NCBI GenBank assembly: GCA_051362555.1
Contig: CM120645.1
Location: forward strand, 24,580,934 to 24,644,933
DNA: 64,000 bases
DNA from: Lingula anatina
Taxonomy: Eukaryota; Animalia; Brachiopoda
Direction of reading: 5' to 3'
Part shown: in pieces, positions 1-64,000 of the stretch
Layout of the letters: each line of letters begins with the position of its first letter
How positions within the stretch are numbered: position 1 is the stretch's first letter
Translations under genes and position numbers: made by a program
Notes under the pieces: model-generated
Seen by the model: only the letters and a program-made list of their open reading frames with translations
Databases searched by the model: none
Told to the model about the DNA's origin: nothing

Positions 1-3000
1 AAGTGGATTTGAACAGTGATGAATATACCCAATGGGGTCTTCTTGATTGAATGTATCAAGTACGGAGCCTCTGTTTCCGTGACTGTCATATATAATGGCC
101 AGGTGTTAAGTTTTCAGTTTCTGGAATTGTAGTGGGATAGGCCGTATACTGCTAGAGTGTACTACATGAAGTGACAAGGATCTCTTCCCTCCCCCCCCCC
201 CCCCCCCCCCCCCATGCTGGGCAGACTGGACTGAGCAACATGGTCCACAGCTGGACTACAGGGCCTCCAGCCAGTGACCCCCCCCCCCCCCCCCCATTAC
301 AGATCCTCTAGCCAGTGACCCCCATTACAGGGCCTCCAGCCAGTGACCCCAGCTGTTCCATATCAATTGTTCCTGGCCTTCTATTGATTTCATATTGCAC
401 ACATTATATTGGAGACTTCAGTGAGAGGAGCAGAGGGTCTGTAGTGGGCAGGAATTAGTTTTCGTTTTTTTTCCGTTTTTTTTAAAGATAATTTATTTGG
501 AGTTCTGCAGAGTTGTAAACTAAGACCAGGAATTCTGGGATCTAATGACTTCCTAACATCAGATGTCGGATATATCAGTGATCATAGGTGGAGTGTATTT
601 GTTGTAGTCATATGTTTTCACACAGAACAAGACTCAGACAGACAGACAGTGAATCATATTTATTGCCATGTAGTGGTGGCAATAATTTAATTTTCAGTGC
701 AGGTATTTGTCAGGAATATTATGATGATTGATGTGCATGCTGTCATCAATCTGACAAGGGTGGCTGATGTCATAGCTAGATAAATAGCACTCCATTCCAG
801 TAGTAAGTACTTGGTATAGCATCAGAGCATGCGTGAGAGAGTATGCAGTGCATGATGATGCACGCACACACATGCAGGAAGAAAGGTGCATCACTTCCAG
901 ATATCTGGTGCATTATGCTGTCTGCTGAACTTGCCTGGAGTGAGTCATAGATGTCTAACAGGGAAGTCTGGGAGGGAGCCAGACATATTGGTCCATATAC
1001 TTCACAGCCATTGGGGTATATAATATATACCCTGTCAGGGCCTGTGTATAGGTTATTGAGTGCCCAGTGAGTGGATTTTAACCCATCTGACCTTACTGTT
1101 GGGAGGTTCACACTGCTGCAGCCAGAGACTCAGTTACAATTACTGCAGAGAATGTGAGTGACAGGAAGAGTAAAGATACAATAGCAGTACAGTTGCAGAG
1201 ACTGAATGACAAGCACAGCAAAAACTGAGGTACAGAATTGAAAACAGCAGTAACATACAAACATAGCAGAGACTGGGATACAGTGACAATACTGAATGAA
1301 CATAACAGTACTAAGCTATAGCAGGTCAACTGTAGCCTAGGCTTGCATTCCATAGTAGTTGCTATGACATTTTAACAGTGGACAGGATGTCTGACAGCTC
1401 TATCTAGTATCAGTAGTATTAATCCAGGTACACAGAGAAGAACCCTCCAGTGACAGTTTTGTCTGAGGAGGTAGTGCCTCACCTGTCCCTCTTCAACACC
1501 AGATGTCTTTACTGTATTTATAATCCATATACCTGGAACAATATACAATACATGTGGGCAGTGATTGGATAAAAGTGAGATTTATGATTCAGTTATTACA
1601 CATCCTAATTAAGGGCATATCAAGAGATTGATCAGAGCCAGGATTGAGCATGCTAAAATATACCTATAGTTTTTTTATGGTTTTGGATATTGAGTATACA
1701 TAGAGGGCCCAAATGATGTATTAACCAGTGCCAGAGTTATGTATACCAGTGTATGGCTGGAAGGCACTCTGTTGTGTTGTTGATCTGGAGGAGGGGTGTA
1801 TTTAAAGTTGTCATTAAGGAGACATAGATGTGAACAGTCAGGGAAATTAGTACAGCACAGAGCTCTGTATATAAAGGACAGTGGGCGTTATTTTCAATAA
1901 CCAAGTACAGCTGCTAGCCAGGGCAGCACCGCTTTGGTCTCAAGACGTGGTATTAAATACAGTTTTTATGGTGATAAATTCTGACAGACTGGTAGAGAGT
2001 GACAGACAAGAATATTGGTTGATATTGCAAGAGCTATCAAGAGAAGCCTTCTGAAGGACTAAGATTTCTTTGCCATTTATTGTATATTGATTTACAGCCA
2101 GGATTGAGACCAGGAGTATTTCTTTGAATGCTGCTGAATTCTTGTGGTGTTTACACATTGGATATAAATATATTTGATTGACTTTCACATCTGTTCATTA
2201 TGTTACTGTACTATACCTGTACTTATACCTGAGTTATTTGTGTACATAGTTGGATATATCTGAAGTACCTGTACATATTATGACATAGGAGTATGCGGGG
2301 AATGTACTCCTACACGTACTAGCCACTAGTACAGAGTGGTGCTATAGGTCCCCTGGTCTTGTAAAGTATAGATTACAATGTCCTTGTAAATATATCTCTT
2401 GACTGCAGTACATTGATCCTGCAGTATTCCCCACTGGATATAGAGAACACTACCAGAATATGTCCAAGTTGTGATGGATGTTGATTTTTGGTTCTCATGA
2501 GGCACAAGCTTTGGCGGAGGTGGTTAAAGTTTCCAGGATTATTATAGAGCTAGCTGATGGAGTTAATACTGACATATAGCTGAGCTGGCTGTGGAAACTG
2601 TAGCCAGACTTTGCTGAGGAGTATAATAAATCAAATTGAGAAACTATACTTTACAGATGGAAGTCTTTATCTTAGTCTTGCTGGATGTCCACATGGAGTA
2701 CCACTGAGTGTATGGATGTTGGATCAGTGTTGGATAGTAAGGTGCAGCAGGTCAGGACTTATTACATCATTGTAGAGCTACTGGGAGTGCTACACAAACA
2801 CAAGGTTTAGACTTCACCTTACTATGACTGGCTCATAGATTGTCATCATTGATACACACAGAAAGAAAATAACAGGGAAAATGAAAGAGGAATTAAAGCA
2901 GTGATATGGGCAGCATTTGAGCCAAGCTAATGGAAATAAATCTCAATGTTAGTGGTATCAGCTGTTAGAGTGGTATTGCTTTCTATATGGACTGGAATAT

Positions 3001-4489
3001 ATAGTAAATCAGGCACAGATGGTGTGTCAGGAGCACTCTGTCCTCTCAACACTCTCTCTGTTTAGATATACTCTTATTGATATATAACTGCAAAGCTTGA
3101 CACTGCTCTGTGAGCTCCTTTACTTGATCTGTTACATCCACTCAATATTTGGATGTAGATTTAAAAAAAAAACAGTTTTCTCTGACATGGCGTACTTTTG
3201 ATCAAATCAGACGAGATGGGAATGATTTGGACATTTGTTGCCACGGGACTGTACTGTGAGATCTTGGTAGCAGTTATTTTGATGTTGCCATGGATACCGT
3301 GTGAAAGGTGAGCCTTTGGTCCCCTGACAGTTCGTCAGATTCAGTTTATAAAAAGCTACTTGAAGTATACTAGTTGTGTGTAGACTGGTTATATTATTCA
3401 TATGTAGGTGGTAACTTTTGTAAAGAATTATTTTACAGATATTTTATTTGTTTGTGTTTGACCTAACAAAGCTCATCGCTGATATAAAAATAAATTTTAC
3501 ACCCACCCCCCACTCCTCTTCCCTGCCCCCCCCACCCTCCCACCCCACAACCCCCCCCCCCCATCTCCTGTACACCCACCCCACTACCCCCTGTGCCTGT
3601 TAGTTGGTAGCATATAACTGATCTCTGTTCTTTATATTTATGTATGGATTGTCCCTGTAACATAAATGAACTTTTTCTAGATCAGTCTTAACCCTGTGCC
3701 CAGGGTGTAGACAGGGTAAAGCACTCACCACCTGCCTGACTGTGTTTTCTATGGGAAATAATGGTGTGTTCTCTCTCTGTATGGAGTGGGCTGTAACCCA
3801 GGGCTCACTGGGCAGATGGTCAATTAATCCATCATCAGCATGCACTTGTGACAATTGGATTTATTTCAATAGTTGAAGTATTTACAGTATTCAGATTGTG
3901 CAGTTGGAGTACAATGATGCCTTGATTAAAGACATAGTATCTGTGATCAGCCTCCACATTGTGTGGCATATTGACCTCACATTAAAGAAAGTTCTGAATC
4001 AAGTCCATTGTAAAGTTAAGGCATACAATGAAAAGATAACATCTTGAAATGTTCAATTTGACTATTTTTATTAATGGAAAGGAGAGAAAGATATATATAT
4101 TGTAGTACAGGTGCTAGTGTTCTATTTTCTATAGTACCTGTACTACAATCAGTGACAAACATGCGCACGTCTTCCAGTGAGAAGTTGGTCTGAGTATGAT
4201 GTGATAACTGAGATGTATTGTGAGATATGGAGACTTAGGGTGTGGTATAAAGTGACTGTAGCAGGTGCTTCTGTTCAGTAAATCCAGACATCTAATAATT
4301 GCTAAGGCCACATTCACAATCTGTTGATTAGCAGACTAACAGATCTGCAGATCAACTTTGCTTGTGAATGTGGCTTTCATTGTTTTGTTTACAGTATAAA
4401 AGATGCAATTAAAATAGAAAATTTTACCTCACATTTTTCCTCTTTAATTCAATTTAAGTTTATTATAAATGTTGATGATGTCATTCCAG

Positions 4490-7400
4490 ATGGCAGAAAC
4501 TGTTCAAGTCTCGGTTCTTGATGATCATCACGTCCTATGCCAACTATTATTTCACAGTGTTCATTGTGATCCTCATGGTTGTGTTTGGAGGTGAGTGTGA
4601 CGAAGGGTGAGGCTCACCACAGGAGCACTGTGGGCTAAAAAGACATCAGTCTTTTTGGAATTATCTGTGAAAAGTGAACAATTTTTTTAGCTGAGTTACT
4701 GATGTGGAATTGCTCTCTTTCTCTTTCTTTTCAGTACAGAATTTAATCAATTTAAACAAGTAAACAGTTTTTCCTATAAAAAAATAAAAAGTGCTCAAGT
4801 ATCATGCATTTTCACTATATAAAGTGAGTAGTTGCTGACCCTATCCTGTGCTGACCCTATCCTGTGCTGACCCTATCCTGTGCTGGCCCTATCCTGTGCT
4901 GACCCTATCCTGTGCTGACCCTATCCTGTGCTGACCCTATCCTGTGCTGACCCTATCCTGTGCTGACCCTATCCTGTGCTGACCCTATCCTGTGCTGACC
5001 CTATCCTGTGCTGACCCTATCCTGTGCTGACCCTATCCTGTGCTGGCCCTATCCTGTGCTGGCCCTATCCTGTGCTGGCCCTATCCTGTGCTGACCCTAT
5101 CCTGTGCTGACCCTATCCTGTGCTGACCCTATCCTGTGCTGACCCTATCCTGTGCTGGCCCTATCCTGTGCTGACCCTATCCTGTGCTGGCCCTATCCTG
5201 TGCTGACCCTATCCTGTGCTGACCCTATCCTGTGCTGACCCTATCCTGTGCTGGCCCTATCCTGTGCTGACCCTATCCTGTGCTGACCCTATCCTGTGCT
5301 GACCCTATCCTGTGCTGGCCTGATCCTGGCCCCAGTCTTCAGTGTGCTTTATTTCTAGATGCTATACGAGAGGTGTATAAATACTCTGGAGAGGAGAAGA
5401 TGCTGGACCCCAAGACCACGCACCACGACACTCTGGAGCACATCCAGCTGCGTCTGTTCCGCTCCCAGCGCAATCTGTACATTGCAGGCTTTGCCTTGTT
5501 CTTGTGGCTGTAAGTTGATATCTCCAGGTCATGCTGTCCACGTCTCTTACTCTCTATGGACATGTTTAAAGTCAAGTCCACCAGGACTGTACCTCTGCAT
5601 ATGGAGAACAATAACTGGCTAATTTTATTTGCTTTTTTTGAGTTTTAGAGGGGTTGGGGGTAATTGATAATGAAGAGTATTGGGAAGTGTGGAATTTTTT
5701 ATCCAAATCTATTTAATTACTGATCTTTAATTGACAAAAATCCAAAAAATAATTCAAAATTTATTTGTAAAAATGAGCCCCTTATTTGTTACTGGTGGCA
5801 CATACTTTGAACTTCATCCAGGGAGAGGGAGAGACCTCTTGGACAGCATACTCACATATATCCAGTGATGTTCTAGTATAAGACTGTAATTTAAAACTTG
5901 CAGATTCCATACGTGAAGTGTACAAGTACAACATCTCTAAAGAATCATTGGACATTAAAACCTCTCAGGCTGCCACGCTGGAGCATGTTCATATGAGACT
6001 CTTCAGAGCTCAGAGGAATTTCTACATTGCTGGGATGTCCCTGTTTTTATTGGTGTAAGTAGGGCCAGGCACTACTGTTTACGCTGCTTTGTGTGAATCA
6101 CTACACCTTGTTTTTTTCTCTCATAGCTCCCACAGTGACTGTTGTATTTTCTTTGGGATATTTTGAAGTGGATGATGACCATTTCGGCATGTTACATCAT
6201 GGTTTGTGCTGAGAAGAAGGGGTGGAGGAGCTTGTGATTTACTCTGCCTGTATTCCTCTGTATGCTCCTCTGACTCCTATTATCCGCGCGCCCCCCCCCC
6301 CCCCCCCCCCCCCCAAATATATATATCTAACGACCTTTAGCCCCAGATATAGGAGATATGGCTAAAAGAGACCGTAAAACAAGCCTTGAAATATACTTCA
6401 GTTATCTTTGGGATGTTAACAGAAAGCCCTTATATGCTTTGTCGTCTGGCAACTGTGCATCACATATAATATAACAGCCTGATCTTAAAATACACAAGAA
6501 GGTGCATGCCAGCTGTAGCTTGGATAGCTGTCAGTGCCTGTAGTTTCACAGTCATGATTAGATATCAGCAAGTCTTTTCCAAATGTATCACTCTAGTGTT
6601 TGAGTAGATGGCATATTAGCAGTGGTGTGCCTTGTAACCAAACTAACTTCTAGCTTAGATTGCCACACAGATTGGGCCAGACCCCCATCCTCTGTCTATA
6701 GAGTAAGGGAGCATTCCCATTGACACATCAGACTAGTCAAATTCTGCGGAGGCTCTCGCTTAATGCAATTGGCTTAACTGAATGACACACCCTCTAGAGC
6801 AGGGAGTGGTCTTGGGGACCAAGTTAATTACCACCTAGCTGTTCGAGGAGGTGTGTCAGACAATTAAGCTGACTCTGCTGACACTAAGAGAGAATCCATG
6901 TTAGAGTTGGACAAACCTAACTAGTTTGACGTGTCTGTGGGAATAGATTCTTACTTATGCCTGGCTGTACAGTTAAGTATGGGATATTTTTACAGACCCT
7001 GAAGAGGGTAAGAGGAGGGGGGCTGCTTAGTGACTTAGTGACCCTTTCCAGGTTGTAAAGTCAGGCAAAATTGTTTTCTTTTGCTTGTGATTTGTTTGCA
7101 CCCAGGTTTTGCGGGTTGATTTATTTGTTTAGTTTTGTCTCATATGTTTCCTGCACCAGCCTGGGGCTCTTGGGAGGTAATGAAATGTGAGGATTTATTT
7201 TATAGTAAAGAGATCATAGCCATAGATGCATGCATAACATAATTGATTAGATGTACTGATATTAAGTTGCGTCTCTGGATAAATAACTGTTTAGTTCATC
7301 CTTGCCATTATTGTGTTAATGCCTTTTAAGATGTATTTATTTTAATATAATTTTATTTGTGTTTTATAAGCATTCATTTCATTATTCTTGTTTGTAAATC

Positions 7401-9337
7401 AGAAGATGCATAAAATATACTGACAGTCAATGAAAATGCATCATTTATTTATCAAATAATATTTTAAGTTCCTTTTGCACATTTAGAAAATAAGTTTTCC
7501 TTTGAAATATGAAATGGTGGTCAGCCCACTCGCTTATGACCAAACAAGTGCATTTCTACTCGTTTATATGGTTGGAATCGATTCTCGGTAAAAAAGTACA
7601 AGAAAGTTTTCTGATGCGTTTTCATTGACTGTCTGTATATTTGTGTTTTGTAAGCATTCATTTCATTATTTGTGTTTGTAAATGAGAAGATGCATAATCA
7701 TTATTTTATATTATTTAGGAGAGCAGAAAATGAAAAATGACTGAGTGTTCTGAGATAATAATGAAAACATTTAAGTTCTGATCATAGAAAAGTTTGCTCC
7801 AATAGCTTAAAGTCTCTGTCTTTTAGGACAGAAGCACTATTGATATCATATCTCCATTCCAGTATAGCTCAGTGACCAGAAGTTTGATGTTTCTAGCTGT
7901 CACGGCTCAGAGATGTGGTCTTGACGCAGGCAGAGAACTATTTCCACTGATAAAGAATACTATTACTGTTCTTGTTTTGTTCTAGAGTGTTGAAGAGATT
8001 GGTAGTTCTGATATCTGCGTCTGCTACCCTCACTGCTCAGAGAGATGTGGCCTTGAAGCAGGCAGAGAACTATTTCCACTGATAAAGAATACTATTACTG
8101 TTCTTGTTTTGTTCTAGAGTGTTGAAGAGATTGGTAGTTCTGATATCTGCGGCTGCTACCCTCACTGCTCAGAGAGATGTGGCCTTGAAGCAGGCAGAGA
8201 ACTATTTCCACTGATAAAGAATACTATTACTGTTCTTGTTTTGTTCTAGAGTGTTGAAGAGATTGGTAGTTCTGATATCTGCGGCTGCTACCCTCACTGC
8301 TCAGAGAGATGTGGCCTTGAAGCAGGCAGAGAACACCTCTGCTCATGCCAAGAAACTGATGGAAGAGGCAGATACTAAGAAGGCCAATAAAGACAATGAG
8401 GTACTCATGGGAGAAGTGGGATGTTGACTTAACAAACAGATTCGTTTTGACAAAATTGATTTATGAAGAGTAATTAGGGGCTGCTTAATTACATGTGTAG
8501 ATTTTTAAATCCTTGAAATTTTCACATTAATCTTACTTCTTAATAAGTGATTTCTGACCTAAGAGACAAATTGAAGTTTGTTTATTGCAAGGCTATAAGA
8601 TCTTGATCCTACCCTAAAAAAAGTCATGTTATTCCACTCCAGGAGAAGGATGAAGAGAGAAAGAGGACCTCCAGTGCCAGTGACAAGCTAGAGGAGGAAC
8701 TTAAGAGAGTGAAGGAAGATCTGGAGAAGTCTGAGTCAGGTAAGAAGATCTGGAGAAGTCTTAGTCAACTGAGCATCAATACTTCTAGATACAAGATGTA
8801 AAAGGCATTCAGAAACAGGATTAGAGTTTGCACTAAGGATTAGAGTTTTTTGGGGTCCAGAAAAAATGATTTGTCAAGATGTTTCATGTCTCAATCTTTG
8901 AATTAGTGACTTTGACTTAAATAAATTGTGTGATGTGATTTTGTCCATTCCAGAACTGGAGCAATCTAAAAGGGATTTGCAGACGTTAAAGAAGCAAGCG
9001 TCTGCCACCAACAATGAGTATGATCGTCTGCTCAAAGAGCATGCTGAACTCCAGGTACAACTGAATTTAGGACAGATAATATAATCTTTTTTTTTAAGAG
9101 AGGGGTCAGAAATTTAAGCAAGTCAGCCTTCCTCTTTCATGCAGTTTTGTTCATGTGTCTATTGAATATGTTTTATGAGAAGAAAACTAATGATATATAT
9201 AATTGTGGAACTTAATCAATAGTTCTGCAGAGGAATTTGTTTATGTCGAGTTGCTTCTATCCCAGAACATAGAAATGTGTTGTTGTTTATTTCAGGCTAA
9301 GTTAGAGTCAGGAGGTGAAGACAAGAAGGACCTGTAA
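4490..9337 (+). CDS. BCAP31: B-cell receptor-associated protein 31/29 (BAP31/BAP29 family ER membrane protein), 5'-partial spliced CDS
   Basis: AG/GT-bounded, phase-compatible exons: 4490-4590 (WQKLFKSRFLMIITSYANYYFTVFIVILMVVFG), 5359-5509 or 5904-6054 (DAIREVYKY...LFRSQRNLYIAGFALFLWL), 8250-8400 (VLKRLVVLISAAATLTAQRDVALKQAENTSAHAKKLMEE...), 8643-8739, 8954-9054 (...LKKQASATNNEYDRLLKEHAELQ) and 9296-9337 (AKLESGGEDKKDL*). Family motifs FRxQRNxYIAG and EYDRL are present, with a C-terminal KKXX ER-retrieval signal. No start exon was found in the window. BCAP31 vs BCAP29 orthology cannot be resolved. Confidence 0.95.
4833..5320. repeat. 16-bp minisatellite (TGCTGACCCTATCCTG)n, about 30 copies
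   Basis: Read directly; GAC/GGC variant units; ends about 40 nt before the exon acceptor at 5358. Confidence 0.97.
5359..5509 (+). CDS. BCAP31: BAP31 exon variant A (151 nt)
   Basis: tttctag|AT GCT ATA CGA ... TGG CT|gtaagt; translates as DAIREVYKYSGEEKMLDPKTTHHDTLEHIQLRLFRSQRNLYIAGFALFLWL. Confidence 0.92.
5904..6054 (+). CDS. BCAP31: BAP31 exon variant B (151 nt), paralogous to 5359-5509, putative mutually exclusive exon
   Basis: cttgcag|AT TCC ATA CGT ... TTG GT|gtaagt; translates as DSIREVYKYNISKESLDIKTSQAATLEHVHMRLFRAQRNFYIAGMSLFLLV. Same length and phases as variant A, no stops, 30/51 aa identical by manual count. Confidence 0.88.
6707..6950. mobile_element. Degenerate related MITE in BAP31 intron
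   Basis: TAA|GGGAGCATTCCCATTGACACATCAGACTAGT ... ACTAGTTTGACGTGTCTGTGGGAAT; internal AGTTAATTACC core shared with the element at 30729. Confidence 0.62.
7420..7635. mobile_element. Tc1/mariner-like MITE
   Basis: TA|CTGACAGTCAATGAAAATGCATCA ... TGATGCGTTTTCATTGACTGTCTG|TA. Confidence 0.7.
7905..8334 (+). repeat. 132-bp tandem triplication spanning a BAP31 intron/exon junction
   Basis: The acceptor ttgttctag|AGTGTTGAAG recurs at 7985, 8117 and 8249, with a degenerate partial copy at 7905-7940. Confidence 0.95.
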
Positions 9338-10983
9338 GGGCACTGTGACATGGATGTCTCTTAGTATATATGACTGTTTTACAGTACTGTGGTGAAGTGA
9401 GCTGCAGTTTTAAAGGACTTACTATTAACAGAAAACCAGCCAGGAGGGTGCAATGAGGACCCATATACACACATATAAACTGCATGTGTGTGTGTCCATT
9501 TCTGCTTACTTGTGAAGATTTGGCCAATGATTAAAACTAGTCTAATCAAGCAAGATAGATATTCAAAATTAAAGTTTTTGTGACAATTCTTACCCTTTTT
9601 TACCAAAATATTGAGGCACATTTGCTAAAATGAATATTTGTGCACTCACTGCAACTGATATGGATAATTAGATACTATCATGTTTATGAACTATTGCATT
9701 TGTCAAAAAGGGGTTAAAAATCAAATAGGTATAGGTGAAATGGAACTCCAGAAATTGCTTCTGTAATAAAAGTTGCCATTGTAAAAATGTATTTTATTTA
9801 TAAAAGAAAAAGTAATATAAAGCTCTCTTGTCCTGTTTACAAATGGAAACTTTCAGAATGGGAGAAAATGCTGCTTTCAGCTACTCATTGCCCTGTATCC
9901 AAGTGAAGGCTTTTGTTGTAATTTTCAAGGGTTTTATGTAATGGAAAGATGACAGAAAAGAAGCTAAGCCAGTCTGTGCTGGTTTCTTTTTATTTGCAGC
10001 TTTGAAAAATATCTTGAAATCCACAAAACTACAATTTTACACAGTGCTCAAGAGGTTGGGGCAGGCGTGTTTGTACAAGTGATTAACTTCATTATATCTT
10101 CAAGGATAGAAAGAAATTAGATTCATAGTTTTAGATCCATACCTTGTCTACGGACTGACAGTTTCATCCCCTATTTCTGATGTCTTGGTCACAGTAGATG
10201 GGACTACAAGAATTGTCCCTCTTAGCTGTGAAATGCAAGAATAAGTGGAAAAGGTTTGGGTCTAAAATCTTTGAATCTAACCTGCCTAGGGTAGAATGGA
10301 AGTGGTGATAAAGAACTGTGACTCTCCATGGCCACAGTAGGTTAAACTGGAGGTTTATGTTACTAAGGTATTGTAACAATGTTACTCATTTATGATAAAG
10401 GAAAATACTGTGGTGAGATTTTAATGACCAGTGATTAAAGGTAATTAGTATACCTATCCTGTAGAAAGTGTGACTTATTAAGTTCTGCCACTCACCACAT
10501 TTGAATGAATGTTAAAATAAAGTTTGGTCCATTGTGTTTTTTTTTTTTTGTCATAGCTGCATTTTAATGTAGTTTTGCACCAAATTTTTTGAATAACTTA
10601 GTTGTTAAAAATATTTGTATAAAATTGATTATATTTCAAACAAATGCTTTTAAGAAAATGCCTTCAGATTTTGTGCTACATGCCTTCCATGTTCACTTCT
10701 TCTAGAATGGTTTGTTACAGCAGTATGTTACAGCTGATGTCACTTATGTACAGGTGCTATGTGGGAGAGGTTCTTGATATTATATTATTAACAACAGAAT
10801 AGTTTCTGAACACAATCATGGTATAAGATGAATAGAAAATGTTTCTGAATCATGCATTGATAGTTATGCTGTAGAAATTGACATGCAAAATAAACTACAT
10901 TGAAATGGTTTCATCATGTATTAAATAAAGCCTTGCTAAATTAGCATTTTTCTTGGTCCTTCTTACACACAATAGACAATAAA
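9338..10983 (+). other. Probable BAP31 3'UTR with several AATAAA signals
   Basis: AT-rich sequence after the stop codon, with AATAAA near 9765, 10516, 10869, 10924 and 10978; composition switches to CpG-rich at about 11000. The true 3' end is unknown. Confidence 0.45.
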
Positions 10984-12758
10984 TGTTTTTATTGTTAAAT
11001 TGGCTGCGGGATGTTATTATTGCAAAAATACATATTCAAGATAGTCTTGCCTTCCCAAAATTAAATTGATGAGTAGAACAACACAACAATTATTTACCAA
11101 TATGTACACAACAAGTAACCTTGAGGAGTTAAATAGCGTGGTACCTGCGTGTGTGCTTCGGTAATAACTGGCAGAAGTCACACTCACAGAGACGTATATT
11201 GCTGTAGCAGAACTGTTTATCTCAACTAGCACAATGAGGGGTTTGTTGCTAGGATGCTTAGTTGTTTTGATCATCTCTAACACAGCGCTGAGTATAGAGT
11301 CACTACCCGACCAAACGTACGTAATGCGTGACATTTACCTGATCGTTGTGCAGTGTACCTAGAACAGTACACCAACCCATAGCGTGTATAAAGAAAGGAA
11401 TTATGTGATTGTTTATATATGACTTTTGTGTGATATGACGAAGATATGCCATGTTAAAAAGACTTATCTTAACATTTTGCTTCACGTGCTGTAAAATATC
11501 ACATACACTCACGTACCCATACATACAACAACCGCAACGACAACAACAAAAATAATATTGAACCGAAAAAAATGACAAAAAAACGGCGTTTTTATTGAAT
11601 AAATGGTTGGAGGCATGTTGACAGTTGGTGGCAAGGAACAGTGTCGAAAACGCAGTCAAAAGCCGCAGTCAAAAGTGACTTTTTAGCTATGAAGTATTCG
11701 CTCTCTGTATATTTAAACTTCTACACCTGCAAGTAAGTTTAAGAAATATTCTTGAAAATACAGCACACCCCCTACCCCTACCCCCACCCCCAAGGCTATC
11801 TTGTAGATGTCGGGGTTTTCACTCTATACCTAAACTATTGGCCAGACTACCTCGCCTATCCCTCTGATATCCCGAGGGAAGGGCAACAACCCGAGGGAAG
11901 GGCTATAACCCAAGAGGGGGGGGGGGGAATGAGATCCACATTTTCTATCAAGTATCATAGAAAAACAACAGTATACCATATCTGAAGATGTGAATGTCTT
12001 CGCCCGAAAATTGGGAAAATGTATCGGAAAAAAAGTAAAGCAAAAATTGGTTGTTTCTTTCAGAAAGTAATAAGGTTTTAGTAACACACCAAGTAGGTGC
12101 TCAAGTTGAATAATTTTACAGGGCTACAATAGATAACATTGTTTTATTTTCCCAATTTAAACTTTAATGGTATCAATATTATATTTCATTTTAAGAGCTC
12201 CGACGGAAACCAAGTTTAAATGTATATGTTAAATATACTAGCTGCTGGAGAAGACGTTATTAAAAGAAAATAAACCGGTTAGTCTGTTTTTCATTCTTCT
12301 TTCTTTTTAAGACTTCTACTATAGACACAAATGTATAATTCAGATTTGCTTAGATATCGCGTACCTTATCAATATAGATCAGCGAGATCAACCGTTAACG
12401 GGACATTGGACATAAAACTTACGTAGAAAGATAAGGAGACGACTGGTGTAAAGATTGATAGCCTATGGTGTACATGGTACAGGGCTCGTTAGACGTTTTA
12501 GATTACCACATTATCTGCATGTATCCCGCTGAACATTTATAAGACGCACCGAATGCTAACTAGGATTTTTCTTTAGAGGTACGTCTACCTGTAGAACAGC
12601 TTCAAGTATTACCATGCGGCAAGGATTGAAAGCTTTTACTTTTCTTGTTTTTGTCAAATATCGCTATTCCAAGGCCCGTGGCCCTAATGATTAAAACATT
12701 GAGGAAGGATTTTTCGGGGGAAAGTCGTTTTGTCGATTGAATCAAACACCCACAATAG

Positions 12759-12760
<2 letters not shown>

Positions 12761-12792
<32 letters not shown>
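12761..12792. repeat. (TC)n microsatellite
   Basis: Read directly. Confidence 0.95.
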
Positions 12793-12793
<1 letters not shown>

Positions 12794-13572
12794 AAGTTGG
12801 TGATGCTTGCTGTCAGGAGTCAGTGCATGTTCAATCACTGGTCGGCAAGTAAGGTCAATGGGTTACAGAGAGGGATTGCGTCTGCTTTTTAGATTTAATG
12901 ATAAAAAGTTATTTTAACCATAAGAACACGACTCAACACATGGCATGAACGCAGAAGCCTACATATTCACAAAAGAAAAAGAAATATGAAATCGTTTTTC
13001 AGTGGGCCTATGTCAAGAGCTTAAACAAAATCGGATGACAGTTAAAGTTACATTTCTTATCTCTAGCCTTGATCAGCCACTGTCAAACCGCGCAGTGTTT
13101 GGAACCAGATATATCTTTTGCAACAAATTATTGCGTAAATGATACGTTTTCGGGAAGATATGCATTCCGTGCCATTTTGAATTATGGATATAATTCCCAG
13201 CTACAAGCTCAAAGCTGCTAGGAAAGTTATGTCTAGTGTAGGTCCATGTCGGGGCTCTCATAAAGCTTCTTCTCACATCTCTAGTTCATGCAATCCAAAG
13301 GTACATTGTATCAAAATGTAGTAAGCTAACAGCAAAGAATAATAACTTAATTATGCCACGTGCATCCTACATCAACTACAATTTATTGAGAATGTTGCTC
13401 CATGGCAAAAAATAGTGAGAGATCGTCCCTGGCGAATTAAAAAGAACAGAAAAGGCCTTTGGTAAAGACATTTATTTTTGTCATGTTGAATGAAACAAAT
13501 TAAAATTGGCAAAGTTAATGAGAAAAGTAGGCCTTGGTCTATCGACATTAACATGTGTGAATATATATGAAT

Positions 13573-13605
<33 letters not shown>

Positions 13606-13785
13606 CTACGTTTTCATGACAAGGCCTATAAGAGGATTCTCAAAGAGCTCAAAGAGACACGCTTTAGGGCCCATTAAGAGATCATGCATGATCATACGGT
13701 CGACTTTGTAATTTTCGGTCTAATCTAACAATTTATTAATAATAGTAAACGTTTTAATCTACGGGGCTTCTGTACATGGATTCTC

Positions 13786-13836
13786 AATAAATAAAATAAA
13801 ATAAAATAAAATAAAATAAAATAAAATAAAATAAAA
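13786..13836. repeat. (AAAAT)n microsatellite
   Basis: Read directly. Confidence 0.93.
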
Positions 13837-14266
13837 AAGGCGTTTTGGCCTATTGAAAGATCATGCATGATCATATGTCCAGATTAGTAGGCCTAAGTTT
13901 CGATATTAGGCCTACAATATTTCTTTTATCATATTATTTTAGGCCTATTAGCTAGTAGGCCTAACTATTTTAATCTTGTATGGGACTATCTAGACCTATT
14001 CAGAATCGGGCTTAACTTTTTTTAATGGGGTTATTTTATTGTGGTTGAAGTTAGATCTACAGTTCTACACCACACATGGATCCAAGGATAGGGGGAAGAC
14101 ACTGCAAGTAGGGCCTACGTTAGTTCAAGAAGTTGTAAAGAGACTTCTTGGTTATTTCTTTGTCAAGGAGACCGTCTTCTAATGAGTCTAATCTCTGGCT
14201 GACTGCATGCCTGCAGTAGGCTATACTGGGGTAGGTCTAATTAAATCATTAAGGCATAACCGATAT

Positions 14267-14440
14267 CAGGGGCGGATCCAGAGATATTTCCTGACAGTCT
14301 TCCAAATTATCTCTGTTGATCCGTTCTTCATTTTTGACCGTCTTCCGACAGAAAAAATTAGATAGGCCTACCCGCCAATGTAAACTTGAAAATCTGACCG
14401 TCTTCCGGAAGACCCAGAAGACGCCCTAAATCCGCCCCTG
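14267..14440. mobile_element. Short hAT-like MITE
   Basis: TIR CAGGGGCGGAT / ATCCGCCCCTG; internal TGACCGTCTTCC repeats; GATAT on both flanks. Confidence 0.72.
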
Positions 14441-15013
14441 GATATAGGCCTATATAGGTCTCTTATGTCCTGATCTTTGACTGAATGTTACACTGGGCGA
14501 ATTTTTTCTTATTAAGTAGCCCCTAAATTTATTTCTTGTATGCCTGATTTTAAACTTTTAAAAACCGGTCTTCATGTAGGCCTATTTGCCTCATACCGGC
14601 CTTATGGCATTGGTTTGGGTTAATAATTTAATCGTGACGCGTATTAAATATGAAAATCTAGCATTGATGTCTAAATGCACAGATTTAACACTATAAAACA
14701 AGCTAGTATTCAAGCATAGTTATGTCAGTGTTATGGGCATATGTACGCAACAAAGTCCTATCGATTGATGAAACAATCTCAGTAAACTAGACACCTGCCA
14801 TTTCCAAGTATTATCAACTGGAATATTTGCAAGCTGCTCCTTAGACAAATGCGCTGATTGCAAATCTGTTGTCAACGAAAAACACGCATATACTTAACAG
14901 TAATGGTTAAAATACTGCTTTGAAATGCAGACATATGGAACTTATAAAATAAAATGTCACCGAGATTTTAATTTCCGAATCGGTCATTGTGCCACAGGCT
15001 ACAATGCTTCTTA

Positions 15014-15026
15014 GTTACCTAGCAAC
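15014..15026. promoter_or_regulatory. RFX X-box-like motif upstream of PRKAR2
   Basis: GTTACCTAGCAAC fits GTNRCC(N0-3)RGYAAC, about 400 nt upstream of the ATG in the CpG-rich promoter region. Motif match only. Confidence 0.5.
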
Positions 15027-15149
15027 ACCTGACACTTATCAATCTTCCGCAAGCACTATTTAACGATCCTGAATAGGTGTCGCAAGAATGTGCCCAAGCG
15101 GCACTTCTATTTATTCAGAGTCCCTTATATTCATTATCAAGGTCACTTT

Positions 15150-15398
15150 GCAAAGGTAAGTTCACGAACTGCATAAAACCGTATTGAAGCGTCGATGTTC
15201 TTTTGTTGCGGATTAATTTGCTTGAGGGGCTTCGTGACGTCATTTGGCCTGTATCATGACTTGAAGTGAATGTCAACAGCAAGAGGTAAGTAACAGGTCG
15301 ATGTACAACTCTCCCGAATGTGCAACCATGATTTGAATTAATGACTTAACGAAAAAGTTGAATGAGTTGATGAAGACAGTGAAGGTTTACTTTTCCAG
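15150..15398 (+). other. Probable PRKAR2 5'UTR intron(s): two strong donors and one acceptor
   Basis: AAG|gtaagt after 15155, GAG|gtaagt after 15285, and acceptor ttacttttccag| at 15398, upstream of ATG 15431. Confidence 0.55.
15235..15242. promoter_or_regulatory. Full palindromic CRE (TGACGTCA) in PRKAR2 5' region
   Basis: Exact TGACGTCA about 190 nt upstream of the ATG. Motif match only. Confidence 0.5.
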
Positions 15399-15430
15399 TG
15401 AATAATCTGCATGGTGGACAGTGTCACAGC

Positions 15431-18400
15431 ATGAGTTTGGAAGTAATTGTTCCGTCTGGGTTGACAGACTTGCTTACGCCGTTCGTAGTGGCTGTCCTGC
15501 GAGATGGACCGGACGATTTGGTGGATTTTGCTGCAAATTACTTCAATGAACTCCGAGAAAAGAGGCAGGGAACGCTACCAGGAATGGGAAGGGGAGTTCG
15601 TTTTGTCCCTGGTTCCGACGATGAAGCCATGCAAACGGACTCTGACGATGAACCAATGCCAGGTGAGAGTGAACGCAAATCTGTTGTCAGCACTCATTTG
15701 TTGTACAAGTGATATAAACCGCAATAAGTCGTTAGGAACACCAGTAATTATATCGCTGTACAAAGGTAATTGGTTCGAAGTTTTGTTGAAAGGTGTATAA
15801 GTCTCCAATTTGACATTTTGCCCCAGGTTACATCGCCCAGCCAACCAAAGGCTGATAACTTACTTGATAAAGAAAAAAATCCCTTCTCTCAGTGAAAACC
15901 AGATTTCAGCACAGGTGGAGGAGAACATGTGGTTCAGTACTTTGTGTAAATATTGTGCCAGTCTTGTAACATCCCACAGAATTTTCTCCTCAAATAATTG
16001 CAAACAGCTCTAGGGTAAACAAGACAGCATCTTCAAATAATTGATGTAATAATGTACTCCCCCATGAATTACTTCTCGCTTTGAACAGTTATAGACTAAC
16101 GAATACTGAATACAATAACACAATATGTGCTTGTTTTTTTCAAAAAAGATTAAGAATATAAGCATGTCATTATAAAAAGGGATGCATAGTGTAATTACTT
16201 TATTCCATCTTCTATTTATAAATAAAAAATAACATAAAGCCTGTCATATAGAAAAGAAAGACCTCATAAACCCTTGAAAGCTCATGATTTCGATTAGCAT
16301 TTCTTTCATTTTGTTTGGATTATATGAAATGCCAGTTCTCTCAATCTTTTAATCTGTCAGTTTTCAGATGTTGATGTTTCATCTTGATCAGCTCAGTTGG
16401 AAGGTCTTGTTCAGTATCAAAATAAAAGAATTGGCATAAAGTTGGTCGAGAAAAGATTAATCGGTATAGAAATGGGATCTTGATATTCTTAAACTGCATC
16501 TTCTAGTTATTGATCATGTTCTAATGGGATTGTTTTCATTTTACTGATTAAGTTGGGAATTTCATGTTTCTAGATTAGCTGTATACAGTTGTATTGAACA
16601 GATGGGCATCCTTGATTGGATTTGAATTGTTATTATCCATGCTATGGGAAGAAGTTCACTTCATACCATTGGATGCAGGAGTCATTTAAACTTGGTGTTT
16701 TGGTAGTATACTGATAGCTGGAATTCATAGTATTTCTAATAATTGTGTCTCTAGTACAGGACGTAAGGAATTCATGTGTGAAAAGAGCCTAGGATTTTGG
16801 CTGTAGGTAATAGAACATCAAATATTGAACAGACCAAATTGAAGATTGGCCTGCTGCTGGTAGAGAATAGATTTTTCTTAAGACACAAGTTAGTTCCTTG
16901 CTTTGTGCTTAGCTATAAAGTTAGCTTAACGTGGACATGACGGAGGTTTGTGATGCGGCAGATGGGTGTGTCAAGCAGCGAGAGAGACGGGGGGCTGTCG
17001 ATTCCGCAGTAGGTAAGATGCTGTACTCTGGACAGAGTCAAATGTCAGCTTTATACATTTCTAAAGCATGGTTGTAAGTACTCTAAATATGAAATATTGA
17101 CTTCTGCAGGCTACCCATGTTCGAATTATATTCCTGATCATTTGTCACAGTATGTTTATCTCAGAAACTGGCATACTGTTTAATTGTTTTTCCTGGTGCC
17201 ATAGCAATGCAGAAAATATACTTTGGGAAATAATTTGAATCACATAGGCAACATTATATGCCTTTCTTTCATGTTTTTTAATTGAGATATACAGACTCGC
17301 ATTTCTATGCTGCCTAAGGCATTAGGTGTCATTAGATTGTATGCCAGCATTTACAACTGTTTAAGGGATATTCCGTCCATTAACACCTGTGATAGTTTCC
17401 CCAGATGTAGACATTTGATCTTGATTACATTTGAGACGTAGGTTTAAAAGAATTGGATGATTTTAGTTGCTATTTTGTTACTATAGGCTAATTATAGGTT
17501 CACCCAAGAGGACACGGGGTGGTATATTAAGGTTAAGTAGCCATAGTGTTCAGATCAATCAACCGTTTCCTGCAGTTTCACTGTCAATAGTTCATCATTT
17601 TCCACCATTTTCATCTTGTCAGTAGAAATTTGTACAGCGTTTAGAAAGATCAATCTTCTCCTTCAATACTCTCTGCTGTGTTGTTTACATATCTGTCTGT
17701 CTTGCCGTATAAATAAACCTGTACTGGTGAGATAAAGCCAATGGTTTGTTTTATAATCAGAGATCACCTGTACATTTTACATCCGTCTAAGTGCAGTTGG
17801 TGTGCCTGGTAGAAATGGATTTTTAAATAAAGCAAGTTCTGACAGCTAAATCCTAACCACCAGAGGTTTAATTAAAGCACATAAAAAGGGACCACTCTTT
17901 TGGACTTACAACAGTACGAGTTTTATGGTTGTGTTCTCGAGATATAAAAATAACACAGCCTATTTCCTACAGGTTTTTGCTTTATTTCTACTCTCTGTAA
18001 AATTCTGTAATATGTCAGCAAAATGTCTATAATCCATTATTTTACAGTTGAAATGTGAATGTGTTGTCTTAACTGAAATCATATATGGTTCCTTAACATT
18101 TTATCTTAGAGTGGTTTCAAATTTAAACAAAACATGTAGTGAAGTTTAAATCCTTTTAGCATTGTAAGATACTAAAGGCATTGAATGATTGTTAATGAAT
18201 TACCAAAAAAAAATGGTTTTTTGAAACCTTAAACTCATCATACTAGCAAATGTATGATTTGTATGATGGACCCAGGATTTAATAATAAATATTGCTGCCC
18301 CAGACCTTTAATTTATATTCTGAAAAATGAAAATGTTGGTGTTTAGTGAGGTGTGAGGTGATGATTATGGCATGTATGTATGCTATACAAAACAACTTTA

Positions 18401-20190
18401 CTTAATATGTAGTGTTATGTTATGTACTCAGCAGTTTTATAATATATCCCCTGTAAGTGAAGTATTAGATTAAACATCCTCTTAGTTTTGTTGCATATCT
18501 CTTATAATGCCAGTGAAGAATCTGCAGATATTGAAATACACCTTTTGAAATAATGTTTTATTTATAATCAGGCCCTTTTTTTCAGTATTACCAAAAATAT
18601 GCTCTCATCTCAAATTGATTTCATTGTTAAGTAAAAAATACACCTTATATTTTGTAGCCTATGCAATAGAATTAGAGCAGTTGTACACCAGTCCAAGGCT
18701 TGTGGTAGGGCACTCATAGTTTACATAACTCCATGTCTCTGTGCTTTTATTCCAAATGTTATTTTTACTTGAGTTCCTATCAGTTGCATTTCATATATTT
18801 CAAAGGTTGTTCTCAATTTTGCCTGCATATTGGTTGAGTAAAGCGTATCTTGTCACAAGTTTTGTCTGGTCTAAATAGATAAGATAATGTTACAACAACC
18901 TTGAAGGGCCTGCGTTGATTACACTGGCAGATGAAGTGTATATAAATAGTGATATATAAATGGTGCCAGTTTCAATGAATCATTAATAAATTCAGCATTT
19001 CTAGGTTGTTAGGGACTTGATAGAAATTTTTCATATTGTCTGTGGACAGGTAGTGAACTGTGCCACTGGCTGCATAGTTTAATCTTTTTATTCACTAACT
19101 ATTGGGAAAACAATAAAGTGGGCCTGTTAATAATGCATGGAAATTGTTGCCTTTGATGAAGATAATTTTGTAAAGTGGTACAACTGAAGAGCTTTGAGGA
19201 TGTTTCTCTTTCAATTTACTAAAAAGTGTATTTAGCAGCAGTACTATGTGTGCAGGGTTTTGTATTCTATTCAGACAGTGAGCTGAAGAGGGCCAAGCAA
19301 CTTGATGGATTTGTAGACTGCCAGGCAATTTCTAACTCAGTGGAAGCTAAATTGTTGTGGATTTTTTAAACACTACTGATACATGGATAAAATCTCTGTT
19401 AACTTTTGTGCATGAAAAGATTACACCCAAGTCTTGGGAAAACAAAACTCTATTGTTTATCTTTATTTTTCAGTGAGTTGAACGTTGTAGAATATTAGAT
19501 AATAAATAGAAAGAAACAGTTAAGATTTTTTCTTTATTTAATAAATGACAAAAATAAGAAAAAATAAATAAATAAATAAAATCTTGAATATGCTGCCTTT
19601 GGTATAAGCTGATTTGAAAAATTGTGGAGAACCTAACTCTTCTTTTACATAAATACTTTACATGGCTTTTTGTAATGAGGTGTTATATTTTTTATGTTTG
19701 AGATGTGAGAAATAATGCAGAAGGCATTTGTAAAGAGAAAATGATACATAAATGATTCAGCATATGCTATTTATGGATGATAATTGTAGTAGACTTTAGT
19801 ACCAGGCAAATGATTTGTTTCTTGCAGATCAAAAGCTGCAAAGCCAAACAAAATTACTACTATTGCAAGTTTTGAATATATGATGTAGGTAATGCCTAAT
19901 GCTGCCCCAATTGATTTAATACCATGAAAAGACTACATAGTGAGGGCTGTCTAGTGAGTCTCTGTCGGAGTCTACCAGATAAGTTGTATCACTGAGCCAG
20001 CTAAGTTATGACAACAGAATTCATTTATTTCATGGTTGAGTGTTCACCAATGCAGATTGGTGTGGTGAAATAACAGCCTGTGTCAACAAACAGGTGGGCC
20101 AGATTGCATGGACACTTGCTAGAAATTATTCTCTGGTCTATTCTTATGTTACAAGTTCTCCTTTGTGGCACCTAGACCTCCCCTGATGTT

Positions 20191-20238
<48 letters not shown>

Positions 20239-23200
20239 AATTATTGGGAGAACCATATGTTGGTCACATTCACTCCAAATCTAGCCAGTAAGTGCACTCT
20301 ATCAGAATTCTGAAGAGAGCAGGTTTTTCACCTCATGACTCTGAAAATTAACATGTCAGATCTAAAACCTGGCCTAGAAGTTCTGCTGTTCAAGTGTGCC
20401 ACACTGGATAGAAGTTCTGCTGTTCAAGTGTGCCACACTGGATAGAAGTTCTGCTGTTCAAGTGTGCCACACTGGATAGAAGTTCTGCTGTTCAAGTGTG
20501 CCACACTGGATAGAAGTTCTGCTGTTCAAGTGTGCCACACTGGATAGAAGTTCTGCTGTTCAAGTGTGCCACACTGGATTGACAAAATGCCAAACTGAAA
20601 ATATTGAATCCGTCCAGAGACTCTGCAACTGGTAAATTTTGTATCTTTACAAAGTAGGTGTGATGGTCCATGGAAAATGTTTGAATGTATGCATACAGAA
20701 GGAAAACGCTATGTCTGCAATGAGTCTTTGGCACTGAGAAATTCTAGTGTATAAACTATGTTCCTTAGAACAGTTTTGAAAACATAAATTGCCAAATTTG
20801 ATATTTCAAATTATGAATTCTTCTTGAATGTTTTTAATGGATGATTTTTTATTTATAGTTACATTTCACTCTTTTAAAGTACAATCAAGTATTATTATTT
20901 TTTTTATGAGGATATTAATAACATTTTTAATATCATGGTTTTTGAACAGAGTTCAGTTGATATGCATATAAAATTCACGTTACCCTCTCACAAAAGTGAC
21001 CAAGCTAATGAACTGTGTTTTCTGTACATTTACATTATACAAGTTAAAGCTACACTCCACATGCAGCCTTTTTACTCCACTTTGTGTGGATTTTATTGAA
21101 AATATTACTGCTGCACTACAAGTGTGCTGAGTAGATGGAAAGTAATAAAGTAAATGGGAGCTATCAATGCCTATTATCTTATAACAAATGATGAAGAACC
21201 AGCAGGGAGTGACTTTTGTCTTGTGTGATGGTCTGATATTGGATTCAGTCTGGCGTCCAGTTAACACCCAGACACTAGGCATTAATTCACTGCCCTCGGG
21301 TCTTCTTCCTGGCTTCTACATATACTCCATGCCAGTGTCCAGATCATTGCTGCTGTGGCGTCCAGTTAACACCCAGACACTGGGCATTAATTCATTGCCC
21401 TCAGGCCTTCTTCCTGGCTTCTACATATACTCCATGCCAGTGTCCAGATCATTGCTGCTGTGGCGTCCAGTTAACACCCAGACACTGGGCATTAATTCAT
21501 TGCCCTTAGGTCTTCTTCCTGGCTTCTACATATACTCCATGCCAGTGTCCAGATCATTGCTGCTGTGGCGTCCAGTTAACACCCAGACACTGGGCATTAA
21601 TTCACTGCCCTCAGGTCTTCTTCCTGGCTTCTACATATACTCCATGCCAGTGTCCAGATCATTGCTGCTGTGGCGTCCAGTTAACACCCAGACACTGGGC
21701 ATTAATTCACTGCCCTCAGGTCTTCTTCCTGGCTTCTACATATACTCCATGCCAGTGTCCAGGTCATTGCTGCTGTGGCGTCCAGTTAACACCCAGACAC
21801 TGGGCATTAATTCACTGCCCTCAGGTCTTCTTCCTGGCTTCTACATATACTCCATGCCAGTGTCCAGATCATTGCTGCTGTGGCGTCCAGTTAACACCCA
21901 GACATTGGGCATTAATTCACTGCCCTCAGGTCTTCTTCCTGGCTTCTACATATACTCCATGCCAGTGTCCAGATCATTGCTGCTGTGGCGTCCAGTTAAC
22001 ACCCAGACACTGGGCATTAATTCACTGCCCTCAGGTCTTCTTCCTGGCTTCTGTATGGAGTCCATGCCAGTATTCTGGCTGTAGTAATACATTCTAGTCC
22101 ATCTCATTGCCTCCATGCTGGAATTAGTGGCTTGGATCATTTTGTTCCTCTTATTTGTGAAAGTTCTATGGATTTTGGTGAAAACTGAAGTGAGGGAGAT
22201 CTTGGTGTTAAACAGGTTTCTAAAGATTAGGTTGTGTTCAAAGAAATTCAACTGATACCTAGCCGGGGGCTTGAACCTTGAATTTGACGTTTTTTAAAAT
22301 GTCATTACACCTTTTTAAACACAGAATTGTAGTTATCACTTTACACCCTGAACTCTGCTTCCATTAGATGCTCATACCTCACTTAATTTTGGCATAAACT
22401 GTTAAAGCATATGCTGCATATATAGTCAGCAATTGCCACACAGAATGTCTAATGTATAGCAACATAAATATAGAATCACTCTGCATTTAGTGACTCTCTT
22501 CACTGACTGTGGTGCAATTAACCATTCAGTACATTTTACTCTGGGTCTGTTACCAGTGATCTTAATAAATGAAGCATAGTTTGACATCTGGAATTGACTG
22601 CAAACGCTATGATTCACAAAAGACGATAATTTTTAAGAGTCAGCACTAAAGTTATGACAATAGGAATAATGTTATAAAAAGAGTTTACTATTTTATTTAA
22701 TAAACTGTGAAAATATTTAAATTGAGCAAACATAGATTGAAAACTGACTTACAGATTACCCATCATCTCCATTTGATTTACATGTTTTGTATCTTTTATG
22801 TCATCAGTGTTTGGTTGCATGTACACCTTTTATGAATTCATCTTCTACAGCAATAAACTAATATAGCCTTTGGCGTTTCCACTCTTTGCTTTACATGGAA
22901 TAAATGTAGGAGTTAGTAATGTAGATGTTCTTATGGCTTCATAAACTTTTGTACATATATATGTGTGTATCTAGAGGCCTCTGTATACTTTGTGTAAATA
23001 CCATTAAAATATCTTCAAATATTACTGGTATAGTCTCAGTTCTAGTCAGTTATATTTCAGTACATTACTGGTCAGACTTCCCTTCAGTCTCAGTTCTAGT
23101 CAGTTATATTTCAGTATATTACTGGTCAGACTTCCCTTCAGTCTCAGTTCTAGTCAGTTATATTTCAGTATATTACTGATCAGACTCCCTTCAGTCTCAG

Positions 23201-26200
23201 TTCTAGTCAGTTATATTTCAGTACATTACTGGTCAGACTCCCTTCAGTCTCAGTTCTAGTCAGTTATATTTCAGTATATTACTGATCAGACTCCCTTCAG
23301 TCTCAGTTCTAGTCAGTTATATTTCAGTACATTACTGGTCAGACTCCCTTCAGTCTCAGTTCTAGTCAGTTATATTTCAGTACATTACTGGTCAGACTCC
23401 CTTCAGTCTCAGTTCTAGTCAGTTATATTTCAGTACATTACTGGTCAGACTCCCTTCAGTCTCAGTTCTAGTCAGTTATATTTCAGTACATTACTGGTCA
23501 GACTTCCCTTCAGTCTCAGTTCTAGTCAGTTATATTTCAGTACATTACTGGTCAGACTTCCCTTCAGTCTCAGTTCTAGTCAGTTATATTTCAGTACATT
23601 ACTGGTCAGACTTCCCTTCAGTCTCAGTTCTAGTCAGTTATATTTCAGTACATTACTGGTCAGACTCCCTTCAGTCTCAGTTCTAGTCAGTTATATTTCA
23701 GTATATTACTGGTCAGACTTCCCTTCATCAGTATCAGTTCTAGTCCGTTACATTCAGCTTCAGTATCATGTTATCTGGTGGTCAATGTGGGCCAGGTTAG
23801 ATGTGCTGTGTTTATTCTAAAGTAACCTATAACTTATTACTGCAGTATTCAGTCACAGGAGATAAGGGGTCTTTCACTGATAGGAATGTTTGTTTAGATC
23901 CTGAGAAGGGTAGAGGTTGTCCTTATGTAGAGGGAGTGGGAAGGTTTAGAGGAAAGAAGTCAGCTTACCAGTGGTGATTGTAGCTTTAATCTGGTTTAAT
24001 AGAGACAAATACATGTAATAAGACAAATAAGTGGCACTATATCTTAATTTAGCCAGGACATTTCTTCAGAAAATATTTTCCCGTGTTGATATTTTATTGG
24101 AAGTCCATACATTTCAAGATGAAGAGAGATGAGAGTTTTGAGGATGAAGATATTTTCGATGAAGGTATTTTAAGCATATTAAATATACCTTTTGAGCTTT
24201 TTGCATTTTTTTCTTTGATATACCATAGTTTTAAACAGCTTAACTTTAAAGTATATTTCCAATGAAGTAGATATGTTTTAATTCTTGAGTAGACCTTCTG
24301 ACAATAAGATATCAACCCCCTTCCCAGTATCCTTGGGTTGACCTTCTGACAAAAAGATGTCAACCCTTTTCAATATCCTCAAGTTGACCTTCTAAAACAA
24401 GATGTCAACCCCTTCCCAATATCCTCAAGTTGACCTTCTGACAAAAAGATGTCAACCCTTTTCAATATCCTTGAGTTGACCTTCTAAAACAAGATGTCAA
24501 CCCCCTCCCCAATATCCTTAAGTTGACCTTCTAAAACAAGATGTCAACCCCCCCCCCCCCCCAATATCCTTGAGTTGACCTTCTGACAATAAGATGTCAT
24601 CAATCCCCCCACCCTCGTAATATTCATGAGAACAACCCTTCTCCCCAATGGGAAGACCAGGTTAGTTTCATTTTCACATTTGAAACAAGGTATTCTCTCT
24701 TTTCCATAATTTTTTTCTTTCACTAACTTAAATGGTTGCTTTTAGAAACTAAGCAATAGACAAGTTTTACATTGATCTTAAGTGAACCAGTTTAGCAGCT
24801 TATAACATGTGTGCCTGCTCGTGTGCACATGTGTGATTTTTGGCCTCTTTTACTCTTTTCAGATTTTTTTTTCAAATTGTAGCTGGAAATGCAGATGTAG
24901 GAGTTTGATAACATGTCTTCAGTCAATATCACAAAGATGTTGGTAGTAAATTAAGGTCAGAAAGTTAATGTACCTAACAATGGATGCTGTGTTTTATTTA
25001 TGCCCAGAATATCGACTGTTGTAGGAGAAATTCAATATTCTTTGATTTTATGTTTTGTGTCCTCTTACAAGTGTACACGATCATGGTATTTGTGTGCATT
25101 GTGACTCAACTCGAGCTGTTTTAGACTGTGCTATGTTATATTTCTCCAATTTAACTTTGTTTTATTTTCTGAAAAAAAACTTACAAAAGTCAATATTCTC
25201 GTCAATAAATGCAATCTGTAGGTGTCTCTGCCTGTTTTGATTAAAAATACTTTGTTTTTTATCTGATGTTTTATTAATATGAAGGACCTAGGGTGGATAA
25301 TGATAACAGTTGAGATTATTTACAATATATGTGATACATTGATTTGAATGTACTGACTGTACTCTCAGATTTTTACTGGGAAAATGGAATTAGAACATTG
25401 TTAACACTGTTGGACAAAATATTTTTCAGACTTTACGAAAGGCCAAAAAATCTGTCAGACATTCGGTCTGACAAGCTTGAAAATTCTGTCAGACCGAAAC
25501 AAAATCTGTCAGACCGAAGTAAAATAATAGAAATGTGAACCATTATTCATGTTTTCATGTGTATTTTCTAACGTTTTAAATCACTGACATTAATTCAAAT
25601 ATTAAATTTTTGATATATATTTATTTGTAAAAAAGTAAAATAAGAAAGAAAAACAAAAAAAAAAAAAAAAAATAGACAAAAAATTACTTGCATAACAAGT
25701 TGTTTTTTTTATTTAATGAAAAAGACGCTGTGGAATGACACAAGGACTAAAAACAATACAAGTATGAAGAATGTGTAGCTAGTAATATCAAATGTATGTG
25801 CATAAAAACGTCTGTTATTGTTAATCAGATAATGATTTCACACCTTGTTTTTGGCAAAAACATATGCATATTGAAACAGCACAATAAGGCAGTCTCTTTC
25901 ATCCAATTGAAGCTTTTTTCCTCTCCTACAGATCACAAGTCCGCCAGGGCCTACCTTCTTTCCAATTTTACTGTAGTAAACTTCCGTTTCTCTTCCTCAC
26001 TTCGTTTTTATTTTTTGCCACGCTTTGCATCAACGAAGTGTTTAAAGTTCAACAACGTCATTTTCTAAACAAAAGGCTTATCCATGAGTACTGTGTATGA
26101 CTGATAATGAAGAAACAGAGGATCAAGTCTGTAAAACGCAAATAGCACGAGCACATGTGTTGCAGCCATTTTGTCGTGTAGGGGTATTACGAAAACGAAA

Positions 26201-29200
26201 ACGAGACTGTACATTACATCATCCAGGAATCCCCCAACCTCAGCCAGTCACAAAATAGCATTTGTAAGTGAAACTGAGGTTAATAAATTATGTATAATTA
26301 GCTGGGAACTCCCCGAGATTTTCACCCCGTCTCTCTTTTCGAATGTAGTAAAATATATCGTCCAGAAAAGAAACAACAACGTATTCCTTATATTTACACA
26401 TTCCCAGTCAGTTTGAAAACTCGCCGGACATACGGTCCGACGATATAGGATTTTTTATCGGACCGAGACGAAATTTTCCAGGCATGTCCGACGGTCCGAC
26501 GCCTTTCGTAAAGTCTGATTTTTTATATCTGATTTTGTTGTTGTAGTATCTTTTTAATAGTTTAACAAGAGCAAGGAAAATTTATACCTTTTTTTGAGTA
26601 CTTTTATTGCAGTTTTACTAGTGTGGTTGCAAAGGCGTTCAGTGTAATGCATGTAAATTCAGATACTAGTAGCAGTGAAAATAGGTTTATTCTTAGACAG
26701 AGAATAGGTCTGCCAATTTACAATGATAATTATTAATAGTTTTTGAGGCACTTACAAGTCATACAAAAAAAGGAAAGGAATATATGCAGTTCAGTTTTGT
26801 CGTTTTAGAAATTTTAAGGTTATACTGTGAGTAAATTAGATAAGTAAACTGTGACTCAGTCTTAGTTTTTTATTCCAAGGTAAAGAAGAACAAATGATTA
26901 AATGATAATTATATGTGTAAGTGATTTGGTTTTGTAAAAGGTGCAAGGTTTTTAACATCGAGGCACTGGCAATACCCCCAAGGTTGGCACCATTCCCTCA
27001 CTTAACATTATCGGCCAAACTGTTGACATTAGTCCTGTTTATGGTCTGTTGTGGTGGAGTTTTGAACTTCCAACTCCATGTATTGCTATGGTAGCTGGGC
27101 TTCTCAAAGTAAGCAAAGATAATAGAAATGTAAAGGTGCTGACTTGGGGGAGGAAAGGGGGGGAGGGGGCCTTGAACCAGTAGGGATCAACATTTTATTA
27201 GACACATATTTAATAGTAAGTGTTATAGTCTTATAGTAAAAATATCAGGAATTGTAATCTGTGGTCACAATTAATTAGTTACGAACCACAGAATAGACAG
27301 GAAGATGCAGGTATGGCTAACCAGGTGTATAAGTTTATTATTGCTATCCATATCCAAGGCAATATAATGGTGAAGTGCCATGAACTATGGATGAACATAA
27401 TGTGTCAGCAGTTGCCAGTCAGGTATGGTAGTGAGATTTAAGTGGGGTTCCAGGTGTTATTACTGGGAAATAGTGGCGCGGTGAAGTATGCTTCTTGGAG
27501 TTATTCTGAGCAGTGAGAAAAAGATGCATTTAATTGAAATCCTGGCTGGTGTAAGACAACTGATTTCTTCCCAACATCTTATTGGTTGGCTGTTAAGTCT
27601 CTGCAGGCATGGTATGCTAGGGAGTTGTTTATAGGAATTTCTTTACCTTCAGGTGGAGCAAAAGTGCAGAGAGAGGGAATGAGGGGTGTTTTTCTTTTTG
27701 TGGCTTTACGTTATTTTGCTTCCACTTTATGGCTGTAGACCCCTGCAGCCACTGGTGACATTATCATTGTGTTCAGTAGTGTGTGCCTGCAGCTGTGGGA
27801 CTGTAGGCTGGATAAACTGCAGTTCCTGGACTACTCACTTCAGTACTGGTGGGTGTGGTGATCAGCTTACCTCAGTGTGGATACCCCTCTCCCTTCACTG
27901 GCTGGCCTCACTTCAGTACTGGTGGCTGTGGTGATCAACTTACCTCAGTGTGGACACCCCTCTCCCTTCACTGGGTGGCCTCACTTCAGTACTGGTGGGT
28001 GTGGTGATCAGCTTACCTCAGTGTGGACACCCCTCTCCCTTCACTGGCTGGCACATGGGGAGTGGATTCCTGACTGGAAGTGAAAGCAAGTGGTGAATAC
28101 CTATCACTACAGTCTAGTGCAGAAGCTGTAAGAAAACCTGTGATCTGAGCTGGTTTGTAGACAGCATCTGAAGAGAACTGATCACCTGGTTGGAAAGGTG
28201 TTTTCACAGCAGTTGTCTTTGATTGGGCTGAGCTGCTGTAAACTTGTGTTTGTCATAGGGAGAGGAGCCACTGCTGCTGCTGCACTGGTATTGAGCTACA
28301 GTTTGTGTCAAGGAACAGATTGAGAGCCTTGTTTTCTGGATATGCAGTGAATTTTCATCCTTGCTGCAAGGTCTGACATCTATTTTGTACAAATTTGATT
28401 TGGAATTGGCATAATTAGTGAAGGGCAGAGAGCTAAAGCCTTGTAGATTCATATCTAATGTGTTACTGTAAAACTGCAATTTGACCAAAGGAATATGTTT
28501 TATATTTTGAGTGCTCTGCAGTGATTTCTCAGCTGTGCGCTATTTGTGTAACAGTAGACGTCTACCTATCCAAGTCGTGATTAGATGGAATTCAAGTCAG
28601 GTTTCAAAGTACTTAATGATGGCAAGGTAATAATTTCAAATTAAATCTGAAGCAGTCAATCTTATTTATGCATGGCCATTCTTTTCAAGGAAGGAGAATC
28701 TGGCCCTGAAATCCTTGAACTCCATAGCAGGAAGAAGAAAGATTTGATAGACAGCTGATTGCAAATCTTTAATAACACTTACTGGAAATGACAGTAGTTT
28801 TTTCTGGTCAACAGAGTGGCTGACTCCTTATTCTGCTGTCTCTGAACACAAGATACAGGGAATATTTATAACAAAAATAGACTACATACAGTATAGGGTT
28901 CATCATCTCTTAGCCTGTTCCACAGGGTCACAACAGAAGACTGGAGAGACGGAGAGCAAGAAATCATTGGTTATATTCTATTAGCTTAAGACCTCTAAGT
29001 GACAAGAAAAGATAGCCTGCTTCCTTATCTGTACAGTTCTGGACAGTTAATACTAACTGAGAAAGGCAAATTTATTTTATACAACATGGGTTCAATTTTC
29101 ACTAAGTTAACTGCCTGGCGAAGGTCAGAACCCATTACTTCTCCTCCTAGTGTGGGAGAGGCACCTGCCACTGCAGAGGGAAAAGATCAAGGTAAAAAGG

Positions 29201-32200
29201 GATTTTTTTGGTAGCATGCATTTTACTCATACATTATTGCTTGTGCTTTGAAAAAGCTATTTTATTAGCATCTAAAGAAAGATACTTTTTAAGGATGATA
29301 GCTGGTGTCACTTTATCTGAAATTTTCTAAAAGATGAGATTCAGTGAAACATGCTTCTTTAATAATTTACAGAGCAATTATTGGATAGTATTGAACATTG
29401 TCATCTTCATTGTTAATGTCCTTATACTGTTTCTTCACCAGAGGTCCTGGTGTGATGTATGTTTGTGTGATCGTTGAACCAGAACATTTTGATATATAAT
29501 ATTGGTTGGGTCTGAAAATGGCAAGTTTGTCAGTTTTTGGTCAAATTATTATCATCACTATTATTTCTTTGTATTAAATTTGATGGGGGTGGGGGAGAAA
29601 GATAATATTTTTCTAAATTTTATTTATATATTATCTGTGCCTAATTTGTTTTACAAATAATGTCTTTAATGATCTTTTAAATAAAAAAAATATTGAATTT
29701 GCTTGTTAATACAAAAGTGACATTTTATAACTGCAAATTAATTATCATTTCTTTTGTATCCTGTCATTTTTTTTCTTTTTTTTTTTTTTTTCTCCATAAT
29801 TGGATATCTAAGCATGAAGGCAGTGTGTTAATTGGAATCGGATATTTTTTCTGGTAGAAATTACCCCATCTTGATAGGTGATATAGGTGAGAAAAACAAA
29901 ACAAATTATTTGTATACCTATAGGTAGTTGGATTCAGCAGAAATAAAAATTACCCTTTTGAAAAAAGTGTCTGGTATGATAAAATACACATTTGGTAAAG
30001 GTAAATGAGGTTTATTTTTGGTTTAAAAAAAGCTATTAAAAAGATTTTGATTGTGTTTTGGTTGATAACCTTGATTGATTTCAGCTGGGGTGTGGCTACT
30101 GTGATAATATTTGAAGAAAAAAAAACATTTATCTGAAGCACATGGACTCCTGAACACAAATCCACTTGACAATGTGTATAGTTAAAGGCTTGGATATCTT
30201 TGTTAATGCAAATGATGCAATTGCAATTAAAGTTGTATTGAAAATAACTAAGGTGTATCTCATTATCAGTCCTTGATGTTAACATAGGATTCACTCTCAA
30301 GGTGTATGGTATTATGTATTAAACTGGCCACATTCAGATAATTTTTTCTGGTTATAACCTTTTTTAGAAAAGCGCAGTAATAAGGTATCCTGGCAATAAC
30401 AGCATGGAACTAGAAGAGTGAATTTTTTCTTACTGAGATATTTAGTGAAGAGGAGCTGTGCTGTATGCTACTAGAGCTGTGCAGTATGGCCTTTACTATT
30501 TACATTAATTGGAATTTATGACATTCTCAACCAGTGCATGCTCTAAATTGCCTTGCATAATGCATTTTATGGCAGTGATCTTCTATGTTTATTTTAGGGA
30601 TTTGGCTCTTAGTAAACTAGTTTTCACATTTCTCTTTTCCTTTTTAAGAGAAAATTAAATTACACCTGTGAACACATATAAAGCATTTTAACAAGCAGTT
30701 TTTGGTGGTCTTCATAAGCCTAGTCTAAGACCACATTCCCAGAAATTAGATCGATCCAACTAGATCAACCTAACTCCCTGGGGGTTCATGTTAAATAGCT
30801 GTCAGCCGAGCGGGCACGAAAGTTAATTACCCCCTTACAGCTTGTAGTAGGCAGGACGGACATTTAAGCCAGATTATCTGACAGTAATCTAGTGAGACTC
30901 CCCATGGGGATAGATCGATCTAAATTCTATGGGAATGCACCCTAAGTTTTTATTTAAATCCCATCAGTCCTGCTTTCCCACAGAAAAAGTGTCTATAAAT
31001 TTTTTCAGCGCTTGTTCATTATTTTCTCTTGACAGTATTTTTTTTTTTTGTGCATGTTAAAAAGACATTGTTTATGCCTTGTTTCTTCCATGTATTGTGC
31101 AGCATCATCTGCACCTTTCAGTGTGGGCTGCAGGTGCAGGGCATTAAGAATAATGGATTTAATGGATGACAATGCTTTCTGATGTTACGTATTAAGTCCC
31201 TTTAGGCAGATAACAGCTATCCTAATTGTTCACATCTCAATATCCTAGTGCTAGAGGCGCATTTAGTGGTTTTTGTAAGAAACCCAGTGAGTGCTTATTG
31301 CATGGTTTCATTTGGATGGGAAGTTACACTTCTCTCTTAGCTCTTTGCAAGTTAGTTACACAGTTTAACAAATCGTCCTGCCAATTAAAAAATAATCAAA
31401 AACAGACAAGCTTTATGTACCAGTAGTAGAATGTAAGGCTAAGTGGGCCATTGTACCTTGAATTGTATAGATTTTTTTTCTCCTTAATGATACTATTCCA
31501 TTGTTTGACATCCTCTTCAGCATGTGGCCCTAGACAAAACATCAGGAGCAACGGATGTTGTATTCTTGACTGCTGGCTGTCATCTCACATGAGGGAAAGA
31601 CTTCATTATGAACACTTCATTTCAGCCTGTCTCTTGGCAGCTTAATCAATAGGTCACCTATTAAGGCAAAACTGTTTGACATTAAAAGTTACATCCACCT
31701 TGATGGTTGAAAGAAGTTTGGTTGATTGGTTCCAGTTTCCATGGAGGTTGCAATATTGGTAATTTCTAAAAGGAAAAAAAATTCTCTCTCTTTTTTTATT
31801 TTTTTAGCTGAAAGTTAAATTGTTATGACCACAATAACTTTTTACACAAACAAGCAGTAGTAGAGTAATTACTCAATCTTTTTAATGTAGGTAAAGTGTG
31901 AATTTTACGCCACTTTCTTTAAAGTTAAAATTACAACATTCCTATTGAGTATTAGCAACAAAATGAAATAAAGGCTACCTTATAGTTCTGTTCTGTGCAG
32001 TAAGTAAACCACAGATGCTGTATAGAAAAAGGAATATTGCAGTTATAAAATTGTCTGAAAATTTCACCATTAAAAAGAATGAGTAATTACTGTATTAGAA
32101 ATGATATCAAGAGCTATCCGTGTAAACATGTTACATAAAAAGGTTCATTGCTAATTCATCAGCGGGTGTTTCAATGACAGGTGAGCTGCTGTCAAAGCAG

Positions 32201-35200
32201 GACAGTCTAGCAGCGTATTAGACTGGGTTCCCATCCCTAGATCGATCTAACAGGATCAGTCCATCTCCATGAGGTTCCTCGCTAAATTGCTTTCAGTTTA
32301 AGTGGCTTAGATGTCTGGCACGCCTGCTAAAGCTGTTAAACAATAAATAATTACACCCTATCGGCTTCAGTAGGCGTGACAGACATCTAAGCCGCTTAAG
32401 TTAATAGCAGTTAAGCGAGATAGTTTGATCCAAAGTTAGTACGATAGCGTCTGGGAATGGTCTATTATTTTCAGTGTAGTATGCCCACTGTGTCCTGCAT
32501 GGATTGTTACAACTCCTTGCAGTCATGACTGAATGTAGGCCTTTCAAGTCTTGGCAGATTGTTGCCCATCTACTAGAGTTGATCCTAAAGCCTTTTGTGT
32601 CTCTTGTTATTCATGCACTGACCTAGACTTAAAGGCACCATATGATATATAGTATTATAACAAGATTTATCTGAATGATGAAGCCACAAGCCTAGAGATG
32701 TTTTAGTTACCATTTGATATAGTATAACCAGACTAATATAAATATTTCAGCCACAGGAAGGTCTTGATAAGTATCTTATAGTAGCCATTTCATATGTAGT
32801 ATAACCAAACTATTCTAAATATTTCAGCCACATTAAGACCTAGAGAAGTGGTCTTGATTTGAAAACTTGGGCCAGTCAAACCTGGTATCAGATATTGTAT
32901 AGATCTACATTTTGTCCTCCTATATCATTGGAGTTATGTATCCGTGGAAATATGATTGTGAATTGCGGGTAAAATTTGTTGAAAATCTACCAAATTGAAT
33001 GATACTTGCTTATCTTATCAGCTTAGTGGTTTAATGGTATGATAAAATCTAATCTGATTTTTGCTGAGATCATCAGTATTATTCTGATTGTATCTCACCC
33101 AGTGTCCTGTAAGGCAGTCATTTCTGATGTGATAAAATCTCATCCAAGTCTTTTCTAACACAATGGGTTGGGTTATCTCACCCAGTGTCCTGTAAGGCAG
33201 TCATTTCTGATGTGACAAAATCTCATCCAAGTCTTCTCTAACACAATGGGCTGGGTTATCTCACCCAGTGTCCTGTAAGGCAGTCATTTCTGATGTGATA
33301 AAATCTCATCCAAGTCTTCTCTAACACAATGGGTTGGGTTAGCTCACCCAGTGTCCTGTAAGGCAGTCATTTCTGATGTGATAAAATCTCATCCAAGTCT
33401 TCTCTAACACAATGGGCTGGGTTATCTCACCCAGTGTCCTGTAAGGCAGTCATTTCTGATGTGATAAAATCTCATCCAAGTCTTCTCTAACACAATGGGT
33501 TGGGTTAGCTCACCCAGTGTTCTGTAAGGCAGTCATTTCTGATGTGATAAAATCACACCCAAGTCTTCTCTAACACAATGGATTGTGTTCTATGTTGGTT
33601 GTTAGTATGGCTGCTGTGAAGTGCCCTGTGTGAACCATGTATTCATGTAGAAGGTCATAGATGTAGTGAGACAAGTTGATAAGTGATTGACCAAACAAGG
33701 AGCATGCCATTTCCCTACTCGTGGCTCAGACCAAACAAGGAGCATGCCATTTCCCTACTCGTGGCTCAGACCGTACAGGTGCTTCTTTATTCCCTCCTCC
33801 ATGATCTACCTCTCTGTACCTGGAATCCTTTCTTTTTTACTGTTGGTCTGTTTGTGATTTGTGTCTGACAGATTTCCGTCTATTTTTCTCTCTTATGTAA
33901 GCAGCTTTCTATCAGGATTGTAAGTACTCTCATGACCAAGTTAGCTGTAAGGTCAATGCAATTAAAAGTACACCTTAGTTAGAAATGAGTCCATAATACT
34001 TAATTATTAGAAATTGATGGTCATTTTGCTGTTAAACATTATGTAATATTGCATCAAAATTGAAAGGACCCTATTTTGAGCACTGCTTTCATAATGACCA
34101 TTTAAGGAAAACCATGTTACTTATGATCAATCTTACTGAAAAGATTCATAGGACTGAAATGCAGCTTGAGTTGGAAAAACCAGTCTCATTGCTTTCTCTT
34201 CTGGAAGCAGTGCAGTTCTTTATGAAATTTTCAATTTTCATATACTGGCATATTTTATATGGGACTAAGAACTCCCACAGGCATGAAGCCAAATGGTAAT
34301 CAAATTTTCTAAATGTCCATGTTTATAGTAGATACTTAAAAATTGTGGTAATTATACCATTAATCATTATGTAATATTTCGTCAAAATTTAAAAAAAAAA
34401 AAACTTTGTGCAATGCCACCACAAACATTGTGAAAAGAAAACTGTATTCCTTTTTATTTTGTCACTTATAAGAATGGTTCATATAATTGACATACAGCTC
34501 AAATTGCAATACAAGCTTGATTGGATTATAATTTTTTAAAAAATTTATGCAGTTTTTTTTTCTCATTCTGGCATTTTCAAAGTGTGAACTTGAACTCTCA
34601 TGGGCCTGAGGCCTTGTGCTAGTTACACATTTTACTCATATCCATATTACCTGTTGTGCATATTTAATTTGGTGGTGACTTTGCAGTTACGCATAATGTA
34701 TTATTACATCAGAATTGACAGTTGCCTATTCATTATTTTCTGCTTTTTGTCAGTACATTTGACAGCTCTGCTGCCTTATTTATTTAATGGAGTGACCTGC
34801 ATGTATTAATTTTTTTTATCAAAATTAAGATAGTGTCTGCTATTGAAATAAGTTCATCATTTATTAAATGCAGTTGTGAACTGCAGCATGTAGTGTAAAT
34901 GTAGTTATTGATGTAACCAGAGTGACTTGCTTATCAGGCTTCCTGGTGTTCAAACACTTAACTGCCTCCGTGGCTGTTTGTACTTCATAAAAGATTAAAA
35001 GAATAGCCTGTTATCTGAGGCTTAACTAGGCTGGGCTGGCTGCCCCTAACACAGTTAAGAGCATGCGGTGAAAATGGCTTTGCTGATTACAGACTGCTCT
35101 ATTAGTTTGACTTTAAGTAATCAAAAGGCCAGACAAACTTAATATTTTGGTTAAATTTTGAGGAAGCTAGAATATTTTTTCAGTTGAAAAAATATTAGGT

Positions 35201-38200
35201 ATTGGTTTGGTAAGTGGAAGATCCCAAGGAAAAATCTTAGAGCTGGTTGATGTTATTGTTTTTGAGCTGTAAATTAGCCCACACTGTAGATTTGAGTTTT
35301 TCCTTAGGTTCAATTGAAAGAAAAACTGACCCATCCTAAGACTGAGCTGCTATCCCTGTGTATACACAGTCGTCACTCGTTTATCAACTGATCAATTTTG
35401 ACTGGCTTAATTAATAATCAGTCTGGTGATTTTCTTTAGCCGCTTGGCTTAAAAGGTTTTGTGAATAAATACTTATATGAGAGTTACAATGAGTACATAA
35501 AATAAGATAAAAAAAAAGTTAATTTAAAAGATAAAAACGTTGATTTTATGTTCTTTAAAAATCAGAAAATATTTTGATATTGGTTAATATCATAGCATTT
35601 TTTTCCTGTCTTGAATTGATTTAATCTCACATTTAGATGAAGTTGTGACCAAATAGTGCAGGAGGCCATGTGTAGTTTTAGCTCATGTGCTCAGTTTAGG
35701 AAGCAGGGGCCTTTCAGCCACTATATCATCCTGAGTACAGGTGTCAGGCATTGGGGAGGTGGGCCAAAGGAGGAAAGATGGTGGGGGTACTTGAATTAGA
35801 GGAATTGTACAGTCATCTTTTGTAGTTTCCCTAGTAATAAACCATGCCTAGTTACCATGGGCATTTACTGGTGAAACCAGCTTGCCAGATTATAATTATA
35901 TTAAGAAAGGTCTAGCAGGTGTTCCCCCCACCCCCCTTGAAGGCCTCTGGTCAATGTTGGTGTGATCACAGTGTTAAGGTATCAAACCAGTTTTAAAAGC
36001 CACTGGTTTACGAACAGGTTGTTCTTCCATCATTATATTACCAGGAGCTATCCATGCCTGCTGATGGCTTGTGATCTATCATGAAGACAGCCCTGGAAGT
36101 CATTAGTATTGAGTAGTGATTGTCATGTGTATAATGTGACATACACAGGCAGAGAAACAGGTCTCTGTGCGCGCTAAGCCTGATTATCTTTCTAGAAATA
36201 ATCCAGAGATATCTTAAACAACCAGGTGGACAGATGTTGTAAATGTCTGAGACAAGATGGGAATATCTTGCTCTAGCATGGTGCAGCCACATGACCGGGA
36301 GTCTCCAAGGAATGGAGAAGTCAGCAAAGATAATACCCTCCCAGTTGAACAACAGCAGGATAGCAGAGAGTTCTCTAATAGTCCTAACTTACCACCAGGT
36401 AGTAGATATAGATGTAAGAGTTCTCTAGTAGTCATAACTTACCACCAGGTAGTAGATATAGATGTAAGAGTTCTCTAGTAGTCATAACTTACCACCAGGT
36501 AGTAGATAAAGATGTAAGAGTTCTCTAGTAGTCCTAACTTACCACCAGGTAGTAGATATAGATTGTGGTCACTTACTAGTAATGGTAGATTATGGATAAA
36601 GACAGTTTTGACTTATCTAAATTGTGTTAATAGTTTAAAGATGTAATATTAACCGTGTTCATGATAATTCAGGTGCTTTTGAAGTTGCAGATATTGGTTT
36701 CTTATGGATGTGGTTGATTTGTTTAAGAGTGTTTTAAAAGCATTTCGCCAAGTTTCATACCAGAGCTTCAGTTGAAAGTTGGTATTTATCTGAAGACAAA
36801 ATTTTTGTTATGTAATGGTTTTATCTTTAGTAGTCCACTAAGGTAAAGTTATTATTAATTTCAGACAAAAAAAACTTTTTATCTTTATCTATAAAATATG
36901 TCCAATAATGTCACTTAATTGGACTACAACACACTTATCTCGGGTTAAAGTAAACTGAATTTTTGTGTCAAAAAAATTACAACCATTATTCAACTTATGT
37001 TCTTTTTTGAAACTGTGACTCTCACTCAAGTTTTTTTTTTTTTTTTTTTTAACAAAAAAGGGAGAGGTGATTGTTGTTTGCTTTTGTCACTTTAAAGTCT
37101 GTTCAGTGAAACTTTTTAACAAATGCAATATGGAGGAAAGTATAAGATTGCATTCATTATATTAATTGGATCATGAAGTTGGTGTCTCATAACAGTGTCT
37201 TGAAAGAAAGATTGTGTAAGAAATTAGGAACTCAAGCTGAAATACATTTTCCATTGTATGGCTTGTTATAAAAAATGTGTTTCTGTGAGGCGTTTTAAAG
37301 CAGAAATTTGATGTATGGATTTTCACAGGTACAGTTGATGTGGATGTTTTGTGTGGGTTGGGAATTAATCAAATACATTTGGACTTGAGGAGATTTCATG
37401 GTGGTGGGTATCTTAAGTGTTATTCAGTTGCTGCAGATAAATAGTAATTCTGTGTAGAAATCAAACTGATGGTGTGAACATGGTTTGTGATCAGCTGTAG
37501 GGTTGTTTTTGATTGAGATTTAATTAAATAGGAGTGTGTGCCACAATAAGTCTCACACCATAACATGTTCTACATTGCCTGAGGTCAGCCCTCAGTCTGA
37601 AGGTTGTGTGCACTTGGCTATAATACCTTTAACCTGTGATGCCAGGCCAGTTCACCAGAAACCTCTCTCTCTTCTTCCCCCCCCCCCCCCCCCCCCCCCC
37701 CCCCAAGAATACTCACATAATATTTTATTAAACTAGTTTTGTTAGAGTAGCATCCCTGGCAATTCACAAGTATTATTTATTTATGGTACTACTTTTTGTC
37801 TTGAAGGATGTTATCTAGAAATCTTATTTGAGAAAAATATGTTATCTAGAAATCTTATTTGAGAAAAATGTGAGACTGTAATAATAATAATAATAATAAC
37901 AACAACAGCAACAGTAAATACTACTACTACTAATAATAAATAATAATAATAACAACAGTAAATAAAAATAATAAGAACAATAACAACAACAGAAAAAAAT
38001 AATAACTGTGAATAATAAAAATAGTGATGATGATGATGATGATAAAAGTGGGCCAGGATAAGATACTAAGTGAAAAGGGAAATAGAAAATGTTTTATGTC
38101 TCTGGAAGAGATCATCTTTACAATATTTTTTGCTGACATTACGTAGGGACCTTCATCCATAAATAAATAACAGTGTAAAATATATTGTTTATTTTGATAA

Positions 38201-41200
38201 AGATGGTAATCAGAGAGAGAATGTGACAGTTCATGATACTTTTCCGCCACTAGCCAGCTGATTGTCTTTGGTAAAATTAATAATAAAGGAGTAGGAATTT
38301 TTGTGAATGAATATGGAGCTTAATTTACTTGAAATATTGTTTAAAAGAACATTTAACCATTATTTATATCTTTAGTTGATAATGCTTTGTTTCTTCAGTT
38401 TCTAATAATTTGTTATCTGCTCTCTTTCAGAGCCTCCTATGAAGAACAGATACCAAAGAAGGAAATCGGGTAAGTCCACCTGTATTGGCAGTATGGAGAT
38501 ATAATACTTGTAAATCAAGTCAGGTAAGTCCAATGTGGAATATCTAACACTGTGATGTACAGGGGTTCACCATGTCTTGTATATCCTCACATTTGGCTTT
38601 CTCACCAGTAGTTAACAGAGACTAGCTTTGCAAGAATTTTATTTATATTCTATTTATCTGTATCTTTATTCAATTTGAGATTGTGTATTCAGCTATGGTC
38701 AAACAAAACTGATTTCATGTGCTATATGCTTGAGCATCAGTGTCTGTAAAAGGTTATGTGAATAAAGAGGTTTGCAGAAATCTGCCATGATACCTGCCCC
38801 CTCCCCCCCTCCTCTCCTATATGCTTCTCATTCTACCCTGTGGGGTTGTGCCAGGGTTAGACCTGTATTAATTCTCTTACTGTATCTAACATCCTGTGGG
38901 ATATGCTTCTACCCCCAGAATTTTTAAGATTCAACTGGGACAGCAAACTCGGTATTCCTGTGGTTTGTTTCCATCTTCAGTATTTGCAGCTGAATATTTA
39001 CCAAACAAACACCTTCCTTGTTTCCTTGAATTTTAACTATATTTTCTGAGATTCTAACCAGATGGTTTAAAGGCGAAAAAGTAATGTCTAATTCATATGA
39101 GACTATAACAGGTGTGCTGAGCAATTAGTCAGATTTAAGATACTAGTAACTGTTTCATCAGAATTCCTCCTGCCTGAGATATACCAGGAAGTAGTATAAG
39201 AATTTGCACCTTGCACATGTCTAGACTGTGGAGTTGGCTGACTATCACCACTGATATCTTGGCTAGGCCGCAGACACCCAGTGCTTGGAGATAAACTTTG
39301 CTGATAACATACTTTGGTTCCTTATACATTAATGCTGGTTATATTTGTCATCTTTATGAAGATATGAAGGAAAGAACAAAATGGGTTTTATAGAGTTGGT
39401 AATGGATAATAGTGAACTAATTGATAAATGAATGGTCTTATTGGGTGGATTTGAAGAAGAGACCAAAAACTAATAATGAGAAACACCTAGTTATGGTTGG
39501 GTATTATTTGTTCATTCTAAGAGCGCATTCTCAACGAATTAAGCCAGGCTTTACAAAGCCGGTGACCTAAAAATGGCGGACGTACATGAAAGAAAAACCG
39601 CCTAATCTTTTAATAGTCTCTCCGCCTCCCCACACGTCGTCCCTGCGGGGTACAGTAATTAAATCTCGGCTCCGTTCGCCATGCGGAAGCTACCTGAGAA
39701 ATATTAAGTGCGCATGCTCATCAGTTAAACTCGTGGTGAAGAAGGCATAGCGGCTGAAGGCGATCCAAAAAAAAAAGCTCTTCTGTTCTATTATCTTTGA
39801 AAACAGAGACGAAAAAGGAATAATTTGGCCCGTAGAGCAGCAATGAATCGACTATCTAAGGAGATAATATCACCAGAGATATTCACGGAAATATTAATGT
39901 TCGGAGCCGAGATTTAATTACTGTACCCCGCAGGGACGACGTGTGGGGAGGCGTGTGAGAGGCGGAGAGACTATTAAAAGATTAGGCGGTTTTTCTTTCA
40001 TGTACGTCCGCCATTTTTAGGTCACCGGCTTTGTAAAGCCTGGCTTAATTCGTTGAGAATGCGCTCAAAGTTTGTAGATTGTCCAATTAAGCTAAACTCT
40101 AGGTTGCACCTATCTGAACATGATTCACTTATCTGTGATGTCCTCACATTATATATATAAATATTATATGCTGTACAATATATATATATATATATTCTAG
40201 AAAACAGTGCTTGGACACTTTTTTGATAGGGTGATGTGATTTTTTATGTCTGATGTTTGTTTTTCTACCTTTGTTATTTTAACATTTTATCAAGGTGTAT
40301 ACTGAAATGGTGGTTTGAAATAACTGTTATCATAATGTTTTAATTCCCATGTCAGCTATAATCTGGTGAGAGGTGACCAGTTCAGGAGACAGCAGACTTC
40401 AGACGTGGGGTTTGCTCCCCTGCTTGTCTGTGTCAAGACAAGCCCTCTACTACTAGAGCCACCTGGTGGACAGAAGCTCCAGAGTGTGCTCTTGCAGTTT
40501 ACTCTATTATATTATAACCATAGCCTTAAAGCTTTTGCCAGTTTCTTGGTGCATGCGTGTAGTATAGTTATGACTGACACTTTTCAATGGAGAAATATTA
40601 TCAGTCTTTCAGCTACATGTAGTAATTAGTCATTAATGGTTTAGATGTTACCACCAGATATCAGCTATCTGAATTTTCTGCTCCATTGACTTTTATCACT
40701 ATTTTTTAATTTGATATGCCTGCATTTACATTTGTTCTGTTCTGTGACATTTCTTGTAGTAAATGTTGAATATATAATAATGGATTAAATCATGGTAAAA
40801 ACCTCTTTATATTGAAATATTAATTTCATTTTTTCATGATCCAGTCATAATCGTTGAGATAATTGTGTATTAATAAGATATGTGCCCAAAAAAGCCATGC
40901 ATAAATATCCTATAATTTCTGTGAAATTTCTGTGCTAAATAAAGAGAATACATACATTACTAGTATATATATATATATATATAATCTTTGGAAGAGACAT
41001 TTGAAAATGGATTGTAGAAAAAAGCCAGAAAAAAAAAATATGGTAATTTTAATCATTGATGCTATAGTGTCTTTTGCTGATATCTGTTCACCATGGTTAA
41101 AATAATTATATGTCTGTTTGTTGTTTGTCAGCTAGGGCAGTGCGCTATGTGAGCAGCCAGTACTTCCTGACAGTTTTATTATCAAATTACAAATATTGCA

Positions 41201-44200
41201 GGTAATAACCTCCAAACAAGGAAGCTAATGAGGTCTTTAAGTTAAAGGTCACATGACAGTCATGTGACATCAATAGGATAGGTTAGTCCTGCTCAGCTGG
41301 CTGTATAATGCACATGGTTTACATGCCTGGCAAGAACTTAGGTCATATTTCTTCATTATGTATGCATGTGATATGCTGTAGTATGTTTCCAGTCCCTGCA
41401 AGGCTAGTCCATCACAACCTTATTAATAACATGCCAGCTCCTTGATCACAGATAAGAATACCAAATAGGTGTTGATTACACTGAATTGCTGGGTGGCAAA
41501 ATTCATTTTTACATGGTGAAAGGTGTCATAGGACATGTTGTTATACATATTTTAAGTGTTAAGTTCCTTTGTATATTAAGTCTTTGTGATATTTTATGGT
41601 GGATGCGGGTGTGTTTGGTAATGTAGGGTATTTGTGGAAGAAAGGCATCATAAGGTGGATTAGTAGAAATGCTATAATACCTACGTTTTATCATTTTACT
41701 GAGTGTGCTATATAAATGCTGCTTTATATGTGATTAAACAGCAGTGACTAGAGTGCCTGCAGGAAGTCTTGAAGTCAGCCTTGTAATAAACACTGTTGTG
41801 ATGGTTTGATGACAAGTAATATATAGTATTCTATCAGTTCTGTATGTGTGAAGTGTCTTCTCTATGATACTCTTCATTTGATGGCAGATGGGGCTTGCTG
41901 ATAAACGTGACAAAATGACCAGTTTTATTGATTCCAGCTCATTTTATTATCCAGTGCACAGGGCCAATACTGCCGTGGTTATAGTGCCCTGAAGCTGGAT
42001 ACATCAGTTTCTTCACCACATGATAGATTCTAATATTAACACACAACTTAAGATATCTTAGCAGATAAACAAAAAGTGCAGGAGCATTTTATCAGCTTAC
42101 ATATCTTAATGATTTGAAAATAATATATCCAATTCATTTTCTATATAATATATATATGAATTTTGAACTTCATATCATCCCACATAGACTCCATTAGGAT
42201 TCTGTGCCATGATGACCCTGTGTGAGTGGAGCACAGTTTGGGTAGATTTTATGTTGAAAACATTGAATTTGAGGGCTGCAACCTTCAAAAAAGCAAGAAT
42301 ACGTAGCCATGAAGATATGTAACTCCTATGCATGTTTATAATCTTTGACAAACTACCAAGTTCCTCTTGTCTTGGATGCACTATCTTTTGACCTAGGCTT
42401 GGAATAACCAATCAGATACTTGTATACGACATCCAGGAAATTCAAAAGTAATGATGCTGCAGTGTTGCTTTGAAGTGGACTTTGATTGATAAAGGATATC
42501 AAGAACATATTTATGTCAGCTATTCAGAAAAGATCAGAGGGTTTGATGATGATGAGATCCCAGCATAGTTAATGCTGTAGAAAAGATAAACTTGTACCAG
42601 TCTATAACTGATACATTAGAAAGGACAACAGATGTCATCTGGCCCAGGCTCTACAGTCCAGGTTATATTGTAGCAATCTGACAAACCTAAATTGGTCTAG
42701 ATTACTGAGCCTATAAGGTCCTTTTTACATAAAGTGGGATACTTCAGGGATACACCTGAACCATGGCACTTTGAATGATTGACAACTTAGAGTTGCCAAG
42801 CTTTGGCCCCATTCAGAACAGCAGACTAACTAGTCCACAGGTCAGATATGGCTGACCCACCTTAATACTTCCCCATGGAGAATCAGTTCAGTGTCTGTTA
42901 GCAGATTAGGCTGTATGTGTTTTAGTCCATCACCATATTTGGCTGCAAACTAGTTGGTCCACTGTTTTGAATGCAGCCAATGGCATAGGAGTCTCCTGAA
43001 TGTAGGCTCTGCACTCAACATGGACAACTCTTAAATTAATGTCAGGAAAGCTGTTTTAAACCCATGCACCATAATCATATGTGAGGATGTCCCGGAGAGA
43101 ACCTGGACAGCTGGATCACTCAGCTCGTACAGGCAAAAGGGCTAGGTCTAAGGGACCATTCAGAATGAGAAGAGCCAAGTGCTAGCTAGGCCGCGACCTA
43201 AATATGGCAGACCTACATGAAAGGAAGACTGCTTATTCCTGTAATGGTCTCTCAACTTCTCACATGCCTCCCCATGCGTCTTCCCTGCAGGGACACAGTA
43301 ATTAAATCTCGGCTCAATTCAACTGTTCAAGGGACTATACGTGGAGAGGTGTGGAATAGGCAGAGAGAACATTACAGGATTAAGCGGTCTTCCTTTCATG
43401 TAGGTCCGCCATATTTAGGTCGTGGCCTAGCTAGCACTCGGCTTTTCTCATTCTGAATGGTCCCTAAGAGCATTCTTGAAATAGGCAATACTTCATAGCC
43501 TATAATACTTTTGATTATCTGGTAACCTAAAACTGACTTCACATTTCTTTAGTTACAAATTAAGTGAGCATTTTATTTAGATTATTTTTTAAAAATAAAT
43601 ACTGGTGTGAAATTTGGTCAGTCTTTTAATACGTTCATGCTGTTCTTTCATTATCATGTCAAGGGACATCTTTAAAAGTCTACATGGTATTTCTGAAACT
43701 TACAAGTCTTATTAAACTTGGCTTTATGTTGTATGAATCCCATTTCAGTTTGCAGGAAGCTTGTAGTTCAGAAAAAAAAAATGATAACTAGACACAGTCA
43801 AAATTTTAAACATATTTTATAGAACAAATTGTAATACAATATTTCAAGACCTTGGTATGTTCTTAATAATAATAATATTCAGAAACCATATAAAGTTTTC
43901 AGATGGTCCCGTATGAATATGAATATTTTGCTATTGTGAGTATTGCATGTGAATAGCATTAACATCACTGTAAGATCACTGCCTGGGTTGATGTGGTTGA
44001 ATAAAACAGATGATTACTTCCATGATTTTTCCTACACAAATTTTTAACAGCATGGGAAATAAACATCTTTATAGTTAATATAGTGATTCATGTGTTTCTT
44101 TGTTAAGATAAGTCAGTTAGGTTAAACTTAATTATAATTACAGTTAGGAGACGGTGGGACCACATTGAATGTGGTGTTTTGTCTGTTTGTTGGACTGGGA

Positions 44201-47200
44201 AAGGAGCTGATAAACTGTTGTTTAAACTTTGCATTTCTCATTACCAGTGAATGACTAAGGTTGCACTATCAGAACAGGACTGCCTCTGCTGCTTGGGTGC
44301 CTTCCTTCATTAATATATAGATCCAATAATCCCAAGTTTTGTTTACCAGACTGCATGGAAACTTACCATATATCCCCAAGCCAGACTGGGCATCATATAG
44401 ACAGTGTAGTTCATTATTGCCACTTCATATGATCCAAGCTTCTCTCTCAGTATCAATGTAATTAAGATCTACAGGAAATCAAGAAATAGGCATAAGGTTT
44501 CTGAGTAACTTGAGGGTCAGTTTGTAGAGACAGTAAAAGGATCACAGGAACACAGCCCACTCACAGGGTAGTAGAGGGAGGATCACAGGAATACAGCCCA
44601 CTCACAGGGTAGTAGAGGGAGGATCACAGGAATACAGCCCACTCACAGGGTAGTAGAGGGAGGATCACAGGAATACAGCCCACTCACAGGGTAGTAGAGG
44701 GAGGATCACAGGAATACAGCCCACTCACAGGGTAGTAGAGGGAGGATCACAGGAATACAGCCCACTCAAAGGGTAGTAGAGGGAGGATCACAGGAATACA
44801 GGTCACTCACAGGGTAGTAGAGAGAGGATCACAGGAATACAGCCCACTCACAGGGTAGTAGAGGGAGGATCACAGGAATACAGCCCACTCACAGGGTAGT
44901 AGAAGGAGGATCACAGGAATACAGCCCACTCACAGGGTAGTAGAGGGAGGATCACAGGAATACAGCCCACTCACAGGGTAGTAGAGGGAGGATCACAGGA
45001 ATACAGCCCACTCACAGGGTAGTAGAGGGAGGATCACAGGAATACAGCCCATTCACAGGGTAGTAGAGGGAGGATCACAGGAATACAGGTCACTCACAGG
45101 GTAGTAGAGGGAGGATCACAGGAATACAGCCCACTCACAGGGTAGTAGAGGGAGGATCACAGGAATACAGCCCACTCACAGGGTAGTAGAGGGAGGATCA
45201 CAGGAATACAGGTCACTCACATGGTAGTAGAGAGAGGATCACAGGAATACAGCCCACTCACAGGGTAGTAGAGGGAGGATCACAGGAATACAGCCCACTC
45301 ACAGGATAGTAGAGAGGATCACAGGAATACAGCCCACTCACAGGGTAGTAGAGGGAGGATCACAGGAATACAGTCCACTCACAGGGTAGTAGAGGGAGGA
45401 TCATAGGAATACAGCCCACTCACAGGGTAGTAGAGGGAGGATCACAGGAATACAGCCCACTCACAGGGTAGTAGAGGGATATCGTTAATTTTCTATCAAT
45501 ATCTTTGCTGGGGATTCCCAGTGGGTTGAAGATCTATATGTACAAAGCTTGCCACCAGAACCTGCCTTGAATAGTTGGAAAATAATATGACAGCAGGAGA
45601 CATGTTAAGAAAAAGAGAAAAAACCTAATCCTTTTGTCATGACTGGTGTATATGTCTTTGTAGAGGAGTGATGTTGACAGACAGTGATTTCACTGGTAGC
45701 CAGGTTTGTTGAGTTTATATTTCCAATGAGGTTAGACAACTGGCAATATAACATTTGGCAGGAATCAGTGGGGATTGAAAACTGGCCTTTCATAACTGGA
45801 AGCTGTGATTTGATTTGGTATATCTTGCAGAGCTTGACATTATGTTGTAGATGTCTCCACGTTATCAGGGTGCAAAATAAAGATGAGACCAGATATTATG
45901 TTAGAACCATCAGCAGCAGCTTGTAAACCAAATAAATCAACATTTTGAGGAAGGAGGAAAAATTTGAAAAATAATTACTCTTCTCCTCTTGGGGATTATT
46001 ATCGCCATAGTTTTCGCAGCACTGGTGGCTTACTCCTGGCAGAGACTACAAGTGGAGTGTACATAATACTGTGGAGGAGCCAATCAACTGAAGTAATAGG
46101 TGATATATGGGGAATATTGCCTCCATTGATTGACTGGAGAATAGTGTTGTCTGTAAGGATTGCTGCTACAGTACAGATGTCCCAGAGGCTGGGATAAAGA
46201 GTGGCTTGGTTTTGTGTTTTTGACTGGCAACCATGAGATAAGGCATAGACTTCAGGCTTTGGTTTAGACAGCACACAGGCTAGCTCACCAGTACTGTTAA
46301 GACAGCTAATCTTCTAGGTGTCAGTCTAGACCAGTGGACTTACATCTGATATGTACAGACTGGAAGTGTGGTTAAGTTGACCAATATCTGGAAAAAACTG
46401 TTAAGATAGAACCACGACTTATGTGAATGACTTGGTGAAGATGGAACCACGTGCACGCACAGCTTATTTGAATGACTTAGAAAGGTTCGAATCACATGCA
46501 TGCACAGGTTATTTAATGACATGGTGAGGATTGAACCACAGTTTATTTCAATGACTTTTTAAGGATAGATAGCCACAGCTCATTTCATGACTTGGTGATG
46601 AACTTGCTGCACCCAGCCTTCATGTCTGCAGGGATGTCACCCACCTTCTGTGGAGAAATTGAGATTAAGCCAGCAGGTCTTCATGTGAACAAGAGGTTAT
46701 TAAGTGACATTCCCAGTTCTGATTTGTACAACAATTAAATTAAGCTAATACAGTCTGTGTTTTCTATACTATTTGGACTAGAGCTCATTACTGCTTTTCC
46801 TGTTGCTGACAATATATATTTATGAGCAGTTACTCTCACTTCTACATGGAACTGGCATTATAGATACATTTGTCCCCATAGTCTTCAACCTCAGGCTTCT
46901 AATATTGATATAGATTTTGCTGCTGTGTAGGTATTTGAATATGAAAGACCAGTATTTTGGATTACTTTACAACTTGGATGCTGGCGTGTGTTGTTTATAC
47001 ATATATGCATATCTACATACATGCCATTTTCATCAGCCAACTGCCAGTTTGGATGTTTGTCAAACCACAATCTAGGTACAGGTTGTTTAAGCTCTAAAAT
47101 GGCTGTTCTCTTCGCAAACGTACTGTGCACACATGAGGTTTGTTCTTATAGGGTGAGAAATCAATTTTAGCTGACAATAACTGAAGATTCCTCACAATTG

Positions 47201-50200
47201 GTGTGAAATGAACCAGACGGTGGCCAATGATTCTGGATGTTGAATGAAGTGTAACTTACAACATTAAGGAAGTAATTAGGGGGATGGACTGCTGTTTTAA
47301 TTAAAGTGCATCTGACATCTCTTCCTAAACCCCTGGCAGTGCTAATTTGCTAGTGAAGAAGCCACTTAGTTGGATGACTTGACTTCCCCCAGGGACAGTG
47401 AGAGCTGTGCTCTAGTCCAGGAGTAGAAGGACATACTGAATGCATGGGAATAGAGAACCAAGGGATTGGCACAAATATTTATTACAAGTTTGAGTTAATT
47501 TCCAAATCAAGAGGAAGCCTCATTTCTTATGGATTTTGGTGAATGTCCAATGAAGAATCTTCATAGGAAAAGTATAAACAGAGTTACTTAGGTCCAGCTG
47601 CTTTGGTAACAAAAAATTGCCAATACCAGAATAAAAACTTGGCCGACAGTTCATGGAATAAGAAATCGTGAAATATATCAAGAAAATATGAGGACAAAGA
47701 TTGGAAGAGCATATCTCAAAGATTACATTTGATTTGTCTACACACTGTGAATAAGTGTACCTATGTTCACTGACATATTGTTCAGTAGTGCACCTCCTAT
47801 AACATATTGCTTCCCAGAAGAAATCACTTCAGTGTAATTAGTCAGTCAAGCCACCCTCTCAGTAATGGCAGAGTCCCCAGCAGGCTCTCCTGTACCTCCT
47901 AAGAGACCATTACGGAGGAGATCAGCAGGTAATGGCAGGTTTCTCTTGCACTGGGGGAGGGGAGGGGGGGGGGGAGTTCTGGCATTCAAAGAGAGAATGA
48001 TTTCTAATATGATAATATATTAATGGTGGAAACTGATAACAATACCATGCTGGCCTCTGTGATATATATATATATATATAATGTGGTTACTTTGAGCTCC
48101 ATGGACGTATGCCAGTCATTGTAAGTGCTACAAATGTTTTTACACTTGGCATTTTTAAACAACCAGGTGTTTGTTCATAATTTACTGCCACACTTGTTAA
48201 TTACCCTGTCACCATTTTTTTCAATACCTCCAGTGTATTTACCTGTAGGTGGACCAGAGCTGACAGAAACAAGAGAAAGGACAATGTATCAGGGTACCCT
48301 GATATGATATCTAAATACATGGTGTAGCACCTGTCTCAGTTATTACAAAGTTAAAACAGTTTACTAAATAAAACCTGTGTCAGATCAAGAAGTCAAGGTG
48401 TTTACCCTGTTTTACCAATTATATTATTGATTCATAATAGGCATGTAAAGTTAATTTGTCTGAAAACTCTAGCTAATAAGTTGAACTGGAAATTGGTTTA
48501 CCCCACATATTATACATGTTTGGAAATTGATCTGCTCTGACATTGTTTTTTATTGACTGTGGTCTCTAAACTACTGTAAACATACTTAAATGCTGGCACG
48601 TCTATTAATTAGACCTAAGTTATGCTATTAGATATACCCTGTAGTGCAGAAAAACGTCTTATATTAGATACTGTGCTAGAGTAATGGTTTTATTTGGTAT
48701 GGATCTAAGTTTTTCTTTCAGAAGTGTAATTTTTTTTGTCCCATCTTTTTTATTCAGGTTTTAACACTAAACGAAACAGGTAGTAAGATTATTTTGCACA
48801 TATTTTTCATGTTTAAACCAGCTTGTACTTGAACAGTAGACTGTGACTTTTCTTAATTCTAATTAGTGTTCTTTGTTCTCTTTCCAGTATCAGCAGAGAG
48901 GTATGACCCAGAGGCAGATGAAGATGAAGGGGACCAAAGGGTAAGACACTGTCCTCACACAATCAGAATCATTCTTAGACCAGTATAGGTGGCAAAAGAG
49001 GGAAAGATTTCTGTAGTTCTTGCTAAAAGTAGATATCTGAAGTCAGAAGTTTAGTCTATATTTTATGTTTATGTTATCTAAATACACGCCATGTGAAAGG
49101 TTTATGTAGACCACTGCTTTTTTCTCTGTTGCTACACTAGTACTATAGCTTACTGGCATAGATTACCAGGTGGTTTTATTTTATCCTTCACTCCTTATCA
49201 AACTACCTGCAATAGGATAATGATTACAGCCAGTGCAGTGCTGTCATTACTCGCTGCTGAAAAAAATACTGGCCTATGCAATACGATATGGGGAACATTA
49301 ACAGAAAAAAAATATAATGAAAAAATGAAAAAAAAATAGCTAAAGGAGAATCATACTTAAATATCTCATTTTGGATCTTTTTGCTTCAAAATCAATAGAT
49401 GTTGACTTAAGCATCCTATACTTAGGTTACGGGAAATAATTAGGTTGAGATATTTAGACTACTATAGCTCATGATCAACTGATTCTTTTCTTTAAGATAT
49501 AAGTCCAAAGAAAAAGAAATGTATACATTACATTGGTCAATAGTTGGTTTGGCTATTTAGGATACGGTAAACATTTTCCTTCAAATGATAAAATAAAAAT
49601 TAGGCACACAGTTGTTTTTAGAGTCGGGGGACAGTCTTAGAGGAATATGAACCAAGGAAAAACATTTGAGGCCTATGATGAAATGTATTATTGATTTGTA
49701 GCTTGAACACTGACTGTTATGTCTAAATACATCCCAGATTCCATAAAATATCTCTTAGGTAGTTGCCATGGATGATTTTAACCAAATTTAAATTTTGGGC
49801 TAAGTCATTGATATAATTAGCTAGAAAAAAATTGTAAGTATTCCCTTTACCAAGTTTGAGTATGTTGAAACATTTGGCTATAATGGGTTAAATACAGTCT
49901 GCTAGAGTGAAGCCAGACATTTGTATTGACTGTGCAGTGGGTTTAGTCAGATAATGCTGTCTTAGCTCTGGTAATAGTTCAGTATTTCCTCCAAAGCTGC
50001 TTGAACATGATTATTTTTGGAACTGGATAACTTCAGGTCATGACCATCTCCACAGGTCCAGAGTGGAAACTAGATAACATCTGGAAAAAGATTTTTTTTT
50101 TCAGTTTCATAGTATGATCAAGCGATCAACTTTGTCGTATTGCAGTCAAATTCTCTGACTAATCATGACATTGTAAATCAAATATTTTTATTTCTAAACT

Positions 50201-53200
50201 AACACAGACAACATTACAATGTAATAGTTAACAGCCACTCTTTTTGAAGTATCACTGGAAACAAATGGCATTGTTAACTTATATCCTGGTAAAGTGGCAA
50301 CATGGGTAATGTATAGAATGCCTGTCACGCAGCTCTTGGAAATTGACAGTCATTTAAGTTTCACTTTTGTCCATCAAGTGAGCAGTCTCAGCATGCAGGC
50401 TATTGATCATGTTACTGTTACTTCTCAGGTTCTGAGTAGACTGCCTCATTATCACTTGACAGGATAGAAAGCTATTGTCTTTATTTGATAGCACATTTTA
50501 TTGATCTGTTTTAAAAAAATTGCACATGCTGTTATATTAAAGCAGTTATTTTATATTAAAGGCTATCAGCTTTCCACGTGAACCGTAGTCTTGTCATACT
50601 CAGTTATCACCCTGTTTTTCTGAGTTTTACTTCTTAAATGAATACAGTTTGGTTCAACATATTAGATGTGGGTATTGAAATTTAATTTTTGCAATACATT
50701 ACCTTGACAAATAAAAAAGAAATAAACCTAAGACTAATTTTCTTGATAGTAAACTATGCATACAGTCCCTTTGATGTAATTGTTTGAATTGTTGTAGTTC
50801 TCTGTAGATTAAAAAAAAAAAACTTATTCTTCATGGTGTTAGTGTGTTTATCTTTCTAGGTAGTTCACCCAAAATCAGATGAGCAAAGAAAACGTCTCAG
50901 TGAAGCGGTGAAGAATATTCTTATCTTCAGGTCCTTAGATATTGTAAGTTAAAGATTTGGGGAAAATATCATATTTCGACATGCTTTATTTGACTATTTT
51001 CAGTGCATATCATGCAAACATTGTTCAGTAACATTTGACCTATAATTTGACCTATTATGTTGTAAATTACAATAAAAGAAATTATGTACATCAATGCAAT
51101 TTAATTGATTAATTTGACATTTTGGTTCTTAAATTGAACTGTTCCTCTCAGTTTGTTTGTATTTACCAGTTGAATCACTCTGGATCCTCAGTTCCTCTCA
51201 GCTCAACCAGATAACTGTCATATAGCTTTTCACTGTTGTTAATTCCAGGAACAGATGCAAGAAGTTATTGATGCAATGTTTGAGAAGAAGGTAGGTCCAC
51301 TTGATGATGTTCTGATATAGGCTGGCAGGAAGGGAGGGGGATATTGTTTTTATATTGTCTGTATTATGTTTGTGTGTAAATGTAGAGGAGTGTTGTAAAG
51401 CCATACAGTCCCACATGAGTCCAGGCTGTATTATGTTTGTGTGTAAATGTAGAGGAGTGTTGTAAAGCCATACAGTCCCACATGAGTCCAGGCTGTATTA
51501 TGTTTGTGTGTAAATGTAGAGGAGTGTTGTAAAGCCATACAGCCCCACATGAGTCCAGGCTGTATTATGTTTGTGTGTAAATGTAGAGGAGTGTTGTAAA
51601 GCCATACAGTCCCACATGAGTCCAGGCTGTATTATGTTTGTGTGTAAATGTAGAGGAGTGTTGTAAAGCCATACAGTCCCACATGAGTCCTGGCTGTATT
51701 ATGTTTGTGTGTAAATGTAGAGGAGTGTTGTAAAGCCATACAGTCCCACATGAGTCCTGGCTGTATTATGTTTGTGTGTAAATGTAGAGGAGTGTTGTAA
51801 AGCCATACAGTCCCACATGAGTCCTGGCTGTATTATGTTTGTGTGTAAATGTAGAGGAGTGTTGTAAAGCCATACAGTCCCACATGAGTCCTGGCTGTAT
51901 TATGTTTGTGTGTAAATGTAAAGGAGTGTTGTAAAGCCATACAGTCCCACATGAGTCCTGGCTGTATTATGTTTGTGTGTAAATGTAGAGGAGTGTTGTA
52001 AAGCCATACAGTCCCACATGAGTCCTGGCTGTATTATGTTTGTGTGTAAATGTAGAGGAGTGTTGTAAAGCCATACAGTCCCACATGAGTCCTGGCTGTA
52101 TTATGTTTGTGTGTAAATGTAGAGGAGTGTTGTAAAGCCATACAGTCCCACATGAGTCCTGGCTGTATTATGTTTGTGTGTAAATGTAGAGGAGTGTTGT
52201 AAAGCCATACAGCCCCACATGAGTCCTGGCTGTATTATGTTTGTGTGTAAATGTAGAGGAGTGTTGTAAAGCCATACAGCCCCACATGAGTCCTGGCTGT
52301 ATTATGTTTGTGTGTAAATGTAGAGGAGTGTTGTAAAGCCATACAGTCCCACATGAGTCCTGGCTGTATTATGTTTGTGTGTAAATGTAGAGGAGTGTTG
52401 TAAAGCCATACAGTCCCACATGAGTCCTGGCTGTATTATGTTTGTGTGTAAATGTAGAGGAGTGTTGTAAAGCCATACAGCCCCACATGAGTCCTGGCTG
52501 TATTATGTTTGTGTGTAAATGTAGAGGAGTGTTGTAAAGCCATACAGTCCCACATGAGTCCTGGCTGTATTATGTTTGTGTGTAAATGTAGAGGAGTGTT
52601 GTAAAGCCATACAGCCCCACATGAGTCCTGGCTGTATTATGTTTGTGTGTAAATGTAGAGGAGTGTTGTAAAGCCATACAGTCCCACATGAGTCCTGGCT
52701 GTATTATGTTTGTGTGTAAATGTAGAGGAGTGTTGTAAAGTCATACAGTCCCACATGAGTCCAGGCTGAGGCAGAAACAGTGTGAGGAGGTCATTCACTG
52801 AGGTAGTGCTAGCAATTTTTTTAGCTTAGCCTAATCGCCACTTTTTTTTCAATTTGTTATCCAGATGGTTATAATTTGACTAAAACAAGTCAAATCAAGC
52901 CCTTTTTGTTTAGCCAGTATAAGTCAGTTTTAGCATTTGGCTAAATTGGTGAGTGTTAGTGCTACCCCAGATTCACATTGACAGTTTACTAAGATAACAG
53001 TAGATTATGTGTGTTTGGCTTATATGTAGGTCTATTCCTGCTTCCATGGATAAGATAAATGAAATTCATCTATATTTTCTATTGTAGCATAGCTGCCATT
53101 GGCTAAGAACAATAGCTAGTATAGCTAAATGGCTCTGTCTGGCAAATGATTTTACTAGCTTTATGTCATAGCATCAAAACACCTGCTGCTGTCTTGGGCA

Positions 53201-56200
53201 GAGCTAAATAACTGTCCCTGTAATCAGCCTTTAGTATTAAGTTGCCTTTCCATGAAACACATGTTAAAGCTAGAAAACAAAACAAGACTGAGAAGCTTCA
53301 TATATGAGTCACTAGTTCTCTCTCCCATTGTAATCCTTCTATATTGGAACCATTCTTGGAGCAGTACAGTTAATTGATTTTTTCAAATGTCCTGTTATTG
53401 ACAAATTTGGGTTCAAACTATTTGTTTGTTAAAGGGATAACTGTTTGTCAATACATTGCAAACCACTCACAGAATATAGAAAATTTCAATTTGCCTCCAA
53501 AACAATTATAGCAATTATTCTGGAATCTGTGCTTGCCATCAAACCATATGGACCTTCATAGATGGCTACACTTCCATAATTATCTTTCAAGAGATTATTA
53601 CAAAAAAAAAAATAAATTAACATAGGCTAACTTTGAATGTTGGAATGGAGGCATTTACCATTGTTGATTATAAGAAAGTCATTGTTTCCCTAGGAAAATC
53701 CGTTTTTTGCCAAAACGAATATTTGTTATCCCTTCAAGTTGATTGAACTTAAATAGGAATAATTATTATGAAAGCTTTTTTTAGATGATTGCATAACTTC
53801 ATGTAGATCCTGTTATGTTCTCTGCATGAAGTAATGTAAAACATTGGCCCTTGCGTAGTAGATAATATATTTTTATAGTAGATAATATATAGTAGATAAT
53901 ATATGGTAGATTATATATATAGTAGATAATATAGAGTAGCTGATATCTGGCCTGATGCTATCAGCACCCAATGGTCCTGTCCACTAAGGTCAAGGTGCCT
54001 TGGGAGAGAACAGTGAGCTGGAGATTGCCTGGATAATGAATATGTATGAGAAAAAAAGTAATAGAAGAAAGGGCAAGCCACTGATCAGAACTGATTAACA
54101 TCTAAATGCAGTAATCTAAATAATCTGTGGCACCTCTCAGTTTGGATCAGTGGTAGAGAAAAGAAGAGAAACCAGGACTATATTGGATTATGTGTACAAT
54201 CCAGTATTTAGGACTGGTGTCAGTTTTGTCATGGTCAGAATTGCTACTGAGTTATCCATGGTTGTATTGATGGGTTAGGATAGTTTCTCATGTGGTTAGC
54301 AGAGAAAATAATAAAGGAAAAAAAGGAGCTCATATCTCTACATAAGCAGTAGTTTCAACTGTGCATTGACATTGAAGCTAATACAGTCAAGAGTTTGTGT
54401 AAGAGCAGCATATCATTTACAGTGTGAACACAACCAGTGCAATTCATAAACATTTTATGGGAAGACCGCAAAGTGATTATGACAGATTATTAATAAATAG
54501 TCAGATGTTCCCTATAATTATTATAATAGTACATTTTGTCTGCTCATGTAATCAATGCACATTACCAGGTGTCTTGTCTGCTGCGTGACCATCTTTATGT
54601 ATATATAGTTCAAGGATTGCAGTGTATGCACAGACATATTTCTTCCTTATGTTTAGTTTATTCTTTGATGACCATTCCTATTGCACATGGATGTATTCAT
54701 GCATGCAAATGCTCACATTTACTCTCCTCTCTCTACTTCACAGAGATGCAGTTTCAATGTATGTGTGACTCAATGTAGCATTTTGTGGCCTTTAGGTCTA
54801 TTGAACCTATGAAATTGGGAGCCATTACAAGCAATCAGCAAATGCATTTTGCTGCTGTTCATCCTCACTTCAAAGACCATTAATTGTTTTCCAGATGGTC
54901 TCGCTTGAAAGGCCAGTGGTAATTATTTACCAGATGGAATCTACTTAACCCACTGTTTTAATATATTTATGAATTGAGCAGCGTGATAAAATGTGGATCT
55001 GCTGGTTCTGAGATGTTGGACATGTACTGTAGATGGCACCACAATGCAACTCTGAAACCAGAATGAATCCCTTTTTGGGATATCCCAGACACTCGAATCA
55101 AGGAATATCTATCCTTGCTGGGATAACTTGGATACAAGGATCGGGAATGATATCCATTCTTACTGGGATGAACTGGGTCATTAGAGGTCATCTAGTATTG
55201 TACAGATATGAGGGGATGAACTGGGTCGGTAGAGGTCATCTAGTATTGTACAGATATGAGGGGATGAACTGGGTCATTAGAGGTCATCTAGTATTGTACA
55301 GATATGAGGGGATGAACTGGGTCATTAGAGGTCATCTAGTATTGTACAGATATGAGGGGATGAACTGGGTCATTAGAGGTCATCTAGTATTGTACAGATA
55401 TGAGGGGATGAACTGGGTCATTAGAGGTCATCTAGTATTGTACAGATATGAGGGGATGAACTGGGTCATTAGAGGTCATCTAGTATTGTACAGATATGAG
55501 GGGATATGAACTGATGAGTTACATTGATATACATTCAGCAGTTTTATCCCTATGGAAATCATTAGGAAAGCCTAATTTCTAATTACATTGATCACAGTAA
55601 TTTTTATGATGAGCAAAATTAACTAAGTCTGTATAAATATATTAAAATATATCACCACTGAGGCCTACGTACTTGGGTGTTTCAGGAGGAAAATCTACGT
55701 TTCCTGTTACTGCATTGTTATGTTCATGATACCTGTAATTTGTGTTAATTTTTCCATTCAAAATTCTAGACAGTTATGTTTTTTTTTTATACCCTATACC
55801 AATCTGAACAATATAAAATGAGCTTTTCTCCTATTTCTACATGAAATTTTGAAGTCATAAGCACATAGTCATTTTTGATTGGAAGTAAATTGATTAAATG
55901 ATTAGGCTATACTTTGAGTGAAGATGGCACACAAATATTTCCTTTAATAACATTTTGTAATTCTCCATATTCACTCCTGGAGCAAACTTATTTAGCATTT
56001 AGTAATTTCATAGCTGGACTTGAATGTCATAGCTTCTTGAGTTGCACAGAAATCTGTTTGCTATGGTGTGGAGTCTCTCCAGGTTTTATCCAATAAATTC
56101 CCCATTGTTGAATAAAGCACTAGTCTAAAGGTGGTCACTACCCCCCAGGGAGACGAGACTGGTGATTTGCCGCTCACTTGCATTTCATTCCAATTAATCT

Positions 56201-59200
56201 TTGCCAGCACTCTGGACCCTGAAGTTCTGCAGGGGTTTGCTGGTTGGGCTAAGCAGCCAGCCACTGGGAAATTGCTACTATTGATCAGGTGCTTGTTATG
56301 GGCTCAGATGGTAAATGGCTAAGTTGGAGTAGAATTCAAGGAAAAGGGATTGTTCCCTTTGAGGCCTGTGTGACTGCATTCACTGTAAAGGGTAACATTT
56401 CGTAAAATTGAAAAAAAAATGTAACAGTAATTTGTCAGGACAAGAGAGGACATGTCTTTGTACGCGTGTATTCACATTTCTGTCTGTAGTGGTTTTGTGA
56501 GATGGGTATATATAATACAGTATATATGTGAGATGGGCATATATAATACAGTATATCTGTGAGAGGGGTATATATAATACAGTATATATGTGAGATGGGT
56601 ATATACGATAAAGGATTTCTACAAAAGTTTATACGATAAAATTTTTCAAAATAGATGTGATTTTGTTGTAAATTAAATTCTTGTCTTGTCAATTCCAGAC
56701 ACAGCCCAATGAACATGTGATAGACCAGGGAGATGATGGAGACAATTTTTATGTTATAGACAGGTAAGAAGATTTCTATGTTATAGATAGGTAAGAAGAT
56801 TTCTATGTTATAGACAGGTAAGCAGAAGATTTCTATGTTGTAGACAGGTAAGAAGATTTCTATGTTATAGACAGGTAAAAAGATTTGTATGTTATAGACA
56901 GGTAAGCAGAAGATTTCTATGTTATAGACAGGTAAGCAAAAGATTTCTATGTTATAGACAGGTAAGCAAAAGATTTCTATGTTATAGACAGGTAAGAAGA
57001 TTTCTATGTTATAGACATATAGAAGGTAATAAGACTGATAGAAACACATTAGTATGTCTTAAATATCATTGAATGTAGTTTTAAAGACCAGTAAACATTC
57101 TCTGATATGAAGTTTTTATTTCCACAAAATGCTGGCTTCACTCTTTAAGTGATATGAAATCTGTACAGGATGTTAAAAGTCAAAAACACTGAAAAAATTC
57201 AAGATAGATCCAACGAAATAAGTCGGCAACATTATAACCGATTGAGAGGCAGAAGTTTTTTTTTTTTTTTGCAAATGTTCATGAGTAAAAGGTTCTGCCA
57301 TTTGCTCGAGAAATTTTGCTTTTGCGATGGAGAGTGAAGAAGAACAATGTTGTTTTAATTTTAAGTTTTTTCATTTATTTATTTATTTGTCCACTCATTG
57401 GTTTGATGACAATTTGATTATTTAGTAAAACGAAACTAAGGTCTTGGTAAAAATAATCTTATTGGTCAAAGCAAAAGGCAATTGTGCACTGAGGTTATTT
57501 TGTTTATACATTCATTGCTGGTTCACTTCATGCAGTGTTCTCTTGATATATATACATATAATTTGTATGGATATAGTAATGCTCTAATGGGAAGTTTGTG
57601 TTCTGTTTTAGTGGTACCTATGACATCTATGTTGATGACAACCTTGTTGGTGCTTATGAAAACCAAGGCAGCTTTGGAGAACTTGCCCTGATGTACAACA
57701 TGCCCAGGGCAGCCACTATCATTGCCACCTCTGCAGGGAGCATCTGGGCCATGGTAAGACACTAGGGCTTCGTTCACATGCAATATCTATTTTCTAAAAA
57801 TCTATTTTCTATTCACGGTATATCTTGTGATCACGGTCTGTGCCCTGAACATCCCGTGGCGTAATTACTGGCAGCGCGAGCCAGTTACTTCCAAAGCTGT
57901 AATTAATTCTCGGCGCTGCCAGTAATTACGCTGCGGGGTATTCAGGGCACAGACCATGATTACAAGATACCGCAAATAGAAAATAGATTTTTAGAAAATA
58001 GACATTGCATGTGAACGAAGCCTAGGACTGGCTTCTCATACCTAGATTGATCTAACAGGATGAATCCATCTCCCAGGGTTTTTTTCGTTAAATTGCATTC
58101 AGTTTAAGTGGCTTAGATGTCTGGCATGCCTACTGAAGCTGCTTAACAATAATAAATTACCCCATAGCAGCTTCAGCATGCATGACAGGCAATTTAGTGA
58201 GAATCCCCTTAGAAATAGATCGATCCACAGTTAGTAGGATAGGATCTGGGAATGGTCCCTATGTCTTAGATGTAGGCATTGTTTTAACTTGATATAGTGG
58301 GGTAGGATAACAAATACATATTTTGTTACAGCAGATTCATCATGGCTCAAATACTACATGGTCACCAAGCCAACAGATATCTTTATTATCAGCAGGGATT
58401 TCTTGGAGTGTGGGGATGGATTAATTCACAAAACAGTGTTTTTATCTAACTGCTTCAAATTTTGACATCACCACTATTTGTGTCATTTCATGACATTGTG
58501 ACCAAATAAAGTGATGTTATACTTGTGTTTTCACTTCCTACCATGTGTCTGACCTGGGTCTAAAGACCAGCTGGCATTTTCTCCCATGTCAATATCTATT
58601 CAGCCCTGTATTCATTATTTTTTATCTGGAACTGCATTACATTTAATGGCTTTCTGATGAACCTATACTGAACATTATAGCAGCAGATAATCCCTAGTTA
58701 AGTGGTATCATTGTAAGATAGAGAGGACACAGAATGGCTATTGTTGTAGCAGACCTCCCAGAGGGTCTAGCTACCTAGGGTAAATGACGTCAAGGTTGCC
58801 CTCAGACCTATGAAATAGGCTGCTAGCACAGAAATCTTGACCTGGTCAACTGGTACTGTTCCAAGAGATCTTTATGGATGTCATATCATCTCAGATGTGT
58901 AGAATGAGGTACAGATAGGGGAAGAAAGGGGAGGGGGAGAGAGAGAGAGACTTGATTTTTCCCCTGTATAACTCAGATAGTAATAACCATTATTTTGCTA
59001 TATACTCCAGTGGTTTTCTGTTAGCCTCACTGCACAAAGACATGGTAGTCTGTGGGGAGACATCAGTCTGTGATACATTATGTATTCAGAGTCCCAGCTT
59101 TTAGTGGCAATCAGCTGAATACTTTATAACAGTGCCATGTGTTTGGCGCCTGGTGTATGAGACAATATACACAGGTGCCAGCATAGCCTCTATGCCATCC

Positions 59201-59799
59201 ATTGCCTGGTGCATAAGGTTATCAAAAGCTGATTTAGTTTTGAGAAATATTACTCCTGAAGATGGTGTAAATTTTATTTTCCATTTTATCCCTCTCTCCT
59301 TTCCTCCAGGCCAGTGTTTTGTGATAGAGATACACCTCCTTACAATTTACTGTTGGGCTCTGCCTAAAGATATTTTCTTTAGCTTCAACATTTTTCTGTT
59401 GATAATCCTGAAATAAATATTTTACTTCCTTGCAAAAGGGTAAAGGTGGAGCCGAGCACAGCATGGGGGTTGTACATGTTCTTATAGAAATGTAGTGATT
59501 TTAATTTTTTTTATTTTTATCTAGGACCGTCATACATTCAGAAGAATAGTACTCAAAAATGCCTTTAACAAGAGGAAAATGTATGAAAACTTGTTAGAAA
59601 CTGTGCCTATGCTCAAGACACTAGAGGTAAGGAAGAATCAAGATTTGTTCAATGGCAGAAATGCATAAAAACTCATGTTTTTGCTTACATTGGTGTGTAA
59701 CATATATGTGCAGGAGTACGGGTTCTTGCACGCATGCGTGCACATGTGGACATACACATGATCTCACACACATGGCAAAATGATTTATGTGAGTGTGCG

Positions 59800-59853
<54 letters not shown>

Positions 59854-62800
59854 CTTAGAAAGGAGAGCTGGCAGCCATTGCTGCTTATGTGTCTGAATCC
59901 TAAGTCCATTAACATTTAGCCTGTCATTAAAAGAAATAATGTAATAGATAGGGAAATACCTGTTGTTAAATATGATACCATGTGCTTCTGTAGTTACAGA
60001 AACATGCTATCTGCAGGTATACTCACCAACATTTATTATGACCAAGTACAGGGGAAAACTTGACTGGAATGTATTTTTGGAGGGTCCTAATTTTACTGAA
60101 TGTCTAAATTGGACTTCTGTTGTTTATTTTGAGAAAGACGTAACTATGCTGTCAATTTATAAGCGCTCTACCAGATGCTAGTTTTGACATACATACATAT
60201 TGGAAAAATTATTCCCAAGTCAGATAACTCAAGATTACATTACATTGCGTGCATGAATATATCAGACAAGTATTTTATAAAGCTAATTAACTGTTGATAG
60301 TATTTAGCTGAATCATCTTTGTATTGATTTTCTCCTTCAGCCTTATGAGAGAATGAATGTAGCTGATGCCTTGATCTCAAAGACATATGAAGATGGAACA
60401 CAAATTATCAAGCAGGTAATACAGCCACTGCATAAACCTGACATCAGTAGATGTAGTACACATACAGACTTTAACTGATCTTCATTCATATACAAACTTA
60501 AACAGATGGGTAACCTTCCATGGGTTTAACTATACAAAGCCCTGTATGGCTATTATAGATACAGATGTTTAAAATATTCTTTGTCATATGAAAAGAACCC
60601 ATGACTGTCTTCCTGTCAATATTGTTAATTATGACAACTTGAAGTAGGCAGAGCTCTGAGGCAGGTGTTCCCATACTGTTTGTGCAGGTCACAGCGGGTG
60701 GTAGTGCAGGTACAACTTTAGTCTCATTTCTTCATCCACCTCTCAATGGTCATTTCATTAATATTTTCACTTTATTACTTCTTGTCATAGAGGAGGTTGG
60801 GCAGCCAGTCTCCCTACACATTGTCTCCCACAGCCCCCCCCCCCCCCCCAACCCCCATTGATTTACATATAAGGTACCCCTTTTGTCAGCTTCAAGTAGG
60901 CTCCTGGGTAAAATACAAGTAAGGTTCACAAAGTTAGTGAACTCCTTCTCAGGGTACTCTACCCCAGTGTGATGTATTTCTCAGTATCTTCTACTTCGGT
61001 GTGTTGTATTTCCAGGGAGACACAGCAGACTGCATGTATTTTGTAGAGTCAGGAGAAGTGAGGATCACTGTGAAGGTAAGTGGGTAGTAGGCTTGTAGTC
61101 ATGTGTGCAGTATTTATATAGGACAGATGTGTCACCCAGTCAACACATTTATATCACTGTGATGTGTTAACTGTGTCACCCAGTCAACACATTTATATCA
61201 CTGTGATGTGTTAACTGTTTCACCCAGTCAACACATTTATATCACTGTGATGTGTTAACTGTGTCACCCAGTCAACACATTTATATCACTGTGATGTGAG
61301 TTGTGTCCTCCCATAATTGTGATAAACAGATTTTGTAAGGCAACAAGTACTGAAATATTTTGGTCGTTTTTGTTGAGTGTCAATTAACTTAATTTGACAG
61401 TAAATCTACATGTTCATCTATATTTTACCTACATGTCACCTCTGTTTCAAACTTTTCTTTCTTTTATGTGTTGAAATTATTTCTTTTTTCAGAATGATAG
61501 TAATGACGAAAAGGAAGTAAACAGGATAAAGACAGGCGGTTACTTAGGAGGTAAGACACTTAATGTCACTAGCAGACCCTAAATGTCACTAACAGACCTT
61601 AAATATCACTGGCAGGATTTAAATGTCACTAGCAGGCCTTGCATATAACTGGAAGACCTTATATGTCAGATACAGAACCTAAATATCACTGGCAGAACTC
61701 AAATATCACTGGCATAATTTTGATATCACAAGCAAGTCTTAAATATCACTGGCAGAACTCAAATATCACTGGCATAATTTTGATATCACAGGCAAGTCTT
61801 AAATATCACTGGCAGAACTCAAATATCACTGGCATAATTTTGATATCACAGGCAAGTCTTAAATATCACTGGCAGACCTTAAATATCACTGGCATAATTT
61901 TGATATCACAGGCAAGTCTTAAATATCACTGGCAGACCTTAAATATCATATGACACCACTTGGCTATCAACCATGGGTTGATTATGCTGGTAAGGTGGTA
62001 GTTTATATGACTTATATATATTTATAGTTAAATTGTCAACAAGTTGTTGGTGATATGGACCTTTCACACATATACAGACAGTATATATATATATATATGT
62101 ATTACTTTGAATTTCCAGAGCTGGCACTTCTAACCCACAAACCAAGGGCGGCGTCTGCGTATGCTGTGGGTACTACTAAGTGTGCAGGTACCCTAGTCAT
62201 TTCTACACACTCTTTTATTGGAATAGAGGAAAAAACATTTCATATACATGAAACCCCATATTTTTTTTCAATTTTTACAAAATTGCAGGATGATAATTTG
62301 GATATGAAGACTATGCAAAAGGAGTGATGTTTGAGATGGAGTGTTTTAAAATATGAAATGGGGAAGGATTATTCGTTTAACTATTGTTGAAATGGTTGAT
62401 TTTGTGTAATTCCAAAGTGTGGAGCTCTTCTAGGGACCATTCCCACAGATATTTGGATTGATCTATCTTCCTGGGGAGTCTTACTAAATTGCCATCAACT
62501 TTACTGACTTAAATGTCTGTCACGCCTAGTAAAGCTGTTAGGGGGTAATTATCTCTACCCCCTAACTGATTCGGTAGGCGTGACAGACATTTAAGTCAGT
62601 TAGTTGATAGCAATTTAGTGAGACTCTCCAGGGAGTTAGACCGATCCAGATGGATCGATCTAGGCATGGGAAGAGGCTGTTCCACTTTTCTTTAGTATTA
62701 TAAAATTACGTGTTTATGTATATTCTTATAGCATCCATCTGTATTTCAGTGCTTGATGTTCAAGCTTTTGAGCGTCTCCTGGGGCCTTGCATGGATGTCA

Positions 62801-62880
62801 TGAAACGGAATATAGATGAATATGAAGAACAGTTAGCTCAAGTCTTTGGCTCAAAAGTGGAGATCACAGACCTACGATGA
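15431..62880 (+). CDS. PRKAR2: cAMP-dependent protein kinase (PKA) type II regulatory subunit, complete spliced CDS (13 exons, 383 aa)
   Basis: Exons 15431-15662 (D/D domain [38 protein letters not shown]), 38431-38469 ([12 protein letters not shown]), 48888-48940 (VSAERYDPE), 50860-50943 ([13 protein letters not shown]), 51249-51290, 56699-56763 ([15 protein letters not shown]), 57612-57753 ([18 protein letters not shown]), 59525-59626, 60341-60415, 61016-61075, 61493-61550, 62119-62187 ([14 protein letters not shown]) and 62750-62880 ([20 protein letters not shown]...TDLR*). All introns are GT-AG and phases are consistent; the total is 1152 nt. The RRxS site and RII-type D/D domain define type II. 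Confidence 0.97.
16937..17012 (+). CDS. PRKAR2: Putative alternative first coding exon of PRKAR2 with RRGAV pseudosubstrate motif
   Basis: gacATG...GCA GTA G|gtaaga; [25 protein letters not shown]. 76 nt (25 codons + 1), phase 1 as in the canonical exon 1, with an in-frame TAG just upstream. Locally GC/CpG-rich within a CpG-poor intron. Confidence 0.7.
20375..20578. repeat. 34-bp tandem repeat, 6 copies
   Basis: (TAGAAGTTCTGCTGTTCAAGTGTGCCACACTGGA)n. Confidence 0.95.
21250..22075. repeat. 105-bp tandem repeat, about 8 copies
   Basis: Unit TGGCGTCCAGTTAACACCCAGACAC...ATCATTGCTGCTG; explains the repetitive 298-aa ORF. Confidence 0.96.
23031..23745. repeat. 53/54-bp tandem repeat, about 13 copies
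   Basis: Unit CAGTCTCAGTTCTAGTCAGTTATATTTCAGTACATTACTGGTCAGACT(T)CCCTT. Confidence 0.95.
24119..24164 (+). CDS. PRKAR2: Putative alternative first coding exon of PRKAR2 (short acidic leader)
   Basis: aagATG AAG AGA GAT GAG AGT TTT GAG GAT GAA GAT ATT TTC GAT GAA G|gtattt; [15 protein letters not shown]. Phase 1 and purine-rich; resembles the acidic linker before the PP...RRxS segment. The donor is only moderate. Confidence 0.5.
24283..24600. repeat. Degenerate tandem repeat of about 45-55 bp with internal inverted repeat
   Basis: Recurrent GTTGACCTTCT...AGATGTCAACCC, about 6-7 copies. Confidence 0.85.
25427..26517. mobile_element. Non-autonomous hAT-like DNA transposon (about 1.1 kb)
   Basis: Perfect 17-bp TIR CAGACTTTACGAAAGGC / GCCTTTCGTAAAGTCTG; subterminal GTC(A/G)GACCG repeats at both ends; flanks ATATTTTT / ATTTTTTA (imperfect 8-bp TSD). 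No transposase ORF. Confidence 0.82.
27834..28052. repeat. 73-bp tandem repeat, 3 copies
   Basis: CTCACTTCAGTACTGGTGG... starts at 27834, 27907 and 27980. Confidence 0.93.
29086..29191 (+). CDS. PRKAR2: Putative alternative first coding exon of PRKAR2 with N-myristoylation motif
   Basis: aacATGG (strong Kozak); [35 protein letters not shown], then G|gtaaaa. 106 nt (35 codons + 1), phase 1; Gly2/Thr6/Lys7 pattern. Confidence 0.7.
30729..30942. mobile_element. Related Harbinger-like MITE
   Basis: TAA|GACCACATTCCCAGAAATTAGATCGATC ... GATCGATCTAAATTCTATGGGAATGCACCC|TAA. Confidence 0.75.
32221..32463. mobile_element. MITE of the GGGACCATTCCCA family
   Basis: Internal palindrome TTAAGTGGCTTAGATGTCTGGCACGCCT...AGGCGTGACAGACATCTAAGCCGCTTAA; similar to 58026-58259 and 62433-62678. 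Confidence 0.78.
33091..33580. repeat. 83-bp tandem repeat, about 6 copies
   Basis: TATCTCACCCAGTGTCCTGTAAGGCAGTCATTTCTGATGTG... at 33091, 33174, 33257 and onward. Confidence 0.95.
36257..36398 (+). CDS. PRKAR2: Putative alternative first coding exon of PRKAR2 with myristoylation/palmitoylation motif
   Basis: aagATGG (strong Kozak); [47 protein letters not shown], then G|gtagta. 142 nt (47 codons + 1), phase 1; Gly2/Cys5/Ser6. Confidence 0.65.
36368..36563 (+). repeat. 50-bp tandem repeat, 4 copies, spanning the donor of the putative exon 36257-36398
   Basis: GAGTTCTCTAGTAGTCATAACTTACCACCAG|GTAGTAGATATAGATGTAA. Confidence 0.94.
39521..40066. mobile_element. Young MITE with TIRs of about 150 bp (PIF/Harbinger-like)
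   Basis: GAGCGCATTCTCAACGAATTAAGCCAGGC...CTCGGCTCCG is matched almost perfectly in reverse complement at 39902-40066. CpG-rich; left flank TAA, right flank AAA. Arms are related to the element at 43152-43464. Confidence 0.88.
42805..42978. mobile_element. Degenerate palindromic MITE
   Basis: GGCCCCATTCAGAACAGCAGACTAACTAGT ... ACTAGTTGGTCCACTGTTTTGAATGCAGCC. Confidence 0.65.
43152..43464. mobile_element. PIF/Harbinger-like (Tourist-type) MITE
   Basis: TAA|GGGACCATTCAGAATGAGAA ... TTCTCATTCTGAATGGTCCC|TAA; long imperfect inverted arms and a 3-bp TAA target-site duplication. Confidence 0.88.
44539..45479. repeat. 41-bp minisatellite, about 23 copies
   Basis: (GGATCACAGGAATACAGCCCACTCACAGGGTAGTAGAGGGA)n. 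Confidence 0.97.
47865..47928 (+). CDS. PRKAR2: Putative alternative PRKAR2 inhibitor-site exon (RRSA), as first exon or as internal exon from acceptor at 47862
   Basis: ccctctcag|TA ATG GCA...CGG AGG AGA TCA GCA G|gtaatg; [21 protein letters not shown], joining in frame to (V)SAERYDPE at 48888. Aligns with [12 protein letters not shown] of exon 38431-38469. Confidence 0.78.
51359..52768. repeat. 67-bp minisatellite, about 21 copies
   Basis: (CTGTATTATGTTTGTGTGTAAATGTAGAGGAGTGTTGTAAAGCCATACAGTCCCACATGAGTCCTGG)n, starting about 70 nt after exon 51249-51290. Confidence 0.97.
55165..55506. repeat. 48-bp tandem repeat, about 7 copies
   Basis: (GGGATGAACTGGGTCATTAGAGGTCATCTAGTATTGTACAGATATGAG)n. 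Confidence 0.96.
56496..56605. repeat. 31-bp tandem repeat, about 3.5 copies
   Basis: TGTGAGATGGGTATATATAATACAGTATATA units. Confidence 0.88.
56746..57017 (+). repeat. 27/30-bp tandem repeat spanning a PRKAR2 5' splice site (9 GT donors)
   Basis: Unit TTTCTATGTTATAGACAG|GTAAG(CAG)AAGA; GT at 56764, 56791, 56818, 56848, 56875, 56902, 56932, 56962 and 56992. Confidence 0.95.
57766..58022. mobile_element. Hairpin MITE (Harbinger-like) 12 nt downstream of a PRKAR2 donor
   Basis: TAG|GGCTTCGTTCACATGCAAT...ATTGCATGTGAACGAAGCC|TAG; arms pair for more than 100 bp; 3-bp direct repeat TAG. Confidence 0.88.
58026..58259. mobile_element. MITE of the GGGACCATTCCCA family
   Basis: Ends in CTGGGAATGGTCCC; collinear similarity to 32221-32463. 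Confidence 0.78.
59803..59849. repeat. (CA)n microsatellite
   Basis: Read directly. Confidence 0.95.
61128..61298. repeat. 44-bp tandem repeat, about 4 copies
   Basis: (TGTGTCACCCAGTCAACACATTTATATCACTGTGATGTGTTAAC)n. Confidence 0.93.
61560..61949. repeat. 20-bp monomer repeat with 60-bp higher-order unit
   Basis: AAATATCACTGGCAGACCTT-like monomers; 61681-61920 forms four near-identical 60-bp trimers. Confidence 0.9.
62433..62678. mobile_element. MITE of the GGGACCATTCCCA family (opposite orientation)
   Basis: Starts GGGACCATTCCCAC; palindrome ACTGACTTAAATGTCTGTCACGCCTA...TAGGCGTGACAGACATTTAAGTCAGT. Confidence 0.78.
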
Positions 62881-63245
62881 AAAATAGACCAGAATATAAA
62901 ACTTGTGTAATAAAGTATCAGAGTATTAAGTATCAATTAATTTTATCTCTGTACTCTGTTTGGATGAAATTCAAAATGAAATGTATGATAATTTAAGACA
63001 AATTAATTAACTTGGACATTTCACTGCTCTGAGAGTAGACCGTGTACTGGGGAATCAGTTTAGCTTTATTCATTGTAAATCAGCACAATCAGTTACTGGG
63101 TGCCACATGTGACCATATGCAGCACTGTGTCCTGGGTGGCAGCAAGGTACTCACATCAATGAGGGTGGGGGTGGGGCATAACCTAGACTGAGTGATTTCA
63201 CAAGTTTTGTTCTTCACTTTCTTGATTTGTATGGTGGCAAGGTAG

Positions 63246-63279
<34 letters not shown>

Positions 63280-64000
63280 GGGGGGGGGTGTCTCTATAAA
63301 ATCTACAGGTTGTGCTTAGTAGACATATATCTTGATTTGAAAGAGAAGACAATGTAGAAGGGGATGGGGGGGGGCTAACATGTGTTGAAGTCAGTATTTA
63401 AAAATAAACCATGATTTTGTTGATATAATTACATGCTGTGTTGCAAACACTCCAGTGGTGCACATGAAGTAGATGTATGTTTAATAAGATTTCAATCTAG
63501 TCTTATAGCAAGAGAAAATGTTCTGGAGAGTGGAGTGGACTGCTCTTCTGTAGGGAGGGGCACACCAGGCGGGTTTATACAGTAGTAAATTTTGACATGT
63601 TTGCTCTACAGCACCAAGGTCAGTGATGAGTTGGGGTGGATATTTTTTGTAATTTCTTTACCTGGAGCTAGACTGTAATCTTACTTTGGACATGTTAGCT
63701 GTATGGTATGGATATATAAACCTATATGTAGACTTCCAATGTTGATTTGGTGCTGCACACTCATCTGAGTAATTATTCATAGTATTTCAGTTAATTTCTT
63801 TGTGTTGACAAATGTGGGTTGTGCCAGTTGACAGCATTTATACCAAATATATTTAAACCAAATCTGAGTGTTGAAACTCGGTCGATCACCTTGCCATAAA
63901 TTGTGAGTTTATCCATATGCAACAAATTTTCATAAGTCCCCCTTTAAATTTAACCTCAATATGTCATTATTTAAGCATAAGTATATTATGTAGCATATTG

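Follow-up and report, generated by a model that had tools for sequence, protein, structure and literature searches.

Two tandem copies of one BAP31 exon are used either-or in the brachiopod Lingula anatina, and the same segment is swapped in isoform models of other animals

BAP31 takes part in the sorting of membrane proteins within the endoplasmic reticulum (ER). In Lingula anatina a gene of this family carries two neighbouring, similar exons for one position of its mRNA, raising the question of whether one replaces the other in the transcript, how old the pair is and what the exchange could mean for the protein. We analysed 64,000 nucleotides of the forward strand (GCA_051362555.1, contig CM120645.1, positions 24,580,934 to 24,644,933; hereafter the window), whose plus strand holds a BAP31/BAP29-family gene with seven coding positions in the mRNA, the third filled by exon A or exon B. 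Proteins P0149 and P0231 match Pfam Bap31 (E 1e-40) and Bap31_Bap29_C (E 6e-11), both above the cut-off. Hydropathy and the C-terminus reveal the traits of the BAP31/BAP29 (Yet) family, namely three hydrophobic segments, a long cytosolic helix and a C-terminal KKXX, and an Atlas search confirmed the family assignment. The parts of the gene are as follows.

3216..3307, plus strand: alternative first coding exon (TM1) of the RefSeq isoform X3 type (Pfam Bap31 positions 1-27)
4161..4184, plus strand: short alternative start, giving the start codon and first 8 codons of the TM1-less RefSeq model XP_013411831.2 (P0232; tblastn 8/8)
4490..4590, plus strand: coding exon 2, for the cytosolic loop and TM2 (loose read ends before A and B equal its 3' end)
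5359..5509, plus strand: exon 3A, the major form, encoding the lumenal loop and most of TM3, residues 65-115 (Pfam, RNA)
5510..5903, plus strand: intron between A and B, 394 nt, GT-AG, with a pyrimidine-poor acceptor before B (from the pyrimidine share)
5904..6054, plus strand: exon 3B, the minor form, with the N74 sequon and Met109 and without Trp114 (Pfam, RNA)
8250..8400, plus strand: coding exon 4, completing TM3 and beginning the cytosolic helix (loose read ends behind A and B equal its first 30 nt)
8643..8739, plus strand: coding exon 5, identical to RefSeq residues 166-197
8954..9054, plus strand: coding exon 6, coiled coil (Pfam Bap31_Bap29_C, E 1.8e-11)
9296..9337, plus strand: last coding exon, KKXX signal followed by the stop (translation)

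Both the A and the B isoform are already present in RefSeq as automatic predictions. XP_013411830.1 (X3) is identical to the window's A isoform at 243 of 244 residues, while X1 (XP_013411827.1) and X2 (XP_013411829.1) both use another first exon and differ from each other by exactly the A/B swap seen in the window; A is thereby paired with either first exon among the RefSeq Lingula models. The canonical TM1 exon of X1 and X2 is absent from the window, where tblastn of P0230 finds only the paralogous exon at 3216-3307, and the differences between P0149 and P0230 are confined to residues 2-31. A published description of Lingula X1 (PMC5430146) gives its intron lengths, the first being 10,030 bp, and does not mention alternative exons; this length fits a first exon upstream of window base 1. 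The first-exon alternatives of X1 and X3 are themselves homologous TM1 exons (14-15 of 31 residues alike), and isoform records of Mytilus (P0029/P0036 and P0033/P0040) contain alternative homologous TM1 segments as well. These TM1 alternatives form a second duplicated module, beside the TM1-less start, and in combination with exon 3 could give four or more membrane-domain variants. A literature search covering few subscription journals and excluding supplements returned no published account of a BAP31 exon-3 swap. The new part is the recurrence at one exon in three lineages, the Lingula isoforms themselves being already annotated.

A and B are each 151 nt long with AG and GT ends, are entered in phase 1 and left in phase 2, and agree at 30 of 51 residues and 90 of 151 bases; the coordinates, length, phases, splice ends and residue identity reported in an earlier note on this DNA were all exact on recheck. 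Either exon alone matches Pfam Bap31 positions 65-115 (A, E 1.6e-14; B, E 1.9e-13), a search with exon B alone yielded one relative among 3 candidates, and tblastn detected no third exon-3 copy in the window (next match E 0.49). Transcripts containing only A or only B are predicted to encode a 244-residue BAP31 ending in KKXX. With A and B together translation stops at residue 119, and with neither it stops at residue 67, as expected from the earlier note's claim that both double inclusion and double skipping shift the frame. Synonymous sites are saturated between the two copies (pS 0.89) against a dN of 0.34, and synonymous changes make up 6 of the 8 read variants listed for A (p 0.003) and 3 of the 4 for B (p 0.03), albeit in short and incomplete lists; decay of B is therefore unlikely. 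A and B are old tandem copies, and purifying selection looks to be acting on both. An assembly artefact or haplotype duplicate is ruled out by the 60% DNA identity, the unrelated flanks, the reads on both exons and the models from a second assembly.

Raw RNA reads from eight runs under the same species label, drawn from three studies (P5, P6 and P7), support either-or inclusion of A and B in Lingula BAP31 mRNA. Both exons have read depth in 8 of 8 runs, on the expected strand in all five stranded runs, so neither is the never-included exon that the earlier note had allowed for. The joins it named as a check on mutually exclusive use (4590 to 5359, 5509 to 8250, 4590 to 5904 and 6054 to 8250) were recovered as loose read ends: the consensus before A and before B is the end of exon 2, and that behind A and behind B is the start of exon 4, although the three copies of the exon-4 acceptor described below are not distinguishable in this way. 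Totalled over the 8 runs, 341 reads join exon 2 to A and 269 join A to exon 4, with these joins present in all 8, while at least 13 reads join exon 2 to B (X15, X16) and at least 16 join B to exon 4 (X15, X16, X18). X15 and X16 contain all four. No A-to-B junction is among those listed for the 8 runs, where junctions were reported only at three or more reads per run; this absence is weak by itself, since with that threshold only about 1-3 reads per run would be expected even under independent inclusion. More telling are the reads entering B from exon 2 in X15 and X16 (4 and 9), which equal the depth at the start of B. In these runs, splicing thus passes over A to get to B.

B is the minor form, with a share by depth of 2-39%: 1.8 and 13.4% in the P5 runs, 19.7, 39.2 and 27.6% in P6, where it is highest, and 3.6, 5.1 and 4.8% in P7. 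X16 and X18 differ by Fisher's test (p 4e-9, or 5e-5 with counts halved). The runs are without tissue labels, and the variation could be an effect of tissue, stage, individual or library. Separately, the P7 runs contain nearly fixed differences in exon A (5413-5414 and 5453), one of which changes residue 83, and these are absent or rarer in the other studies; we read them as the mark of a separate population, or of a cryptic species, that carries the same species name.

How might the choice be made? The pyrimidine share is 0.45 before B, the lowest of the gene's 7 acceptors, and 0.75 before A. With the most pyrimidine-poor acceptor in the gene preceding B, exon A would win by default, and B would be raised in some samples, most likely by regulated competition between splice sites. 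Branch-like words lie 5-220 nt from the A donor and none lies near B, and no long complementary arms linking the introns around A and B were found. Neither the 394-nt GT-AG intron nor the absence of long arms hints at control by steric clash, a U12/U2 mix or docking-selector pairing, which leaves regulated competition together with decay: transcripts with both exons or neither, which carry early stops, would be removed by nonsense-mediated decay.

The weak acceptor before B also suits the alternative that B is a tolerated, frame-neutral leftover, included as splicing noise and with no job of its own. B indeed amounts to only 2-5% in 4 of 8 runs, and many tandem exon duplications are reported to be nearly neutral (PMC3342872). 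However, the frame and core motif of B are intact despite saturated synonymous sites, with 3 of its 4 listed variants synonymous, B reaches 20-39% inclusion in three runs, and parallel pairs are retained across three Branchiostoma species and three heterobranch genera, so we consider a jobless leftover quite improbable. The intact frame and motif, the synonymous variants, the inclusion in those three runs and the parallel pairs also rule out B as a pseudoexon.

Several repeats occupy the introns around the pair. A 132-bp array at 7909-8334 (3.2 copies, 98% alike) triplicates the exon-4 acceptor and the first 84 nt behind it (7986, 8118 and 8250); both upstream copies run into stops, so the use of either would remove the cytosolic tail. 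In the RefSeq model the intron after A is 2478 bp long and there is an additional one of 123 bp (PMC5430146); the window measures 2476 bp from A to the first acceptor copy, which suggests that at least two copies exist in that assembly too. A 16-bp minisatellite of 31 copies (4833-5328) ends 30 nt before the A acceptor. The intron before A is 768 bp in the window and 354 bp in PMC5430146, and its length thus varies between assemblies or alleles. The intron after B contains two MITE-like elements with terminal inverted arms (6702-6955 and 7413-7642), the latter flanked by two 60-bp direct copies and attracting reads of many other transcripts. A 29-codon open stretch between AG and GT at 16-102, within the long first intron of X1, has no Pfam match. 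On the same strand, 6 kb downstream of the gene, 15434-15664 is the first coding exon of a type II PKA regulatory subunit gene (Pfam RIIa, E 3e-10); human BCAP29 presumably sits close to PRKAR2B on 7q22, and the linkage might then be an old one.

The swapped part, residues 65-115, comprises the TM2-TM3 loop, which is lumenal in the reported topology of human BAP31 (PMC4478030), and the greater part of TM3. As the exon ends at residue 115, the final turns of this helix are supplied by exon 4, and the earlier note's description of a loop plus TM3 needs shortening at that end. Its picture of a diverged loop beside a conserved core is likewise borne out in part: 11 of the 21 A/B differences fall at 74-88 and one at 66, but the other 9 belong to TM3 and the helix that runs up to it. 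The TM3 Trp that is common in the family (179 of 318 segments) is missing from B, whose Met at the TM3 Gly-x position is rare (6 of 318 distinct segments). A model predicted from a 118-sequence alignment (pLDDT 86, pTM 0.55) is a helical hairpin with a helix at 39-79, a loop at 80-86 and a second helix from 87; the single-sequence fold was poor (pTM 0.26). Foldseek against the PDB gave no match at E 0.001, and no solved structure of a BAP31 membrane domain was among the PDB matches found.

An N-I-S sequon at N74 is confined to B, as the earlier note had observed. For TM helices, a sequon spacing of 12-14 residues is needed. N74 is 10-11 residues past the predicted end of TM2 and inside the predicted helix 39-79, making it a weak site, in keeping with the note's doubt about its use so close to the membrane; near an interfacial helix, glycosylation is reported to have needed 11 residues downstream (PMC11837994). 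Sequons occur in 12 of 318 loop segments; of the swapped pairs, only those of Lingula (in B) and Physella (in X2) have one, and it is missing in amphioxus and Aplysia. We therefore do not favour the sequon as the purpose of the swap, and its presence in B is probably incidental.

Isoform records with an exon-3 swap were found for Branchiostoma floridae, B. lanceolatum, B. belcheri, Aplysia californica and Physella acuta, and both copies stand in series in one model each of Elysia crispata and B. lanceolatum. The isoform pairs, known from protein records only, are identical outside the segment (about residues 66-117) and 44-60% alike inside it. These amphioxus and heterobranch pairs involve the same span as Lingula exon 3, in which the isoforms of the three lineages differ at 20-28 residues; they differ from the Lingula pair in their sequences, which group by lineage, and in being known from protein records or gene models. 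No further exon-3 swap turned up in the rest of an alignment of 285 proteins, whose rows cover bivalves, caenogastropods, nemerteans, annelids, echinoderms and arthropods among others. The scan was limited to proteins of 180-280 aa (110 of 393 were left out as outside this range) and to swap targets other than exons 5-7, and because annotations miss minor exons its count is a lower bound. Cluster look-ups for 30 proteins revealed no swap in Lineus, Littorina, Mercenaria, lampreys, Asterias or Argiope, single-member clusters being silent on isoforms elsewhere. Apparent swaps in Mya (P0022/P0057, a deletion), C. virginica (P0025/P0054, in the exon-4 region, with lengths differing by 20 residues) and oysters (P0002/P0005, different species) were dropped, as were those arising from truncated N-termini. 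Isoform X1 of Gigantopelta aegis (P0052) has a long-branched exon-3 segment with a sequon, and is a candidate for a fourth lineage with a swapped exon.

Whether these lineages share one duplication or made several was addressed with three trees built on 50 columns, one with A and B out of register and one under a mixture model. In register, A and B group together (62/92, and 89/81 in the mixture-model tree), though the grouping is never starred, and they share four residues, one of them an extra residue, found in 0 of 54 other rows. With the alignment out of register A joins BAP29 (92/97), the A+B grouping not being rejected (p 0.44). The amphioxus pair is a starred clade (97/98 and 100/98), and the heterobranch copies group with caenogastropod single exons (84-87 support; 85/96 in the mixture-model tree), one heterobranch copy being unresolved in two trees. 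Exon classes spanning three lineages were rejected in 3 of 4 cases (p 0.001, 0.002 and 0.03; the fourth p 0.07) and those spanning two in 0 of 6 (p 0.07-0.18), in tests that require each class to form a clade of its own, a pattern not necessarily expected of an ancient pair that later suffered losses. With modest support, these comparisons favour a separate duplication in each lineage over a single origin as the likelier history, although gene conversion could mimic separate origins.

The competing history is one ancient exon pair, of lophotrochozoan or bilaterian age, that survives in brachiopods, in heterobranch snails and possibly in amphioxus; elsewhere it would have been lost or left unannotated, and gene conversion would have partly homogenised the copies. 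It would sit well with the choice of the same segment in all three lineages and with the ease with which minor exons are overlooked in annotation. Lingula B also has its best identity outside Lingula with Aplysia X2 (58%), the rare TM3 Met is found, apart from Lingula B, only in four duplicated copies of heterobranchs and in a single unnamed protein, and a class of B with the second heterobranch type is not rejected (p 0.18), nor is one with amphioxus X2 added (p 0.07). Yet every pair has lineage-private residues and groups by lineage, the 285 aligned proteins offer no other exon-3 swap, and the four heterobranch Met rows are not independent, the Met being on the other copy type in Physella. 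We regard a common ancient pair as unlikely.

The earlier note likened the exon pair to the vertebrate paralogues BAP29 and BAP31, an analogy that has some footing. In mean shared columns A appears closer to BAP29 (28.5, against 22.6 with BAP31) and B slightly closer to BAP31 (25.0, against 23.5 with BAP29), but several of the shared residues are common across the family. Taken literally, the likeness would make A the orthologue of BAP29 exon 3 and B that of BAP31 exon 3, the pair having later been split by vertebrates between two genes. A's nearest relative is indeed BAP29 (58-60% identity), which it joins in the out-of-register tree; neither A+BAP29 (p 0.43) nor B+BAP31 (p 0.28) is rejected; and all three trees contain a starred set, at odds with the species tree, that unites the exons of Lingula, Bugula and vertebrates. 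However, A groups with B in the in-register trees, amphioxus, which is closer to vertebrates, has its own private pair, the lamprey records are of one type, and what A has in common with BAP29 is either frequent in the family or labile (the Ser of the R-x-Q motif in 53 of 318 segments, besides the widespread TM3 Trp). Orthology of A and B to the vertebrate paralogues thus seems unlikely, and a later division of the ancestral pair between two vertebrate genes we would give very little weight.

A convergent likeness is a tentative idea that we hold to be possible but on balance doubtful: the loop and TM3 may be a specificity switch doubled at least four times in animals, and Lingula A would have converged on BAP29 and Lingula B on BAP31. 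The doublings would then comprise exon duplications in brachiopods, heterobranchs and amphioxus and a gene duplication in jawed vertebrates, a tally subject to the same doubt. If true, a single gene builds a pair of the BAP29/BAP31 or Yet1/Yet3 kind, and a 51-residue swap defines what separates the human paralogues. To our knowledge, the features distinguishing BAP31 from BAP29 are poorly mapped; a 2008 paper reportedly dealt with BAP31/BAP29 chimeras.

As for function, BAP31 is reported to bind a client via its membrane region (PMC2132629), and in yeast Yet1-Yet3 heteromers are described as altering function, the pairing switching the protein between jobs (10.1101/2024.05.09.593285). From these two precedents, the most likely effect of the A/B swap would be to tune what the membrane domain binds, client or partner, for which we see about an even chance. 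Our explanation as a whole, with a probability of roughly 0.7, is that one of two old exons is included in each mRNA, that they likely arose by a separate duplication in the brachiopod line and that they likely differ in client or partner. Isoform pairs in three lineages draw attention to the lumenal loop together with TM3, probably a tuning site of the protein, and such natural pairs are ready-made material for swap experiments.

Vertebrate BAP29/BAP31 and yeast Yet1/Yet3 resemble the Lingula isoforms in being two versions of one trispan ER protein, but in Lingula only 51 residues are swapped, with TM1, TM2, the coiled coil and KKXX in common. Tandemly duplicated exons are reported for 7-17% of metazoan genes and are recurrent in tropomyosin, DSCAM and ion channels (PMC3342872); with this kind of event so common and the isoforms already in RefSeq, the surprise here is limited. 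In those genes, as in BAP31, the same exon has been duplicated in several bilaterian lineages, and the likeness to tropomyosin extends to alternative first exons, found for BAP31 in Lingula and Mytilus. BAP31 differs from all of them in being an ER membrane cargo receptor encoded by a housekeeping gene, with only two copies of the exon. For the evolution of splicing, a housekeeping ER gene thereby joins the short list of recurrent same-exon duplications.

What the first reader, a model, noticed from the sequence alone, without database searches (positions are those of the whole stretch)
15431..48940. Modular N-terminal cassette array in a PKA RII gene: six interchangeable leaders that would swap targeting and inhibitor chemistry
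Seen: besides the canonical D/D exon (15431-15662), five short ATG-initiated ORFs (16937, 24119, 29086, 36257, 47865) lie in the 33-kb span before exon 48888. Each has a purine at -3 and ends one base into a codon at a G|GT donor, the phase needed to join the RRKS exon (38431) or the VSAE exon (48888). Each encodes something meaningful for PKA: an RRGAV pseudosubstrate, an acidic linker mimic, two Gly2 acylation leaders, and an RRSA inhibitor segment. Known: metazoan R subunits normally dimerize and are localized by AKAPs through the D/D domain, and RI vs RII differ by a pseudosubstrate (Ala/Gly) vs phosphorylatable (Ser) site. Inference: one gene produces AKAP-anchored dimers, monomeric soluble forms, self-anchoring membrane forms and RI-like forms via alternative promoters. 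I do not know of this being described as a set for an RII gene, but I cannot check the literature.
Basis: partly seen in the sequence, partly recalled or inferred. Interest (0 to 1): 0.9.

Follow-up and report, generated by a model that had tools for sequence, protein, structure and literature searches.

The report
PKA-RII gene with swappable first exons
In the brachiopod Lingula, the gene for the type II regulatory subunit of protein kinase A carries up to five alternative first exons (three already in database gene models) that would replace the anchoring and dimerisation domain, and two of them are predicted to give the subunit a non-phosphorylatable kinase-blocking motif of the kind normally found in type I subunits.

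Summary
The window holds the Lingula anatina PKA-RII gene. All six exons are at the stated coordinates, but the ATG/phase-1 donor pattern alone does not beat a reverse-strand control, so outside evidence decides. Leaders 29086, 36257 and 47865 reproduce RefSeq isoforms X2, X1 and X3 (0, 1 and 0 mismatches). The 16937 leader is not among them. It matches a nemertean RII leader (RRxA-V/I-D, same distance from the junction) and is transcribed on the sense strand in 1 of 4 RNA runs, but no spliced read was seen. Leader 24119 is unsupported. The D/D-to-hinge junction has 26 reads. Correction: only 47865 swaps inhibitor chemistry (RRSA-V in the RRKS-V register; 1 of 180 RII-type proteins). RRGAV adds a second site 18 residues upstream and leaves RRKS in place. 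D/D-less R isoforms are known (C. elegans kin-2, decapods) and recur here in 6 of 10 other RII clusters examined first, frogs included. The scan noted a similar myristoylated D/D-less exon on other DNA. What may be new is exon-level choice between substrate and pseudosubstrate inhibition in one RII gene; its function is untested.

The parts
15431..15662 (+). D/D (RIIa) coding exon; also reached from an upstream non-coding exon (intron about 15284-15397)
   Evidence: Pfam PF02197 E=3.2e-10; loose ends at 15662 equal the start of exon 38431 in 7+10+9 reads in 3 of 4 runs; joint 15283>15397
16937..17012 (+). Probable alternative first exon, 25-aa leader with RRGAV pseudosubstrate-like motif; transcribed 5' part from about 16856-16924
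   Evidence: Junction-anchored match to Lineus RII isoform X3 leader (unanchored BLASTP E=0.52); isolated sense-strand read island in run X3, no spliced read
24119..24164 (+). Candidate first exon, 15-aa acidic leader; unverified
   Evidence: Open frame; no junction-anchored match to 12 foreign leaders, best score 3; not covered by any read lay; only a compositional likeness to acidic leaders of Lineus X4 and Tubulanus X2
29086..29191 (+). Alternative first exon, 35-aa Gly2 leader (MGxxxT-K); RefSeq isoform X2
   Evidence: Joined product identical to XP_023932346.1, 0 of 341 mismatches
36257..36398 (+). Alternative first exon, 47-aa Gly2/Cys5/Ser6 leader; RefSeq isoform X1
   Evidence: 1 of 353 mismatches to XP_023932345.1; zero depth in 4 of 4 runs laid
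38431..38469 (+). 39-nt hinge exon ending in RRKS (phosphorylatable RII inhibitor site)
   Evidence: Present in RefSeq X1 and X2; joined to the D/D exon by reads; low read depth in 4 of 4 runs
47865..47928 (+). Alternative first exon with its own hinge, ending RRRSA; replaces the RRKS exon; RefSeq isoform X3
   Evidence: Joined product identical to XP_023932347.1, 0 of 314 mismatches; RRSA lies at the same distance from SAERY as RRKS; not covered by a read lay
48888..62880 (+). Eleven shared exons (48888-48940, 50860-50943, 51249-51290, 56699-56763, 57612-57753, 59525-59626, 60341-60415, 61016-61075, 61493-61550, 62119-62187, 62750-62880): P+1 Val, linker, two cAMP-binding domains
   Evidence: All AG/GT-flanked; reproduce the RefSeq core; PF00027 twice; nearest solved chains RII-beta and RII-alpha

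Best explanation
This PKA-RII gene has alternative first exons, three of them matching RefSeq isoforms, that replace the D/D domain and so likely yield monomeric, AKAP-independent subunits, of which one is predicted to carry a non-phosphorylatable inhibitor site and another a second, upstream pseudosubstrate. Shown: the exons, the open joins, identity with RefSeq X1-X3, the D/D-to-hinge junction, and sense transcription of exon 16937 in one sample. Inferred: separate, tissue-restricted promoters choose the leader. The two Gly2 leaders (29086, 36257) would anchor an R1C1 heterodimer to membranes by myristoylation, with or without palmitoylation of Cys5, as Toxoplasma PKAr1 does. The 47865 form would act as a natural Ser-to-Ala RII, recapturing C subunits fast whatever the calcineurin activity. 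The 16937 form would keep the phosphorylatable RRKS site and use RRGAV as a back-up site that can still occupy the catalytic cleft after RRKS is phosphorylated.
For: RefSeq X1, X2 and X3 reproduced with 1, 0 and 0 mismatches. The 16937 leader is the top match of 90 candidate donor peptides to the Lineus X3 leader: score 24, against a null maximum of 8 for that leader and 17 for the best of 12 leaders in 399 control peptides; shuffle p=0.00029; the RRxA motif is 9 residues from the junction in both species. In run X3 about 843 read bases (about 6 reads) cover 16856-17131 on the sense strand, with no reads between 15615-15682 and 16856. D/D-less RII isoforms are annotated in Lineus (5), Tubulanus (2), Biomphalaria (3), Babylonia, Ixodes, Argopecten and four frogs; the Biomphalaria and Babylonia leaders are Cys- or Gly-Cys-rich. 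RRSA sits in the RRKS register and aligns to the RII-beta site in the PDB alignment. Mechanistic precedents seen as passages: about 50-fold faster C capture by dephosphorylated RII, and low PKA activity for the S98A variant regardless of calcineurin (PMC8560092); G2/C5/C7 acylation replacing the docking domain in Toxoplasma PKAr1 (PMC6152992).
Against: No spliced read was seen for any alternative exon. In run X3 none of the 21 laid reads was clipped and at least one ran past the 17012 donor; runs X1, X6 and X9 had no reads on that exon. Exon 36257 had zero depth in 4 of 4 runs. The RefSeq entries are predicted models whose read support I could not see. The Lineus match rests on 9-10 residues and is not significant unanchored (E=0.52). 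Region searches found no further relative of either leader (these show only cluster representatives). No second RII isoform with an exon-swapped Ala site was found: 1 of 180. RRRSA also reads as R-R-R-S, a PKA site one residue out of register. The Gly2 leaders are not conserved in sequence (best scores 2-3) and MGxxx[S/T] is as common on the reverse strand. RI-alpha has a second dimer interface outside the D/D domain (PMC8144671 passages), so 'monomeric' is an inference.
Confidence: 0.62

Rival explanations
1. The alternative first exons are real, but the leaders are mostly passive. They are rapidly turning-over promoter exons whose only effect is to drop the D/D domain; the RRxA motifs and Gly2 residues do not change inhibitor chemistry or targeting.
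For: Leaders differ between species and even between two nemerteans, and some are 3-8 residues long. Three of the four hinge-joining Lingula leaders have no foreign match. The X3 site still holds a serine in an R-R-R-S context. No other species showed the X3-type swap.
Against: The RRxA-V/I-D motif is kept at the same distance from the junction in a brachiopod and a nemertean. Exon 47865 rebuilds a whole hinge (PP, five residues, RRxA) at the right register, and only 2 of 137 candidates end this way, the other being the true hinge.
Confidence: 0.22
2. Exon 47863-47928 also serves as an internal 66-nt cassette. Spliced after the hinge it would give RRKS-V followed 22 residues later by RRSA-V; spliced after the D/D exon it would give an AKAP-anchored dimer with a pseudosubstrate site.
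For: A CAG lies two bases before the ATG, and the exon is then 66 nt with matching phases. It starts with TA like exon 48888, restoring the P+1 Val, and both joins are open.
Against: That acceptor scores -8.2, at the 51st percentile of intronic AGs, against 1.4-8.5 for 11 of 12 true acceptors. RefSeq X3 starts at this Met. No fetched protein shows such an insert.
Confidence: 0.1
3. The unannotated candidates (16937, 24119) are chance intronic ORFs or unspliced promoter noise, and the RefSeq variants are rare transcripts that give no protein.
For: Donor strength does not beat the reverse strand; no junction read, and read-through of the 17012 donor; zero depth on 36257; nothing supports 24119.
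Against: The Lineus match; the isolated sense island where D/D coverage is low; a conserved D/D-less RII-beta leader in four frogs. The RefSeq cluster also lacks the read-supported D/D form, so absence from RefSeq says little about exons upstream of 29086.
Confidence: 0.06

Closest known systems
Lingula anatina RefSeq RII isoforms X1-X3 (XP_023932345.1, XP_023932346.1, XP_023932347.1)
   Same: Are the 36257, 29086 and 47865 products (1, 0, 0 mismatches).
   Different: Automatic models without functional comment; the cluster holds no D/D, 16937 or 24119 form.
C. elegans kin-2 isoforms and decapod RI/RII isoforms lacking the D/D domain
   Same: One R gene giving D/D-containing and D/D-less products (PMC9692727 passages; PMC12608923 passages and section 2.2).
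   Different: kin-2 is RI-like. The decapod survey reports the inhibitor site as completely conserved (RII = RRxS); here an RII body gets RRxA by exon choice.
Toxoplasma PKAr1 (D/D-less, dually acylated)
   Same: G2 plus nearby Cys in place of the docking domain (PMC6152992 passages); the 36257 leader has G2, C5, S6.
   Different: There it is the gene's normal product and was tested by mutation; here it is an alternative exon and untested, and the 29086 leader has no Cys.
RII-alpha S98A and type I (RRGA/RRGG) inhibitor sites
   Same: Ala at the phospho-acceptor position of an RII body (PMC8560092 passages).
   Different: S98A is engineered and keeps the D/D domain; X3 is natural, D/D-less, and has a serine at P-1 that could be phosphorylated out of register.
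Unnamed RII-like proteins with an Ala site (L001, L002, P0278, P0318, P0348)
   Same: RRxAV followed by the RII-type AE-x-Y/F-D/N-P segment; L001, L002 and P0278 form a starred clade.
   Different: Far from the Lingula protein; no evidence that they are splice forms of a Ser-site gene, and their place within RII is unresolved in the tree.

Membership tests
PKA type II regulatory subunit | N-terminal RIIa D/D domain | tested here: met
   PF02197 39.9 bits, cut-off 22.4, on exon 15431; spliced to the hinge in 26 reads
PKA type II regulatory subunit | Two cAMP-binding domains closer to RII than to RI | tested here: met
   PF00027 twice; RII chains E about 1e-118, RI chains about 1e-69
PKA type II regulatory subunit | Phosphorylatable RRxS inhibitor site | tested here: met
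   RRKS-V in all forms that use exon 38431
PKA type II regulatory subunit (47865/X3 form alone) | Ser at the P-site in the canonical register | tested here: not met
   Ala at that position; Ser one residue earlier
PKA type I regulatory subunit (considered for X3 and 16937 forms) | RI-type cAMP-binding core and RI D/D domain | tested here: not met
   Core is RII; no D/D. These forms may work like RI at the inhibitor site but are not RI members
PKA type I regulatory subunit (considered for X3 and 16937 forms) | RRx[A/G] pseudosubstrate that inhibits C without being phosphorylated | tested here: inconclusive
   Motif present; binding and phosphorylation not measured
Alternative first exons / alternative promoters | Own transcript 5' end and a splice to the shared exons | tested here: inconclusive
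Acylated, D/D-less R subunits (Toxoplasma PKAr1 type) | Gly2 with or without a nearby Cys in place of the D/D domain | tested here: met
   G2/T6/K7 in 29086; G2/C5/S6 in 36257; the position-6 consensus is recalled
Acylated, D/D-less R subunits (Toxoplasma PKAr1 type) | Demonstrated acylation and membrane targeting | not testable with these tools
   Needs mass spectrometry or G2A/C5A fusions

The most novel reading that the evidence does not exclude
A single animal RII gene uses promoter choice to set both where PKA sits and whether its brake can be phosphorylated: a natural Ser-to-Ala RII (X3) that escapes the autophosphorylation/calcineurin cycle, and a two-site RII whose upstream RRxA-V/I-D pseudosubstrate has been conserved between brachiopods and nemerteans and keeps the catalytic subunit inhibited, or binds a second one, after RRKS is phosphorylated.
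Probability: 0.35. Interest if true: 0.75.

Novelty: new variant of a known kind. Interest (0 to 1): 0.56.

Why it matters
The RI/RII split (pseudosubstrate versus phosphorylatable site) is treated as fixed per gene; a 2025 survey of 1122 R sequences calls the RII site completely conserved as RRxS (PMC12608923). An RII gene that picks RRxS, RRxA or both by first exon would break that rule and give natural variants for testing what RII autophosphorylation is for. The recurrence of D/D-less RII leaders in nemerteans, gastropods, a scallop, ticks and frogs suggests that AKAP-independent RII pools are widespread and little studied; the frog RII-beta form is testable in Xenopus. The general idea of D/D-less isoforms is known, which limits the surprise.

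Tried and rejected
Sequence-only statistics (donor strength, Kozak purine, Gly2 motif) did not separate the five exons from chance and were not used as support. Two extra candidates that scored against foreign leaders (donors 23909, score 17; 26130, score 13-14) were dropped: both are within the best-of-12 null range and have poor donors (ranks 40 and 154 of 337). No whole genome is held, so no genomic comparison or dN/dS was possible. The run search listed no RNA holder by words; nine runs came only by species label. The first lay (33800-44500, 4 of 9 runs) was swamped by repeat-derived reads, with 550 loose-end rows hidden, so junctions at 38431 could not be read. The second lay (15200-17250, 4 of 9 runs) gave no 17012 junction. 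Region searches with the Lineus X3 leader and the Lingula X3 leader returned only their own clusters. A degenerate scan of metagenome contigs for an Ala/Gly site before the RII-type segment gave 4 loci: 2 RII-like and 2 GC-rich loci in which my translation did not find the motif in an R-subunit frame. P0235 (Ala site, groups with vertebrate RII) was set aside as a possible engineered construct, which I did not test. The tree (38 rows, no metazoan RI row) left most deep forks open. Exact look-ups of the read-through products of exons 15431 and 16937 found nothing. The ESM Atlas did not answer. No structure or complex was predicted, as no PKA catalytic subunit sequence was in hand. Nine answered paper searches (less the empty) listed no paper on RII inhibitor-site switching by exon choice or on the Lingula gene; older subscription papers on Drosophila and Aplysia R-subunit N-terminal variants are recalled only and were not seen. 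The PMC12608923 supplement (one file, about 4.0 million characters held, possibly cut) had no hit for Lingula, Lineus or either motif.
Full report
Identity. A 47-aa exon of the cAMP-binding domain (57613-57753) is 100% identical to Lingula anatina RII isoform X2 (XP_023932346.1). I mapped 12 shared exons from 38431 to 62880, all flanked by AG and GT. The D/D exon scores as RIIa, the core holds two cNMP domains, and the nearest solved chains are RII-beta and RII-alpha (E about 1e-118) ahead of RI (about 1e-69). The window is probably another haplotype or assembly than RefSeq's, since isoform X1 differs by one residue.

Observation. All six ORFs, their -3 purines and their phase-1 G|GT donors are as described, and all six joins are open. 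The pattern is not rare: 25 such donors lie on the + strand and 16 on the reverse strand. On a generic donor score the five rank 3, 6, 12, 23 and 27 of 337, below the four best reverse-strand sites. The RRxA-type motifs are selective (1 of 137 forward and 0 of 214 reverse for RRx[AG]-hydrophobic; only 38469 and 47928 end in RRx[AGS]). The Gly2 motif is not.

Exon by exon. These are predicted models whose read support I could not see, and 36257 had zero depth in the 4 runs laid. The RefSeq cluster has three members and no D/D form, although the D/D-to-hinge junction has 7, 10 and 9 reads in three runs. I infer, untested, that the older scaffold lacks the upstream exons, so the absence of 16937 and 24119 from RefSeq carries little weight.

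The 16937 leader. Aligned without gaps from the junction, its last 10 residues score 24 against the Lineus longissimus X3 leader. That is the top of 90 candidates; 399 control peptides reach at most 8 against that leader and 17 against the best of 12 leaders; shuffle p=0.00029. The RRxA motif lies 9 residues before the hinge in both species. Unanchored, the match is weak (5 of 9 identities, E=0.52). In run X3, about 843 read bases, roughly six reads, form an isolated sense-strand island over 16856-17131, with three fixed differences in the 5' untranslated part and none listed in the ORF. No read was clipped and at least one passes the donor, so transcription is shown and splicing is not. The other three runs have no reads there.

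Relatives. D/D-less RII isoforms are annotated in Lineus (5), Tubulanus (2), Biomphalaria (3), Babylonia, Ixodes, Argopecten, Xenopus and three other frogs, the frog leaders being alike. Mytilus, Mizuhopecten and Dreissena clusters showed only D/D forms among the members listed. Gastropod leaders are Cys-rich or Gly-Cys. Among 180 fetched proteins with an RII-type segment, 177 have Ser at the P-site, 2 lack the site, and only Lingula X3 has Ala; only Lineus X3 has an extra upstream RRxA site (the 149 representative-library rows were counted apart). RII-like proteins with an Ala site do exist elsewhere as unnamed records (L001, L002, P0278 and others), so the residue change is not unique. Achieving it by exon choice was seen only here.

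Mechanism. Shown: the exon structure and the isoform sequences. Inferred: each leader has its own promoter and removes dimerisation and AKAP binding. The Gly2 leaders would supply a lipid anchor, as G2, C5 and C7 do in Toxoplasma PKAr1 (PMC6152992, passages). X3 would mimic RII S98A: dephosphorylated RII captures C about 50 times faster, and S98A gives low PKA activity with or without calcineurin (PMC8560092, passages). The caveat is that RRRS is itself a PKA consensus one residue out of register. The 16937 form does not swap chemistry. It keeps RRKS 18 residues downstream of RRGAV (17 in Lineus), so my preferred reading is a back-up inhibitor site for the phosphorylated state. A CAG just before the 47865 ATG would also allow a 66-nt internal cassette, but that acceptor is weak (51st percentile).

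Comparison with what is known. Some C. elegans kin-2 isoforms lack the D/D domain (PMC9692727, passages). Decapods express RI and RII forms without it, and that survey reports RRxS as completely conserved in RII (PMC12608923, passages and section 2.2; its one held supplement had no hit for Lingula, Lineus or the motifs). PMC8144671 (passages) notes a second RI-alpha dimer interface, a caution on 'monomeric'. My paper searches (listings only, apart from the five papers named) found no report of inhibitor-site choice by exon in an RII gene; the library lacks most subscription journals. The scan itself noted a myristoylated D/D-less first exon of an R gene in another genome (e1-7631852).

Verdict. 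The gene is an ordinary RII with a real set of at least three and probably four alternative first exons, a known kind of arrangement. The X3 Ala site and the conserved second pseudosubstrate make it a new variant worth a bench test. Interest 0.56.

Noticed in passing
window 5271-9081, + strand: Exons of a Bap31/Bap29 gene (PF05529 E=5.7e-18) lie just upstream of the RII gene; I recall that human BCAP29 lies near PRKAR2B, which would be old synteny (recalled, not from a call).
   Followed up: partly
window 15200-15400 (to about 15680 in run X3): Reads of the opposite orientation cover the D/D promoter region in stranded runs X1 and X3 (depth 4-7), suggesting a divergent or antisense transcript; in X3 it coincides with low D/D sense coverage and use of exon 16937.
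   Followed up: no
window 36367-36563 and 56745-57017: Tandem arrays that begin inside an exon end and repeat the splice donor (about 4 and 10 copies), at the 36257 leader and at a cAMP-domain exon.
   Followed up: no
window 47863-47928: The exon start resembles the start of exon 48888 and its end resembles the hinge exon, as if it mimics or duplicates the inhibitor segment.
   Followed up: partly
P0099, P0351, P0352, P0356: Four frogs share a short D/D-less RII-beta leader beginning MT(A/S)K, a conserved vertebrate case.
   Followed up: partly
L001 601-638, L002 152-189, P0278: A well-supported clade of unnamed RII-like proteins with RRQAV or RRTAV sites; the two loci show no D/D domain in the stretch held.
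   Followed up: partly
P0055, P0111, P0116, P0181-P0186: Unnamed RII-like proteins without D/D that start with Gly2/Cys or Cys-rich leaders and have GRKSV in place of RRKSV.
   Followed up: no
window 33990-34790 and 39580-39980: Intronic interspersed repeats that attract hundreds of RNA reads from other transcripts.
   Followed up: no

Follow-up and report, generated by a model that had tools for sequence, protein, structure and literature searches.

Within a 64,000-nt stretch of Lingula anatina DNA (hereafter, the window), we find a candidate alternative first coding exon of the PKA RII gene (16937..17012, plus strand) whose short leader carries the pseudosubstrate-type motif RRGAV. It is probable that this is a real exon and that it joins the common inhibitor-site exon at 38431. 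Our best explanation, which we prefer tentatively and hold at somewhat less than even confidence, is that an old and rarely used first exon splices to 38431 and yields an RII subunit without the dimerization/docking (D/D) domain. In such a protein RRGAV would lie 18 residues before the ordinary RRKS site and, tethered there, serve as a weak second brake.

The window is identified as the L. anatina PKA RII gene by the exon-by-exon match of RefSeq isoform X2 (XP_023932346.1) in tblastn. An RIIa-type D/D domain is encoded at 15431-15661 (Pfam RIIa, E 3e-10), giving the gene, as a gene, its RII character. An RRxS inhibitor site, RRKS-V, is assembled from the exons at 38431 and 48888, and two cNMP-binding domains (PF00027, twice in the isoform X3 protein) come from exons mapped to the window. 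All exons of this gene discussed here lie on the plus strand. The canonical D/D exon (15399..15662) is coding from the ATG at 15431 and ends in a phase-1 donor; it is supported by the Pfam match and by junction reads. Ahead of it is a 5' UTR exon ending at 15285, with a GT..AG joint over 15286-15398 seen in three reads. Three other D/D-less first exons are, according to the RefSeq models, already in use by this gene: that of isoform X2 at 29086..29191 (starting MG, 35/35 identity), that of isoform X1 at 36257..36398 (starting MGISC, 46/47 identity) and that of isoform X3 at 47865..47928 (21/21 identity). In these models, isoforms X1 and X2 join the common 39-nt inhibitor-site exon (38431..38469), which ends RRKS with Ser at P0 (13/13 identity to isoform X2, plus the D/D junction reads), while isoform X3 goes directly to the exon giving the P+1 Val and SAERY (48888..48940, placed by the isoform X2 mapping). 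Both of these are genuine phase-1 acceptor exons. The exons of both cAMP-binding domains, common to all isoforms, follow at 50860..62877 (tblastn with isoform X2).

The three RefSeq isoforms retrieved (X1, X2 and X3) are all D/D-less. The D/D form is nevertheless real: nine reads in RNA run X9 pass from 15662 into the 38431 exon. This isoform is expressed yet missing from the retrieved set, and it has a D/D domain that has diverged (56-60% identical to its closest matches). The annotation is therefore incomplete, and the absence of the candidate exon from the same three isoforms is weak evidence against it.

Several further features of the gene and its surroundings deserve mention in their own right. 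The first exons at 29086-29191 (MGSIF) and 36257-36398 (MGISC) begin Met-Gly, gastropod leaders begin MGCLF, and the isoform X1 and X2 leaders may, judging from these residues, be myristoylated, giving membrane-targeted RII forms. The 3' end of the isoform X1 exon and its donor are tandemly repeated about four times over 36368-36560, which creates alternative in-line donors, and downstream, at 56700-57000, the CNB-A exon's end (DNFYVIDR) apparently recurs in tandem. Upstream, a Bap31/Bap29 gene carries tandem copies of the same transmembrane-region exon (5271-5513 and 5882-6058; Pfam positions 60-116 and 61-115), which by their sequence are likely mutually exclusive exons. A CpG-rich insert lies at about 25400-26500, and a CpG-rich, MITE-like element occupies 39521-40066; its terminal inverted arms are perfect over 108 nt, and an inner pair measures 52 nt.

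The candidate exon sits 1.27 kb downstream of the D/D exon. A preliminary description of this DNA had reported there a leader containing RRGAV and followed by a strong phase-1 donor, and this is correct: an ATG-opened ORF of 25 codons plus one base in 16937-17012, then G|GTAAGA with the donor GTAAGA at 17013. The motif itself spans 16985..16999, with Ala20 at P0 and Val21 at P+1 by the consensus set out in PMC5059767. The frame is closed 5' of the ATG by a TAG at 16922, and the phase-1 donor of the D/D exon is unable to reach it, so the candidate is only possible as a first coding exon. Within 15663-38430, no other ORF of 8-80 codons opens with ATG and ends in a strict G|GT[AG]AG phase-1 donor (n=1). 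Nor does any other of 570 loosely delimited pseudo-exons, from both strands of the window, contain RR-x-[AG]-hydrophobic. The retention of CpGs in an otherwise depleted intron, which the same description had noted, stands in part. The exon has 6 CpGs in 76 nt and a GC content of 59%, and nearby densities are about 0.46-1.1 per 100 nt (0.72 upstream in 16100-16936, 0.46 in 17013-25000); but the exon lies on the shoulder of an 11-16 kb CpG island (CpG o/e 0.37-0.41 in 16001-18000), so the retention is partly positional. A transposon origin was considered and rejected, as 16500-17300 contains no repeat of at least 20 nt and no repeat-like read pile-up.

For transcription, we compared eight of the nine same-species RNA runs (X6 was left out), sampling about 6% of runs X1-X5 and 25-30% of runs X7-X9. 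Reads were placed on segments of at most 20 kb, a length exceeded by the 21.4 kb between 17012 and 38431. Sense-strand reads cover the candidate exon in one of the eight, RNA run X3, with about 6 reads from 3 fragments and three start places. Depth there is 4.07, 5.91, 2.24 and 0.36 in four bins of 16858-17125 (about 843 bases) and falls to zero in 15652-16857 and 17126-17250. The island is thus a discrete sense-strand unit in that run. All of its reads have the first mate on the minus strand, which we read as sense because the D/D exon, in RNA run X1 of the same study, reaches a depth of 5.34 on that side versus 0.11 on the other. In RNA run X3 the candidate is covered more deeply than the D/D exon in sense orientation (0-2.0 for the latter). 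The part of the island ahead of the ATG (16858..16936, start approximate, from the depth in this run) contains no ATG and is a probable 5' UTR. Read differences in RNA run X3 fall at 16907, 16921 and 16930, all in this presumed UTR and none listed in the ORF, counts that are too few to test and not significant.

The remaining runs are silent at the candidate exon. RNA runs X1, X4, X5 and X7 have zero depth in 16897-17107, with the D/D exon at 0.2-9, and RNA runs X2, X8 and X9 have zero candidate depth; the D/D exon is covered in X7-X9. A high-copy repeat at 14267-14440 may mask junctions there in part of the read placement and leaves the zero candidate depth unaffected. No read crosses the 17012 junction, and RNA run X3 has no partly aligned reads; its depth in 17059-17125 implies at least one read running at least 47 nt beyond the donor, unspliced. 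Over 15000-16120, opposite-strand reads cover the promoter, D/D exon and start of intron 1 in RNA runs X1-X3. They are deeper than sense in runs X2 and X3, cross the 5' UTR intron of the D/D exon and are probably an antisense transcript.

A comparable leader is present in another phylum. In RII isoform X3 of the nemertean Lineus longissimus (XP_064633497.1, a predicted automatic model taken as protein sequence alone), a 26-residue leader before EPP ends KRRCAIDGAY and continues into EPPKNRFMRRKSV. It precedes a normal RRKSV segment, and its motif lies at the same distance from the junction as that of Lingula. The consensus R-R-x-A/G-hydrophobic is thus matched by RRGAV in the one and RRCAI in the other. 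Over the last ten leader residues, compared without gaps, R, R, A, D and A are identical and V/I is similar; the P0-to-P0 spacing is 17 residues in Lineus and 18 in the Lingula candidate joined to 38431. The junction-anchored BLOSUM62 score of the pair is 24 over 10 residues. Of 27 other distinct D/D-less N-termini the runner-up scores 1, and among 485 pseudo-exons of the window the top score is 11. By random draws, P is 3.5e-5 for each exon, or about 1e-3 corrected for 28, for a statistic that was devised after the match was seen and that takes the exon ends of other species from an EPP-like motif.

How widespread is such a leader? We assembled 210 RII-like proteins whose inhibitor site could be recognised, drawn from the best 120 of 2818 matches, a further search and cluster members; the set is redundant, and large clusters are represented in part. 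Among these, an RR-x-[AG]-hydrophobic motif ahead of that site occurs once, in Lineus isoform X3. No comparable leader is seen in the clusters sampled from molluscs, echinoderms, hemichordates, amphioxus, priapulids and corals. Nor was a comparable exon found in 41 genomic D/D loci on metagenome contigs (best score 15 among 884 donors), most of which are short and belong to two groups of near-identical sequences, and of which 15 reach at least 1600 bp from the D/D start. A search for homologs of Lineus residues 1-42 returned one candidate and no match, a result that is uninformative because the Lineus protein is a cluster member and not a representative; the ESM Atlas gave no usable match to the same residues. 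Two kinds of apparent counterpart were set aside. The single match of profile A1 among 1.84 billion representatives is a 983-aa protein without Pfam domains, judged to be chance. Amphioxus KRAGV and limpet KRGGV stand 38-40 residues upstream and apparently belong to a common linker GVxF motif, which is found in the Lingula D/D exon too. The conservation of RRGAV, proposed earlier as a check, is therefore mixed: a same-register motif exists in one Lineus RII isoform, but not in the 209 other proteins or the 41 loci. The same balance applies to the claim that the ORF is a leader exon of an R-subunit gene. Low-level sense transcription and recurrence in Lineus speak for it, whereas the Lingula splice junction is absent from the reads.

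These observations must be weighed against several other readings, which differ in where the exon splices, if at all. The preliminary description had proposed 38431 or, alternatively, 48888 as the partner. Splicing to 38431 fits the phase and the tandem RRCAI...RRKSV of Lineus, although no Lingula run contains the junction. A direct join to 48888, in which RRGAV would replace RRKS, is also compatible in phase, and isoform X3 makes such a join. The P0 residue would then precede the Ser of SAE by 7 residues and not 2, i.e. 5 out of register, and the Lineus leader keeps the RRKS segment; moreover, the isoform X3 exon lies 3' of 38431 and so has no choice but 48888. The nemertean tandem and the register offset both favour 38431..38469, which we regard as the likely acceptor, and make the 48888 product very improbable. 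Quite improbable, too, is an unspliced transcript encoding a free, PKI-like micro-protein of 46 residues (ORF 16937-17077). The frame does stay open to 17077, and at least one read of the poly(A) library of RNA run X3 crosses the donor unspliced. On the other hand, depth ends at 17125, no AATAAA or ATTAAA occurs in 16701-17500, the donor is strong, no PKI match was obtained, and the leader of the Lineus model runs on into RII.

A more sceptical reading is that the ORF is a chance one beside an active CpG-island promoter, caught in stray transcription and never spliced or translated, with a coincidental match in Lineus. The thin RNA record (about 3 fragments in one of eight runs, no junction read), the antisense reads nearby in RNA runs X1-X3 and the fact that there is a single look-alike are all in its favour. 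Yet stray transcription fits poorly with an island bounded by zero depth on both sides, and chance fits poorly with the only strict-donor ORF in 22.8 kb and a Lineus match at P about 1e-3. We consider this reading rather improbable. Unlikely, but the strongest of the rivals, is that the exon is real and joins 38431 while its motif is inert on PKA-C, making it another D/D-less leader, perhaps for targeting (it contains two Cys) or for another partner. D/D-less N-termini are common (51 of the 210 proteins by a crude pattern), and decapods are reported to have D/D-less RI and RII (PMC12608923). The leader has no PKI-type helix, and two of the residues shared with Lineus, D at P+2 and A at P+4, go beyond what the RRx[AG] consensus asks for. 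Set against this, what has been kept is what a pseudosubstrate needs (two Arg, Ala at P0, a hydrophobic P+1), whereas the Cys positions and the remaining leader have not been kept. Given a real exon joining 38431, an action of RRGAV on PKA-C is, in our analysis, moderately probable.

What kind of inhibitor might it be? The preliminary description had compared the leader to PKI's N-terminus, and this likeness is not borne out. No Pfam family (at E<=10) and no PKI chain in PDB searches matched, with short queries of limited power; Lineus starts MSDD and not MT.V; and no helix is predicted, at low confidence, upstream of the Lineus motif. That description was right that the PKI P-11 Phe is missing, P-11 being Asp9. 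The flanks have no P-11 aromatic, no P-6 Arg and a Glu at P-4, and residues 1-25 of Lingula contain no aromatic residue for a PKI-type amphipathic helix. The Lineus leader is coil in AlphaFold (residues 1-29 mostly below pLDDT 50, namely 1-25 and 27-29), which is weak evidence. By the tests run, the candidate falls outside the PKI family, although in action it may resemble a weak PKI.

Published work suggests what the motif could do. The PKA inhibitor consensus is R-R-X-S/(A/G)-hydrophobic, and a 25-mer of human ARHGAP36 containing RRGAV binds PKA-C with high-nanomolar affinity and inhibits it (both in PMC5059767). Tight binding to PKA-C requires the PKI amphipathic helix or, for RI-alpha, CNB-A, as given in PMC11616992. 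With no aromatic in the Lingula leader and a low-confidence coil in that of Lineus, we infer from this requirement that intrinsic binding is weak. RRGAV alone would bind weakly and have an effect only through tethering. PMC6143667 states that (auto)phosphorylation of the RII P-site favours dissociation and that pseudosubstrates require ATP and two cations. In the mechanism we propose, the candidate isoform, without D/D, would lack dimerization and AKAP docking and be a monomeric R subunit that binds no AKAP. RRKS and CNB-A would form a normal, tight holoenzyme. Once RRKS is autophosphorylated or CNB-A is loosened by cAMP, the flexible, non-phosphorylatable RRGAV could move into the same C subunit's ATP-loaded cleft. 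The result would be a higher cAMP threshold and faster recapture, RI-like behaviour from an RII core. The likeliest role of RRGAV would then be that of a back-up site on the same C subunit in a monomeric, unanchored holoenzyme. The earlier proposal also allowed two C subunits to be bound by one R. Of the two mechanisms it put forward, a stable 2C:1R complex is the less likely, because the second site lacks both a PKI helix and a CNB-A of its own; binding of another C subunit at RRGAV might be possible, with about 10 free linker residues and no second docking surface.

Isoform X3 bears on how this gene uses its inhibitor sites. Its junction (47865-47928 with 48888) reads RRRSAVSAE, with Ala where the canonical P0 falls. 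No other of the 121 sites scored has a residue besides Ser at P0. Read in the canonical register, this would be a pseudosubstrate of the RI kind carried by an RII core; a shift by one would make it an RRRS substrate. The Ala at P0 suggests, from the sequence, that the Lingula RII gene varies its inhibitor chemistry by promoter choice. A bolder hypothesis, which we regard as doubtful, is that the candidate is an ancient lophotrochozoan RII first exon that fuses a PKI-like pseudosubstrate ahead of RII and holds or recaptures PKA-C after cAMP binding and autophosphorylation. Together with isoform X3, promoter choice would then switch between substrate, pseudosubstrate and double-site inhibition. 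RI and RII are each defined by one inhibitor site, a pseudosubstrate or a substrate. If the hypothesis is true, the rule that the RI or RII gene fixes inhibitor chemistry is broken, and a natural R subunit with both sites in tandem would be a new way of setting the cAMP threshold. A two-site R also bears on the debated restraint and recapture of C subunits after activation. If the motif is inert, this is an ordinary unannotated first exon. Our literature search on two-site R subunits and Lingula PKA returned nothing relevant among the papers listed, within a coverage that excludes most subscription journals, the home of older invertebrate PKA work.

Ultimately, the candidate is best understood beside known systems. 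Like PKI, it would present, within a disordered peptide and about 20 residues into the chain, a pseudosubstrate with Ala at P0; unlike PKI, it has no amphipathic helix or P-11 aromatic and no Pfam or PDB match, and it has an RII core attached. The PKI residue details used in this comparison are general background, apart from the amphipathic-helix requirement. R isoforms with alternative N-termini are known from fly, nematode and Aplysia. With ARHGAP36 the candidate has in common the same five residues RRGAV, which there bind and inhibit PKA-C (PMC5059767). The comparison covers these five residues; ARHGAP36 is a RhoGAP-family protein unrelated to RII, and no homology is claimed. The RI-type inhibitor site is, like RRGAV, RRx[AG]-hydrophobic and non-phosphorylatable, but it is the sole site and in register with CNB-A, whereas RRGAV would be an extra one, 18 residues upstream of RRKS. 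Across metazoans there is one conserved AI site per subunit type, RRx[G/A] in RI and RRxS in RII, according to PMC12608923. The D/D-less invertebrate RII forms (Lingula X1-X3, Lineus X2-X6) and the truncated RI and RII of decapods (PMC12608923) replace the D/D domain with a leader and leave the core unchanged, as we propose here. Their leaders have no second inhibitor-type motif, except that of Lineus X3, whereas the candidate has one. Lineus isoform X3 is the closest relative in design: like the candidate, it carries RR-x-A-[IV]-D-x-A in its leader (of 26 residues), equally far from the junction, and RRKSV comes next. The two differ in spacing (17 versus 18) and have little identity upstream of the motif, and our searches found no described function for the Lineus form.

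Follow-up and report, generated by a model that had tools for sequence, protein, structure and literature searches.

In animals, PKA compartmentation is accounted for by binding of the D/D domain to AKAPs, and lipid anchoring of the R subunit has been described as an apicomplexan alternative (PMC6152992). The locus considered here raises the question of whether an animal R subunit gene also encodes a lipid anchor in place of its AKAP-binding domain. The whole PKA RII gene of Lingula anatina lies on the + strand of the 64-kb stretch of DNA that was analysed (the window), and the initial annotation had proposed that a leader beginning MGSIFTK, encoded at 29086..29191, replaces the D/D domain and gives rise to a monomeric, AKAP-independent, membrane-bound RII.

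At least four candidate first coding exons were found in this gene, starting at 15431, 29086, 36257 and 47865. The canonical one (15431..15662, + strand, 77 codons plus a G before the phase-1 donor GTGAGA) encodes the D/D domain and linker (Pfam RIIa, E 3.2e-10) and shows 56-60% identity to D/D-bearing RII; it is divergent, reading LLTPF, with a Pro, against LLQ[DE]F in its relatives. The protein search returned no protein of at least 136 aa identical to the reading of this exon and no D/D-bearing Lingula RII in the collection searched, and the three isoforms of the RefSeq cluster all lack the domain, so that we infer the use of the D/D exon itself, as well as, from matching phase, its splice from 15662 to 38431.

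The MGSIFTK exon (29086..29191, + strand, 35 codons plus a G, phase-1 donor GTAAAA) is the alternative first coding exon of RefSeq isoform X2, and the likely 5' UTR or promoter-proximal RNA of this exon occupies 28140..29085 (+ strand RNA, sparse reads). Counting this exon, the gene has three D/D-less leaders, a point that the initial annotation missed, as it did the recurrence of such leaders in snails. The second MG leader, MGISCSS of RefSeq X1 (36257..36398, + strand, 47 codons plus a G), contains Gly2, Cys5 and Ser6. Within 36257-36563, a 50-nt tandem repeat starts with a unit formed by the last codons and the donor of the X1 exon, which gives several donor-like copies, and leader residue 11 is Pro in the window and Gln in RefSeq. 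The third D/D-less first exon, MAESPAGS...RRRSA of RefSeq X3 (47865..47928, + strand), skips the shared 39-nt exon that bears the RII inhibitor/autophosphorylation site in the spliced reading (38431..38469, + strand) and supplies an inhibitor site of its own. The X3 exon reads RRRSA/VSAE and the common exon RRKS/VSAE; if the register is kept, the phospho-acceptor position holds Ala, as in an RI-like pseudosubstrate, and with a shift by one RRxS remains. A switch of promoter may alter the inhibitor type. Eleven common exons on the + strand (48888..62880; 48888-48940, 50860-50943, 51249-51290, 56699-56763, 57612-57753, 59525-59626, 60341-60415, 61016-61075, 61493-61550, 62119-62187 and 62750-62880) encode the remaining linker and both cAMP-binding domains, ending with a stop codon at 62878-62880.

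Several other features of the window were recorded. Long ORFs arise because of intronic tandem arrays at 21185-23820, 33008-33671, 44415-45614 and 55033-57072 (units of ~105, 83, 41 and 48 nt). At 39521-40066 lies an element whose inverted arms (108 and 52 nt) are perfect, and at 43147-43469 a related, shorter palindromic element; we take both to be MITE-like. An open frame at 5271-5513, the upstream neighbour of the RII gene on the + strand, presumably resembles a BAP29/BAP31 exon. A candidate exon at 26408-26507 was dropped because its phase was wrong and a family match was absent.

The reading of the leader exon itself held up. The ATG at 29086 is in a strong Kozak context, TACAACATGG, with A at -3, although the G at +4 is forced by the Gly codon and the context is only half independent of Gly2. 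The 35-codon ORF runs to a phase-1 donor, with one G at 29191 followed by GTAAAA, and this phase fits the acceptor at 38431. Gly2, Thr6 and Lys7, the basic/aromatic KLTAWRR and a Pro-rich spacer (four prolines in residues 16-27) are all present as initially annotated. Gly is residue 2 in the RefSeq X2 model, which starts at 29086, and in agreement with this an in-frame ATG is lacking further 5', where the closest stop in the same frame is at 28996. No ATG in any frame occurs in 28791-29085; short upstream ORFs begin at 28672, 28788 and other positions in the 5' region, and these could damp translation of the leader. A perfect branch-point-like TACTAAC is found at 29051-29057, just 5' of the leader's start codon, but an AG in phase at a suitable distance is missing.

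When spliced, the window reads as RefSeq XP_023932346.1 (RII isoform X2) over 341/341 residues in 13 exons, with 29191>38431 as the first intron and GT-AG boundaries at 12/12 introns. This RefSeq entry bears an automatic name only, which makes no claim about lipid or localisation. A protein search with the leader frame returned XP_023932346.1 itself as the sole match among 7 candidates, and Pfam and PDB searches with the leader alone returned nothing meaningful. The X2 protein contains two cNMP-binding stretches (Pfam PF00027, E 4.4e-38), each with the GELAL..PRAA motifs, and an intact RRKS inhibitor site (RRKSV, residues 45-49). It matches solved chains of RII at E 1e-122 and of RI at E 2e-68, clusters with lophotrochozoan RII, and has no D/D domain by Pfam RIIa match. 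X2 is an isoform of the RII gene and not a canonical dimeric RII. Since the D/D domain mediates dimerisation and AKAP binding (PMC12608923), its loss would be expected to leave X2 monomeric, AKAP-independent and paired with the C subunit at 1:1.

To provide RNA evidence, eight of nine raw-read Lingula runs were mapped, with 6-26% of each run read and joints listed at three or more reads. The mapped stretches covered the leader without exon 38431, and the 29191>38431 junction would therefore be visible only as loose ends. Reads over 28088-29191 were sparse (22 in the first four runs) and fewer still in the following intron, with very low depth throughout. All leader-region reads had the first mate on the - strand, corresponding to + strand RNA in most stranded libraries, and coverage was patchy from 28088 and continuous from ~28620, with 28860-29100 covered without joints. 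Pooled sense depth, calculated without the repeat-filled intervals 30710-30985 and 31814-32089, was ~6.5-fold higher 5' of the donor at 29191 than in the intron behind it (by an estimate from depth, ~15 vs 4 pairs). The spliced joints and loose ends listed for the 8 runs included none at 29191, and, judging from depth, the two pairs that reach this donor (in runs X1 and X8) continue unspliced into the intron. In 4 of the 8 runs, 331 loose-end rows ranked behind repeat-derived ones, but the depth seen at the donor speaks against a junction being concealed among them. The mapped reads point to weak transcription at the leader position without revealing the spliced isoform, and the junction 29191>38431 rests on the RefSeq model. 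The dispersed repeat at 30710-30985 attracted thousands of RNA reads on both strands in 4/4 runs, derived from other copies that are mostly 90-95% alike.

NMT substrates follow a pattern akin to PROSITE PS00008, with Gly after Met, a small uncharged residue 3, Ser or Thr at position 6, and no Pro at position 7. The X2 leader fits this pattern, with Gly2 directly after Met, Ser3, Thr6 and Lys7. Of the 1728 seven-codon stretches in the window that open with ATG, 13 (0.75%) conform to a strict form of the pattern (MG, an allowed residue 3, S/T at position 6), as do two of the three annotated non-D/D leaders of the Lingula RII gene; for the leaders a post hoc p ranges from ~2e-4 (window background) to 3e-3 (3% background). 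A simple donor filter, crude enough to miss the X1 donor, retains four ORFs of 15-90 codons in intron 1 that run from an ATG to a phase-1 donor, and only the one at 29086 has the motif. The role of position 6 in NMT substrates is discussed in PMC3668125, and acidic residues next to Gly in relation to N-myristoylation in PMC6143667. The latter source also reports that PKA C-beta3, a first-exon variant with Gly2, is not myristoylated, and the motif alone is therefore not to be trusted.

Myristate alone is insufficient for membrane binding, and a second membrane signal is needed (PMC6143667). Residues 2-14 of the X2 leader have a net charge of +3, and the leader is without Cys. Such a second signal may be a strong basic cluster or an amphipathic helix of the ARF-like kind; the hydrophobic moment of the leader (0.08-0.35) is no higher than that of shuffled sequences (p 0.5-0.95), which speaks against a helix of this type. 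The only candidates for a second signal in X2 are Lys7, Trp11, Arg12 and Arg13. In terms of a dual acylation layout, in which Gly2 is accompanied by a nearby Cys, X2 has no Cys, X1 has Cys5, and the snail leaders have Cys3 and Cys9. Given the lack of Cys, the charge of +3 and the lack of an amphipathic moment, the description of this RII as membrane-bound is probably too strong for the leader alone.

We compared 206 RII-like proteins of at least 290 aa, a set in which 15 of the 23 members of the Mytilus cluster and 15 of the 59 of the oyster cluster were listed, and in which fragments and doubtful gene models occur among the D/D-less entries. The D/D domain was present in 170/206 and absent from 36/206. 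An MG start was found in 7 of the 36 D/D-less proteins (the Lingula X1 and X2 leaders, plus five entries that stem from three caenogastropod genes) compared to 0 of the 170 D/D-bearing ones. The caenogastropod genes, two from Babylonia and one from Littorina, share the leader MGCLFSYPCL, whose 10 residues are identical in Littorina and the two Babylonia paralogues; beyond them the leader sequences have diverged. Four more D/D-less RII, from Biomphalaria and Physella, start with a Cys cluster (MPCWCCFK, MMPCCCCAKK). Across paralogues and species, the snail leaders are conserved only in their first 8-15 residues, the site of the acylation signal. All 15 isoform pairs part 6-10 residues before RRKS, in the same slot. 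The proposal that the leader is an alternative N-terminus replacing the D/D domain is supported by the RefSeq X2 model and by a switch point shared with other animals, although the runs mapped here yielded 0 junction reads.

Acylation motifs are absent from the D/D-less leaders of Lineus (4/5), Tubulanus, starfish, lobster, Littorina X3 and Lingula X3, and all bivalve, abalone, limpet and octopus RII members among those listed carry the D/D domain. The full motif was found in 0 of 90 representatives of wide-search clusters (290-480 aa). The Lingula X2 leader showed no significant similarity to the snail leaders (shuffle p 0.12-0.3), making convergence likelier than common descent, and from these comparisons the Lingula and snail leaders likely have separate origins; homology between the X2 and X1 leaders was not detected either. 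In one Babylonia areolata RII paralogue (P0038-P0040), isoforms X1-X3 all start with MGCLFSYPCL and all lack the D/D domain, and this paralogue may have lost the D/D option entirely. Three D/D-less RII-like proteins, P0314, P0329 and P0266, start with MGLKKFLPCW, MCCGLFKKKEK and MGNVLQKLR, possibly representing further lipid-anchor leaders. P0266 (MGNVLQKLRNRSE) resembles the Lingula leader (shuffle p 0.002); as a protein selected out of 353, with no RRxS and without the motif, it was not counted.

Based on the data presented above, we consider the chances about even that the 29086 exon specifies a minor, likely myristoylated and likely monomeric AKAP-blind RII isoform, tethered loosely or weakly to membranes and likely expressed from a weak internal promoter. 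A rather unlikely alternative, though one to be taken seriously, is that a weak cryptic promoter or recent exonisation yields a low-level annotated transcript with little or no functional protein, the motif being incidental. The 0 junction reads in 8 runs, the two unspliced pairs across the donor, the upstream ORFs before the leader, the failure to find a leader homologue, and the ending of the sister exon X1 within a tandem repeat are all consistent with this explanation. However, it does not readily account for a motif with a background of 0.75% appearing in two of three leaders, for the correct phase and consensus-type donor, for the enrichment of RNA 5' of the donor, or for the conserved acylation-type leaders that snails keep in the same slot.

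It is also conceivable, if improbable, that X2 is a real D/D-less, monomeric RII that is mainly soluble, either because it is unmyristoylated or because its second signal is too weak, and that it serves to evade AKAPs and to buffer C subunit that is free, not to reach membranes. Most D/D-less isoforms of other animals lack lipid motifs, those of kin-2 and decapod RIID1 are described without lipid claims in the accessible text of the respective papers (PMC9692727, PMC12608923), and myristoylated proteins require an added signal, for which the leader offers a charge of only +3, no Cys and no amphipathic helix. Set against this are Ser3, Thr6 and Lys7, which suit the NMT preference, the position of K7/W11/R12/R13 directly after the motif, and the C-subunit myristate, which could act as a second anchor. 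Finally, the leader exon might be internal, with an upstream exon joining at an AG (29037, 29047 or 29066) so that Gly would not be residue 2. The AG at 29035-29036 does have a pyrimidine tract and a frame open into the leader, with the in-frame stop at 28996 lying further upstream, and the perfect TACTAAC at 29051-29057 would suit such an arrangement; yet RefSeq X2 begins at Met 29086, reads across 28860-29100 show no joints, and the only AG in phase with the D/D exon, at 29066, is without a pyrimidine tract, making an internal exon highly improbable.

If the leader does specify a myristoylated RII, removal of Met would be followed by N-myristoylation at Gly2, and X2 would combine with C into a 1:1 R:C heterodimer that does not bind AKAPs and partitions to membranes through the myristate together with Lys7, Trp11, Arg12 and Arg13. 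Binding of RII, and not of RI, exposes the myristate of the C subunit (PMC6143667), and the grip of the holoenzyme would probably be strengthened as a result, the off-state complex carrying two lipids. cAMP would loosen this two-lipid complex, rendering membrane residence cAMP-sensitive, and the X1 leader, with Gly2 and Cys5, would represent a stronger, doubly acylated version.

Both halves of this arrangement have precedents. Toxoplasma PKAr1 lacks the D/D domain and is targeted by Gly2, Cys5 and Cys7, which its authors contrast with metazoan use of AKAPs (PMC6152992), and for Plasmodium PKAr, also without the domain, a heterodimer has been proposed (PMC5746546). The Lingula isoform resembles these proteins as an R subunit without D/D, Gly2 there giving membrane targeting in place of AKAPs, and the Gly2/Cys5 layout of X1 matches that of Toxoplasma PKAr1, while X2 has no Cys. 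In contrast, the dually acylated N-terminus is the standard one of the gene in these two parasites, whereas in Lingula the leader is one of at least four first exons and the D/D exon is kept. D/D-less R isoforms produced through alternative N-termini are also known for C. elegans kin-2 (PMC9692727), as are the decapod PKA-RID1/RIID1 (PMC12608923), their function being left open by the authors in both cases; the accessible text of these sources does not speak of R being acylated and applies 'myristoyl' only to C subunits. The snail RII proteins (RefSeq models XP_070192799.1, XP_076469393.1, XP_055882904.1 and XP_059161440.1) are alike in their switch point before PP..RRKS, their lack of D/D and their acylation-type N-terminus, but unlike Lingula X2 their leaders carry Cys and are conserved between species.

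Placing a lipid anchor on a single exon is likewise familiar from this pathway: in AKAP18alpha/beta (PMC2174236) and in the exon-1 switching of PKA C-alpha1/C-alpha2 (PMC13425070, PMC6143667), one first exon bears a Gly/Cys lipid anchor and membrane targeting is determined by splicing. In those systems it is the anchor protein or C that bears the lipid, whereas in Lingula R itself would do so, in place of its AKAP-binding domain. A search of largely open-access literature brought up no acylated R subunit from an animal, and the accessible text of PMC12083921 and PMC13425070 contained none. A survey of AKAP evolution left out R proteins without D/D (PMC12083921), and such isoforms are thus easily overlooked. 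D/D-less R and acylated R are each already known, and the Lingula leader would join the two features in one annotated variant.

More broadly, we tentatively suggest that animals may have repeatedly built an 'anchor in cis' PKA, in which the D/D exon is exchanged, by use of an internal promoter, for a lipid-anchor leader; this would have happened twice in Lingula RII and separately in caenogastropod and pulmonate RII. The product would be an AKAP-independent, membrane-tethered 1:1 R:C complex that grips the membrane via two myristates and is released by cAMP. Should this prove true, it would answer what role D/D-less R isoforms play, a question posed for decapods and C. elegans (PMC12608923, PMC9692727). 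Conserved versions of such leaders are present in snails used in neurobiology, and provided that the isoforms are in fact produced and acylated, a second, AKAP-free route to PKA compartmentation, chosen by promoter switching, would exist in invertebrates.

Follow-up and report, generated by a model that had tools for sequence, protein, structure and literature searches.

A Ser at the P-site of the inhibitor sequence, as against an Ala or Gly, has been treated as the fixed divide between the RII and RI subunits of PKA. The window studied here, a stretch of 64,000 nucleotides of Lingula anatina DNA, contains a PKA RII gene (PRKAR2 family) that encodes both kinds of site by exon choice, and the question is what sort of subunit is made when the Ala-site exon is used. 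The original prediction was that this exon, with the site RRSA-V, could convert RII into an RI-like pseudosubstrate subunit, starting either at its own ATG or from splice acceptors behind one of the gene's other leaders.

The RII gene and its two inhibitor exons

All exons of the gene lie on the + strand. The D/D-domain first exon at 15431 to 15662 (Pfam RIIa, PF02197, E=3.2e-10) gives a predicted form of 383 aa by computed splicing; this exon, although intact, is absent from all three RefSeq isoforms in the protein cluster, and a protein search with it returned four matches, none from the Lingula RII gene. An alternative leader at 29086 to 29191 begins MGSIF, a sequence suggestive of acylation at Gly2, and its spliced product is identical to RefSeq isoform X2 (P0051). 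The leader of RefSeq isoform X1 was placed at 36257 to 36398 by tblastn of P0152; it differs from RefSeq by one residue (Pro in the window, Gln in RefSeq) and terminates within a 50-bp tandem repeat at 36367-36563. The canonical inhibitor exon, identified at 38431 to 38469 by translation and by the loose ends of RNA reads, encodes 13 residues with a Ser P-site and is followed by the donor G/gtaagt. The first common exon, at 48888 to 48940 by translation and RNA reads, starts with the P+1 Val and reads VSAERYDPE. The ten common exons after it (50860-50943, 51249-51290, 56699-56763, 57612-57753, 59525-59626, 60341-60415, 61016-61075, 61493-61550, 62119-62187 and 62750-62880), which bring the common exons to 11, encode CNB-A and CNB-B; their spliced translation matches exactly both P0051 and the isoform X3 protein, P0151, in which two cNMP_binding domain matches were found. 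Exon 56699-56763 ends in sequence that, donor included, is repeated in tandem about ten times between 56745 and 57017 (27-bp unit), which creates many decoy donors.

The coding part of the alternative exon, at 47865 to 47928, consists of 21 residues plus the first base of a Val codon. As predicted, it opens with its own ATG at 47865, behind an in-frame stop (TAA at 47835-47837), carries the inhibitor site R18-R19-S20-A21 at 47916 to 47927 (Ala21 codon, 47925-47927), and ends at the donor G/gtaatg. Joining 47928 to 48888 in phase 1 completes the Val codon, the common exon beginning TA, and the canonical exon ends in the same phase; because the phase-1 intron parts the P-site codon from the P+1 Val, a single upstream exon sets the P-site residue. 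Splicing from ATG 47865 gave a protein of 314 aa identical to RefSeq Lingula anatina RII isoform X3 (XP_023932347.1), whose N-terminus is this exon, so that isoform X3 already existed as an automatic gene model. The RefSeq label is just 'type II ... isoform X3', whereas the protein has an Ala P-site and no D/D.

The 12 codons before every G/GT position on both strands of the whole window were compared with 20 distinct peptides from homologous inhibitor exons, and the 47928 donor ranked second of 1366 positions, with a score of 16.8 compared to 30.6 for the canonical exon and 7.1 for the next position (mean -14.3, sd 6.2). The likeness of this peptide to inhibitor exons is not due to chance. 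At the DNA level the likeness between the two inhibitor exons was equalled by 51 of 4913 random windows and wider flanks failed to align, and descent of the alternative exon by duplication of the canonical one is therefore only weakly inferred. The N-terminus of Lineus isoform X6 (P0024) aligns by eye, ungapped, with 47865-47927, including PxGSP, and keeps RRKS. The CAG/GTAATA sequence which had been pointed out at 41201 as a candidate non-coding donor is present in the window.

RNA evidence and apparent use as a first exon

RNA reads were taken from four of the nine listed runs (X1, X4, X7 and X9), using 6-30 in 100 of the reads of each, and were placed over 45500-51340, where the depth was low (14-63 reads per run). 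The predicted joint 47928>48888, which removes a GT..AG intron of 959 nt (47929 to 48887), was found in nine reads from three of the four runs and two of the three studies: none in run X1, two in X4, four in X7 and three in X9, with two read starts each. Three more loose ends in run X7 continue into the sequence of the common exon. For the canonical joint 38469>48888 the evidence consisted of loose ends, seven in run X1, three in X4 and eight in X9, with a mixed row of five in X7; alternative and canonical joints thus stood at 2 vs 3 in run X4 and 3 vs 8 in run X9. Across the intron bins 48035-48814 the depth was zero in all runs.

Upstream of ATG 47865, reads of runs X4, X7 and X9 covered about 1 kb, 46865 to 47864, which is likely 5' UTR; note that 46865 is the edge of a depth bin and not a mapped 5' end. 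In runs X7 and X9 the depth reached the 46865-47059 bin and was roughly even from ~47.1 kb to the donor; in run X4 it was patchy, its strand being that of the common exons, and in run X1 no depth was seen upstream of the ATG. The exon therefore behaves as a long alternative first exon and not as a cassette, and because it acts as a first exon the isoform X3 product lacks the D/D. Sample-specific use of the exon is suggestive only: the difference between runs X1 and X7 gave p=0.017 by Fisher's test if a ceiling of five canonical reads is assumed for X7, and that between X1 and the other runs pooled gave p=0.07. Depth in runs X1, X7 and X9 was also present at 45500-46279, with a gap before the 46.9-47.9 kb block, and may mark a further upstream exon or a repeat.

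Relative to the window, runs X7 and X9 had 20 listed differing sites in 47089-47888. Those in the coding part of the alternative exon were two silent changes and Gly7>Arg, the latter in run X9; none of the listed variants fell at the ATG or in 47889-47928, a gap that is not significant (P ~0.37), and no indel was listed across the stretch covered by RNA reads. The difference of ~2.5 in 100 sites (47089-47888; also 50880) suggests that these two runs came from a divergent population.

In the other mode of use in the original prediction, the exon would be entered from acceptors at 47862 or 47880 (AGs at 47861-62 and 47879-80) and would stand in for 38431-38469 downstream of the D/D or acylated leader; the resulting RII would have a site of the RI type and be dimeric or membrane-bound. 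The phasing was right, since either acceptor matches the D/D exon in phase; actual use of the acceptors was not supported. They score -2.8 and -7.0 (the 58th and 33rd percentiles of AGs), 11 of the gene's own 12 acceptors scoring 5.3-12.1 and one -1.1; the depth was flat across them, with seven reads at each of 47858, 47870, 47883 and 47888 in run X7 and four at 47844-47888 in run X9; coverage continued upstream, none of the loose ends listed for the four runs fell at either site, and RefSeq isoform X3 begins at Met 47865. We regard this use of the exon as very improbable. A transcript that is real but little translated, acting as regulatory or wasted RNA either through its ~1-kb uORF-rich leader or through an upstream exon joined into ~46931 with an early stop, deserves more weight, though we still think it unlikely. 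The 934 nt of 46931-47864 hold 21 ATGs compared to 19 expected from intron, with no depletion, and because of these upstream ATGs in a read-covered leader translation of isoform X3 may be weak; the even depth over the leader, the AG at 46930 with its score of 3.5 (92nd percentile of AGs) and the failure to find an orthologue among 266 homologues are likewise consistent with such a transcript. It fits poorly, however, with a peptide that stands so far beyond chance on the inhibitor-exon profile, with a frame that is open through the full CNB region, with the good context of the start codon (gtaATGG), which no uORF overlaps and before which the last uORF stops 27 nt upstream, and with the sizeable share of joint reads taken by the alternative exon in runs X4 and X9.

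P-site register and subunit class

The placing of Ala at the P-site was upheld by alignment. Residues 11-66 of isoform X3 align ungapped with RIIβ 102-157 (3tnp), R18 to A21 falling on Arg109-Ser112 and Ala21 on Ser112, which is the residue named as the P-site of RIIβ (PMC4497662); the spacing of six from the P-site to Tyr (P+6) is kept and is the same in 195 Ser-site proteins compared. The original prediction had also cautioned that RRRS in a shifted register is itself a PKA consensus, and Arg17-Arg18-Arg19-Ser20 is indeed a direct match to RRxS. Ser20 is thus a possible shifted P-site, and the subunit might instead be an inhibitor of the substrate type, in which Ser20, accommodated in the holoenzyme by a bulge of one residue or else acting after release by cAMP, would take the place of the P-site residue; the exon end TCAGCAG/gt can be aligned as the canonical end TCGG/gt with an insertion of 3 nt. 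Such a register requires Ala at P+1 and a shift of the V-S-A-E-x-Y linker by one residue, and docking from P-3 to P+1 is common to RI, RII and PKI (PMC6143667). Of the proteins compared, only P0151 and P0249 place a Ser at the second residue ahead of the V/I-x-A-E anchor, and in the normal register each of them also reads RRx[A/G]. We consider a substrate-type inhibitor improbable; the free subunit might be phosphorylated on Ser20. The same RRSA-VSAE occurs in P0221, an unrelated R-like protein with cNMP binding.

With Ala21 taken as the P-site residue, the 'RI-like' part of the prediction held for the P-site and failed for the rest of the protein. At the level of sequence isoform X3 has the RRx[A/G] pseudosubstrate feature of PKA RI and lacks RRxS before the P+1 Val, which is present in the canonical exon; it shares with RI subunits the Ala P-site and the Arg residues at P-3 and P-2 (for the RI motif see PMC4497662 and PMC12608923). 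Unlike RI, it has an RII-like linker and no D/D: a Pfam search of P0151 gave no match to RIIa (PF02197) or any other D/D family. Residues 1-66 matched RIIβ/RIIα with E ~1e-13 and RIα with E=0.36, no RI-type linker or core sequence was found, and the closest PDB matches were RIIβ/RIIα. The protein has the RII-type pair of CNB domains, and a tree built from 43 rows, none of them RI, placed its core among those of lophotrochozoan RII with RRxS. We concluded from the E-values and from this placement that isoform X3, which would work as a pseudosubstrate R subunit, is not a member of RI.

Homologues and predicted behavior of isoform X3

Conservation of the RRxA exon in related species, to which the original prediction had looked, was not found: the other animals sampled yielded no orthologous exon, and no other brachiopod was identified among the matches. 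The homologue and cluster searches, one of which contributed its best 120 of 504 matches, gave 266 homologues, of which 233 had RRxS, two RRxA, six no RR, 23 no anchor motif and two were cut; apart from isoform X3, the only RRxA protein was a bat RIIα-like paralogue (P0091, RREA). No second gene making both Ser and Ala sites was seen among the 266. Among representatives at 50% identity, 103 rows were of at most 620 aa (47 longer rows were left out), and the 43 at an identity of at least 50% comprised 23 with Ser, two with Ala, one with Thr and 17 without a motif match. The Ala-site RII-like proteins, P0091, P0235 (RRVA), P0278, P0323 and L001 (all RRQA) and L002 (RRTA), have the RII-type linker like isoform X3; they are apparently separate genes, three with D/D, and none turned up as an alternative exon within a gene that has a Ser site. 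Two of them, L001 (RRQA at 1012-1049, - strand) and L002 (RRTA at 152-189, + strand), are divergent proteins encoded on metagenome contigs and form their own long branch in the tree. They came from a search of metagenome sequence for the pattern RRx[A/G]-V-x-A-E-x-Y-[D/N]-P-E, which gave four loci; the other two were rejected as chance matches in GC-rich frames with no R-subunit sequence. In Takifugu RIIα-B isoform X3 (P0101) the leader is short and lacks RR ahead of the P+1 Val, and together with the bat P0091 this suggests the same exon border in vertebrates.

RII isoforms that lack the D/D and have alternative leaders are common, occurring among others in Lineus (X2-X6), Tubulanus, Biomphalaria (X5-X7), other snails, Branchiostoma and decapods, the decapod forms without D/D having been reported (PMC12608923). 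Those examined, from Lineus, Tubulanus, snails, Branchiostoma and others, all keep the RRxS exon, whereas Lingula isoform X3 replaces it. The snail leaders P0158, P0159, P0382 and P0384 carry Cys clusters, which are candidate palmitoylation signals. According to a survey published in 2025 that covered 1122 PKA-R sequences, RRxS is entirely conserved in metazoan RII, brachiopods not being among the phyla that it lists (PMC12608923), and in mussels the type I and type II subunits are separate (PMC13425070). A full-text search of the literature, outside of which most subscription papers lie, yielded neither a description of the Lingula isoform nor any account of an RII gene in which a pseudosubstrate exon is used as an alternative. 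Isoform X3 is transcribed and annotated in the database but apparently unremarked, and it breaks the rule that RII has Ser by the choice of a first exon. Its reach is limited: the case has so far been seen in Lingula alone, the gene model was already in the database, and the protein is a predicted one.

We propose, with a probability of about 0.6, that isoform X3 acts as a pseudosubstrate subunit that has an RII core, lacks the D/D and is unanchored. A separate promoter near 46.9 kb would drive the alternative first exon, and translation from ATG 47865 would yield the 314-residue subunit. Arg18 and Arg19 would occupy P-3 and P-2, Ala21 P0, and Val22 the P+1 pocket; the P-3 to P+1 sites of the C subunit are filled alike by RI, RII and PKI (PMC6143667). 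Having no D/D, the protein would neither dimerize nor bind AKAPs and would be monomeric; it would likely inhibit the catalytic subunit and still release it in response to cAMP. Autophosphorylation in the holoenzyme would not occur, and C could therefore re-bind without a phosphatase step.

An engineered protein of nearly the same design has been studied. RIIβ(102-416), which has no D/D, binds C with a sub-nanomolar KD in a tight complex releasable by cAMP, and phosphorylation of its P-site slows re-association ~60-fold in MgATP; the S112A change 'barely affected binding kinetics', the mutant's binding of C being nearly that of the wild type (PMC4497662). From the behavior of RIIβ(102-416) and S112A, isoform X3 would be a monomeric, cAMP-releasable, phosphatase-independent inhibitor. 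Stable binding of C requires ATP and a divalent metal for RI and not for RII (PMC6143667); because S112A barely altered the kinetics, Ala alone does not imply an MgATP dependence of the RI type. Isoform X3 is thus a natural, predicted counterpart of the S112A protein, from which it differs in arising by exon choice and in having an extra Ser at P-1, and the two Lingula forms offer a matched pair, with the same CNB core and either Ser or Ala, for isolating the effect of the P-site on re-association and ATP dependence. A bolder version, in which promoter choice in this one RII gene would supply an abundant, tissue- or stage-specific, monomeric, AKAP-free and phosphatase-independent R subunit with RI-like ATP dependence and a Ser20 phospho-switch, throughout the brachiopods, seems to us doubtful.

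Upstream of the RII gene the window contains a Bap31/Bap29 gene (5271-5510 and 5882-6055, + strand; 8902-9081), in which two tandem exons both correspond to one stretch of the Bap31 profile (~60-116) and are possibly mutually exclusive duplicates.
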